From Bugula neritina (Eukaryota; Animalia; Bryozoa), in assembly GCA_964035545.1 (NCBI GenBank), contig OZ037768.1, positions 5,364,741-5,428,740 of the forward strand: DNA of 64,000 nucleotides, given 5' to 3'. The position numbers and the translations under genes were made by a program. Below the pieces are notes generated by a model. That model made no database searches. It saw nothing but the letters and a program-made list of their open reading frames with translations, and had not been told where the DNA came from. Within the stretch, counting starts at the first letter, position 1. Every line of letters begins with the position of its first letter. Of the stretch, positions 1 through 64,000 are shown one piece after another.

Positions 1-579
1 ATCGGACTAGAGAATAAAAAAATAGTTTTCCATTGAATAGAATTTAAATTTTTTATTCACTCACCAGTCATCACTATTAGTTTTTATTGACAAAATTGCG
101 TAAAAGATTACTTTATTGCATAGCCAGAATCTTCAAGTCTTTGTTCAATTTATCAAATACGGCAACCACTGTATTCTAATTCTCACCAGTACCACAGACT
201 CAGGCTGGCTAGTCATTACGGTTACCAGTACCAGGCCTGTTTTATGTCTAACTTTAAGTTTTGGATCCACCGCAAATTGATTTTAAATATATATTTAGTT
301 TTACTGACTACAAATGCATATATCATACATGTAACCCATTATTGAAAATATGGCACACCCCTTTCTACCCGACCGGGTTAGGATGGCTTAGTGTAACGAA
401 TAATTCGACAGGTGCCGAGTTCAGCAGATTGAGATTGAATGAAAACTTGAAGATTCAACTCGACTAAAGCTTATATTTCAACTCTAACTCAGACACTAAC
501 TCTATTTCTAAGGCTTAAGTTTGCATTCATCATTTAATGTTCACAGCTCCTGTTGGTATAATGATTAAACTTGGATTTC

Positions 580-965
580 TAGTAGTATTACGACTAACAC
601 ATCTAATACTAATATTAATTATTAATAGTAATACTGTAATAGTAATAGTAATACTAACAGTAATTATGGTAATTCCCTAAATCAAAATGTAGTCCTAATA
701 CTTATTAATAGTAATGCTTATAATAATAGTACTAGTATTAGTAATTTACTAGCAATACTAATACTTATATTGATAGTATTACTATTAGTTGTAGTATACT
801 GTATAAATATAACTATAAGTTAAACTTAAAGTATTGCTATTAGTATTAGTATCATTGTTATAACAATTCTAATTTAGTAATACTAATAGCAATAATTTAC
901 TACTAGTTACTGCTTAATAGAAATGCAAATACCAATAGTAATAGTAATACTAATAGTAATAATTT
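580..965. repeat. Degenerate AT-rich trinucleotide-like low-complexity repeat (TAA/TAG/TAC)
   Basis: Recurrent agtaatactaatagt-type units upstream of DNAJC10. Confidence 0.7.
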
Positions 966-1311
966 ACATTCTTCAGTAATTGCCGTTTGATGATGTTATA
1001 ATGTTTTAGTCACTCTTTTTAGAAGTTTGCTTACTATTGTAAAATAACTGTTGCAATTATAAAATATAAACAAAATCAAAACACATTTCATATATTTTCA
1101 TCAGCTGCTGAAGCATAGTTAATGTAATTCAATTAGAATTTTATGCATTAGTTGAAAAATAAATTATCATGTTAAAATTATTTACTAGCACTCAATGTGT
1201 GTTCTACACCCAAGTATATCTTCCTACACTCAATAAGCTAATAAGCTATGACTATATCTATTGTAGTGTCAACAGAGCCATTATTTATTCAACATTTTGA
1301 GTTCCTACAGT

Positions 1312-4300
1312 ATGGTGCAATGCATCGCTGTCTTGATGGTGCTGTTATCTGCATTAACTTTACACGAAGTCACATCAGAAACTAACTTCTATGATCTCTT
1401 GAATATTAAAAAAGATGCTGATAACCGAGAGATCAGAAAAGCATTCAAACAACTTGCATTGAAAATGCATCCAGATAAAAATCCGGTAAGCTATGATTTA
1501 ATAATTACTTGTGGCGGCGCCATATAAATTCTATTACCTGTTATCTATTTTAGTTTAATGACGAAAAAATCTGTAAACACTGTTGAGTTTTGCTAGTATT
1601 TAGCACTTAGAAAGCCCTGAATTTACTGAATTTATCAAAATTCACCTATGTGCATTGTAAAATTTGTTTTACATCTTATAGTGGCCAAGAAAATTATTAT
1701 ATAATATGCATCATTTATACTATCTTTGAGCATTTATTCCATAGAATATATGTTTTTCCAGTTTTAGTATTTTCTTCTTGATGGAGTAAAATTCATGTTT
1801 TTATGATACAAAATACTAAGCATTAGAAGACCTTTAATAGGCTTCGGCAGGTTATAATTTTTTATCGACTTGAGTTTTGCATGATATGATTGTTTAACAA
1901 GGTTTTGAAACCGTGTTTTACTGTCAGCAGCATTATTTCTTTGCAATATGAAAATATGTTGTTACTTAATACTCATTTTCTAATGACTTCTGTTCAAATT
2001 GGGGTGTCTGTTTTAGGATGATCCTGGTGCTCATGAAAGGTTTCTCAAACTCAACAGAGCTTATGAAGTTCTGAAAGATGAAGATCTCAGGAAGAAGTAC
2101 GATGAGTTCGGTGAAGAAGGTCTGAAAGATGACTTTAGAGGAGGCAGCAAGTATGAGAGCTGGAAGTTCTACCAACAAAACTTTGGTGAGAAAGTGATCC
2201 TTAAACAAGTAGGAACGCAAGTTCACAATGTTTGTTGAAATTTCTGTAGAATCTGTTTCTGTATGTTGCAATAATTCTTGACTTGTTGTAGGGATTTATG
2301 ACGATGACCAGGAAATTATAACACTTGGCAAAAGTGACTTTGGTGAGTTGTGTATATTTGATTCGAGAAAGCTGTGTATCACGTTTAATTTAACTTCTGC
2401 ATATATAATTTTGCCAGTAACCTAGGTAGCCATGTCTATTGTTGCTTATTTCAGAGCAGTCTGTTGCTAACACTAAAGACATCTGGTTTATAAACTTCTA
2501 CTCCGCACACTGTGGCCACTGCCATGAGTTAGCTCCCACGGTGAGTAGATATCTACCAGTACTAAAGTGACATCCTGTTGCAACCTTTCCATATGCTTTG
2601 TACTCAACTATTCACACTGGTGTAAGATGTCAATTATATCTATTACAGTGGAGAGAAGTTGCTATACAGCTGGAGGGTGTTGTTAGAATAGGGGCAGTCA
2701 ACTGTGAAGATGATTGGATGTTGTGCAGACAGCAAGGAATTAGGAGTTATCCTTCTTTAGCATTTTACCCTCGTGTATGTATTCTGTATAACAAGGTTAC
2801 GTGTGTGTCTGTTGCACTTTCATGTCTTGACTACTATATTAGTTGCCATGGGTTAATGTAACCATTATAGTTAACGGACTGCATCCCTGTGATTACAGGC
2901 TGAGAAGTACCAGGGTGCCCGAACTGTGGACGCTCTGGTGAAAGCTGCTTTGAGGGAGCTGAAAGTGAAAGCCCACGTACTGACTTCCATTGGTTCTGAG
3001 GCTACTGTTGGTGACTCATCCAAGCCTTGGGTCATAACTTACTGCACCGACGACGGCGGGGATTGTCTAGATAAAACAGCATGTCTGAAACTGGCAGCCA
3101 TACTGGTGAGTGGAATGAGCCTTTTGGCTTGAACGGTTAAGCACATTGATATTGAAAGCTTATGATTAGTGAAAACTATTCATAGGTCTGCGTATTAGTG
3201 TCTACTCTTCACTTGGCGACAGCTACAAATGAACCAAACTGGAAAATGTAGTATGACAGGTGAACAGGGAAATTTTCTGCTAAAGTGCAAGCTCTCAGAA
3301 AGAAAGTAAAACGTAATTTTTTACTGGTAGAAAGTGAAACTTGAAATTTTTGCTACAGGAATGCAACAAAAAAACATCAGAAAACAGTAACAAGAAAATT
3401 TTTGTCAGAAACAGAGTGAAGGGAATTTTTGTTTATTGAAAGTGAAAATGAAAATTTAGATTTTTCAAAAGTATCACTTTTTTGCATTTTTAAAATTGAT
3501 AACCTTGCTAGTGTGTGGGCATATGCATAAAATATTTCAAAAAACAGAATAATAAATAATTGCTAGCTTTATTGGAAGCATTATATGGCTACTTGTGCAG
3601 TCTATCATTTCAATACCTTGTAGTTGCATTGCAGTTGTTAGTGCTGTGGGTTTAACAAAACAACCTTCATACTTACTATCAAGCTGAGTAATATATATAT
3701 ATTTATGGTATACGTAACATATAATATTTATCATGAGCTGGCTAGAGTATAACTCCTATAAGCTGTAACTGTACATCAGGACTGCAGCTGAGTGATGTGC
3801 TGTTTTGTCTCTCATTGCTGCTATATCTGTAGGAGGGTCTAGTCAATGTCGGCAGCGTGGACTGCACCAGATACCCATCAATATGTGACAAACACGGAGC
3901 ACTGGCCAGTCAGACTGTATTCTACTCCTCCACTCCTATAGATGAGAGCGCAAAGTCACACGGCACTGTCATACATAGCCTCAGTCCCAAGGAAATAGCC
4001 AGTAAAGTGCTACACAAGCTTCCAGAAGACACTCTACTTGATGCTGATAGTTTTAATGTGAGTTTTTGGACTATGTGATGTACTCATGAGTCTTAGAAGG
4101 TTCTGCTTTGTTCGTATACTTCAGTTCTTAGAGGTGTTCTGCAACTATCTATAGGTGGAGAGGGAGAGGCTGAGAAAGAGACAGGGTCTTCCTTGGTTGA
4201 TACACTTCGTCAACAATCAGGAGTCTACGCAAATAGAACTGAAGAAGTTGCCGGCCATGTTGTCCGGCACCATCAATGTATGTGCCCCGTCATTATACTC

Positions 4301-7300
4301 TATATTGTAGTTATTGTGAGAAAAATCTTAAAATATAAACAAAACAATTCCAGTATAATTATTTATCAAAACTTGAGATTTCATATGTCTTGTCTTATAT
4401 ACAAATTCATAGCTATAATAATTGGCTTAATGTTACTCCCAATGCATCCTGTAACGATGCATTCGTTCATGCAGTGGATAGGTGCAGATGGTATGATTTT
4501 ATGCAGATAGTTTCCTCTGTGTATAAATCATGTCGACATCCATTCAATGTTAACTATCAATATTATGGAATGTTTTTCAAGGTAGGAAAGATTGACTGTC
4601 AGGCAAGTGAGTCCATCTGCAATGAAATACAAGTTCACAAGTTCCCAACATTCGCCATATTCAAACATGGAGGGGGCTATGAGATACACTATGGTAAGTA
4701 TGCTGCTACCCATCCACTGTACCAGCTCTCTGCATATAAATATGTAATACAGCATTATGTCTAAACATATTACTTAATTGTATGGCTTGTAACATGTATT
4801 AATTGCCTAGGTTGTATTTTATACTATATACTCTCTCTACTGTATGATATTTATACTATAAACTATAAACTCTTTACAATTTAATACTATATACTCGTTA
4901 TACTACATACTCCTTATACTATATACTCTTTATACTATATACTCTTTATACTATATACTCCTTATACTATATACTCTTTATACTATACACTCTTTATACT
5001 ATATACTCCTTATACTATATACTCTTTATACTATATACTCTTTATGCTGTATACTCTTTATACTATATACTCTTTGTACTACATAAGCCTTATACTATAT
5101 ACTCTCTACACCATATAACACAACACAACTTGCGTGTGCACAGGCAGAGTAAGTGCTCACGATGTCGCTGCCTTCGCCAGAGATTGCAGTCAGACAAGAG
5201 TGAAAGTTCTTGGACCAGCAGATTTTCCTGACCCGGTTCAACTCGGCCAGCAGCTCTGGTTTGTTGACTTCTTTGCTCCTGTGAGTATCCTGTATATGCA
5301 CATCTTATCTCTAAGTCTTTCAATCAAAAACATCTATGAGAAATAATTTTTATTGTTGTTTTATTAATGATAATTCCTAAACAAACTAAAGCTTAGAAAT
5401 ATATTTGTAGCCTTACACCTGAAAACTTTGTTTTGTTTAAGAATCATCATTAATGTTAGAACTCAATGACTTCTGTGAGATGTGACGCACATCAATTATG
5501 CATTAGATGGTAGCAGTATTGAATATATTTTAGTGGTGCCCACCATGCATGCGCCTTCTACCAGAGTTCAGGAAAGCTTCTAAACTCTTTACTGCTGGTA
5601 CAGAAGTACGATTTGGCACAGTGGACTGCACTACTCATGGGAACCTGTGTGACCAGGTTGGCTCATCTATGGTTTCTAGTACATTATGTATATTGTAGAT
5701 GTGCATGTGCTGATATGCGTGTGTTGATGTGCATCGCTAATTTAGTCATTTTTGTTTGAAATCATAATTATTCTATTTTGTATTAGATGGGAATTAGGAG
5801 TTACCCCACCACTATTCTTTACAATAGCTCCATCACTCACAAGTTCCAAGGCAGCCATGACGCAGTCTCTATCATGGAGTTTGTTCAGGTGAGTGTTTAT
5901 TCATCAGCTCATTTCATCACTGCTATAGTGCCATGTGCACTCCGCTATAGTGACATGCGCACACTGCTATAGTGCCACTCATACACTGCTATAGTGCCAC
6001 TCATACACTGCTAAAGTGCCATGCGTACACTGCTATAGTGCCATGCGTACACTGCTATAGTGCCATGCGTACACTGCTATAGTGCCATGCGTACACTGCT
6101 ATAGTGCCACTCATACACTGCTAAAGTGCCATGCGTACACTGCTATAGTGCCATGCGTACACTGCTATAGTGCCACTCATACACTGCTAAAGTGCCATGC
6201 GTACACTGCTATAGTGCCATGCGTATACTGCTATAGTGCCACGCCAGCTCCTGTTTTTTCTAACATTTCTATTTTTCGTCCTGTGCTGTAGAATAATTGT
6301 GTATGTTATAATATTAAGGAAAAGGGAGCTTGGATTCTGCACTGACATTGTTTATGTCATGGGTTCAATAATATATTTCCTTGCTAAAGCTTGCCTTTAA
6401 TTTAGTCTTTTGCAGCTATTATAAGATAATTTATTTAAACTGCAGCTTCCTTCAGTGCAAGTTGTAAGCAGCAGACACAGTATGTTAAGCTGGTGTTCTG
6501 ATGATATTTGCCAGGATGTTTTGGATCCCCCGGTTATCGCCCTTACCGATATAGACTTTGAGTTGAAGATTTCTGGCAAATCGAGTAAAGAGTTGTGGTT
6601 TGTGGACTTCTACACTCCTTGGTGTCCACCGTGCATGCAGATGATGTCCGAGTGGCGACGGTTTGCAAAGGTAAACGCATACACTTCCTGTTTGTTAGTC
6701 TTGACACGTGATGTTTGCTGGAATTCAGGTTAACTCTACATGGTTTTGCAGAAGCTGAAAGGCAAGCATAACGTGAACGTGGCAAGTATTGACTGTCAAG
6801 CATATGTGAACACCTGTAGACAGCAGGGAGTGAGTTCGTATCCCACAATGAGGCTGTATCCTGTTGGCTGGGTGGGCACGTCACAGCAGGCGTGAGTTAT
6901 ACAGTCCGTGTGGTCAGTGGTATTGTAAAATACTATAAATATTTTTTAACAAAGGTGAAGTTTTCAGATGCAAGTCTATAATATAATAGAACAACATTAA
7001 ACAAATCTTTCTTACACACTTTATTTTAACAAATTTGATAAAGAAACTTTTGTTAGATAAATATTTCTAGTCAACAACCATTGCTTGTGTATTGACTAAG
7101 AATTGTACTGGTGTCAAGTAATCCGCTAGTAATACTAAAGTCAAGTAGTACTAGAATAAAGTATTATCAGAACTAAGTAGCACTAGAATCAAGTAGTACT
7201 CGAATTAAGTCAAGTTGTACTAAAGTTAAGTTGTACTATATAGTCCGGTATTACTTGAGTCAAGTAGTGCCAGAGTCAGTTGGTACTCAAGTCAAGTAGT

Positions 7301-10300
7301 GCTAAAGTCAAGTAGTATTAGAAGTTGCAACTGAAGTTATATTTTGTAGAGAGTTTCAGGGCTGGTATAGGAATGTGCAGAGTTTCTTAGCCTGGGCACA
7401 AGACTATTTGCCCACAAAAGTTATCTCCTTAGCAAATCACAACTTCAGAAAGAAAGTTCTGTCAAGCAGAGAGCCTTGGATCATTGATTTCTACGCAAAC
7501 TGGTGTGGGCCTTGTCAGCAGTTCGCTTCTGAATATGAGAAAGTTGCGGAGGTCAGGCTATTTGTTGTGTTAGTGGAATTATACTCCTTGCATTGTGTAA
7601 TAGGCAATAGGTATAACATTATATAACAGGTCTATGTCAAAACTAGTACATCTCCATTCTAGTCTGGGTGAGTTGTATTGAAATTGTCTTCTCTTTTTAG
7701 AAAATGGAAGGTGTTGTAAATGTGGGACGTATTGACTGCGCCGTCTATAGTATTTGTAGCCAAGCATACATTCAAGGCTATCCTACTCTCAGGTTCTATA
7801 AGGGTTCTTCCACTCATCAAGATCAGGTACACTAATGCTCATTGATAAGATTGTTTGAGACTGATGTTTATGTATGTGTGTGCGTGTGTGGAAGCCGGTA
7901 CAAGCTGTTATTCTTTTAAGATTTATTAGCATGCCTGATCTGACCACTGGGATTTATCCTCTCTAAAGTTGAATAATTTTACTAGCACTATTATCATTAC
8001 CGATTGCCTAGCTATAAAATTCAGTACTTACTTTAACCAAAGCGTTATTTTATGGGATAGCAAATGTAGCAAAATAGTTGGAAAATAGTATAGTTTCAAT
8101 ATAATATACACTTATACCTTGTCTGATTTTTAAAAAAGTCCTCTCTAAAATAGATAATATACCCTATAGAGAATGAGTCACTGTATAGTACGCACAATCT
8201 CTCCTGTTGATAGCTTGTTGTGCGACTTCCCATAGTTTCTATTCATTATCACTTCATATTCATACATCTCAGTCATTCCCTGCCCGTCTTTGCTCTCACA
8301 TCTTGAGTAAGTAGTCTAACTGATGAAAGTATTAGTCATTCAGTAAAATACAAAACACAAACACGACCTCTCGCGAAGCTATATGCTCTGTAAAAGTTTG
8401 TTTTGCTCAAAAATTTGGAGAATATTGAAAGCTTTAGTGGGATTCATGCCAACAAGTGAAATTTAAAGATTTTCTGAAATAGGGTGAGTGCTTATATAAA
8501 TATTCGCCTCTCTGTCGCTCGTTATTAATCACTTAAGGTGTGGGGGAAGTTATGCTTGCAGTTTTCTTTGAAGAGAGGACAACTCTAGTGCATTGCATGT
8601 GTTTATTATATGATGCACAAAGTTTTGTTTATATATACTTTTAATGCGTATACTATAGTCTTTAGTACTGTTGACATACTGAGTACATCTCTGTCTATCT
8701 CTGAAACACCTTCCTCTGCTTTAAACCTAATCAAGTCTCTCTCTCTTTTTCTCTCCCTCTCTTTATTAGTGCTATTAGTGTAAAAAGATAATTTCTTATA
8801 AGTGTTGTAACATGTAGCTGATATGTTGTTTCAATAGTACTAAGGCTGGCTCTTTGAGCCATGCACTTATTGGCATATTAAAGACTTGAGTGCTTGTAAC
8901 TATGTTTTAGCTAACTTGCAGTCTTTAGCATTGACTGTGTTTTTCAAATGCTTTTCATTTAAACACTTCAGTGGAATGGCTGGTTGTTTCTCAAAGAAAA
9001 ACCCACAGTTATGTTGTAGAAGCCAATTTACCTCTGAATACGTATCTTATTCTCTAGTCTAATGCATTCTAAAATGTTACATACTATTATATTGTTTGAC
9101 AGGATATATTTGGCATAGATATAAGATACACTGGCCATGCACAAGACACTATAGATGACCTTAACTTAAAATTGTCACAATATAAGGTAAGTAGCGTGTT
9201 TTACGTGTAAGTATTTGGAGTTATCACACTATAAGGTAAGTATCTGGAGTTGTCACACTACAAAGTAAGTATCTGGAGTTGTCACACTATAAGGTAAGTA
9301 TCTGGAGTTGTCACACTATAAGTTAAGTATCTGGAGTCAGCAACACTTTGCGTAACAAACCTCCTTGATCACTGGACATGGTATTGATCTTTACTTATCA
9401 ATGTTTACTTGTAGTCATTAGTAATCAGTTGAAGGACTCATTCTGCCCTATATCTTATGGTAATTACTAAAAAATCAAATGATATATACTTTTGACCTCA
9501 ACTTTCACATAATAGAATCTTTTTGAAAACTTTTTGATCTTGATGAAATTATAGGGATTGTCTTAAAATAGATTTTTCTGAAGTTGTTTGAGATGATGTA
9601 TACTTTTGACCATAACTTCCATATAATGAAAGCTTTTAAAAACTTTTTGATGTTGATGTAATTATAGTGATAGTATTTAAATTGATTTTTATGAAGTTGT
9701 TTGAGATGATCAGATACTATCTTTAACCATACTCTCTTTTGCTTCACATTTTCTTGTGCATCAGCTTAAAGGTTTTCTGTCATCCAACACTTGTCTTGTG
9801 TAATTAGAACATTTGAGATTTAGTAGTTCAAACCAACATAATGTTTTACACTGTGTAAGTAGATACAGTAGATGCAAACAAACAAGAATATTCAAAATAG
9901 TTATCATGTAACCTTGCGTAGTATATTCAAATGAAGCCTTTACATTCCTATAACGTGGAACTCATTTTCTAGTATGCATATCTTTATGCAAAGTTGAACC
10001 AGTAAATTTAAAACTTCTAAAGATGCTCGTAAAAAGGGGCTAGGTGACAGGAGACTTGAATTTTTACTACATTAACAAAAATATGTCAATACTTGCACTA
10101 ACCTAAAAGATGGAAAGGAAAGTATTCTAAACCTTTTATTAAAATGTATGGTTCATTGTAAAGTTCTTCAATGGTTTTGATGGAAGCTAGTCACAGCTGT
10201 GGAAAATGTCTATTAACCACATAATTATTAGACAGTAATGTTATCTAATTATACCCAGTGTGAAAGTTGTTTTATTCATGTGTTGCAGATAGCATCAAGA

Positions 10301-10315
10301 AAGGATGAGTTGTGA
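1312..10315 (+). CDS. DNAJC10: DnaJ homolog subfamily C member 10 (ERdj5), ER disulfide reductase/co-chaperone; 18 coding exons, about 789 aa
   Basis: Manually spliced GT-AG exons: 1312-1485, 2017-2185, 2292-2342, 2455-2540, 2649-2774, 2899-3105, 3833-4057, 4155-4277, 4582-4693, 5144-5280, 5534-5656, 5787-5888, 6515-6670, 6752-6891, 7350-7551, 7701-7826, 9103-9186, 10289-10315 (2370 nt, phases consistent). Hydrophobic signal peptide ([15 protein letters not shown]); J domain with HPDKN and [16 protein letters not shown]; thioredoxin sites HCGHC, WCPPC, WCPPC, WCGPC; ends IASRKDEL*. This architecture is diagnostic of ERdj5. Confidence 0.96.
4895..5105. repeat. 17-bp minisatellite (TATACTATATACTCYT[T]) in a DNAJC10 intron
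   Basis: About 12 tandem copies are directly visible. Confidence 0.9.
5918..6241. repeat. Roughly 22-bp minisatellite (CACTGCTATAGTGCCATGCGTA, with a GCCACTCATA variant) in a DNAJC10 intron
   Basis: About 15 tandem copies with two interspersed unit variants; this accounts for the spurious ORF at 6082-6291. Confidence 0.92.
7120..7320. repeat. Degenerate minisatellite of about 17 bp (AGTCAAGTAGTACTAG-like)
   Basis: Recurrent aagtcaagtagt units. Confidence 0.75.
9172..9338 (+). repeat. 29-bp tandem repeat copying the DNAJC10 exon 17 / intron donor junction
   Basis: Unit GTCACACTATAAGGTAAGTATCTGGAGTT. GTAAGT donor motifs occur at 9187 (used), 9207, 9236, 9265 and 9294. Confidence 0.9.
9480..9735. 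repeat. Diverged tandem duplication of about 114 bp (roughly 2.3 copies) in the last DNAJC10 intron
   Basis: The strings aaaactttttgat, gaagttgtttgagatgat and tatacttttgacc each recur about 111-117 bp apart. Confidence 0.75.
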
Positions 10316-10801
10316 CAAGAGAGTGATTGTAGCATGTCCTGCAGACAATCTCACGGTGATCAGAAGTGTTAGCCTAGTCTATTTTCACTTACTATCTATG
10401 TCTACATGTTTTATTATTTCCAGTCTTCTTGTTTTCACACTTTTGTGTTCTGGGAATTTTTAGTTGGTTAGTCAATCGGTTTGGTGCTATAGATTTCTGT
10501 TTATGAGCAAAGAATTTAGGTTAAAAAATCTTCTTTTATTTACTTGGCCAATGAACAATTTATTGTAGCAAATTTAGTATATACTGGTATAAAATAATGT
10601 CACAGTTTTAATTATTATTGTATTGAGTTTTTTTCTGGTTTACTTTACGATTACTGTTCTTCCAATATGTTGATCTCAACATTTTCAATTTACTTACCAT
10701 TTGTTGTATTATTTTAACAGGTATTAATAAATTATTTGCAGCAATTAAAAAGCCTGAATTCTCAAACTTCTCATTAAATGATTGGGTGGTATTCGTGATT
10801 G

Positions 10802-13800
10802 TTAGCATAGGTCATGCCATTGAATGTGATCTTCCCCTGGTTTATCTATCATCAGCCGCCAATGTTCCAACTCCCTCCCCGCTGCCAGCATCACACCTCC
10901 AACTACAGTTCTGCCATAGTTACCTGGAATAAAAAGATGGGAGTAAAATCACTTTCCACTTGAAGAATTTGTTCACCTTTGTCTATCACTTGTATGAATG
11001 TGAAGTTACTAGTACCCAATGGTGTAAAATTCATGACAAAATTTGCAACACGACAGTGCTTTAGCAAATCAAAATTTTCCTGTCGATGCATCCATCTAGA
11101 GTTGATCAGGTTTTTAAATTTATATTATCTACTACTTGTATCTTACATCAGTGTTTCACTAATAACTTATTCACATTCATAGATGCCAAGTGTCACAAAT
11201 ACTTATATTTGATACTTATTTACATAAAATTTCCTGTGTGTTGCATTACACATAATAAACCAATACAACAATCTAAACCGTATTGACTGAAATTGAATTC
11301 TTATAGAGAAAATTCCAACTGTTGACACAATAAGTGTTTATATAAAGTTGCTATCGTATAACTGTTGGTTGGAATTATTCATGCTTTTCTGGAGAAGTCA
11401 ACATTTTACACAATTTAACATGAGCTTTAAGAGTTGAAAGCATTTGAAAAATTATATCAGCTATTTGAAAAGTACCTGGTGTTTTATCTGTCATTGGTCG
11501 GACTGTCTTTATTTGTATAGATATACTTGTTTCGGGTAGCTTATCTTCAACCACTGAAAACTTAAATATCTCATTAAAATCTATCTCACTGCACACAAGC
11601 CTAACCACATGACCCCTCTTCTTTTTTTCTCTCTTATTTTCGATCATCATTTCCAATTTAAGGACCACATCTATAAAGAAAATAATGTTATATAATCAGA
11701 GAACATTATTTGCTACCAGCTTCAAAAGTGTGATATAAGAATATATTTTTATGTTGTAACTAGTACCACTTTACCGCTGATTTGCTCGTGCATGAGTTGA
11801 ATGCATTTGTAAACTGTGACAAACAGCCGTGGCTTCACCCCTGTTTTATCTAACTTTAGTGACAGCAATATCTTCCCTTTGTGGAACCTCACAACTTGCA
11901 TTTCCTAAAATATTGCAGCAACTAACTTCATACCCTAGTAATCTGAATTTTTTGCTTAACCTTCTACAAAAATAAGATTTTGATTTTCTAATAAATTACG
12001 TTTTGAATGTAACCCATATATAGCTTGTTTTACCCACATGTTGCCTATTTTTTATTGTCAAAGCAGTATGATTACCACCCAGCCACTACCTGAATAGTTG
12101 TTTTTCGAGATACGAAATCAACGAAGCATTTCTGCTTTTTGTCTGTTTTTATACACTCTTGGAGCACCGTCTCATCGACTTGTATCATGGCGTGTCCAGT
12201 GATCTCCAGTCTTTTAGATGACTGTGTTGATTGGTAGAGTGTGAAGTAAACACTGGTTCGTTTTTCCGTTACTGATGTAGCTGCTAACTGAAAGAGTCGA
12301 GGGTACTTAGCTAGATCACTAGTTTATTGCCAGAAGTAATGAATGCTATGATTATTTTGTCTGCTTTGAATATGTGTTGACCAGTACATTCAAGTTTCAA
12401 CTTCAAATATCACAGAATAAGAAAGCTAAATAAGCTGGAACACCTGTGAATTTCTCACACATGAAAATTAATGTTTTATTGCTACCAAGTTTTATTGAGG
12501 ATCTTGAGGATCATAAAATAGACTATTTTGTTTTCATGCTACCTCACTAGAAATTGCAACATTGTAAATGCTGTATGAACAGCATAAAAGGAACAGCTTT
12601 TACATACAGCATAGAAGTTAACACTTTGAAGAAACTTACTGGAAATTTAAATATCTCTTCGAAGATTGGATCCGCTTGTTCCTCCTTTCTGCTTGTTTGA
12701 CGATATCTTTTCTCTCCAGGAAGAAGAGTAACCCTGTTGAATTAATTGCATCGTATCATTACATATCTAGCATTTCACTTGTTGACCTTTTGTCAGTCGA
12801 TTTGCTAGTCTAATGTTGTAACGTGTATTTTTCAAATTGTAAAACATCAGACAACTCATGACACGTGCCTATAGATAAGCCACATGTCCACCTTCTATTT
12901 TGATATTGTACACATTTATTAAACTCATATACTACTCATAGCGCAACATTAAAATTCTGCAGCATGTCTCTTTCGTTGATAAAGGATTATAATAACTATT
13001 TTCTACAAGTCTCTTGTCAGACAACACTTCATTTCGTGACCAAATTTTAGGGTAAAGATGACACAAGATGGGGGAATGTGCTTTAGTGGTTTGAGGACTT
13101 TGCCAAACTCACCTGATGGCACAGTCGTAGAAATTATCATCTCTTTTCTTTGGTAAATTTTTTGCTTTAATGATTGTGACATTGAGCTGTTCTTCTGTTT
13201 TGTCGTAATGTATAGTGTACCAAAGTCTGCCTAGATGGTTTTGTGGGTATGTTGTTGCGTCATCACTGTCATAGCCTGCGTACATCGTGACATCTAGTTG
13301 CCCAAGCTCTGGAAAAATTAGACTAATTTTACTAAACTACATAATATAGTATTGCATACCAATAGCTGCCTAAAAATTATTTCATGCTGACAGCTGTTAT
13401 TTACCATCACTATTCAAATGATTTGACTATTCATGACTTTTCAGGTCAACATCCTATCAATTTCCTTTCAAATAAAAAGTTTCTGATCCAATAACTAATC
13501 AGCACTTCTGTTTCCCAAGTCATTTACTACTTGTTAGCTTGTTAAGTTTTATAAACTTTAGCTAATTAATAACAAACGTTACTGTTCGAGTATTCAACGA
13601 AGTGTTGAAGATTTCATCTAATCCAATATTTTTGCATTGATATAAGGCTTGAGACTTATTGATTTTAACCATCTTAGTGGTTTGCATGCGCTGTCAAATT
13701 ATATTCTAAGACATTGAAAGAAAATGTTCAAAAAGATATTGAAATATCATTAAATTTATACAACACATTCGCTGGGTATATTCTCACTGTATTCTAGAAT

Positions 13801-14476
13801 GTATTTTCCTCAGCACACATTGTTATACTCAGTAAATCAGAAACTTTCTGTTGATACAAAATGTGTAGGTGGCTGGAGACATCAAGTTTAACTACACATA
13901 CACAGTCCGAGTAATTATATTATAATTAATTGATCTCTGTTAGTAAAGCTTAACTCATTGAAGTAAAAAGCCTTGATTTATTTCATTAAAGTGCAGTCTA
14001 ACAGGTATTGATTGCTGCCTTCAGAGGTCATGTTTACCTGCTTTAAGGTGCTCTTCTTTAAGCGCTGACACCACCTTTTCATATTCTTCGCTCTCATCAC
14101 TACATTTGAGTATCGGTGTTAGCTTCCGCTTCGGTATGGTGAACGGCACTTCTTTACTACTACTAATTCAAAAGTTAATAGATGTTATTATTACATATGA
14201 TCATGAAGTTTTCTATTGCAAGAATATAGTTCATCTTTCAATGGCAACTGATTACTGGATCTATATTTTGTGTGAATAACTTATCTGAAACCTTTTAGGA
14301 ACCTCTTACCTTCCTTTGCAGCTCAGCGTAGTTTTCTGTCCATTGACATTCTCTGTACTAAGCTTAATTGGTAGAGTTTCCCGTTGCTCTATAAAAAGTT
14401 TTTCCTCTTCTGGCTCTTGCTTATTGTGGCAGCAGCAGCAGCAGTTGTACAGCTTAGTCTGCACATGCTGCAACAT
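10802..14476 (-). CDS. SYT15: Synaptotagmin-15-like tandem C2-domain protein, about 408 aa, 8 coding exons (an additional 5' exon is possible)
   Basis: Minus-strand exons 14476-14310, 14162-14038, 13308-13113, 12733-12640, 12287-12090, 11904-11775, 11670-11476, 10923-10802 (1227 nt, all GT-AG, phases consistent). Translation includes VPFTIP, YPQNHLGRLWYTIHYDKTEEQLNVTIIKAKNLP, VTLLPGEKRYRQTSRKEEQADPIFEEIFKF (C2A), FNEIFKF and GRTVVGGVMLAAGRELEHWRLMIDKPGEDHIQWHDLC* (C2B end with WHxL). The LGRLW and GRELEHW motifs are ones I recognise from the SYT15 subfamily; orthology was not tested. Confidence 0.88.
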
Positions 14477-17438
14477 CCTCACTGTGCATCATCAAATGAT
14501 AGACTAATTGCATAATATAATGGTGACGCTGTATAATTTATACCATTATAATTGTTGTTGGACTCTTTCGATGCACAACGCTACACTGTGTTTAATGTAC
14601 ACCAAGTGTTGTTTCACCCTAATAATATATTATAGCAATGTACAATATAATATTAGCGCGTGTAGCACTGATATATATTTCCACCATGGAATGCCAGCTT
14701 TGATTCAAATCAATAGCTAATAGATGCATGAACTCGCTCTTTTACTATACTCATGCAGTTCTAAAACTATTTTTTATGAAATTTTTTATCATCTTTTATA
14801 GTAACTGAGTCTATATGTATGTTGGTTTTCCGAGTTCAAATCAGTCAAGTTGAAATGCAATTGGTTTCTTTTTTGATGAGTAATTATTTAGCGAAAGAGA
14901 ATCGAATAGCCTATGTTCAATAAACTAGTTGTGTATTTTGAACATTGCATTCTACTTTAAAATATTTTATAATGTTTTGTAAAAGCTTGATATGCATAGA
15001 AAATGACACAATCAGAAATACCATATTGTATGTAACATTGTTATTTAGACTAGAAAGTTTATTACAGTCGAAATTTTATGACCACCATATACCAGTGACA
15101 GTATTTATTAGTCTGAGTAATTTTGTTTCTAATAAGTTTTTTTTGGTATAATTTTCAACAATTTTAAAGAACTCTAGAAGAAAGCTCTTATATAATACAG
15201 CTTTGGCACCTATTTGAAGCAACACGACTTTAATGCACTCTCCCCTCCCCCACCTTCTTTTATATTCATGAACATGGTATTAGCTGAGCATTGGAAACTG
15301 ATTCAACCTGCATACCTGCTATAGTAAAAGAACATTAGTTACTTACATTCTGAAGAAATGCCAGACCTAATCCTTGGTTAAAAAGTGTCCTTAACTCTTT
15401 CAGCTCAGCTGTGTGTCATAAACTATAGCATCAATCCTTTTTCTTTCCTTCAAATCCTCATAGGAATTCAAGCTAAGCTTTTTCACTACACCTTCCTGTA
15501 TATTATGTATAAATTACTCAATAAAGTGGCATTTGTTGATCAATCGACTGTTTAAACATCTATAATATATCAGAATAGATACTGTTTGCACCTATATAAT
15601 ATTCTAATTATACCAGTAGCCTACCTATGTTTATATGTTTATAAAAACTAGTGTCTACCAATCAATTTGTCAAGATGGAGAAAATATCCATTACTGACGA
15701 GAGTTGTGCAGCGTGTGCCCTCTACTGCAGGCTGTAACCGAGGTGCAGTCTATCTAATTATAATCTCCCATCAAAATAATTGAAGTGCATTGGTTGCTGT
15801 TTCAACCTATGATGTAGTAAATACTCTGCTCCTACTTCACGACACTTCACCGCCAGCAATATTGATAGACATAAAACTCTACTTATGTAAATTAGCCTTG
15901 ATTCTTAAGTTTGAATATGTAAAACCTGTATTTTTCTAAACAGAAAAACTTGTACAAACCAATATATAGGTTTGTACAAGTTTGTACAATTATACATGTA
16001 TAATTAAATATCAGGCTTGCATGTATGTGGTATTGGTGAGTTATGTGATTTTAAACATTTTTCCAACTTATTTTTCTCGTTTAAAGTCACAAAAGATATG
16101 GTATTAAGCAATGAATAAATTAAAATTATATATTTCATAATTGTATAATCATAATAATATACACAACATAGGTATGTTTGCATGTAGCATACTATGACAG
16201 TTGGCTGGCTTACTTGAATGAAACACCAGAATTTAAGAAGTAACTTCATAACATACATTTAAACATAATATTTCAACCTAGGTAAAATGGGAAAGTAACT
16301 CTAAAATATATTATTGAAATATTTTGCATGTGTTATGCTATAGTGGTACTCATGCAGACACAGTTGCACCTTTTATGCATGTGTATAATTTGAAAAGCAA
16401 AGTACTAAACTTCTGCTAGTGTTATTTATTTTACTTTATAGACAGAATATGCATTGTACTGAAAATATTTTTATGATTGAAAGGAAGACAACTCTTTAAT
16501 AATAAAAATGCAACTTTTATGTTTATTCTAGAAAATGTGAAAATAACGACATGATGAACATTTTTCATTCTGCTCAGTTTATACTAAATTATGCGATGAC
16601 TTTGCACCAGGCAGTGTCTGCATGGCACACCAAAATATCAAAGTTCACTGAATAAATTAACGTCAGCTTATTGTATTTTAAAAACATTGTCGATAAGGTT
16701 GAAACAATTTCCTATTGTCATGTTTGTACCATGCACAAGTTGGTTTATCAGCTCTATCTTAATGTTTATTATCATTTTGCTGTCAGGCTTGCCAATTTCC
16801 TTCTGTATCTAATCAGCATGATTGTGCAACTAAAGTTACCTGCCTAGAAGCGCATCTTTACACTTGATGAACAACAAAACTTGAAGAGTACACTGCTGAT
16901 ACACTTGTTTGTTTCATGAAACCGACTTACAAATATTAACTGTGTTCAAAAATTTGCAATTGTTATTATTATTTTTTGTTTTCAAAACCCATGTTCAAAC
17001 TTGTATCCAATATTACTGCAGCTTGATTTTTTACCAGCTAATGTTCTTTTACTTTACTTTTATTCTTCATAGTTATTTCCTGATGTTTATGCCACTAAAT
17101 TAAAAATCATTGAATTAAAACTTGGAGTTACATTTCAATGGGTTATAGTATGTTATTAACTTTATTTAATGGAAATGGAAGTGGAAGCCTTTCTGAAACA
17201 GAGGGGGGTGGTTGTTAGAATTGCGTAAGAGCCCAATTTCTTATCTTGCCTTTTCTCTATCACGTACAAGCTAAATGGCTAAGATGCTCTTATCTCATCA
17301 TTATATCAACTGTACTAGAATTCTCCTACCACTGCAGCTGTCATTTACAGCCTAATATTGAGGCTAAACGCACACAATTTTATGCCTCTGTATATTTATT
17401 GTAATAAACACCGGCATACAAATTGTGCTATTAGGAAT

Positions 17439-20400
17439 ATGTTAAAACTGATTCTGCCCCTGCTGTTGCTAGCGGGTAAGTTACCAACATTTTAACAAAA
17501 TTTTCAGAAATTTAAAAATAAGAATTGTCAAAAGTGTAAAATTCATTTGTCATTTAAGAGTTATATCATAGCCTAAATTTCATATTATTTTTATTATGAA
17601 TATTCTTTTATTATTATTGTACCATATCATAGCATACAATCTTAGGTTGAATGTCAAACCTGGTAACTTTTTATATCAAATGATGTTTACTAAATTACTT
17701 CAGAAGAAACTATAATTAGAACAATTTATAATTTATAATAATGTATTAATAAATTGAATTTTTAATTGATAGCTGTTGTACAATATTAGGGTTCCTAATT
17801 AATAAAGCTCCAATTAATGTTATTAATTAATATTGTGATTGGTAGAATGCTATATAAAGCAAACACCAACACCAGGTTTTCATACGTTTTATGGATGACA
17901 TGTAAAATTTTTTAGAGTAACATGTCGGTTATTTAGTATTACTAGATTTTTATTGAAAATATTTAATGAAAAAGTTTCATACACAATTTATCACATTATG
18001 TTTCTTTATCAAAAATTAATATATTATTTTTACAAAACTTAGTTGAAAAATGTTTTCAAATAATGTTTTATATTATCGATTCAGTTGAACAGATTTAAGA
18101 AGAACTAATTCAATGTTTTCACAGGGAGCAATAATTGCCAAGTAATTAAAAGTCAGTGTGATTTTGAGACGGATTTCTGTTCGTGGCAAAACATCAAAGG
18201 AACGGATCAATTTGATTGGACGAGACAGAATGCTGCCACTCCTACTGGACAGACTGGGCCGGTAGCTGACCACACTAAGGGTGACAGTAGTAAGTTTCAA
18301 CAGTTTGCTAGTATATCGGACTAAATAAATACAGTAATGTGCACGACTAGAATGTGTATTCACAACGTATAATTAGGCATATATGTTGGTAGTCCACATC
18401 GCATAATAATAGTAATAAGTCTTTACACAAACCATAATATGCCTGTAAGTATCTATAGTGTTAAGCATGCTTCAACACATTTCTTTACAGTCAACCTAGT
18501 AATATATATTCCTTACAGTATTCACTAAAATATTTCTCTAAATTTTGTCATGCATTGATGATTTGCTCAATTTCTTATTAAAGTTCATTTTTTAAGAATC
18601 GTGTAAATGTGTTATGAAACACAACTCTTTATCGAGCAAGATGTGTTGTTATCTTATGAGTGGCGTTGATAAAACCAAGGTTAGCGGCACAGCATCTTTC
18701 TTGGTTGATAAGACAGATAGTTAGTGTGGTACGGCTTGAGTCTGATTGTTTGTTCAACTGATAAAGAAGCGAAATCGCTATCATGTTTATAAGTATGAAG
18801 GTGAAACGCCCCCCAAACACAGACTCCAACCCACCAACATCACCAAACCTTTTCATGGCGATTGGCATAAGTAGTATCTCGAGTAATTAACCGATAAGTT
18901 TTTGAGTTTGTTTAAAAAAATCCGTTATTCTTATAGATGTGGCAGTGTAGTTTTAAACTCATCATTCAGTTTTGTTTGTTGTTTGCATGGCAATGAAGAT
19001 TTACAAGGCATGCAGTAGTTAAAAAAATTATATAACTATAAAAATATAAATAACTATGGGCTAATGTTTTGTATAATGATGACAGCATTGTTAGCCAAGT
19101 GATAAAATCAAAATTAAATAGGCAATAACATGTTGCTGACTGCCAAATACAATTTAATTGCAAAATAATTTATAAAGAAAATCTTAAGACAGAAGTTATT
19201 TTAACAAAGGTGGTCACTTGAATACTTAATCTAATGTTGTTATGGGCTGTCCACTCATTTTTTAAAACTGCATTGTACACTGTTAACTGCAAAATACATT
19301 AAAACTACGTTGTACAATGCAAACTGTAGCATACATTGTAAGCTGTGAATTGCAATGTACATTTTATATATCTTTTCATTTTTTACTAGTATAACAAAAA
19401 GAGTGGCAATTTTGTTTAACTCTATAGTTTTAGTCAAAGTAGAGCATAATGTTGTTAAAGTTAGAGTTATAATACTAATTTCAAATACTGACTTGCATGT
19501 GTTAAAAAGTAATATATTTTGATTAGGTGGGAGTTATGTGTTCTTTGAGACTACAGTGGGCAAAGCGGGAGACAAAGCTCAGCTAGGCAGTCTTCCCCTT
19601 TCCATCACCAGCTATAAGAGCTGCTTCAGTTTCTACTATGCTATGTATGGCGCTGATGTTGGCAAAGTACGTACTCTTCTGTGAACATTTTCACTTTTAA
19701 TAAAGGCCCTAGCCTAATCAATATCTCTGTTAATATATAATATTAGCCATTGAGCTCTCTCATCAGACATTTTGTTGGAGATATCATGTTTTGGTCCTGC
19801 TTTTATTCGATTGAAGTAAATATAATCATAGTAAACATATACCAATTGATTTCCAGAGTTTTTAATTTTAAATTTTAAATTCCACAAAATTATTTGTTTA
19901 GATTTTGAACATTTAAAACATGAGAAAGGTTTTGATTTTATTCAACATAATCAATCACCTTATATTCTCAAAAATAACTTAAGTTTTTATTTTTTAAAGT
20001 ATGTTTATGGGTTTTTTAATGCATTTTCTCAACCAAGAATCAATATATTTAATTGTTTGTTTTGGGCTTAAAGTAGTGTAATTCATTATGATTGTGACTA
20101 TCTGCAGTAGTTGTACATGAAATCAAACTAAGAAATTATCCATTCTTTGACTATTTAGCTAGTTTTGTGCACATTTAATGTATTATATGTTACTACTGCT
20201 ATTTTAGTTTAACGTCTATCTTAAAGACACTGTCACCAATAAGTTGACCAATATCTTTACTCGATCTGGAAACCAAGGTCAGAAATGGTTAGCTGCCAAT
20301 GTCAACCTCAACTCCTACAAGAATTCTCAACAGGTGATGCTGACGCTGGTTTATGTATATGTTTTACAGCATGTTCATTTGTATAGTGCCTTATTATAGT

Positions 20401-22159
20401 GTATGCTGTAGATACAACACTATTGCAGTTCACATTCTATTGTCTAGTAAATAAAAAGAATATTTAGTTTAACTTTGCTTCTTACAACCAATTGTGTCTG
20501 GTACAGATGGGTAAAATATGTATATTTAAAATATAGACGATATAGAATTCTATGCTATTATTATTGCATTCGCCCATCTCAATTAAGCATATATCTATAT
20601 GCAACTGCATGGGAAAATAGTAGTTTTGCTGCTTTTAAGCTAGCTTTTAAAGCTTTTTATTTAGTTTTGTTCTATTTTGTAATTTAGTAATAAAACAAGT
20701 TTTGCAAAGCTTATTTCGGTTGCTTATAATGAGATATTGTCAGCTAGCAATCTGTTGTATAATGTACTACGCGCAACTTACACATTTTTAAATTTACAGA
20801 TAATATTGGAGGGTGTTAGAGGTAGTGGTACAAAAGGAGATATTGCTGTTGATGACATAAAACTCTACACAGGAGCTTGTAAACCAGACAGTGGAGGTTG
20901 TATTAAAATATGTTATTATTATGCTGCATTATTGTAAATACTGTATAAACGAATATATTATATTTATATATTTCTTAAAGACTCCTTGAGACACTTCACT
21001 TATGGAGTATTAAAACATTCTTATATATATTAGTTTTCATCTACATACTGTTTGAAGGTTGTACGCCTAAACAATAATGTAAATACTGTATAAACAAATA
21101 TATTATATTCATATATTTCTTAAAGACTCCTTGAGACACTTCACTTATGGAGTATTAAAACATTCTTATATATATTAGTTTTCATCTACATACTGTTTGA
21201 AGGTTGTACGCCTAAACAATAATGTTTTATAATGAATTTTGTGCAAGTATGTGGCTGAACTGATTTGGGATATCTGATGGATTGCAGATGATTCTCTTTC
21301 TCTCTCTCAAATGACTCTCTTTCTCTCTCAGATGACGTTTCCGGTAGGCTTTGACTTCGCAGCTACTATAAAACTTATACTAATTATAACTAACTTTTAT
21401 TGCATGTTAATTGCAGTTGTTGCAACGCACAGCCTAATCACTGATGTGGCTCGGAATTTCAAAGTTTAAACTTTCAAGCCACATCAGTGATTAGGCTGTG
21501 CGTTACAACAACTGCAAATAACATGCAATAAAAGTTAGTTATAATTAGTGTAAGTTTTATAGTAGCTGCAAAGGCAAAGCCGACCAGAAATGTCATCTGA
21601 GAGAGAGATAGAGAGTCATCTGCAATCGATCAGAAATCCTAAAACAGTTCAGCATATACTTGCACAAAGTTCATAAAACATTATTGTTTAGGCGTACAAC
21701 CTTCAAACATTATGTAGATGAAAACTAATATATATATAAGAATGTTTTAATACTCCATAGGTGAAGTGTCTCATTCTGTGACGGTGTGTGTGTGCTCGCT
21801 GTGCATCATAAAAGGAAGGCTTTATAAATTGCCATGTTCACATTTGAGTAAAATCTACTGATTTTGTAAAAGCTCTATTAATTTGATTTTGTAAAGTTTT
21901 TACAAGACATTTTACTAATGAATAAAACTTTTTGCATAGTTGTAACAGCTACAGCTCCTCCTGGACAAACTACACCCGCCCCTGTGTTTACTCAGTGTGA
22001 CTTCGAAAGTGGAACTATTTGTGGGTGGAGCCAAGCTAAAGACGATCAATTTGATTGGACAGTTCATCAGAAGGGTACTGGGACAACTCAAACTGGACCA
22101 TCGTATGACCACACGACTGGGTCTTCTAATGGTATGATGCAATCTTGCTCAATACTATT

Positions 22160-22192
<33 letters not shown>

Positions 22193-22199
22193 ATATATA

Positions 22200-22297
<98 letters not shown>

Positions 22298-25200
22298 GAT
22301 ACCACATATTTATATGTAGCCTGATGTTTGTTACCACGATAATATTTCCTAAAAGCAGTATTTTTCCTTAAAACTATGGTATTTTCACACCTTACTCTTA
22401 TCACCTCACCAGTTTATTTATAACCCATTCATTTCAGCTTAGCACTCTGTATTGTGTTGTATGTAATAGGTCAAACTCTGTGTGCTTTCATTATCTTGCA
22501 AAATGTGTATTTGTAGTATTTTGTAAGCAAAAATGTCTTTAGCAAGCTAACATAGAATAAACAACTTGCCTGCACTCTGTCAGACATTATCTTTTAGTAT
22601 TGACAGAAACGGATAGTTTTTTGTATTGCATGAACTTATATGTATAAGTAGCCATGTTTTAGTTCTACATATTTTTTAATCATTATTTCATTTCTGTGAT
22701 AGGAAAGTACGTGTATATTGAGTCGTCTGCCCCGAGAACACAAGGAGATGTGGCCAGGTTGGTGACGGGAATGTTTCCCGCAGGCAGAAGATGCTTACAG
22801 TTCTACTACCACATGAAGGGAAGAGATATCGGCTCTCTTGTAGTCTATACGCAAGAGACGGGGTGGGCCAAGTACCCCCGATTGACTAAGAAGGGTGAAG
22901 TGGGTGATGACTGGAACTTAGCTATGATATCTATAAATACCAAGCAACCATATCAGGTAATTTGTATCATCTAAACTACAAATGTTTAGCATTTTTTAAT
23001 TATATACATTTTATTATCACTTGATGCATAATCAATCAAAGCAGGGTATAATTTTATTTATTTTTTATACTTGCTAATAGGTTCAGAGTAATATTTCAGT
23101 GTTATTTTATTCTATTCGATTCATGAATGTTGCTAAAACTTTCATATTTGTTAGAATTGTATTTTAGAGTAGCTTAATTTGCTGAGTAACAAATTTCTAT
23201 AATTTTAGAAGATTTGAATAAAGTTGTGTTTCAACCCGCTAAAACTGAGTACACCACACAAACACGAAAAGAGGAAAATAACATTGCATATTTTCATGTA
23301 AATTTTAGGATTTGTTTTTAAATTTGACATCAGCTGTAATAATATTTGTGGTTTTAGGTAATATTTGAAGGAGTGGTAGGCAAAGGGCTGTACGGTGACA
23401 TTGGCTTAGATGACATCAAACTACTGTCAGCCACTCAAGGTCAGTGTCCTTCTTCCACAGCGTGCACATTTGAGACTGGACTATGCGCCTTCAGAAATAC
23501 TCTCATAGGAGATGACTTTGACTGGACTCTAAACAAGGGAGAGACAAGGAGCTCCAACACTGGACCAACAGTTGATCATACTCTGCAGAACAAGAATGGT
23601 CTGTTCACGTGAAGCTAATATTGTATTACTTACCCTGTATTATCTATATTCTTTAAGAGAGCCTGCCAGATGTTTTAATTTGTTGATGACAGTGTTTTAA
23701 TGGTGTTCAGGAAAGGCGTTGTAGTATTTAAACTATATTGTTTTTGGGAGTTGTCGGTGCTATAGCTATAGCAATACTGTAATGAATCTATAATATGAAT
23801 ATCTAAGTTTTCACTAAATAATATAATCTATACCAATATATATTAACTGTAAACTAGTTTTGTTGCTGTAATAAACTGGTATCTGCATTGTTTTTATTGT
23901 TTTGTAATTTTTCATATTCTAGAAGATTTTAATTGATTTGGATAATTTGTATTATTCCAGGTCAATATGTATACATTGAAGCCAGTACCCCAAGAAGAAC
24001 TGGGGATAGAGCAAAGCTTGTGGGGTATAACAACAACCCCACATCTCTCACCAACTGTCTTCAGTTTTACTACCACATGAAAGGCACATCTATTGGTTAG
24101 AATATACACTTTACTTTATTTAATTCACACAGTACAGTTGAAGTTTCATATAATTTTATAACTTCTAGGGACTAGGAGATCTTCTTGTTTACGAAATTTG
24201 ATAAAGTAATATAATTGATTGACTGTTTTCAATGTTTTTATTGCGTGAAAACAGCATAATTTAAAATTTTCTACTAAAGACAGAATTTTCTAAAAATTTC
24301 AAACTATCATTATGATTAAGTTCTAGAGTCCCACTACTGATTTAAACTGTATGAGTGCTAGCTTACAGCACATGGGAGAGATTTTTCATCTGTTGTTTTT
24401 GAATCCAGGGTCACTTAAAGTAACAATTAAGACCAGCTCATCTGAACAAGATATATGGTTACAACAGGGTGATAAAGGAGATAAATGGAACAGAGGCCGG
24501 GCAGAAATTTCTCCCCAAACCAACAACTATCAGGTGTTGTTAAGATCTCAGTTAATACCAGATGAAAATTAAAATTAAGTACTGCATATTATTAACTCAT
24601 GTTGAATTTAATGATACATGTAAAGTGATACCATAGAGTAATATAAACTATAGTTCATGGGTCATTTTACTTGATTTAGTACACACTGGATATCTTCAGT
24701 TTTTAGCTATCTTTCACAATTTAACTGCTAATGGACATGGGTTTTTTGGCCAAAACTAGTAAAACACCAATAAATACACCTAAATAATCAAAGCTCTTTT
24801 TAATTTTGCTTCATTTCCCATGTTTTTTCCTAATTATTCAGCTACTTTTGGTTGCGGACCGTTACGGTTTTTTTAGTAACGGTCTGCACTCCTAATAAGC
24901 TAAATATATAAGAAAAAACATGGGAAATCAAGCAAAATTAAGAAGAACCTTAATTGTTTCAGTGTATTTATTAATGCTTTACTAGTTTTGGGCAAAAAGC
25001 CATGTTCATTACCAGCTAAATTGTGAAAAATAGCTAAAAAATGGAGATTTCAGTATGTACTAAATTAAGTAAAATGACCCTCATTCTAATAGGTGAAGAA
25101 CTAGCATTTTTGAAAACTTTTAGAATTTTTGTACATTCCTTTAAATCAGATTATTGTTCTAATCACACCTGTAAGAGAAAGTAGTATTGTCACATTTCAC

Positions 25201-28200
25201 TTCCTTAATGCAAGCATTAGGCAGTCATTATATTATGTGACTGCTTGTAGATTGTGTTTGAAGCTATTAGAGGGAATGGCATACAAGGAGACATCGGCTT
25301 GGATGACATAAGGCTAGTGAAAGGACGCTGTGCAAGTAAGAAGCCCTGCTATTATGATATATACAGTTATAAATGCCAGTTCCGTTGATAGTCCACAAAT
25401 TATCATCTATTTTTTGTTGTTTCAAAATAGTTGCACACTGAAATTGCAAGTTATATTAAAAAATATTGGTTTGAATGTTTTAGCTGTTCCTGCTGACGCT
25501 GTTGCCACGACGACTACTACCACTACAACAACGACCACTACGACTGCGCCAGCAGTTACCACGCCAAAGCTCATTGGTGAGTCTTTTACTTTTCTTTACA
25601 TAAGTAGCAAGTATACTTTCCTTAAATTTGCATCAACTTTGTGTATAAATTTAGCTGTTTTTTACAATGTTGAGAAATGTGTAAGGACTGTTAATTTTAG
25701 TTTTGAAGTACAAAATGCTTACTTAAGTTAATAAATTAGTAAAACAATTTTTTTCTGTCCTCTCAACTGTGTAACAGCCTTGTTTAACTCTTGATTCATA
25801 CCCATGACTCTTGATTTCAGGCCCTCAGACGGTGACATGTGATTTTGATGTTGACTTGTGTGCCTGGAAACAGTCTACTACTGATAACTTTGACTGGTCA
25901 CTGCAAAGTGGTCCAACTCTGACTACGCAAACCGGACCTTCTGCAGACCACAGCTCCGGGAGTGAGTAATATACATAGTAGTAGCATATGTAGTAGTAGC
26001 ATATATCAGTAATATACATAGTAGTAGCATACGTAGTAGTAGCATATATCAGTAATATACATAGTAGTAGCATATGTTGTAGTAGGACACATCGTATCAG
26101 TATACATAGTAGTAGTAGTAGTAGTAGTATCAGTATACATAGTATCAGTATACATAGTAGTATCGGTATACATAGTAGTAGTATACATATATAGTAGTAG
26201 TACGTGTATATAGTAGTAGTATATATAGTAGTAGTATATATAGTAGTAGTATACATGGTAGTAGTATATATAATAGTAGTACATATAGTAGTAGTATACA
26301 AAGTTTTACAAGTTATAATATTATGCATTGCTTGTCAATGGCTACTACATATGAATTAACAAGATCACTCATTTATATATAAATTGAATGCAAGGTAGTT
26401 GATCCAATATTTTCTAGTTTTCATCATTGTATTATATTGTAAAAGTTTTTCAACAGGTTTTTATCTTCACAAATATCTTTTTTAGTATAATTATGAAATA
26501 AGTATTTCCAGACTTGCTTAATTGTTAACAAACTGATTGTGAATTTGTTGTTAGAGGGACAGTATGCTTTCATTGAGACAACATTTACTGGAAGTGGGCG
26601 AAAGGCTGTTCTCCAATCCCCGGAGCAACCCGGGCCCACGGGCTGTCTCCAGTTCTGGTACCACATGTACGGCACCACCATTGGCTCACTGAGAGTTTTC
26701 ACTCTGACCGGCCTACGGGAATCCACCTACTGGGTCAAGAAGGGCACTCAGGGGGACAAATGGAGATTTGCTCAAGTTGACTTTAAAGTTGCTGACAAAT
26801 ACAAGGTATTGTTACGTTTATTGTTTTATTCTACAGAAACATTGAAACTCAAAAATCAAAAGTGTTTGAAAAAAACTCTGCACTGATATTTGTAGCAACA
26901 CTAAAAATTTGTATTTAAAATTCTGTATAAGGATCTTGGAATGTATAAGTTTTTTGTGAAGGAATTTGTTACATTTTAAAAGTCTAAAGGTTTTCTCTTT
27001 TATAGTAGTATTTGCATTGTTATATTTTTTTTTTGGTGTAGAAGGCAAGGGCATAGCTATGTGTGAATGGTTCCTTGTCGATACTTTTTTGAGACACTTT
27101 TGAATCTCTACTTTATGCAATTAATATATTTTGTTGTACCAGCACCATGCTGCAGTTCTAAGTGTTTTAATTATGCAACAATGTCTGTTTGCAGAAGACC
27201 TGTAAAAATTGTCTGTAAATTTTATAAAGTTTGTAAAAACTAAACTGAGTTTCCAAGTTTAAAATTTTAGAGAATGTTTTTCAGATTGGTATAGAAGCAG
27301 TGAGTGGGGGGTTCGCTAAAGGAGATATTGCTATTGATGATGTTGTCTTTAGTCAAGTTGGCTGCTCCTCTCTCATCTCTTCCAACACATCTTCAGCTAG
27401 TAAATTCTTCTGTGATTTTGAAGATATTAAACTGTGCGGGTGAGTAATGAGATAAGGTGTTGTTTGTTATTTACATGACTATCTGCTAATAAACTGTGTT
27501 TACATCAAATGCGTGTACAGCCAGGTTAACCATGTTATCAGGAAAGGTGGTCAGATGAAACTTTGAATCAATTTTTTTTCTCATTCCATGTTTATAACTG
27601 ACTTCTTTATATGCTTCAGCTATTATATTATAAATACTATATTATACAGTTATATTATTATATTATGCTATTATATTACTATATTATGCCATTATATTAC
27701 TATATTATTATATTATTATATTTTACATAATACTATATTATGCTATTATATGACTATATTATAAAACAGGTTTCAACAAGACAAGACTGATGACTTCAAC
27801 TGGTCGCGAAAATCTTTAGCTACAAGTTCTTCCGGTACGGGTCCATCCTTTGACCACACCTATGGCTCTGATAAAGGTAAGTTCTTAAGCTACACTATGT
27901 TTGAGACGAAGCTTTTAGTGTTTAGGAGTTGTTTGCCTTTCTGATAAATGTAGCATTATAACGTCACATCGTTCTACAGGCGAATACATGTATATCGAGG
28001 CATCTGGGAAAAAGGCTGGGCAAAAGAGTAGACTTGTCTCCCCTTCGTTGACCATGTCAGGGGATACATGTATTCTCTTCTTCTATCATATGTATGGAAA
28101 ATCTACTGGAAAACTTAATGTTTATGCACAGGTAAATATTACTTGTCTGTATACAGTACACTGTCTGTACATTTATACTCTGCATATTTATACTCTCTGT

Positions 28201-31200
28201 TAACTGTACTACAGTTATACTCTCTGTACAGTTATACTCTTTTCCAACTATACTACAGTCATTACTATTTACCATTCTACATTAAACTACGCTAGTATTT
28301 TATTCTAGTTTGATGATTCGTTAAAAATGAACTTAAATCTAAAGAATTAGTTTTGTGGTTGCTGTTGAATTTAGTATAAGTTTGATTTTCTATTCAAATT
28401 AATATTAATAACCTCACACTTTGGGTGATTTCTCTACATGCAGGTTGGTAGCGCACTCGGGCCTGCTAGATGGACAGAGTCAGGTGATCATGGTGACAAG
28501 TGGGTTAGTGCACAAGTGAAGTTGCCTTTAGCTGTCACATCCAACCCATTTAGACTTGTCTTTGAAGCAACCGTGGGTTCAGGTTGGCAAGGGGATATCG
28601 CCATTGATGATGTCACAGTGCAAACGGGGCAGGCGTGCCTCTCATCTGGAGACAATGGAGGTACTTCCACTAATCTTCATAGAACTTGTGCAAAATTTTT
28701 TTTAAACTATTCACACATTTTAATGAATGATTTTCTCTTTAGCTTTTTACTGTGACTTTGATATGCATGAAATATCTAATAGAGTCTCAGTATTTGTCCA
28801 AATTTAGTAATAAATCATAACCAATGTTTGGAGAAGAGTTTCGAAATTTGAATGACATTTTTTAATTTTGTTTTTTGATGTAAAAACAAGTTGTTTAATT
28901 TTACTTCAGTTGACTGCACATTTGAAAGTGATTGCATTGGCTGGTCAAACACCAAGAATGGTGATATATTTGATTGGATTATCACTAATAAGCTAACCCC
29001 TACGGCCAACACTGGACCAAGTGTAGATCATACACTGAAAAATGATAAAGGTAAGTAATACTTGTTATTGTTTTGTCGTATGGTTCTTGGTATATTTTAT
29101 TAATCGTGTGGATTATCTCAAAATTGTGATTTTGAGTTGAGAATACAACTATATATACAACTTTATACATTATATAAGATATTCGATTATAAATGTTCAA
29201 ACATGTTTCAGAAGAAAGTTTCATAAACTAAAGTATTGCTTTTTCTCCATTTTTTAGATTAAAAACTATTTTAATTCAATAAAAGCTGTGGAAATTTTAC
29301 TTCAATGAGTTCTTGAATATCATAATTTATTTCAAGTTTTTTTCTAAAGACGATTTGACAAATTTATGTTGACAGCTTTTACTCGTATTGTTCTTTATTT
29401 TGACATACTCATCTACTCTAACTCAAAGTGATTGCAGATTATTACTAGTAGCTGATGTTACAGGAAAGTATATGTTCCTTGAGACAAGCTCGCCAAGAGT
29501 TGAAGGTGACAACGCGCTGTTTGTCAGCACCAATCTCGCAGCTTCTACCGGGAGTTGTCTCACTTTCTGGTACCACATGAATGGGAATGACATTGGCATA
29601 CTAAACTTCTACCTGCGCACAGCAGGTAAACACTTTGCACACATTTTTAAACAATCAATGTTAGACTAATTCTAACTTTGTTATTCTCTTGGTACAACAT
29701 ACAATGTATTTTTTAAGCTGTATCTATCATATGTGTGGATAACTAGCCATGTGCGTGTATGCAATAAGGTGATTGTGGTGCAAGTTATGGACAGCTCTGC
29801 TTACAGGTAACAGTGATGCGTTATTATGGAGTCTTTCTGGTAGTCAAGGTGACAAATGGCTGCAAGGTAAACTAGGCATCAAGTCTTCATCTACCTTTGC
29901 CATAGTTATTGAGGGTGTTAGAGGTCGTGGTATATATGGAGACATCGCTGTAGATGACATCACTTATTCAGCCACTGCTTCTTGCACTGGTAATTATTTA
30001 TATTATTCTCAGCTTGGTGTTTTGCTAACACATATAAATATAAATAAATAAACCTTTGAAATTATATAAGGCAAAGTATTATTATATTATGTGGACAATA
30101 CTTTATTTATATGTGACTTGAATCCTTACATCCAATTGTATGCCTATGTAGGCTTATTACTTGTTGATTTATCTAATTTGTTGTGTAAAATGTTTCAGCC
30201 CTACCATCTCAATCTCAAACCTTCCTCTCCAAGACCACGCCCACAATTTCTGGCACAACAGCCCCCAGTCCAAATGGACAAACTAGTTGTGATTTTGAAA
30301 AGGGTCGCTGTGGATGGACTGAATTGAAAGGTGAGCTCAAGCTATTCGGTTTAGAATTTAAGCTAAGTCTTGAATTTCTTTTTGCTCAAAATTAGTAGAT
30401 ATTACTTTTAGACTATATTATTCACATAATTTATTTAATGTTTGTGAGGATCTTTCCCTCTTTCTTTTTATTTGACTTACTTTGATATTATACTTACATA
30501 ATTTATGGTATCTTACACTTAAGTATATTTACATTTACACTTACTTACATTTGCACTTGCATATAAACTTACACTTACACATGCTTGCACTTACACTTAC
30601 ATATTTTACACTCACATATACATTTACACTTACACATACTTACACTTGCATAGATTTACACTTACATATATATGTACACTTACATATACACTTACGCTAA
30701 CACACACTTACATATATTTACATTTACACTTACACACATATTTACATGTATGGGTTGTTATGCATTCCAGATGACCAGTTTGACTGGAAGCGCCAGAACA
30801 GACCAACCTCCACCGGTAGTACTGGACCAGCAAGTGACCACACATCCGGCAAAGGTTACTACCTGTTCATTGAAACCTCCGCACCTCGACGTAATGGACA
30901 GAAAGCTCGCATTCAGTCGCCTACTATTGCTAAACAAAAGTAAGAACTCTGCTCTGTTGGTATTACACGATACTACATGAACTGCTGTTGTTGTGCACCT
31001 CACTGTGTCTGGGTATTTATAAGAAGAATTTTTATTGGCTAATACTATTAAAAGTATTCGAATAGTAATTAGTTGGTTGATACAATTGTCATAGAAATCT
31101 TTAGCTAAATATTATTATGTTGTATTTTTGTTGAATTTTGATTCTGTATTGGAATTGTTAATCAGTAAGTCATTCCACATTTTACACGCATAAATTATGT

Positions 31201-34200
31201 TGTAATCATATTAGTATTGAATAAATCTCCGGAGTCTGTATAAAAGTTCCATTGTTACTAACAGGTCCGGCTCTTACTGTCTCTCATTCTGGTACCACAT
31301 GTGGGGCTCGGATATTGAAGACCTCAATGTCTATGCTAAGAGGAATGGCGGTCTGTTGAACAAACCCCTCTGGACTCGGAGTGGTGATCAAGGGAACGCC
31401 TGGAAGCAGGGTGAAGTGACAATAGCTGCCACAACGGATTTCAATGTACGCAAATCTTTGTAAACTTAGATAACAATAGTTTCTGTCCTGCTAAAGTTTG
31501 CTTGCTGAAAAAGTTGAAATTTTTAAGAAAATTATTTTAAAAAATTAAATAATGGAGCTAATGAAATGAGCATTTTTTCAATATTTAAAAAACTATGAAC
31601 TTGTGAAATATAACTAAGCTGATGATGAACTTTCATCACTTCAAAATATTTGTTTCAAGTATTCCTTAAGTAACATAATCTTCAAAGGCCCAATTTTATT
31701 AATTTATATTCAAATGGTAGAAATATTTTCGAAATGTAGCCATGTAAGGACTTTATTTGCAGAATAACTACTCTATATAATCCAATGAGCTAGTTTATTG
31801 TTTGACTATGAAGCAGTGTATACATAACATAGCCTTTGTTCTCAGATTGTGATAGAGGGGGTGAGAGGTGCAAACTATAAAGGTGACATTGCTATTGATG
31901 ACATTCTCCTCTCTAATGGGGGATGTAAGCCGGTCGCTGATGACGCCTGTGACTTTGAAGATCCACTTCTTTGTGGATGGACTCAGGTAAACACCAACTT
32001 GTTATTTATGCAATATTTTTTGAGCTATCAAAGTACAAGCTTTAAATTTCTATTTGTACAAACTTTTAGTTTTCAGTAAAATTAAACAACTTGGTAAAAT
32101 TTTAAAATTTTTATTTTCAATAATTGAGAAGATAGTTATTATGTTTAGGTCAAATCTGACAACTTTGATTGGACACTGGATTCTGGGAGCACTTCCTCCC
32201 GTAATACAGGACCGAGTAGAGACCAGACTTCGGGCACCGGTGCTGGGTTCTACTTGTACACAGAAACTAGTTTGACACAAAAGGGCTGGAAGGCTCAGCT
32301 GTTGTCTCCCCTGTTCAAGTACCGAACTGACAAGTGTGTTAATCTCTGGTATCACATGTACGGCAAGAACATTGGCTCGCTTGATATCATGCTGAAGACA
32401 AAATCCTCCACGAAATCAGTTTGGAAAACAAGTGGTAGGTTTTGGTTTAAACATATCTGTTAAAATAAACTGATATCATAGTGTTAGGTTAACTGGTAGT
32501 TGATTATCGTTTATTAAAAGGTTTATAAAAGGTATGTTCATTTTATAATTCAAATTTTGCAGGAGATAAAGGGGACAAGTGGCTGCTGACTCAAGTCAGC
32601 GTTCCTGCTGCTTCACAAACCAGTGACTGGAATTTAATCATCCAGGCTACTGCTGATAATGGGGTAGCCGGGGATATGGCTATTGATGGCTTCAAGTTGA
32701 CAAATGGTTTGTGTAGTGGTGATCAGAAAACAACTGGACCAGGTAAGAAATGTTCTATAATAAATTTTCGTTTTATCCTATTTGTATTAATTTCACTTTA
32801 CGTTGGCTTAGAAGATCAGATAAATTGTTGATTTTGAAAGGCTATTTAATGTTGTCTGATCAACAATCATTTAGGTTTCATAGTTTCGTTTATAACAAAT
32901 TAGCAACTAAAATAAATGATACTTATGGACAGTTGATATAGAAATAGGTCCAATATAAAAAGCTTCTCTGTGTATATTTAGGAAAAAAAGTGTTTTTTGG
33001 TAATGATGTTCTCAAAGCTAGAAAACATAATTGTTAATAAAGTTATTTAAATATTACACCAATTTCATGAAAGATTTTGTTTTATAATTTAGTAATAGGA
33101 TATAATGAATGAGGTTTTACTCTGACGAGGGACATAAGATCTTGTAAAAATATAAGATAACCAAAACACATATGAAAACCAAAAAGCAAATGCACTATAT
33201 TTGATGTTCCAGGTGACTGTACATTTGACAGCAACCTGTGTGGTTGGACTAATGCCAGAAATGGTAAAGAAGACGTTTTTGATTGGACTAGAAACAAAGG
33301 TGTCACTACATCTTCCAACACAGGTCCAAGTGTCGATCACACCACAGGGTCTAATAAAGGTATACTTTTACCTGCTACAGTGATCACTCATGCTATTTCC
33401 TACATGCGTTGTCACTACCTAAAAATATTTGCATTAGATAATTTGCTTACAGCCTTTTACGCTGCATTTCTGTTATAACCTTTAATGTTACAAACGTGTG
33501 GCCCATGGGAATATAACTCTGTTATGAATGTTCTATTGCAGGTGCTTATGTGTTTATTGAAGCAAGCTCTCCACGAAAACTCGGTGATAATGCTATACTT
33601 TTCTCACCGTCATTCCAACCTGGAAAAGACAGATGCGTTACATTCTGGTAAGAAATAAATAGTAAAAGTACTGTGTATTCGCTTTTTAGTAACAATACTA
33701 CAGCTCGTTTGTTTGGTACATAGTTTCTATAGCTGCGGTATTTGTCAGTTTTATTTTAAATTCTTGTTCTTTTAAACTATTGGTATATTTGTCTATTAAT
33801 GTGCAGCTCAATGTGTTGTTAGGTACCACATGTCAGGCAGCGGCATCGGCTCACTCAATGTCATTGTTGAGTCACCCAACAACAAGAAGTCGGCCACTAT
33901 CTGGTCTATACTAAATGACCAGGGAAAGAACTGGCTGCAAGCCACAGTGCCAGTACCTGCACAGGATTGGATACAAGACTACCAGGTCAGAGGTCACTTC
34001 TCATTTCCTGTTATGTTTTAGTGATGTCACATGTTAAGTCTGTTATAAGCTATGCCAACTGAAAAGTATAGCTATGTTATAAATTAGGCTAGAAATTATT
34101 TTCAATGACGTATTTAGTTGTTTCTCTTGTAATACTTTCAGTTATTACTTAATTTTACTGATTAGCATGTGTTTTTTACTTTTGCAATATGGACAATGTA

Positions 34201-37200
34201 TTTTTAGATAAAATTTGAAGCCACGGTTGGAAAGTCAGCGTTTGGAGATATTTCCCTGGACGATGTTCTAATTCAAGATAAGAGATGCAGTCGTAAGTTA
34301 TTGGGGACTTATTTTCAGATGTTTAGACAAAGCTGTAATATTTTCATACAGAAAATATAAAAAGTTGATACAAATAAAAGAAAATAATAAACGGTTTCCA
34401 ACTGTCTAACTTATTTATTTAAGCAGTTTTCTATGCTGAGAGCTGTTAGCTTTGTTAGTTTAGAGTATGAATATATGTGCGTTTTACTCAATCAGATACA
34501 GCAATTTGTTTATTATGGCGGGTATTATGATTTTTTACAGTAACACCAGCGAAGGCTACTGTCACAACACTGGCTCCAACAAGCACAACTATCAGGACGC
34601 CTTCTATCATCACTAAACCCCCAACTACAACTCCGGCTCCCCCAGGGAAGACCATCAACTGTAACTTTGACTCATCGCTTTGTGGCTGGGTGCAGGATCG
34701 TTCAGATAAGTTTGATTGGACGTCTATCAAGCAGAAGACGTTCACCAGTAACACAGGTAGAGAAGAAGTTTAAAAAGTGGAAAGCGTTTTATATAATTAA
34801 ATCTCAATTGTGTCCGGCTTTTCATCATTTAATAAATATTATTACCTTTCACCAATAATAGCTACAGCACTTTGAAAAATTATTTAAAGTTGAGGAAATT
34901 TTAATGTAATTTTAAATTGTAGTTCTTCAAAAATAATTTAATGTTTAGAAAAGACATTAAACACAAACGCAGGTATGGAAGAAGTTTTAAAGCAAAAGTG
35001 TTTTTGTAATTATCTCAACTGTGTCGTTGTTTAATAAATATTTTTACCAATAGCTAAGAAAGGGAAAATCTAATTTTTTTGAAATTGCAGTATTTTAAAA
35101 AGTAGCTTAATGTTTAGGAAATGTCTCGCTGACTTTTTATAGGCCCGTCAGCTGACCACACATCAGGTAAAGGCAGGTACTTGTATATAGAGACAAGCAG
35201 GCCGAGGAAATCTGGAGATACAGCAGTGTTAACCTACAAGTTCCCTTCACCAGTTAGCGTAGGTTGCTTCTCTCTCTACTATCACATGTACGGGTCTAAT
35301 GTCGGAAGTCTGGCTATCAGCTCAAAGGATTCTCAAGGTACAGTTACAAACTGGTGGGCTAAGAAAGGCTCACAAGGTGACAAGTGGACTAAGATGGCTG
35401 TTTCTATTACCAAACCCATCAGTACCGTGAGTATAGTACATTGTTTGTCTTTTCTTATGGCTGTACCACCTCAGTTACTTCAATACTATATATTATAAGT
35501 CAATTTGTTCAATATATATTAAATGAGCATGCATTATTTGTATTTAGCCTTGCTTTAACTGTAGATATTAATCACTGGGGTGGCTGGCGCAGGAATATTT
35601 GGTGATATCGCTATTGACGATGTTACTTTCACCTCCAAAGATTGCAGCTCTAGTGAGTTTTACTGATGAAGTGCACTTCATTTCTGCAAAGTTTTATATC
35701 ATTATATTTTCTACATAAATGCTCTCTGAGTTAGGATGAATGCTAAATGATGTCATTTATTTTCTGTAAAATAGACACTTGTAAATGAAATAATAAGTAT
35801 ATATATGTTTGTAAAGTCTGTTACCATTTCTGTAAGAAAAACTAAATTAAACAATATTAATTTAAATTGAAATTAACGACCATTATCATTAGATAAATTA
35901 TAGATACTATGTGAAGTTATGCACTGTAAACTTTTACATGTATAATCATAACATACTTACCATGCTCTACACCACAGCAGTTATACAGTGTATTTTACTT
36001 TAGACAGCGTGTCCATTGTTCCAGCTATTTAAATTAAACACTTTATTTTAACTACTTTTGGATTCTCATATAGTTCCAGCAGCTGGATTGCTTACTGATG
36101 TCAAAAAGCTGTCATGTCCATTTGACACCAACCTATGTGGGTGGCAGGTGTCATCTCAAGCTGGTGCCCCAACCTTCAAACTTGTTAAGCCAAGTAAAGA
36201 CAAAACTTTGGGTCCTTCAACTGATTTCAACACCAGAAATCAGCAAGGTGTGTGAATTTACACTGTCTGTCTTTGCTCTTTTTCATCGAATTAAATGCAG
36301 AAAAAATCTTTTCACAAACTTTGACAACTAAAGTTTCTAGTCAGTAAAATTTAAATGAAAAATGATGAAATGTCTTTTAGTTACAAGTGAATGCTGTGCC
36401 ATGCCTCAGTTCATAGCTGAGTTTCCATTGACAAATTAATATATGTAGGAGGATACCTGGGCCTCCCGCAATCGACTACCAAGCAATCATCATCTCTGCT
36501 AGTGTCTCCACCAATTGTTGTGCCTAAAACTCCGCTATGCCTTACATTTGCGTACTCTACTCTGGGAAACAAGGTAGATGCCAATGGCTTTGTTGGTGTA
36601 TATATAAGAAAAGCGGGCACTACTGGTACAGCCCCCTCCAACCTTCGCCTGGCATACAATGTACCCAATGGCTGGAACTTGGAACAGGTCACTCTCAGGT
36701 TAGTCTCTGGGATTTACTAACAACATTCTGTAAGCATTATAAGGAACAGCCATGGTCTAGGGGTTAAAGTGCTTGGCTTAATAAATGTGAAGTCATGGGT
36801 TTGAACCCCAGTAAAGGCCATTGGTGATGTTAGGCAGAGCACCCAGTCATCATTGCTCCTGTGCCACATATGAATAAGTCTTTAGCCCGCTTTAAGAAAC
36901 CCTTTCTATCAGGGTTTCTTACAGGGATGGCGACTATAAATTTTCGCGAGAGAGTTTTTTCTGTAAGCATTATACAAACTTATAATCCCAGGAAGTAGTT
37001 TGTTGTAAAAGTTTTTAAGTTGTAGAGTGCTCTGCAAGAAAAAATATAAATGTTTTTTATTATAGCGATTTCGCAGTTACAAGTTCTACTCTTATGCTGG
37101 TGTTTGTTACTGCCAAGTCTCAACTAGTTAGTTGCACTCATCACTATTACTTTTAGGCCGAAAGAGAATTTTGAGATTGTAATAGAGGGGAAGAGAAACT

Positions 37201-40200
37201 CTGGTAAAGGGCAAATAGCGATAGACGATGTCAAAGTACGGACAGGAAGCTGCCCGGACCGTGGCAGTAACAACTTTGAGTCGTCTTTCAACACATTTCA
37301 AAATCTGTTGACTCAGGGAGCTGACAGGTTTGACTGGATTATTCGACGGGGAAACACACCTTCAACTGGGACAGGACCCAATGCTGATCACACATTGAAT
37401 AATGCTAAAGGTAAAAAAGTTCCCTACTCATTTTAGCATCTGAATCTATATGAATAATAAATTAAATTAAATGAACATTGAAAAGGAGGGGTTATTCACT
37501 AAAATTAGGGTAGCATTGTCTATTATGTTGTACCAGCTGATCGAGGAAAAAATCATGTGGTATGGCAGTTCAATCCCCTTGCGGTGTAAATATAATTGTT
37601 AAATTTTACTTTCCTTATAAATAAGTGAGCAGTCGAGGTGTAATTAGAGGTTAGAGAGCTAACCTAGTAAATGCACAAGTTCAGTGGTTGAAGGCCAAAC
37701 ACCAGCGGTGATGTTAGGGAGAGCATCCATCATAATTGTTCCCGTCCCACATACGAATAAGTCCTTACCTCGATTTAAAAAAAACATTCCATCAGGTGTT
37801 CTCACAGGGATAGTGATGGTTTTTTTATAAATAAAGAATGACATGGCATACATTGAACCTAGTTCTACTGAACACTCTTTATTTACAGGATCTTATGCAT
37901 TTATTGAGACTAGTACTCCTAGAAAAAGGGGAGATAATGCTATACTATTATCTCCTGTCATGAAAGAAAGCAGACCTATCAATCAATGCTTACAGTTTTG
38001 GTATCATATGTATGGTACCAGTGTTGGGGCACTGCAGGTAAAGTATCACATACAACCATAATTGTGTATTTCAGTTAATAATTTACTTGCGCAAAAACAT
38101 GTTTTATTATTAAAATCTTACTCAAGTATATAGTAAAATATTACCTATACTCTATGTGTTATTAATTATAAAATACTTGCTCTATATAGAAATAAAGACA
38201 TGTTCCAGTTAAAAATTTTGTTAGTAGTGAAATTGCTTTTTAGTATAAAACATTTTGTTGCATTCATTTCCAGTAAAACTTATCCCGTATTTTTAGGTCA
38301 AATATAGTGTCCAATCAGCATCAACTGGTCCTTTCAACTTCAAAGAAAGCATTGTATGGAAGCTGACTGGAAACCAGAAGAATAGCTGGAAGTTTGCCAA
38401 TATTCCATTTAATGCCAAGGGCTTGCAATATCAGGTACTGCATTGGTAACACTACATTAATCAAAGTTTTAAATCATTGGCTACATTTTTATGCACTGTA
38501 AAAATATGAGAATTTTTATGATGTATGTGAGGTTTGATAATGTTCTTTTATTGTGAATTAGTTCAAGTTTGAAGGAGTGGTTGGAACTGGGATTAAAGGT
38601 GACGTAGCTTTAGACGACATCGTCATTAGAGACAGATCCTGTTCACTGACACCTGTTCAAGCAAACCCCTATCTAGGTTTGACCACTAGGGCCCCGACAA
38701 CTGTCACTACTTCACCTACTACCACCACACTTTCACCATCCGGTTCGTTAACATATATCTTTATTACTATAATATAGTTTTTATGCATGGCTTGTAAATA
38801 TATGCATACGTACACATTGTTGTAATGTTTTCAGATGCAATATATTATAGCTTCTAGTTTAAATATATACTCTATAATATATTACAGCTGGTGATGTGAA
38901 TAAATACTGTAATATATTGTAGCTCCTAGTGTCATAGACTGCAACTTTGAAAAATCTCAATGCGGTTGGAAGCAGACAGACAAATCAACAAACACTCGAC
39001 CAAAGTTGCCATGGAAGAGGTACAGAGGATCAACTGGTACCAGGTTGACTGGCCCGGCCAAGGATCACACAACAGGAAGTTAGTCACCAACTAAACAACT
39101 AATGAATGTTTGACTCTACAGCACATGTGTGAATTGGTTGTCAGCAGTGCATTTTTGTTACGAATTAGACATTGTTGTAAGTTTGAAAACCACTCTGTAT
39201 AAAATTCTGGTTTTTTTTCTAGAGGGATACTACATGTACATAGAAACGTCACAGGGAGTGGCAAATAGTAAAGCACATCTGCAATCACCAGCCATAACTC
39301 CTTCTGGGCCACAATGCCTTAGGTTTTGGTATCACATGTATGGTAGAGATATTGGCACACTTAATGTTTACGCAAAGACCACGACACTGAAAAATCCTCT
39401 TTGGTCAAAATCGGGCACCAAGGGATCTGTGTGGCTTTCTGCCAAAGTCGACATTGATTCCAAATCTAAATATACTGTAAGTGTAGTCAGCAATTTAGTT
39501 TGCGTGGAGAGGAATTAAATGTTATTATTCTTTATTACTTCATCACTGTGGTGTGCCTATACGATGCTGGGAATAAGAAATTTAATATATATTTTTAAGA
39601 TAATGAGATGATCTTGAATTCTGATTATTTAATCGCCTTTTGGTCCAAGTTTTGTGTTATGGTATATTGTTTTGAGTGTCCTTTGCATAAGCAAGATAGA
39701 TAAATTTTAAAAGCATGAAAGAATAATTAAAATTTTACTTTTACTACATGCAATGTCAGCCACAACTACCTTAACCTGTTACTATTGATTGCAGGTTGTG
39801 TTTGAAGCTAGTAAACGTAATAGTTTCCGAGGTGACATATCTATTGATGATGTGACGCTGAGAGACGGACCATGTGACCCACCTATTACTACAGCTAGTC
39901 CCGGAGCAGTCACGCTTGCTCCTAATCGTGTCACATTCTCTAAATGCTCTTTCCAAACAGGCTTGTGCGGTTTTACGCAGCTAAAGACTGACAAATTTGA
40001 CTGGACACGAAAGAAGGGAGCCACTTCTTCTAAATCTACTGGTCCTTCCAAAGATCATACCACAGGATCTGCTGCTGGTAATCTAGGACTAGTTCAACTC
40101 GTATAAATATTTACACTTTTTAAAGATGATTTTAGGCTTTAGATTACTTGTCAATATTTTATTCTGAGTTAAATTTTTGAAAAGAAATGCTTTATTTAAA

Positions 40201-43200
40201 AAAAGGTTTTTGCTCGAAACATAGTTTGTGTTTTTTTAATAATGGATGGAAATTTTACATGGAGATATTTTAAAATTAAAGAAGCTATTTTTTATATGTT
40301 TACTGAAATGACTATCAACTTGAAACTAAATTAAGTAGAGGGTCAATTCAATTACTTTCACAAACGTGAAACTCATTTGGCCATCTTTTGATTTTTGTCG
40401 GTTAAAAACACACATATTTATAGGTTACTACATGTACATTGAGACATCATCTCCAAGAAGGCCCAAGGACAATGCTGTGTTACTCACACCTGTTCTGGCT
40501 GGCTCCCCATCTTCCAGATGTCTCACATTCTGGTATCACATGTATGGTAACAATATTGGAAAACTTCAGGTTGCGGTGAGTATGCTAGTAGACTGATAGT
40601 AGACTGATATTATTGTTATTGTCTATTCCTATTTAAGGCCCATCGTGTTGCTAACTAGTCGTTAGGCTAAGAACTTAAAACTCATGTGGGTTTATAGTCA
40701 CCATCCCTGTTCGAACCATGATGGAGAGTGTTTTTAAGCGAGCTAAAAACTATATGCCAAAAACATTAGTTTAAAATAATATTTCTGGTTCTCATTCAAA
40801 CCAACTGCATAGCAAACATAAATTTTATTGAACAAATTCTCATCACTAACAGAGTCAACCAAAATAGTGTAGATACCAATAACACTTTTATTTTTATTAA
40901 CTTTTTCCTTATATTGTTTATTTGCAGATGTACAGAAAACAAGCATTGTCACCCGCTATTTTCACTAAATCTGGTAACCTTGGTGATAAGTGGATCTTAG
41001 GAGAGGTTAATGTGGATGTTCCGGGTGATGCTTTCCAACTGGCATTTATTGGTATAAGAGGAAATAATATTCAAGGAGATATCGCCATTGACGACGTTAT
41101 GCTAAAAACAGGGTAATGATAAAGATATTGTGTTGGAAAAGTAGTTTTTTTCTACTATGAGTTTTAACTTCAAATTATTTTTATTAATGAAATTACAATT
41201 TAACGGAGAGCTACATTTTAACTAAAATTATAATTACATAAAAATATAGTGCAATGTGATTGTAATCATATTAGTTTTTTAAGTTTTTTCATGTAATAAA
41301 ACAATTTTGTATAGATCATGTGACAAACCCGCTACCTGCCAATTTGAGAATGGACTTTGCCAATGGACAAATGAGAGAAAGCTGGATGATTTTGATTGGT
41401 TGAGCTTTTCTGGATCTACACCGTCTAGAGGTACAGGGCCTGGAGCTGACCACACTCTCGGTACAGCCAAGGGTAAGGTCTTTCTAATTGGATAGTATCA
41501 AACGATTTGCTTTAGCGCTGCTGAATGCTTTTGCAAAATTAATTTTATAAACATTAAAGTATTGATTCTGGTAGATAAATTTTTATATAAGCGCATGAAA
41601 CAAACTCAAAAGTTTTCTTTTTATAATAGTTGATTATGTTGGTAATTAGTTGTGGTTCATGATTTTATTTTTTGATCATTTTTCAAATATTATATTTGAC
41701 TTACTGCAACTAGCATGTTTAAGCGTGTTTTAATTCGAATAATTTTTATGTTTTCTTTGAATTTATTACAGGAAGGTACATGTATATAGAAGCTTCACTG
41801 CAAGGATCTAAAGCCGCTACAGCTTGGCTACTTAGTGAGCCTCTTTCAACGACAACGAACCAGTGTTTCAGGTGTGTTATGACTCATCTTCTATTAGCAT
41901 AGGTGTTAGTCATTGTACTCGCAGTATACTGGAGTATAGGTGACTCATTGTACTGGCAGTATGCTGGAGTATAGGTGACTGTGACTAAACTTCTACTAAC
42001 AGTATAAGCAATTTCATTCTTTTTGGTTATAATAAACATCTAAAGAAAAGGTTCATAAGGTGCAATAATTTAGATGAAACGGTTAGAAATTTGTAAATAA
42101 TTGCAGAATGCCAAATTAGGTTTTTATCAGAATTTTTTCATGGCAAAATGTTGATCACATGCAATTGTACATTTGAAATGTTTGCATTATATTTATATTC
42201 AAATATATTTATTAACTATTCATTGCTAGCTATTGCTATATTTATTGTACACATGTAATAGTACGCAATGTATTCAATAGTATAGTATGGTTATGTAATC
42301 TAATGCGTCTTTTTCTTTCTCTATGGCAGGTTCTGGTATCACATGAATGGCAGACATATTGGAGATCTGTCTGTGGCTATTCGCACGTCAGATGGTGTCA
42401 GCAGAACCATCTGGTCTCTGTCAGCAGACCAGGGAGATAAGTGGCTACAGGCTCAAGTACCACTTCCTGCTTTCACCAAGTCATCTAAGAACTACAGGGT
42501 GAGGTGGCAGTCCATAGTTGGTGCTTAATAACAGATGTAGTTAGTGATTGTATGTAGTTAGTGATTGTATGTAGATTATACACAGGCAGTGTTGTTGGAA
42601 GTTATATTCTCTTTTGTATTGCAAAAAATAGTGTAAACGATTACCTTTGGTATTATTGTTACCTAAATGCAAAGTAATGTGAAACCAAAATTTCAATAAA
42701 GTTGTAATTAAAATTAAAAAGCTATAAGTTCAAGTAATAAAAGAATATTTATTGGCTCTAATATCTGTCCACAACTGAAAGTTGTCCGCGCATGTCAACC
42801 TGACACAGCTTGCTGACGACCCGTTAAATTTTCAATTGTAGATTGTTTTGATTGGCACCAAATCTTCACTTGGCAATTCTGGAGACATTTCTATAGACGA
42901 CACATCTTTGACAGCTGAAACATGTGGATATATTCCAGCCACTTCTAAATTCACCATACCAACACTAGCGCCCTCTACTGTCTCACCTACTACCTCTGGT
43001 TAGTATATAATATATACCAACACTAGCGCCCTCTACTGTCTCACCTACCTCCATCCACTTTCTTATGTGTTAAAATTTTTAAATGTAGCATTTTCTATTC
43101 TTTTTTTTAAATCTTATGATTAGGGTGTAAACAAGCGATCACATTCTGATTATTATTCTACTTCTAACAACATACATATGTTGAGAACTACTATTGCTAA

Positions 43201-46200
43201 TAGTAGCTTTAAAGATTTTCACCTAAACTAACTAGTGTTATTATTATCATCTTGGAATAGATGAACATTCTGTAAAATTCATTTTCTTTCTACTTTGTTT
43301 TTATGTTTAGCCTTCTTGTAATTTCTTTGTTTTTAGCTCCTGGATTGTTTCAATGTAACTTTGATACCGACATTTGTGGCTGGGCTCAGTCTAAAAGTGA
43401 TAACTTTGATTGGAAGCGGCAATCCGGCAAGACGGGCTCCGTTAACACTGGCCCTGACTCAGATCACACATCTGGAGGTAGTTACTGAGACTAGGATAAC
43501 ATTGGAGTTTCACTGCCATTACTTTTGCACCTTAGAATAAATCACAAAGTTTACATCCTAGTTGTTTAGTACTTCTGATATTTTACTCTACAAACAAAAT
43601 TAATGTTTTTATAGCAGCTAAAATTAGTCATAATTCTAAAAATATTCTGGAAAAGTGTTGAGATACTAATGATTACTATGTGTATATCAAGGTGGGTATT
43701 ACTTATACATTGAGTCAAGTAGACCAAGGAAAGCAGGGGATGTTGCGCGACTTATTTCACCACCTATTCAAGTCACTGGTGGTGGCTCCACGCAATGCTT
43801 TACCATGTGGTAAGTAAAGAACTGGTTTCATTTCTTCCACATGCCCCTACTCTGTCTACTTTGAAATGTAATATCTCCTAGGCGTATATATTATGTGAGT
43901 TTATTTTTTAAATTGCTGTTTACTACTGATGACTGCAATAAACAATGTAAATATCTAGTGTGCCCTCAAATTAGAGTTAAAACGTCTGACAAAATGTATT
44001 AACAAAAACATCCAATCACAGTTGCAGCCGATAAAGCAGTGTTTCATGTAGTGTTGAAAATGCAATGGTCCCTGTGATGTAATGGTTGGAGCGCCTGCAT
44101 GTAAGCTGGGGGTCTCCAGTTCGAATCTCAGTGGGGAGAAAACTTCTATATCTCAATGATGTCTAACAACCTAGTCTATTTCCACTATGTGTGTAGGTAT
44201 CATATGTACGGTGCTCACGTCGATCAGCTAAACGTTTATGTGAAGAATAAACCTTCACTCGGCTCACCACTGTTCAGTATTGGTGGGACTCAGGGTAATC
44301 AGTGGAATGAAATTGATTTGGATATTACCTCCCCTGTCACCTATCAGGTATTTATGCGTACTTTATATTTCAATTATAATTCCAGATTTCAATGTGAATA
44401 CAAATACTTCTACTTATTAGCTAGTTTTAAATACTCCTCATTTGTGGAATGCCATATGCCTCACTATGCTTATTCATTAAAATACTTTAAACTGTGTTCC
44501 ACTACTATGATTGGCTCAACATGCGCATTATGTAAAGGTTTAGTGCTATAAAACTACGTTGTTGAAAAATGTTACTCAGCATTTAATTTAAAGACATAAA
44601 AGCAGTTTTAAAGAGTGAATTTGATTATAGATACTTGTTGACTAAATGTGATTTCAACATAAATAAGACATGAAAGTTGGTAGTAAGTAATGACCTTTAT
44701 TGGGGTACATTAATGAGTTTTGATATACTAGAAGTTTCTGTGTGAGGTGTACTATCCATTATGCCTCGTATCATACATTGCAGATTGTGATTGAAGCCAC
44801 TGTAGGTACAGGATTTTTGGGTGACATTTCTATAGATGACTTGTCCTTGACCCAGGGACCATGTGCTAGTGAGTAGGCATTGCATTATGGGTATTATGCC
44901 AGTAGTACTCCGCAGAGCCTAATACCTAATTTCTCATGTTTTTTCTTCACCAAAGCAAATAATTTTTTTACAATAAATTTAAAATAATGTAGTTCAAAAA
45001 AATAGAATTCATTTGCCATCATATATATTGAAGTTTATGCTTTTTGAAATTTTAATTTTCTTTATTACACATTCTTAATAATTGTGCTATTCAAGTATAT
45101 TGACTTTTCCAATCTCTCTTGCATCTAAGTTAAAGCGATTAGTGGTTAAAGGTAGTTTTTTACACTGTTAAGTTATATAGTAATATATTTTTGTAGGCCG
45201 TAGTTCTAAATTCACAATTTGTTGCAGTATGGTTATTTGTATGACATATAATCTCTTCTGTACAGGAGCTGTCGATGCTAAAGGGTTGCCTCCTCTTTGT
45301 AATTTTGAGTCTGACATCTGTGGTTACTCACAAGATACAACTGACCAGTTTGACTGGACTCTGAGTAGTAACACCAATGTGGGGCCGGCTGCTGATCGCA
45401 CCTTGAAAACTGCAGCTGGTATATACAAAATCTCTCATAACAATTGTTTTATGATTAATAGAATTCTTATATATATAACCTTTAGGTATAAAAATTGTTT
45501 TTATAATCTATTAAATATATTTATCAGGTTGATTATTTTAGAGTTATCTCCTTTTTAATAATAATTCACTAGCAGTTTATAAATTTATTTTTTTAGTTTC
45601 TGAGCTTTGAATTTAAAAACTAATTGTCTTCTAAACTTTAAGTATGCTCCTTTCACACAACTACTTATATTATCTGCTTTTTATTTGCTCCAGGAAAGTA
45701 CATGGTGATAGTGCCAGGTGCAAAAGGTTTGAAACAGGGGGACAAGGCCTCCCTGCTGACCCCTGTATACACTACTACTCAAAAGCTGGACATGTGCGTG
45801 AAGTTCTGGTATCACATGGAGGGTGTGGACATGGGCACGTTAAATGTTTACGTAAAGTCAGATAAGCTCTCTGGTTGGGGGTCTCCTGCATTTACAGCTT
45901 CAGGTAAAGTTTCTATACTAAGATTTTGCTTATGTTATATTAGCATTATTTAAATTATGAGCTATACCAAGTATTTGAATATTATAAAATAAGCTGAATG
46001 TAATACAATCATTGGTTTGTATAAACTGTTTAACCACACAGTTTTTTAAAACAGTTTGAATTGTATGGTTTCATATACTGATGCAGGTGACCAAGGTACA
46101 GAATGGCTGAAGGGCACTGTGTCTATATCTACTTCCTCTGTATATCAATTGAAGTTTGAGGCGGTGAGAGGCAGCTCCTACCTCAGTGAAATAGCCTTAG

Positions 46201-49200
46201 ATCAAATCAGATTCGTCAGTTCAGGAGTTTGTTTACCCGAAGGTAATAACTCATCTTCTGTTGTGATGCTTTAAATCAAATGCAAGCCTCTAAATTATTA
46301 GTTATCTTAGTTAGCTTTACAGTATATCTTAGTTTCAGATACATTTATATAACAATGCTGACAGTATTTGCAAAATACTGTCAGCAAAATAGGCATTAAT
46401 ACAAACAAAATAATTTTGTTTGTTTAATGCCTATGAAGGTCACATAAATGTAGGCTGGGGGGAGCGAATCCAACCCTGAGACTGCCTGTTGGACAGCCCT
46501 GATAATATGATAATGCTGACAGTATTTGCATGTTAATATTGCTTGTTACTTGTACGTCAGGTGATTGTGACTTTGAGAGGTCAGCTCTGTGCTCCTGGCA
46601 CAACATAGTCCTGGGAGATGATTTTGATTGGAAGAAGCAGTCTGGTCAGACAAGCAGTCAGAGAACTGGTCCATCAGTTGATCACACCACGAATAGCACC
46701 GCAGGTAATTATCATTAACAAACTTACCTACTGTTTGCGTCTCAGACTGATTGTGTTTACAGCTTTATATTTGCCTTCACTGTTGATACTTATCGTACTC
46801 GCTAGGCACTTACATGTTCATCGAGGCGAGTAAACCACAGAAACCTGGAGATGTGGCATCATTTTACAGTGCCACGCTGCCCGGAGGCACCCAGATGTGT
46901 CTCAGCTTCTTCTATCACATGTATGGGGATGATATCGGCACCCTGAAAGTACAGGTGTGTAGAGTGGTAAAACACTTTCTTGTTCTAGTTTTAAATACAA
47001 CTGCATTTTTATTGGCTGCTTTATTTATAAGTGCAAAAAATATATATTCATTTTGCCGACTCAATTGGTTGACGTCTGTTGTAGGTGCGACCTGTTGGCA
47101 ACTCAGTGCCTAATGAGCCAATATGGCAGCTGACTGGGTCACAGGGCAACAGCTGGCAGTCTGCGAGTGTGCCAGTCTTCAATACCAGTAACTTCAATGT
47201 AAGTAATTATTGCATTACCATTTTGTTTTGTTCAGTCATTTTGTTTAAAGACTTCTGTATAAGTTTGTAGTTGATTATTTATACAAAATACATGTGGTAT
47301 ATAAGGAATTATGCAACTAACAATGTGCAAATTATTTCAACTCATAGAAAAGATTATTTTATAATTGACAACAATTCTGTCTCATGATGGCATGGCCATG
47401 CTGTAATACTGTTCTACTATGATGGGGCAGGTGGTGATTAGTGGAGTAACAGGAGGCGGTTTTAAAGGAGACATTGCTATAGATGATCTCTCTATTAGCC
47501 GTGGAAGTTCCTGTGTCATCTTTCCCTCCAAGGCTGATTATGCTGCCAATTTACTTACCACGACTACGTCATTGCCTACTACTCAGTTTATAACAGCAGC
47601 GCCTCGTAAGTATGGCATCTCTATGTACAGGTGCTGAGTGTATTGAAAGCTATGCCTAACACTGCTATTAGCTGAATAATCTACTTGGTTTGGTTGTCTT
47701 GTAAGATATTCTTATGAGGAGTACAGCCTGGACAACCTATGCCATTATGTTTATAACTTTCAACTTTATTTAAGCTTTAGTTTTAGTTGGCATTTAAAAA
47801 AGCATTTATGATTATTTTTACATAACCTGACCATGGCAAAGATTCAGTTTTATAAACTCATCTCTATATTCTGCTACACTTGAGAATTGGAACTTCTCTA
47901 GTTACTTGTTTAGGCTATTTCATGCTAATTGTTGCTACAATTGTTTGAATTTGCAGCTGCCGGGTCTAAATGTTCATTTGATACTGGTTACTGCGCATGG
48001 AGCAGCGATTCTAAGTCTGACTTTGTATGGCCACGGCAGAAAGGAGCAGCCAGTTCTGGAGATCTGGCAAGCGACCACAGTATTTCTGGAAGTATGTTAT
48101 TATCACTTGAATGGCTCTTGTCAGAAGCTATTGTGCCAGAACTAGACATTGTAAAAGTTAATTTCTGTTAATAATTTCATTGTTTAGCTGTGTTGTGTTT
48201 TAAACATTAGGTGACCTCATATTCCTTAAGTTATTTGTGTAAAATAATTTACAATCCAAACGTTAGTATTTATATTAAATTAATGTGAACTTCTTTACCA
48301 GATGGTTATTACTTGGTTGTACAAAATGGCCCACCAAGAAAGCCCGGACAGAAGACAAGGATAGTATCAACTAAATTGCCAGGAAATCTTGGCACAGCGT
48401 GTATCTCTTTCTGGTATCACATGTGGAATGTCCAAGATGGAGAACTTAACCTCTATTTCCGTAAAGTATGTTTGTACTGTCTGCATTTATGTGTAGCATA
48501 GTTGAGCTGATCAGGCTGGCATGTTGGTTGTTGGCACACCTTGTTTTAATTTACTTATATGATTTTGTTTTTAAAATTTCTTTTTGCCGAAACAAAATGT
48601 GTTTATCTTCTAAAATGGTCAATCAATATACAACACCATTTCTGTTATTGTACAAATATATTACTAGGGTCTAACTGACGGAGCTGCGGTCTGGAGAAGA
48701 GTGTCTAGTCAGGGATTGCTATGGTGGAACGCTCAGGTCACCTTGACCTCTGACCCTACCAGTCCAGTGACTAATGTAGTTCTGGAAGGCGTGGTTGGTA
48801 AAGGAGACAAAGGAGATCTGGTTGTGGATGATATAGACATCACCTCCGGAGCCTGCAGTAAGCACTTTAGCCAACACTTTCTAAGCTAATGTGAACAAAA
48901 CCCGCTTAATATTTCTTATCTACAACTAAGTGTGTTGCATTGAAAGTAATACTTTAATGCAAAGCATGCTTAGAATTAGAATTTATACGACATTTAATTA
49001 ATTGACGCAGCTTTTTTTCTTCCTATTTTATTGCTTTTAATTAACTATAGATGCTTAAAGCTGCGATGTTTTGCTATCAAAATTTTTTTTATCTACCTGT
49101 GAATTGTTTTTGTACAATGTTATGTCCTATATATTGTCTATCAATTTATGTTAGATCCCGCAGCTTTAATTGGAGACTGTGACTTTGAAGACCCGACTTC

Positions 49201-52200
49201 ATGTCAATATTATAATGATGCTAAGGCTAACCTGAAGTGGACAAGAAGGGCAGCCACATTGAGACCTACTGGGCCTACTTATGATCACACACTGCACACT
49301 CTTAAAGGTAGTATCAATATTAGGAATTATCTGCTCGGTGAATTAAATTCTTTTTGTTTTCGCTAATATTTTCTGAACTGTTACTTTGAAGAAATTTTTT
49401 TCGCAAAACTTTAAACACCTGAAATAAAAATCAGCAGCACAATTTTTTTTAACAACAAAACATTTGTGTTGCTGATTTTAGTTTATGACATTCAAACAAA
49501 TTTTGTTCACTCAATGAATTTTGTATTGAAGGGCACTACATGGAGCTGGTAGCCAACACACCAACTCCTAACGGTTTGGGACGTCTACTCTCACCCGTCA
49601 TCACTAACAAGCAAGCTAAGTGTTTGTCTTTCTACTACTTCAACTCCATTACTAATGCCAGCTCACTGCATGTGTATGCCGGTGTCAACAACACAAAGAC
49701 TGGTAACCTAGAACTGACTAGGCGCTTGTACTCGGCAGAAGTTGACCCCACCCTTAATCAATGGAAGCTAGCCCGAGTACCATTACCCACCAATCTCCCA
49801 AGTTATCAGGCAAGTTTAATTATATGCTGAAGCTTCGTGATGCGTATTTGTGATTATGTAATATCTTCTATTCCACAGCATGTAATTATGTAAACTTTTA
49901 CAACTGATGAAAAAGCGTTAATGTTTTATACAATGATTTCAGATACTTTTTGAGGCGAAGACGTATCCACTGATTGATGTTGCTATTGACGACATAAAAC
50001 TATCAGCAGTTTCCTGCTCTCAACCTGGTATGACGCAAGTTCACGCTTGCTAGTTATGTTTTTCTGTTTCTCTCAATTTCTCATTGTTGTGATACTTCCC
50101 GTTTTTTGAATGACCTTCACCTTGTAGCCATGTCAACACTTTCTATTGTTATCATTATATTATGTAAATTCTTCAATACTCGTCCACTCTGAGATGTCAA
50201 ACAGATGGTAATGTGAGAGCCGAGATGTGTGGAAGGCCTATCAGTGTCATTGTCTACAGTTACAGCTGTTACGATGCCTTCTTAATTTTATTGACCTAAG
50301 AAGGGGTTGTGTCAGCTGAAACTGTTCATGATTATTATGACTCATCATAACTCACCTGCCCGGTTATTAAAGCATGATGACTGACATGATTATCAACACA
50401 TTTGATAAAAATATTTTATGAACTGCCGTTATACTATTAAATATTTATTCAAACATGCACGGTATGCTTCTTGTGTACAAACCCGGTGTTTTACTGTAAG
50501 TTACTAAAGAAGAGTTTAATGTTAACATAGGTGACTGTGACTTTGAGAAAGGAACATGTTCTTGGAGTAACAGGGCTCAGGGTGATGTGTTTGACTGGCA
50601 GAGTGGTAAGACAACTCAAAGTATCAACACAGGACCATATGAAGATCATACAACTGGAACTGGTAAACTTTCTCTATCTCATAGCTAGTTTATGTTACAT
50701 CTATTGTTTGCTCTTTCTGGTCATTTAGTTTTAATGTAAATATCATGTTTTATACTAAATTACGTATTGTATTGTTATGTTTTATACTAGATTATGTATT
50801 GTATTGCATAGCATTGTATTGTATATCACTGTATTGTGTTACATTATATTGCATTGTATTGCATTGTATTGTATCATATTGTATTGTACTGCATTGTACT
50901 GCATTATATTACATCGTATTGTATTACATTGTGTTGTATTGTATGGTATTACATCGTATTGTATTACATTGTGTTGTATTGTATGGTATTACATCGTATT
51001 GTATTACATTGTATTGCATTGTATTGTATTGCACTGCATTGCACTCTACTGTATTGCATTGCACTGTACTGTATTGCATTGCACTGTACTATATTGCATT
51101 GCACTGTGCTGTACTGTATTGCACGTTACTGTATTGCATTGCACTGTATTATATTGCATTGCACTGTGCTTTATTGTATTGCACATAATTGCATTGCACT
51201 GTAGTGTATTGCATTGCACTGTGCTGTATTGTATTGCATTGTATTCTATTGCATTGCATTGTAGGAACGTTCATGTTCATTGAAGCCAGTGCTCCGAGAA
51301 TCCCCGGAGACACTGCAGACTTTGTGTCTGAGGTGTTTGAGAGAACCACCGGTACAGGGAGATGTCTCAGGTTCTGGTACCACATGTCTGGAGCCGGCAT
51401 GGGAACTCTGAATATCTATCTTGAGAGGGTTAGCTTGTTCTTAGTACATTCTTAGTACATTAATACATTCTAGTTACTTAGTGAAGTTCTACATGGTGTG
51501 TATGATCAAATTTTGAAGACACAATCAGTTAGCAAATCATGCTCACACTCATGAGTTGCCCACACATGATACAAGGGAAAGTTATCTTCGTTTTTAGGTG
51601 AAATGAATTTCCAAGAGAATTTGTTTTCTTACTCCCACCATTTAACTTTATATTTCGTGTGTGTTTAGCTGAGAACTCCGTCGTCTGTGACAAAGAGAAC
51701 TCTCATTTGGAGTCTAGGACAACGGGATTTTGGAAATAAGTGGCGGGATGGTCATGTGACCTTGCTGTCTGACAGATACAGGTATCAGGTCGTGTTCGAA
51801 GGTGTCAGAGGTCAAACCTACTTTAGTGACATCGGCATAGATGACGTGTCGTTTACTCAGGGCTCATGTGGCAGAGGTATTTTTTCAATAATTTGGTTAT
51901 TTATTTCTCAGATATATTTTTACTGATTAAAGCAATAACAATATTAGCTTATATTGTTTGTTGTATTGAAATTTTATACATTACTTTGGCAGTAAATATG
52001 TTATATTAGTGATAACCTAAAACACAATTCTAGTGTTCCAAAAAGCTGAATTTGAGATATTTTTCTTAGTATGATGGCTTAGTTTGTGTTGTAATTTAAA
52101 AAGAGTTAACTTTTCTGATGGCTTAAATTATACTGACTGATTAAACACATTATCAACAGCTCTAATAATGTTCTTCGTTTTATCAATCAATAGAAAAAGA

Positions 52201-55200
52201 GTTTCTAGCATTTGAATAAATTTTTCTCAAGCCGAGAACTTTGGCCTTTGTAGCTTGTGTTTAAGCTTACATGCATATGTTTCTTTACTCAGCTTATCCA
52301 CCTGAGGCTATACCTCTGTCGTACTCTACTACCCCTACGACAACAGCTCCCTCTACCACGTCTGCTAACCCGGCCCTTTCCGTTATCTTCTGTAACTTTG
52401 ACCAAAGTCTCTGTTCATTCACCCAGTCAAGGACAGACGATTTCAACTGGTCATGGAATACTGCTGGTACAAGTTCATCTGGCACAGGTATGTAATTATA
52501 TAGCCTCAGTGCCTCCAATAACATAAGTCTCTCCAGTAGCATTAGTCCTCCATATTATGTAGCCTCAGCATCTTTAATAGCATTAGTCCTTCATATTATG
52601 TAGCCTCAGTCCCTCCAGTAGCATTAGTCCTCCATATTATGTAGCCTCAGTATCTCTAGTAGCATTAGTCCTCCATATTATGTAGCCTCAGTATCTCTAG
52701 TAGCATTAGTCCTTCATATTATGTAGCCTCAGTCCCTCCAGTAGCTCTAGTAACTCTGTTCTTCCAGGAGTACAGTTGCATATTGTCTTAATACTACACT
52801 TACATTACATGCTAGTTGTATATTATATTCTATGTGTGTATATAACTATGAGCTAGAAGGCTGGTAATCTCTAAACTCTATTATATGCTGCAAGTAACAT
52901 GTCTATGTAGGCCCATCTACGGATCATACTACTGGCAAAGGAAAGTATATCTTTATTGAGAGCAGTGATCCCAGGAAACCGAATGACATGGCTGTTATTA
53001 CTTCTCCGTCTGTGACAGGGGGAGATTATTGCCTCAAATTCTGGTACCTATTTCTTGTTATTTTATATTTGTCTCTGTATGTCATATGTTGTTGGCATAA
53101 AATCTAAGTAATTCTAGTCTGCAATAAGATAGTTAATATTTAATGTACGCAGCTTACGTCATAATGAAAGAGTGTTTAGATTTTTTTCTAAGATAATAAT
53201 ATATAAAGTATTTCAGTTATGGTTTTGTGCCTCAAAGTGCTTATTTGTTATCTACCCATCTGTCTACTCTTTAACTTCAATTTTTTCATTTGCTGTTTAT
53301 CTACCTGTTTGCTAATCGTAAATTGTCTTCTCCTGTGTCGGTAAATCTGGTTGTGTTGTTATTTAGGTACCACATGTACGGCCCACATGTCAACACACTT
53401 CGAGTTGCCACCAGACCATCATCTGCTGGATCTCTCTCTTCAATTATCTTTGAGAAATCAGGTTCATGACTCATAATTTTAGCTGTGGCATTGTGATTAC
53501 TTATAGTCGTGAAGTTCTAGCAGTAGCCGGACATCTTGTCAACACTTATATATGATTCAACAAATTAACATAAATATTCGTGGTTTGGTTGTATGTATAA
53601 CTTTATAAAGAGTTAATAATGTATTGATTAAACATTCAGGTACGCTGGCTAACCAATGGTATGAAGCTTCTGTGAATGTAAAAGAGTCGTCACAGTTTAA
53701 GTTGGAGTTTACTGGTGTGAGAGGTGTGAGCTATATGGGAGACATAGCCCTCGATGACATCTCTATGTCTAGTGGACTTTGCTCAGCATCACTGTGTAAG
53801 TGATTCACTCATCTGCTGGTGTTTTGAGCTGAAATTTGTTAATTCAGTTGTTATTTAATATTTTTGTGTACATCAGCATTATACAAACAATTAGAAATTG
53901 AAACAACAAATATTGATAACCTCAAGATAAGCCATCTGCTGAGAATATTTCTATTGTGTCTGTACACAGTATTAAAGTTTTATATTTTTCAGCACATTTT
54001 TGTAGCTATTTTTCAGCTAAGGATTTTGGTATTTTTCTTTAAACTTTTTTTACATTTTATTTAGCTCCGACTACTTTGTGTACATTTGAGTCGCCAGTGT
54101 TGTGCAACTACAAGCAAGACGCTACGGATGATTTTGATTGGTCACAGCGTAGTGGAAGTACTAGCTCATCTGGGACAGGGCCGACTGACGATCACACTTA
54201 CGGTAGTCCTGTAGGTAAGACATCCTCCTACAACTATCCTCCTGTGCTGAAATGGTGAAATAAACTTTTTGAAAATCAACTTGCACGTGCTCAGTAGGTA
54301 TTTTCTAAGAGAACAGTAACATGGTGAGAGAGAAATTAATTAATATTTTTATCATAAAATTTTTGCATACTTCAACATGAACCAATTGACATTTTTTAGA
54401 AAAATTTTGAATAAGTTATAACGTGCTAAATGAACTTAATAAATCGAAATTGTAGGCGCATACATATATATTGAGGCGAGTGGAAAATCTGAAGGAAATG
54501 TTGCTAGACTGATTTCTCCATCTATGAGTCGCACCAGTGGATCTTGTGTGGAGTTCTGGTATCATATGTATGGAAAGGGTACTGGAAACCTTACAGTAAG
54601 TAGGGGTATGAGTAGGGTACTGGAAACTTTACAGTGAGTAGGGGTATGAGTAGGGTACTGGAAACCTTACAGTAAGTAGGGGTATGAGTAGGGTACTGGA
54701 AACCTTACAGTGAGTAGATGAATATCATGCATAAAACTACTGATTCCCCTGTAAACTGTTGCTGTATGTTGCTATTGGTCCCGTCTGTTTCTCTCTAGAT
54801 ATATACAAAGGAAGGGGATAAACTTAGTTTTCCAAGATGGCAAATTTCTGGCGATACCCAAAAGAATTTCTGGCAGCTTGCAAAAGCTAATATACCAAGA
54901 ACTGCTAGTACTTGGGAAGTTGTGATTGAAGGTACAGCCTATTTTAACAATTTAAATTAAGTAAATTTTTCCCATCAAATTGCAATCTTTTAAAGTGTAT
55001 AATTTCATGTTTTGGCTTATTTAAAAGCATTTTCATAATTTGAATTATTTTATAAGCTTTTGTAAAAAAAACATTTGTATATTTATTTTTTATTGAAATT
55101 TTTTCATACAATCGTAGGTTTGAAAAATATAATAGCTGCTCAACATGTTCTAAATAGAGAAAATAACTTTTTATTTTAGGTACTGCTGGTTCATCATATA

Positions 55201-58200
55201 CTGGAGACATTGCGGTTGATGATGTCATAGTTAAAGATGGAGGTTGTGGAAATCCAACTGACTGTAACTTTGAGCAGGGACTTTGTCTGTGGAGAAATGA
55301 AAACTCCAACGATGATTTTGATTGGCTATTGGGAAAAAGCTCTACTCAGTCTAGATACACTGGGCCTACTTCAGATCATACGATTGGAACGGATAGTGGT
55401 TAGCCTAAATTATATAGGAAATATAAAGTTTTCTACCTTTCTGTTATGGAGTTTTATATAGATTTTGTGCATCAGAAGCTAAACCTAAAGTATGCTTACA
55501 TAGTGTATTTTTGGCTTGGAATCAATTATTTAAACATATAGTTTTTTATCGAACATTTTTTAAATTAAAATAATATTTTAGACTATGAAATTAACTTGTT
55601 GGTAGAGTTTATTTTGCGTCATCATGCCTTCCTACTTGCAATTTATTTCTTGCAAAAGTACATCACTACTACAGCATATATACTGTAGCTGCCTCTAACG
55701 ATAATTTGTAGGAAGCTACTTGTTTATGGAAGCCTCAGCTCCAAGACGTCCTGGTGACGTCACTCAGCTAATTAACTCAGCGGTTAATTTGCCATCTGGC
55801 GGGTGCTTTGTTTTTTGGTACCACATGTTTGGAGCTAACATAGGCACTCTCTCAGTCTATGACAACACCAAGGTCAATGCACCGCAGCTACTCTGGGCTC
55901 AGTCCGGGGATAAACAGGACAACTGGCTGAATGGCAGAGTGAGTAGATTTCATCGCCTTGACTTGTGTAGTCCTAAATACACAAAAACTTCTCTTAATTT
56001 TGTTATTTGAGCAAAAACGTAAAAATATCTAAGATATAGTTTTTAGCTTGTTAACATTTTCTTATCATAAAACACATTTGTATAAATAAAAATAAATTTC
56101 ACTTCAAGAATTTTGAAGTTTTAAAGAAATAAAATACTTCATGCGTTTTTTAGGTTCCATTAAATAAAAATGTTAAATCTGTAATGATACAAGCTACTCG
56201 AGGCCTGAACCATCTTGGGGACATTGCTATAGACGACATTCTTGTTGTTACATCACCCTGCACTTGTAAGTTATGGAATATCTCCTACAATAATTTATTT
56301 TTGTTAGCTATAATAATTTTAAATTAAAATCAAACATCAATGCTATGGGCAATTTTTCATTATTCTCATATTTATACGTATTTCCATGAGAAATGAGAAC
56401 ATTTTGTGTTATAATAAAATAAGATCTTAGAATGTTTAATCCAAGGATTCATGTGTCTAATGCCACCACGTTAATGTATTTTTATCATTTGTGAGAAAGA
56501 AAGTAAAATGTGCCCAGTAACAATTTATTATGATATTAACAGTTGGTTTTGATGTTGTGTTTTAGTGTTCCCAAGCAGTATCGATGTACTCACTACTGCT
56601 CCTACAACCCCTGCTACCACTAAAAAGCCGTTTGGTTAGTAGCTGTTATTTTGGAAGATTCTAGAATTTTATTACTACTGCCTCAAAATTATTGTACAGT
56701 AGTATGCAAATGATCTGTGCGATAATTTTTTGGATTTGTTTTCCCATACTTGTTACACATGAAATGACTAATCAACATGTTGCCATGTATCAGTTCATGT
56801 ACTTATTCACCTTAGTGTCCTAATAGAACTGTATGTTTCAAGTTTGTCTATAAACTATTCATTCAGTTTCCCAATCCACCTGGGATTGTGCATTTGAAAA
56901 GGACATCTGTGGCTGGAAACAAGACAAACAGACAGACAATTTTGATTGGAGCAGAGCCCAAGGGCCTACTGCCAGCTCTCGAACTGGTCCAATCACAGAC
57001 CACACACTAAGTACAGGTTAGCTTATATAATATTCTATATATACAATATTTTGTATTATATTCTGTATAATATATAATATAATATCCGATATAATATATT
57101 GTATATTACTATATTAATAGTTTTTATTTAATATATTCTCTAACTCTATATGATGTATTATGTAATATTCTATAAATATTTTATATTATAATATATCCTA
57201 TGATTATATATGTTCCATTATTTGTTATTTCTTTTTATTATATAGTTTTTCATATAATATATTATATAACTCCATTTAGAATTTTATGTTATTGTATTCT
57301 ATAATGCATGCTATAAGATACAATCCTGTTACATTAATTTAGCTGTGGGTTAACCTTTTTCTAGTTTAATTGGTGCAACTTTTACATAAGTTTAAAAATT
57401 CACCAGAATCATGTTATCAATTTTTCTTATGGCACTATTTGATAATCATATTTTCATCCTCCCAGCCAATGGATGGTACATTTATATGGAATCCTCAAAC
57501 CCCAACACTAATGGAGACAACACGAAGCTGGTGTCACCAACCATTTCTGGAAATAACATCCCAAGATGCTTGAGTTTCTGGTATCACATGTACGGGCCAG
57601 ACGTGGGAGCCTTGAGTCTTTATATCTTGGTAAATACTTCGTCAAATATTATTTAAAATTTTTTTAGTAAATTCTTTTCAATAAATGATAAAATTTTCTT
57701 GTAAATCACAGCTTACTTTTTAAGTGCTTTCACTGTCACAATGTTGTTTGTAGGACAAGGGAGTTGTTAAAGATACAGCTTTTCAGATGAATGGCACTCA
57801 AGGGAACAGCTGGAAGCAAGCCAACATCTCTCTACCCAGCAGCTATAATGATATCTCAGTTGTGTTTGAAGGAATAGTGGACGCTGGTTATATGGGTGAC
57901 ATCGCACTAGATGATATATCTCTAACAGCTGGTGCATGCTTTGAAGACTCAAGTAAGACTGCATAATGCTTAATATGCAACATAATATATATGCTACAAA
58001 AATACAATTATAAAATATATAGCATCGTAATATAATATATAATAATCTCATGTAATAATATATAATATAATAATCTGATATTATATATTATAATACAATA
58101 AATTATTGTAATAAATAACATAATAATATGATATAATATGATAATATATAATGTGATTATCTAATATATAAAATAACACATGTTATTGACTTTACTGGTG

Positions 58201-61200
58201 AAGCTTATATAGAGATGTACACTTGTGTTTCTTATATTTAGGGTTTATATACCAAAAGGCCATTTCTAACTTCTATCTAGTTTATCTATGCAGAGCTGTT
58301 TTATAATCTAATTCACATTTATCTTTGAAATATGAAATGTTTGGTGAATAATGCATGTTTTAATTATTCAGCCATTGGAGTTTGTGACTTCGAGATTGGT
58401 ATGTGTGGGTACACACAAGATAGCAAGGATGTGTTTGATTGGACCCTTCGATCAGGGTCAACCAGTAGCCAGTTTACTGGTCCTTCAGCTGATCACACAG
58501 TAGGCACTTCTAGAGGTAAGAAAACTCCCTAATATCATTTAAATATAATATGGTGTTTCTAAGAATGTTCCCAGCATTACATTTATACATGTGCTTTTAT
58601 GTGTAGGTAAATACTTGTACATTGAAGCAAGTAGCCCTCGAAAAGCTGGTGATACGGCATTACTGGTCAGTCCCGTCATGCAACCATCTCAATCTAGTAA
58701 ATGCTTTACCTTCTGGTACCACATGTATGGTAGCCATATTGGTAAGTTGACGGTGAGCATTCGACGTCCAGGCCAGCCTGCCTATACACTGTGGGTTAAG
58801 ACAGATGAGGAAGGCAATAGATGGGAACAAGGAGAAGCCTCCATTCCACCTCAGACAGTATCCTATCAGGTTAGGCTGCTGCAACTGCTAAGTCTTTGAC
58901 TAACCCTAAATTTAATAAGTTTTTAAAAAATGTAGTACTTTATAACAATATAGGCCATTTTTCTCATATTTTATACAGCTGGCATGGTCTAAATTTATGT
59001 TTATCACTACTTTTTCAAAAAAAATGCAGCCTCATTCCTAAAGTTCATTATTATTTCTAGCCTTTATGTAGCTTTAGATTCAACACTATTTAAATTTCAT
59101 CTGCAGTACATACTGCATTGGGTAAAACTTGACAAGAATTTGTTAATGGTTCGTGCCAATAATATTTAAAAAGATGTTTTTTTACTCAGAAGTATAGAAA
59201 CAGTGTTTCCAAGTGTGACACAATGTCGGTGTATATCTGTAGATTGTGATATCAGGAGAAACAGGATCTGGACATGCCGGAGACATTGCTATCGACGATT
59301 TGAATATTGGCGCCGGAACTTGCGCTCAACCAGGTACGTTAGAGCTCATTGTTGGCTCCTGTTCTGCCGATATTTCATTTCAAGTGTTATTATTCATCAA
59401 TGCTTGTCCTTCTCGTATTGTTTACATATTAGTAGCCTTTTATCTACTAGCTGTTGTAATGTCTTCTGCTTTATTTAGGTGACTGTGACTTTGATAAAAA
59501 CATGTGCACATGGTACAACGTTCGGGCTGGTGATGATTTTGATTGGATTAGAGGAAAAGATAAAACTGCTTCACAATTTACTGGACCCAGTTTTGACCAC
59601 ACATCTGGCAAAGGTTAGCTGAATTCATCATTTTTTGGGTGCAATTTATTTTCCATTGGCACATGCTTTAGTTATGTTGTTGGTGAGTAAGACGCTGGAG
59701 CTCACTGTCAAATAATTTTTTCATTGTTCACAGGAAGTTACATGTTTATTGAGGGATCTGGGACGCAGCAAGTTGGCGATGTGGCGCGACTTTACTCGCA
59801 AACATTCCTTCCTGTTACTGGATTACAACCCAAATGTCTTAGTTTCTGGTATCACATGTATGGCGGCGATATTGGAGTCCTAAGAGTATATGTAATGGAT
59901 GCTCAATCTAGTACGTAGTTTACTTTTACAGATACTCATAAACTCTTTATATCCATGGCACAATATAGCTGTCTTGTCAATTTTTTATAAACCAACTGTT
60001 AAATATTTTCAAAAATTACTTACAAGTTACATCATATTTGGCATCAATTTTTTTTTCAGAAAATCTGACAATGTACTGGGAACTGACTGGTGATCGAGGT
60101 GATAAATGGCTGAGTGGAATTTTGCCAACATGGAGTCTAACTCCTTATAAGGTGATGTTTATTTATTATTGTAGCATTCTTGTTGAATTGATTTGGTGAT
60201 ACTTTCTTAAGTATGTCGTCTCTTCTACATGTGTAGATTTCCTGTCGCCTGTTTTTGTTATAATTTATAGTATTCAATATTTTATTGCATTGTATTTATC
60301 ACATTGGTAGATCTTAATAACCTAATACTGCATTTTGCTATTCTGCAACATTTTCTTATTGCTACTATGAATACAATGTAGTACATTGTATTTCATAATA
60401 CATCACTCTTGATAACATTATAATATATCATTATATTATTTTACAGATTGTGTTTGAAGCTGTCAAGGGTAAGAACTACAAGAGTGACATAGCCATCGAT
60501 GACATCACCTTCAGTGACATCAACTGTGATATCAAACCATTTGATGCCAGAACTTTAAATGCACCAAACTCGCCTCTCGCATCCGTCTCACCGACATCTT
60601 CTTCCCCCACTACACCACCAGGTACACGTCTTAACATGGTAGAATGTTGACTGTGTGTTGCAGGCAGTAAAGACATGCATTATATATTATAACAGTTAGT
60701 TAAAAGACTAGATGAAGCCTTGCAAATTGTTAAGTCATTATAGCTGTATTGAATATTTGTAGCTTGAGAGTTTATATAAAAGTAAAGCAATCTAACTTCA
60801 AATATGAAATGAGAACCTAAGCTAAGCAAGAATTCTCATATCACCACCAATTCATTGTTAAATAGTTTTACTTTCTCATTGCATGCAATCATCATTGTTT
60901 TATATCATTTAGGGCAACATGCATGCCATATGTATAGTTATTTGTTCAATGTAATGTTATTGTTTTTATATATCATAAGAATACAGAATTAGTTAAAACA
61001 ATCTGGAGACAAATTATTTTCATTATAACTATAAGATTGTACATCAGCTATAGCTGTGTTTCTATTCAATACAGACAATATGTTATATAAGTATTATCAT
61101 ATACACTGATGCATTCTATTTATAAATGATATGTTCATACGTGTTTGCAGCTCCTACAGTGGCGGATTGTAACTTTGAAAATGGTTTCTGTTCATGGAAA

Positions 61201-63965
61201 CAAGCAACAGATGATCTGTTTGACTGGAGTCTGGGTAAAGGAGACACACAGACTCTGCAGACGGGACCAGTCAGTGATCACACTCTTCAAAACGGTGAGT
61301 TGCCTTCTCTTACAGGGTACATCTATAAGTACAGTATATGAGACACTACATCCCGCCACCCGTGCAGGACCACGGCGGTGAAAGGTAACCACCATATGAG
61401 TCACTACATCTTCACAGTATGCTGAGTACAAGCAAATCTTTAGCTGATATTATTTTATTTTATTATTTATGCCAGAGATTTGAACTCATGATGAAAGTGT
61501 AAAACACACGTTACGCTTTATTGTATAAGCAAGGGTATATGCTGTGCCTAATGTATGTACTAGCTGTGTGTACTAACAGTGCAAAGTACTATCTACTAGT
61601 GTACATGTATACCAACTGTGTATGTGCCTGTATAGCTGTGTATACTAACTATCTATACAAACAACATGTATACCAACCAAGTATTTTTTTTCAGGAAATG
61701 GCCAATACGCATACATTGAAGCATCTACACCCCGTAGAGCTAACGATACTGCTAGGTTGGAATCTGTTATGTTGGGTAGTACACCTGGTACCTGCGTTTC
61801 CTTCTACTATCATATGTACGGTACGGATATACATACCCTTACACTCTACTCAAGAGCTCAAGGAACCAAGGTTAGGAAATTATTATATTATAAACAACTT
61901 TCAATTCATTTCATCTTATTGTTTTCCAAATTCCATTATAGGAAAATATCATCGATTCAGTTTGTTGTTTACATGTCATTTCCTGTGGTCAGAAAGTTAC
62001 GTGAAATTCAAACCTATACATTAGAATTAGTTTAAAAAATCATATCAGCTTGATATAGGTCACATGTTGATAAATTTCATTCTCAACTCTATATGCAATA
62101 TAGACTCTCTCATTGGAATGGACATTATCCGGTACTCAAGGAAATGCGTGGATTAATGCTAAAGTGAATATTGTCAGCACACGCCCGTACCAGGTGAGTC
62201 GCTACACAGAAGCACGCTCAATGATTCACGTAAAATTCTAAATGAAGCTGATTGTTTTTACTTTAATAATGACTAAAAGTATGTTTATGGGCCCGAAATA
62301 CATGCTGGTTTTATACATTTCAGCTTGTGTTTGAGGCATTACGGGGTACAAACTACAGAGGTGACATATCCATTGATGATATCCAGGTTTCTTACAGCCC
62401 ATGCAAAGCATCTGCTGGTAAGAGTTGTAGTCCGCCATCACTTTAAAATTACTTGTTCATTAGTTGCAAAAGTTTTGAGCTTTACACACTACACAAGCCC
62501 ATATGTGCTGGGCAGTGGTGTATTGTAGACATATCTGTAGGTGAATTTATTATTTTACATTTTATTCTTTCTGTAGCTGTATTCTTTTGCTTTTTAAAAA
62601 CAGTTCTCAACCCAGTAACCTTTGCAGAAAGACTTTTTTATGAGAATTGCTTATTAAGTCCTTTTCTTTATATAAACCATTGTTTATATTCTATATTACA
62701 AGTAAGTGACTGTTGAATATTTACGTTATACTAACACTTGTCTTACTTTCTTTATGACACTTGCATGAGAGACAGATATTTTAAAAAAATATACCAGAAA
62801 AGTCACCAATATCATCCAAATAATCAAACCCAGCTTTGAGTTCCTCTATGCCAGGCAGTAACAGTGGAATTCCCGATTTTAGGAGCAACACATAGTTCTG
62901 TAGTAATGTTTTGCTTTTTGTTCAAGAGAGTTCCGTATTCTATTTACAGCACTGAGCTGTGACTTTGAGGATGCCGCTATCTGTGGATACACTCAGAATA
63001 ACGGTGATGATGATTTTGATTGGACGAGGAATAACAGAACTACATCATCAGGTTCTACTGGTCCCTTTGCTGATCACACGTATGGCTCTTTCAATGGTAG
63101 GTTTGTGTGGTGACTTGATACTAACCACATATTTGAGTACTCATACATATGCACATATCTTGTTAGTAGCGTTTACATCACCTATTAGATTGAGCTCAAG
63201 AATTCTGTTTAAGTCATAATTGTGTATGAGTGCATTGGTAGCTAGATGATACCTCAGGTTTTCTAAAGACTATACATTCTATTATATGCAACGAATGTTA
63301 AACACAGTCGTATAACATTGAGTAGAAACGTGTTGTACACAGTTTGCTATCACAAAAGTTAGTTCTTATCTTTCCATGCAGTTAAATGAACTTCCAACTT
63401 TAATGCTATTTTTATTTCAACTGCTGGAGATATATTTGCCTTATTAGGTCACTACATGTACATCGAGTCAAGCTCACCTCGAGTGCAAGGGGATAGAGCT
63501 TACCTGCTAACACCTGCTCTTACAGCCGCTAAAGCCAAATGTATAACCTTCTGGTATCACATGTATGGGTCAACCATTCAGTCATTAAATGTGTATATTA
63601 AGGTGAGAGTACCAGCTTCAGCATCAGATTGTACAGGAAATTTCCTCATTGTTTACATCCAGTTTTATATGTGAATTTGTAGTAATAATATTTTGGTTGG
63701 TGCGGTATATTTCAAGCTAAAGTTAACTCAGATTCTATAATGTGATGCACCATCACTTTGTTTCAGTCTGGACAGGGCAATCAGACTATCTGGACAAAGT
63801 CGTATAACCAAGGAAATCAGTGGCTGAAAGCACAAGTCTCACTACAATCCGCTCCTCAGTCTTCACCATTCAACATCCTGTTTGAAGGTATAGCGGGACC
63901 GGGGTACACTGGAGATATCGCTATTGATGATGTCAGCATTGACGCTCAGTCATGCACGTCTCCCG
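17439..63965 (+). CDS. Giant multi-MAM-domain secretory-pathway protein (MAM and LDL-receptor class A domain-containing protein / MALRD1-like family); 29 MAM domains in the window; 3'-partial
   Basis: Exon 1 at 17439-17475 ([13 protein letters not shown], signal peptide) splices to 18125-18289 ([20 protein letters not shown]...DHT), then 19527-19666, 20208-20333 and so on. About 97 exons were traced by hand with compatible phases up to 63767-63965, which ends at a GT donor, so the gene continues past the window. Repeats carry the MAM hallmarks Cx[30 protein letters not shown] and GDIAIDD. Approximate domain starts: 18157, 21996, 23463, 25838, 27412, 28915, 30288, 31948, 33218, 34660, 36115, 37268, 38940, 39944, 41337, 43353, 45298, 46566, 47971, 49178, 50536, 52391, 54079, 55263, 56887, 58383, 59484, 61168, 62958. 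Confidence 0.93.
18629..18783. promoter_or_regulatory. Candidate intronic enhancer (GATA-motif cluster) in intron 2 of the MAM gene
   Basis: Six WGATAR sites at 18649, 18667, 18706, 18715, 18759 and 18778, within a locally GC/CpG-richer island. Confidence 0.4.
20933..21224. repeat. 145-bp direct tandem duplication overlapping the left end of a fold-back element
   Basis: The string tgtaaatactgtataaac...cctaaacaataa occurs at 20933 and 21078 with few mismatches. Confidence 0.9.
21132..21773. mobile_element. Fold-back / MITE-like element of about 640 bp with inverted arms of about 320 bp
   Basis: The left arm tgagacacttcacttatggagtattaaaacattc... is the reverse complement of the right arm ...gaatgttttaatactccataggtgaagtgtctca. 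Complementarity continues to a centre at about 21452-21476. No clear TSD. Confidence 0.85.
22160..22295. repeat. (TA)n microsatellite
   Basis: About 135 bp of nearly pure TA. Confidence 0.98.
24659..25080. mobile_element. Palindromic MITE of about 420 bp with GGG...CCC termini and a 4-bp TCAT target-site duplication
   Basis: Boundaries read TCAT|gggtcattttacttgatttagtaca ... tgtactaaattaagtaaaatgaccc|TCAT. The arms pair, with divergence, up to a central gaccgttac/gtaacggtc hairpin near 24857-24883. Confidence 0.85.
25965..26300. repeat. Compound (TAG)n / TATACATAGTAGTAG simple repeat
   Basis: Directly visible; source of the Thr/Tyr-rich minus-strand ORFs. Confidence 0.92.
27620..27762. repeat. 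Degenerate (TAT/TATAT) low-complexity repeat
   Basis: Visible tattatatta units running almost to the splice acceptor. Confidence 0.8.
30490..30750. repeat. Degenerate (ACACTT/ACATTT)n hexamer repeat
   Basis: Visible acttac/acatat units; source of the His/Leu/Thr-rich ORFs. Confidence 0.85.
36742..36958 (+). mobile_element. tRNA-derived SINE of about 217 bp with a 16-bp target-site duplication
   Basis: A-box-like TGGTCTAGGGG and B-box-like GGTTTGAACCC in the head. Flanked by TTCTGTAAGCATTATA at 36726-36741 and 36959-36974. Related copies lie at about 37627-37825 and, inverted, at 40691-40756. Confidence 0.85.
37627..37825 (+). mobile_element. Diverged second copy of the same SINE family
   Basis: Shares ggtgatgttagg.agagca.cca, ccacata.gaataagtc.tta and acagggat.g.ga with the 36742 element. 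Confidence 0.75.
40691..40756 (-). mobile_element. 5'-truncated inverted fragment of the SINE 3' end
   Basis: The reverse complement contains cagggatggtgactataaa, matching cagggatggcgactataaa in the 36742 element. Confidence 0.65.
44067..44138 (+). mobile_element. tRNA-like fragment (SINE head or tRNA pseudogene)
   Basis: A-box-like TGATGTAATGGTT and B-box AGTTCGAATC at tRNA spacing, but the T-stem and acceptor stem are mismatched, so it is not called a functional tRNA. Confidence 0.6.
49810..49942 (+). other. Non-canonical GC-AG intron in the MAM gene (MAM20)
   Basis: The donor CAG|GCAAGT joined to the ttcag acceptor gives in-frame ...PSYQ|[19 protein letters not shown]. This matches the YQ|(I/V)xFE phase-0 intron seen in other repeats; no in-frame GT donor exists before the TGA at 49828. 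Confidence 0.85.
50764..51262. repeat. (ATTGT/ATTGC/ACTGT)n pentanucleotide repeat, about 500 bp
   Basis: Directly visible; runs up to the acceptor at 51264; source of the Cys/Ile/Tyr-rich ORFs in three frames. Confidence 0.95.
52497..52745. repeat. Minisatellite of about 41 bp (ATTATGTAGCCTCAGT...AGTAGCATTAGTCCTCCAT)
   Basis: About 6 tandem copies beginning just after the donor at 52488. Confidence 0.9.
54577..54716 (+). repeat. 38-bp tandem repeat copying a MAM23 exon/intron donor junction
   Basis: Unit GGGTACTGGAAACCTTACAGTAAGTAGGGGTATGAGTA, about 3.7 copies; GTRAGT donors at 54596 (used), 54634, 54672 and 54710. Confidence 0.92.
57025..57305. repeat. AT-rich low-complexity tract
   Basis: Nearly all A/T with tatat/atatt units; a similar tract lies at about 57985-58170. 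Confidence 0.75.
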
Positions 63966-64000
63966 GTGAGTGTCTGTAATATTATTGGCTTTCTATGCCA

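Follow-up and report, generated by a model that had tools for sequence, protein, structure and literature searches.

The family considered here takes its name from MLRP1 and MLRP2 of the coral Acropora. In Acropora millepora, these proteins (B3EWZ5 and B3EWZ6) are giant combinations of MAM and LDLa modules with short Pro/Thr repeats, and family fragments of 5,145 and 7,311 aa have been described from the skeletal matrix (PMC4043741); family members are also contained in octopus skin mucus (PMC11431876). In mouse Diet1 (MALRD1), nine MAM and nine LDLa modules are interspersed (PMC8804323), and in zonadhesin and zonadhesin-like proteins two to three MAM domains are followed by a mucin-like segment (PMC1325057).

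The locus described here, from the bryozoan Bugula neritina, shares features with each of these systems. It can be likened by description to MLRP1 and MLRP2 in being giant and in combining MAM with LDLa and short Pro/Thr-rich segments, but the coral proteins are, unlike the bryozoan locus, known only as fragments from the skeleton. As in vertebrate MALRD1, MAM and LDLa modules would be present in one protein; MALRD1, however, is a 236 kDa protein in which nine MAM strictly alternate with nine LDLa modules, without a MAM-only triplet array or comparable Thr/Pro hinges, and its role in enterocyte FGF15/19 control is not transferable to the bryozoan gene. Zonadhesins continue with VWD domains, and such an identity was rejected because none of the 26 VWD matches in the genome lay within C4:5.36-5.51 Mb. 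Endocytic receptors of the LDL-receptor family share LDLa, EGF, a single TM span and tail NPxY motifs with the bryozoan gene, but MAM predominates in the latter and the YWTD beta-propeller is absent (no match to Ldl_recept_b, PF00058, in the locus), so that membership of the LDL-receptor family proper was dismissed despite the two NPxY motifs. A mucin identity was likewise rejected, as mucins, whether gel-forming or transmembrane, carry long Pro/Thr/Ser domains in which tandem repeats extend over hundreds of residues, whereas the bryozoan hinges are only 29-44 aa long and are not tandem repeats of one another.

The window, i.e., the whole stretch of 64,000 nucleotides that was analysed, probably represents the 5' 40% of a very large gene that encodes a type I membrane glycoprotein. 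To this single-gene model we assign a probability of about 0.72. The predicted product is a MALRD1/MLRP-type protein and not a member of an LDLa-free class. The gene is a previously unseen and possibly record-sized member of this known family, built on a triplet module that is conserved yet undescribed.

Triplet organisation of the MAM array

Exons of the window were matched by Pfam MAM (PF00629), and with a MAM profile derived from the window itself 98 exon pieces were found, which all lie on the + strand and chained to 29 domains between positions 18157 and 63949 (Table 1), the number of consecutive domains given in the original prediction. A whole-genome Pfam scan, run independently, recovered identical MAM exons. 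Across the entire locus, profile chaining produced 69 MAM domains on the + strand and none on the - strand, with canonical GT-AG introns restoring profile continuity between exon pieces.

Table 1. Features of the gene inside the window (position 1 is the first nucleotide of the window; lengths in aa are those of the splice models).
Feature	Position	Strand	Basis and remarks
Exon 1, start codon and short signal-peptide-like leader	17439..17475	+	judged from sequence; donor at 17476 (PWM 10.9), frame-compatible with acceptor 18125
MAM D1, position 1, 4 exons	18157..20874	+	Pfam/own profile
Thr/Pro-rich linker after D1, 17 aa	21949..21995	+	splice model
MAM D2, position 2	21996..23447	+	Pfam/own profile
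MAM D3, position 3, FRN signature	23463..25331	+	Pfam/own profile
Poly-Thr linker exon after D3; whole connector 38 aa	25484..25576	+	splice model
MAM D4	25838..27356	+	profile
MAM D5	27411..28629	+	profile; first 10 residues at end of D4 exon
MAM D6, position 3	28915..29979	+	profile and signature
Thr/Pro/Ser linker after D6, 33 aa	30199..30287	+	splice model; shares exon with D7 start
MAM D7	30288..31917	+	profile
MAM D8	31948..32708	+	Pfam/own profile
MAM D9, position 3	33218..34279	+	profile and signature
Thr/Pro/Ser linker after D9, 44 aa	34541..34659	+	splice model
MAM D10	34660..35639	+	profile
MAM D11, degenerate	36115..37250	+	profile, 54 bits
MAM D12, position 3	37272..38633	+	profile and signature
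Thr/Pro/Ser linker after D12, 42 aa	38634..38742	+	splice model; length includes 38923-38939
MAM D13	38940..39869	+	Pfam/own profile
Short Thr/Pro linker after D13, 25 aa	39870..39944	+	splice model; same exon
MAM D14	39945..41107	+	Pfam/own profile
MAM D15, position 3	41337..42928	+	profile and signature
Thr/Pro/Ser linker after D15, 29 aa	42929..42998	+	splice model; length includes 43337-43353
MAM D16	43354..44864	+	profile
MAM D17	45298..46226	+	profile
MAM D18, position 3	46566..47505	+	profile and signature
Linker after D18, 38 aa, 42% Thr+Pro+Ser	47506..47605	+	splice model
MAM D19	47971..48853	+	profile
MAM D20, diverged	49178..50011	+	profile
MAM D21, position 3	50536..51869	+	profile and signature
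Thr/Pro/Ser linker after D21, 35 aa	52293..52390	+	splice model
MAM D22	52391..53776	+	profile
MAM D23	54079..55247	+	profile
MAM D24, position 3	55263..56252	+	profile and signature
Linker exon after D24; whole connector 34 aa	56566..56634	+	splice model
MAM D25	56887..57936	+	profile
MAM D26	58383..59320	+	profile
MAM D27, position 3	59484..60518	+	profile and signature
Thr/Pro/Ser linker after D27, 40 aa	60519..60621	+	splice model; length includes 61151-61167
MAM D28	61168..62392	+	profile
MAM D29, last in window	62958..63949	+	profile; donor at 63966

The cassette that had been proposed, MAM-MAM-MAM followed by a Thr/Pro/Ser hinge, was found to be real on the basis of linker lengths, domain classification and identity permutations. 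In GT-AG splice models, the connectors after D3, D6 and so on to D27 measured 29-44 aa and consisted of 42-58% Thr+Pro+Ser, and the linker positions first suggested (25484, 30199, 34541, ~38645, 42930, 47520, 52293, 56566 and 60530) all matched a splice site or segment of the model, which also contained the additional linkers expected after D1 and D13. The remaining connectors had a median length of 9 aa (Mann-Whitney p 5e-6 versus the third-position ones, D1-D33), those within triplets being 5-25 aa long and Cys-bearing. Among D1-D39, the proposed signature of the third domain, aromatic-x-N with a loop 1-3 residues longer, was present in 11 of the 13 third-position domains, and aromatic-x-Q in the majority of the others. 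The initial 36-39 domains form triplets in which three types of domain can be told apart: position-specific profiles, applied with one cassette left out at a time, classed 29 of 33 domains correctly (p 1e-10), and identity averaged 39.0% between domains of the same position versus 37.4% for other pairs (0/2000 permutations).

It had been expected that a domain tree would be structured by position modulo three. The profiles and identities support these classes, but three clades were not obtained in a quick maximum-likelihood (ML) domain tree, which had no starred branch. AU tests rejected the monophyly of none of the position classes, and had little power, as a control grouping was likewise not rejected; three position clades are compatible with the data, the tree giving no demonstration of them. 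Most domains share introns at position 45-46 (phase 1) and at position 131 (phase 0), the middle intron being variable, and no periodicity was seen in intron positions, which had been sought as an independent sign of cassette duplication. As even the most similar domains share no more than 51% identity and intron positions are non-periodic, the cassettes appear to be ancient and not the outcome of recent local duplication.

The LDLa part and probable C-terminus downstream of the window

The gene had been considered unfinished at the end of the window, and in the 80 kb read downstream the MAM array indeed continues, to about 69 domains. Beyond the donor at 63966 the gene runs on for 67.5 kb, comprising D30-D69, 20-21 LDLa modules, EGF, TM and NPxY, and stops with TAA at C4:5496299-5496301 (+). 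In our own splice model, which is predicted throughout and uses GT-AG joins, the gene spans ~114 kb, has >200 exons and encodes ~13,000 aa, and only the first 29 of its chained MAM domains are inside the window.

LDLa modules (PF00057) were called by regular expression, Pfam and a profile made from the gene's own modules, with Pfam confirming 10 exons. They lie on the same + strand from 79.7 to 131.1 kb of the extended stretch, i.e., starting ~15.7 kb past the window end, where they are interspersed with MAM domains and would belong to the same transcript. Inside the window, a six-frame search with the gene's own LDLa profile gave nothing better than E 0.6. The original description of the array as being without LDLa is consequently true of the window and not of the gene; it results from the position of the window end, and what seemed an LDLa-free class is corrected to the N-terminal portion of an already known family. 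In the membrane-proximal third, MAM and LDLa modules are mixed and a nine-MAM unit is repeated three times; D37-39 and D46-48 class as 1-2-3, the triplet syntax thus extending into the LDLa part.

The next window had been suggested as the place to look for an anchor, and an anchor-like end of the array was found in the downstream sequence. The last exon encodes an LDLa module, an EGF domain (Pfam), a hydrophobic span, KRRQ and a short, predicted cytoplasmic tail that carries two NPxY motifs before the stop. The TM segment was called by a crude hydrophobicity rule, and the signal leader and O-glycosylation were judged from sequence alone.

Homologues in other animals

The best sequence matches were MAM-LDLa family proteins. 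Relatives with the 1-2-3-linker syntax, up to 7,512 aa in length, were found in hemichordates, molluscs, one annelid, amphioxus, echinoderms and chelicerates, among them Saccoglossus XP_077865040 (5,469 aa) and XP_002734431 (6,049 aa), Octopus vulgaris CAI9725294 (6,043 aa), Owenia CAH1786792, and Aplysia XP_035827615 and XP_035827620. These listed homologues have the same 1-2-3-hinge triplets and nine-MAM unit with LDLa as the bryozoan locus, and the complete models share its EGF/TM/NPxY end; a TM-like stretch followed by NPxY terminates 21 of the 158 homologous proteins retrieved. The class order 1>2>3>1 is kept in homologues, and a long gap comes after class 3 in 46% of cases, as compared with 6-9% for the two remaining classes (p 5e-16). 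The array had been put forward as a possibly undescribed component, which is not supported as regards its architecture, predicted orthologues of several phyla carrying the same syntax; a paper describing it was not found in the literature, nor was any experimental study of the listed predicted homologues.

The bryozoan locus differs in its ~69 MAM domains versus at most ~40 in the best 150 representatives, and its predicted protein has about twice the length of any of these proteins. Since none of its domains is >55% identical to homologues, the gene represents a distant lineage; when single domains were paired one to one between species in search of orthologues, best cross-species domain matches were only 2-5 points above the best within-gene ones, with the same few consensus-like domains recurring. 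We infer that the triplet cassette predates the divergence of the compared phyla.

With AlphaFold2, an in-register triplet of the hemichordate Ptychodera gave a pLDDT of 90.6 and a pTM of 0.78, versus a pTM of 0.67 and a disordered hinge in a shifted register. These models represent a hemichordate homologue and not the bryozoan gene, and were judged by pTM, without a pairwise error map; in them the hemichordate MAM triplet is compact. We see an even chance that the MAM triplet is an ancient compact super-module, occurring from spiralians to deuterostomes in a giant NPxY-bearing receptor family, and that the bryozoan product, with ~69 MAM domains and ~13,000 residues in a single chain, would be its largest member so far and one of the largest membrane proteins of animals. 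If the single-gene model is true, the protein is exceptionally large. The three-domain module and the nine-MAM higher unit give a poorly studied family a cross-phylum grammar, which can help gene annotation, as many database models are fragmentary or split in two, and structural work, as no solved tandem-MAM structure was found.

Predicted receptor and alternative readings

The hinges may be O-glycosylated and extended, and each triplet, to judge from the modelled homologue, may form a compact structural unit, in which case the ectodomain would be a segmented filament of some hundreds of nanometres on the cell surface. The original beads-on-a-string proposal describes such an ectodomain of MAM triplets and hinges fairly. 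The membrane-near LDLa modules could bind ligands in a calcium-dependent manner, and the NPxY motifs, by analogy with LDL-receptor relatives, could couple the protein to clathrin adaptors; it would then act as a giant apical surface or endocytic scavenger-type receptor, with possible shedding of its ectodomain to mucus or matrix as well.

The mucus, adhesive or biomineral role first suggested is possible only by way of such shedding; the predicted product is membrane-anchored. A further-reaching view is that the protein is mainly a shed or secreted matrix component (of mucus, adhesive or skeletal organic matrix) and that the anchor serves delivery only. Relatives found by proteomics in octopus skin mucus (PMC11431876) and present in the Acropora skeleton (PMC4043741) agree with this view, as does the very long ectodomain with its O-glycan-type hinges; however, the TM span and two NPxY motifs are kept in many homologues, which argues for a membrane or endocytic function, the hinges fall far short of true mucin domains in length, and neither a cleavage site nor an SEA-type module was identified. 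We consider a mainly shed protein unlikely. The hypothesis raised by the membrane-receptor reading is that giant membrane receptors are the source of the MAM-LDLa proteins of coral skeleton and cephalopod mucus.

The single-gene model itself has to be weighed against the presence of two or more adjacent genes, one in the window for a secreted, LDLa-free MAM-triplet polymer and a separate one downstream for a MALRD1-like receptor. Only 5-9% of sampled sequence words were present in RNA sequencing runs, and RefSeq divides the Aplysia counterpart between two models of a single contig, one with triplets only and one MAM-LDLa. Furthermore, the junction from D34, an odd intronless domain, to D35 relies on a weak donor (PWM 2.5), and several distal junctions call for one or two additional exons. 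In-frame joins through GT-AG sites could nevertheless be made at every junction, neither strand nor exon spacing changes along the array, and screening of 17.4-131.6 kb found no second leader-like exon, internal terminal stop context or TM stretch. A division is also disfavoured by the Octopus, Owenia and Saccoglossus models, which unite a MAM-only triplet array and a MAM-LDLa array in one protein, and by the 1-2-3 class of D37-39 and D46-48 within the LDLa part. Separate genes are accordingly regarded as improbable, and one gene is the preferred reading.

That this single array is a decaying, non-functional repeat or an assembly artefact, as the poor scores of D11, D20, D42, D51 and D62-64 against the MAM profile might suggest, is scarcely credible, given that 69/69 domain models have an open frame and intact splice sites and that copies are only 30-51% identical, which assembly collapse or expansion cannot produce. 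Among the poor scorers, D11 has lost its FDW and DHT motifs and reaches a summed score of 54 bits versus ~160 for others with its frame still open, and D42 and D51 look like conserved variants, since both occupy equivalent places of the nine-MAM unit.

MAM array and gene model in the window

The window, which lies at G000:C4:5364741-5428740 of a 216 Mb assembly, is AT-rich eukaryotic DNA (GC about 34%) in which Pfam MAM (PF00629) matched plus-strand exons with the signature C-x-F-E ... FDW ... TGP..DHT. A MAM profile of 160 positions, built from the window's own MAM pieces, matched 98 exon fragments, on the plus strand only, which were chained into 29 domains (D1-D29, 18157-63949). For each gap between fragments, all frame-compatible GT/AG pairs were considered and the joined peptide was scored against the MAM profile; nearly all intra-domain junctions gave a single clear solution with consensus splice sites. 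The splice model contains 155 introns (median 295 bp), and every MAM domain model has an open reading frame. The 29 domains of the original prediction were recovered by the window-derived profile, and an independent whole-genome Pfam scan returned the same MAM exons. At the 5' end of the gene, an ATG opens a short hydrophobic leader, a putative signal peptide, whose strong donor joins an acceptor at 18125 in frame. D11 lacks the FDW and DHT motifs and scored one third of the usual bits, yet its frame is open and its splice sites are good.

Other genes lie upstream of the MAM gene. The layout of one, with a J-domain-like motif and several thioredoxin CxxC exons, appears DNAJC10/ERdj5-like; the ~22 bp tandem repeat, which translates into repetitive sequence in every frame of both strands, is probably intronic in this thioredoxin gene. 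Between it and the MAM gene, frames resembling a C2-domain (synaptotagmin-like) gene were seen by eye.

Coordinates of features (window numbering; ext, the same numbering carried on downstream; L002-L009, downstream sequence pieces; C1, C4 and C7, genome contigs, C4 bearing the window)
Feature	Position	Strand	Content
Upstream neighbour	1267-7623	+	HPDKN; CxxC exons
Tandem repeat	5900-6350		~22 bp unit
Thioredoxin exon	6425-6730		Pfam Thioredoxin (one exon checked)
C2-like frames	11378-14488	-
Leader ATG	17439
Leader donor; acceptor	17476; 18125
Long (TA)n microsatellites	22140-22300; L009:2900-3200
Own small linker exon after D3	25484-25576	+	splice model
D11	36115-37250	+
Own small linker exon after D24	56566-56634	+	splice model
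D34	L002:6652-7122	+
LDLa modules	ext 79.7-131.1 kb	+	20-21
Nine-MAM unit, three copies	L003:3854 to L006:8063 (ext 77.8-112 kb)		fixed LDLa and hinge pattern
Open frame, 146 aa	L005:8913-9350	-	hydrophobic stretch
D59	L006:7304-7705		single exon
Final exon	L008:6995-7558		LDLa, EGF (Pfam), hydrophobic span, KRRQ, tail with two NPxY, TAA stop
Downstream neighbour	L009:3500-9200	-
Other multi-MAM arrays	C4:1.733-1.758 Mb; C4:19.840-19.854 Mb; C1:35.345-35.368 Mb; C7:15.163-15.169 Mb

The period of three

Connectors that follow D3, D6 and every further third domain to D27 are 29-44 aa long and 42-58% Thr+Pro+Ser, as predicted, whereas the median length of the remaining connectors is 9 aa (Mann-Whitney p 5e-6 over D1-D33). 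The additional linkers predicted after D1 and D13 are likewise present in the splice model, and all linker positions originally named coincide with its splice sites or segments. These hinges are putatively O-glycosylated. The predicted third-domain signature, aromatic-x-N with a loop 1-3 residues longer before FDW, was seen in 11/13 third-position domains (D1-D39); most first- and second-position domains have aromatic-x-Q, and in second-position domains the first two cysteines are frequently one residue further apart.

Same-position pairs were 39.0% identical against 37.4% for other pairs (0/2000 permutations), and the same pairwise test gave no identity signal at periods 2, 4 or 5. With position-specific profiles that left out the cassette under test, 29/33 domains were correctly classified (p 1e-10). 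The period-three sequence signal is therefore small but robust. Three clades by position had been expected of a domain tree. The maximum-likelihood tree was poorly resolved and did not demonstrate them; position labels clustered on it (7 changes against 15.9 expected; 0/200 shuffles), with 10/11 third-position domains together. Monophyly of each position class was not rejected in AU tests (log-likelihood +2.0, -0.7 and -4.5), which had low power, as a control block was not rejected either (-23.5, p 0.18). Intron positions within MAM domains showed no period. The period-three MAM module is genuine and, as described below, conserved.

The array downstream of the window

In the 80 kb downstream of the window, the MAM array ran on unbroken as far as ext 129,884; in all it holds about 69 domains over 112 kb, and the extended locus has no minus-strand MAM domain. 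The triplet and hinge pattern persists to D36. D34 is the sole intronless MAM domain; its exon also carries the end of D33, and the triplet register shifts by one there.

The gene had been taken to represent a new class without LDLa modules. None was found in the window (best E 0.6 with a profile from the locus's own modules), but the class does not hold, because the LDLa part of this array lies past the window's end, where a regular expression, Pfam on ten exons and the own-module profile concordantly called the modules. In this distal part, a nine-MAM higher-order unit occurs in three copies (roughly D33/34-41, D42-50 and D51-59), with a lag-9 identity of 35.7% against about 32% and odd domains at equivalent places (D40/49/58, D41/50/59 and the degenerate D42/51).

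Past the window, the hydrophobic span of the final exon is a putative transmembrane span, followed by the NPxY motifs. The summed domains, connectors and end come to roughly 13,000 residues as predicted by the splice model. RNA runs contained only 5-9% of the words sampled from a 6 kb stretch. Neither VWD or YWTD repeats nor, in the introns, other long unexplained reading frames were found in the locus; the 146-aa minus-strand open frame falls within an intron of D54 that is unusually long at 1.6 kb. Laminin-EGF-like, hormone-receptor-like and multi-pass membrane exons, judged by eye, suggest that the downstream neighbour may be a CELSR-type adhesion GPCR.

Relatives, predicted structure and age of the cassette

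A search with D59 against 1.84 billion representative proteins matched 6,671, top-ranked among them giants with 10-40 MAM matches, from Saccoglossus, Ptychodera, Octopus, Antedon, Aplysia, Patella, Owenia, Patiria, Gigantopelta, Pecten, Branchiostoma, Haliotis, Pycnogonum and Ornithodoros; no domain of the array exceeded 55% identity to these. Homologue domains were classed with profiles trained on window positions alone, and the same domain grammar was observed, with =123=123= strings in Ptychodera, Owenia and homologue P0021, and the nine-MAM unit L-M-L-M=L-MMMM=MMM in Aplysia and further models. Over 150 homologues, class order 1>2>3>1 predominated, and gaps of at least 20 aa followed class 3 in 46% against 6-9% for classes 1 and 2 (p 5e-16). 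The consensus of 45 in-register triplets reproduced the predicted signatures (third domain, W-x-N; second domain, C-D-F-E-x4-C-G and DHTxGT). When cluster members were added to the 150, 21/158 homologues had a C-terminal TM-like stretch and then NPxY.

As grammar, class order, gaps and signatures are common to the homologues, the cassette is, judging from sequence, a family trait that would predate the phyla compared. A recent local expansion is disfavoured, since within-gene domain pairs are at most 51% identical and array domains are about equally close to foreign domains and to their own paralogues (a comparison biased by pool size).

One of the aligned homologue triplets, from Ptychodera, was folded. 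The predicted in-register structure (503 residues) had a mean pLDDT of 90.6 and pTM 0.78, against 89.1 and 0.67 for a shifted register (second, third, hinge, first domain) with its hinge below pLDDT 50. The proposed comparison of registers gave a modest difference which, judged on pLDDT and pTM, fits a compact triplet with a flexible hinge. PDB matches were to single MAM domains only (8yt7 and 5l73; TM 0.75-0.77 by target), with no tandem-MAM structure.

Among known proteins, nine LDLa modules are set between the nine MAM domains of mouse Diet1/MALRD1 (PMC8804323), the Acropora skeletal matrix contains MLRP1 and MLRP2 (fragments of 5,145 and 7,311 aa), both with P/T repeats (PMC4043741), and skin mucus proteomes of octopus prominently feature MAM-and-LDL-receptor proteins (PMC11431876). 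Proteins of the zonadhesin type carry VWD domains alongside MAM and mucin domains (PMC1325057), unlike the VWD-free locus described here. This gene adds a new and very large member to a known, barely studied family; a limited literature search found no description of a MAM triplet, and the period-three module is apparently new to the literature. Elsewhere in the genome, other multi-MAM arrays were observed, and in the one at C4:1.73 Mb the spacing is very regular, at about 1.8 kb.
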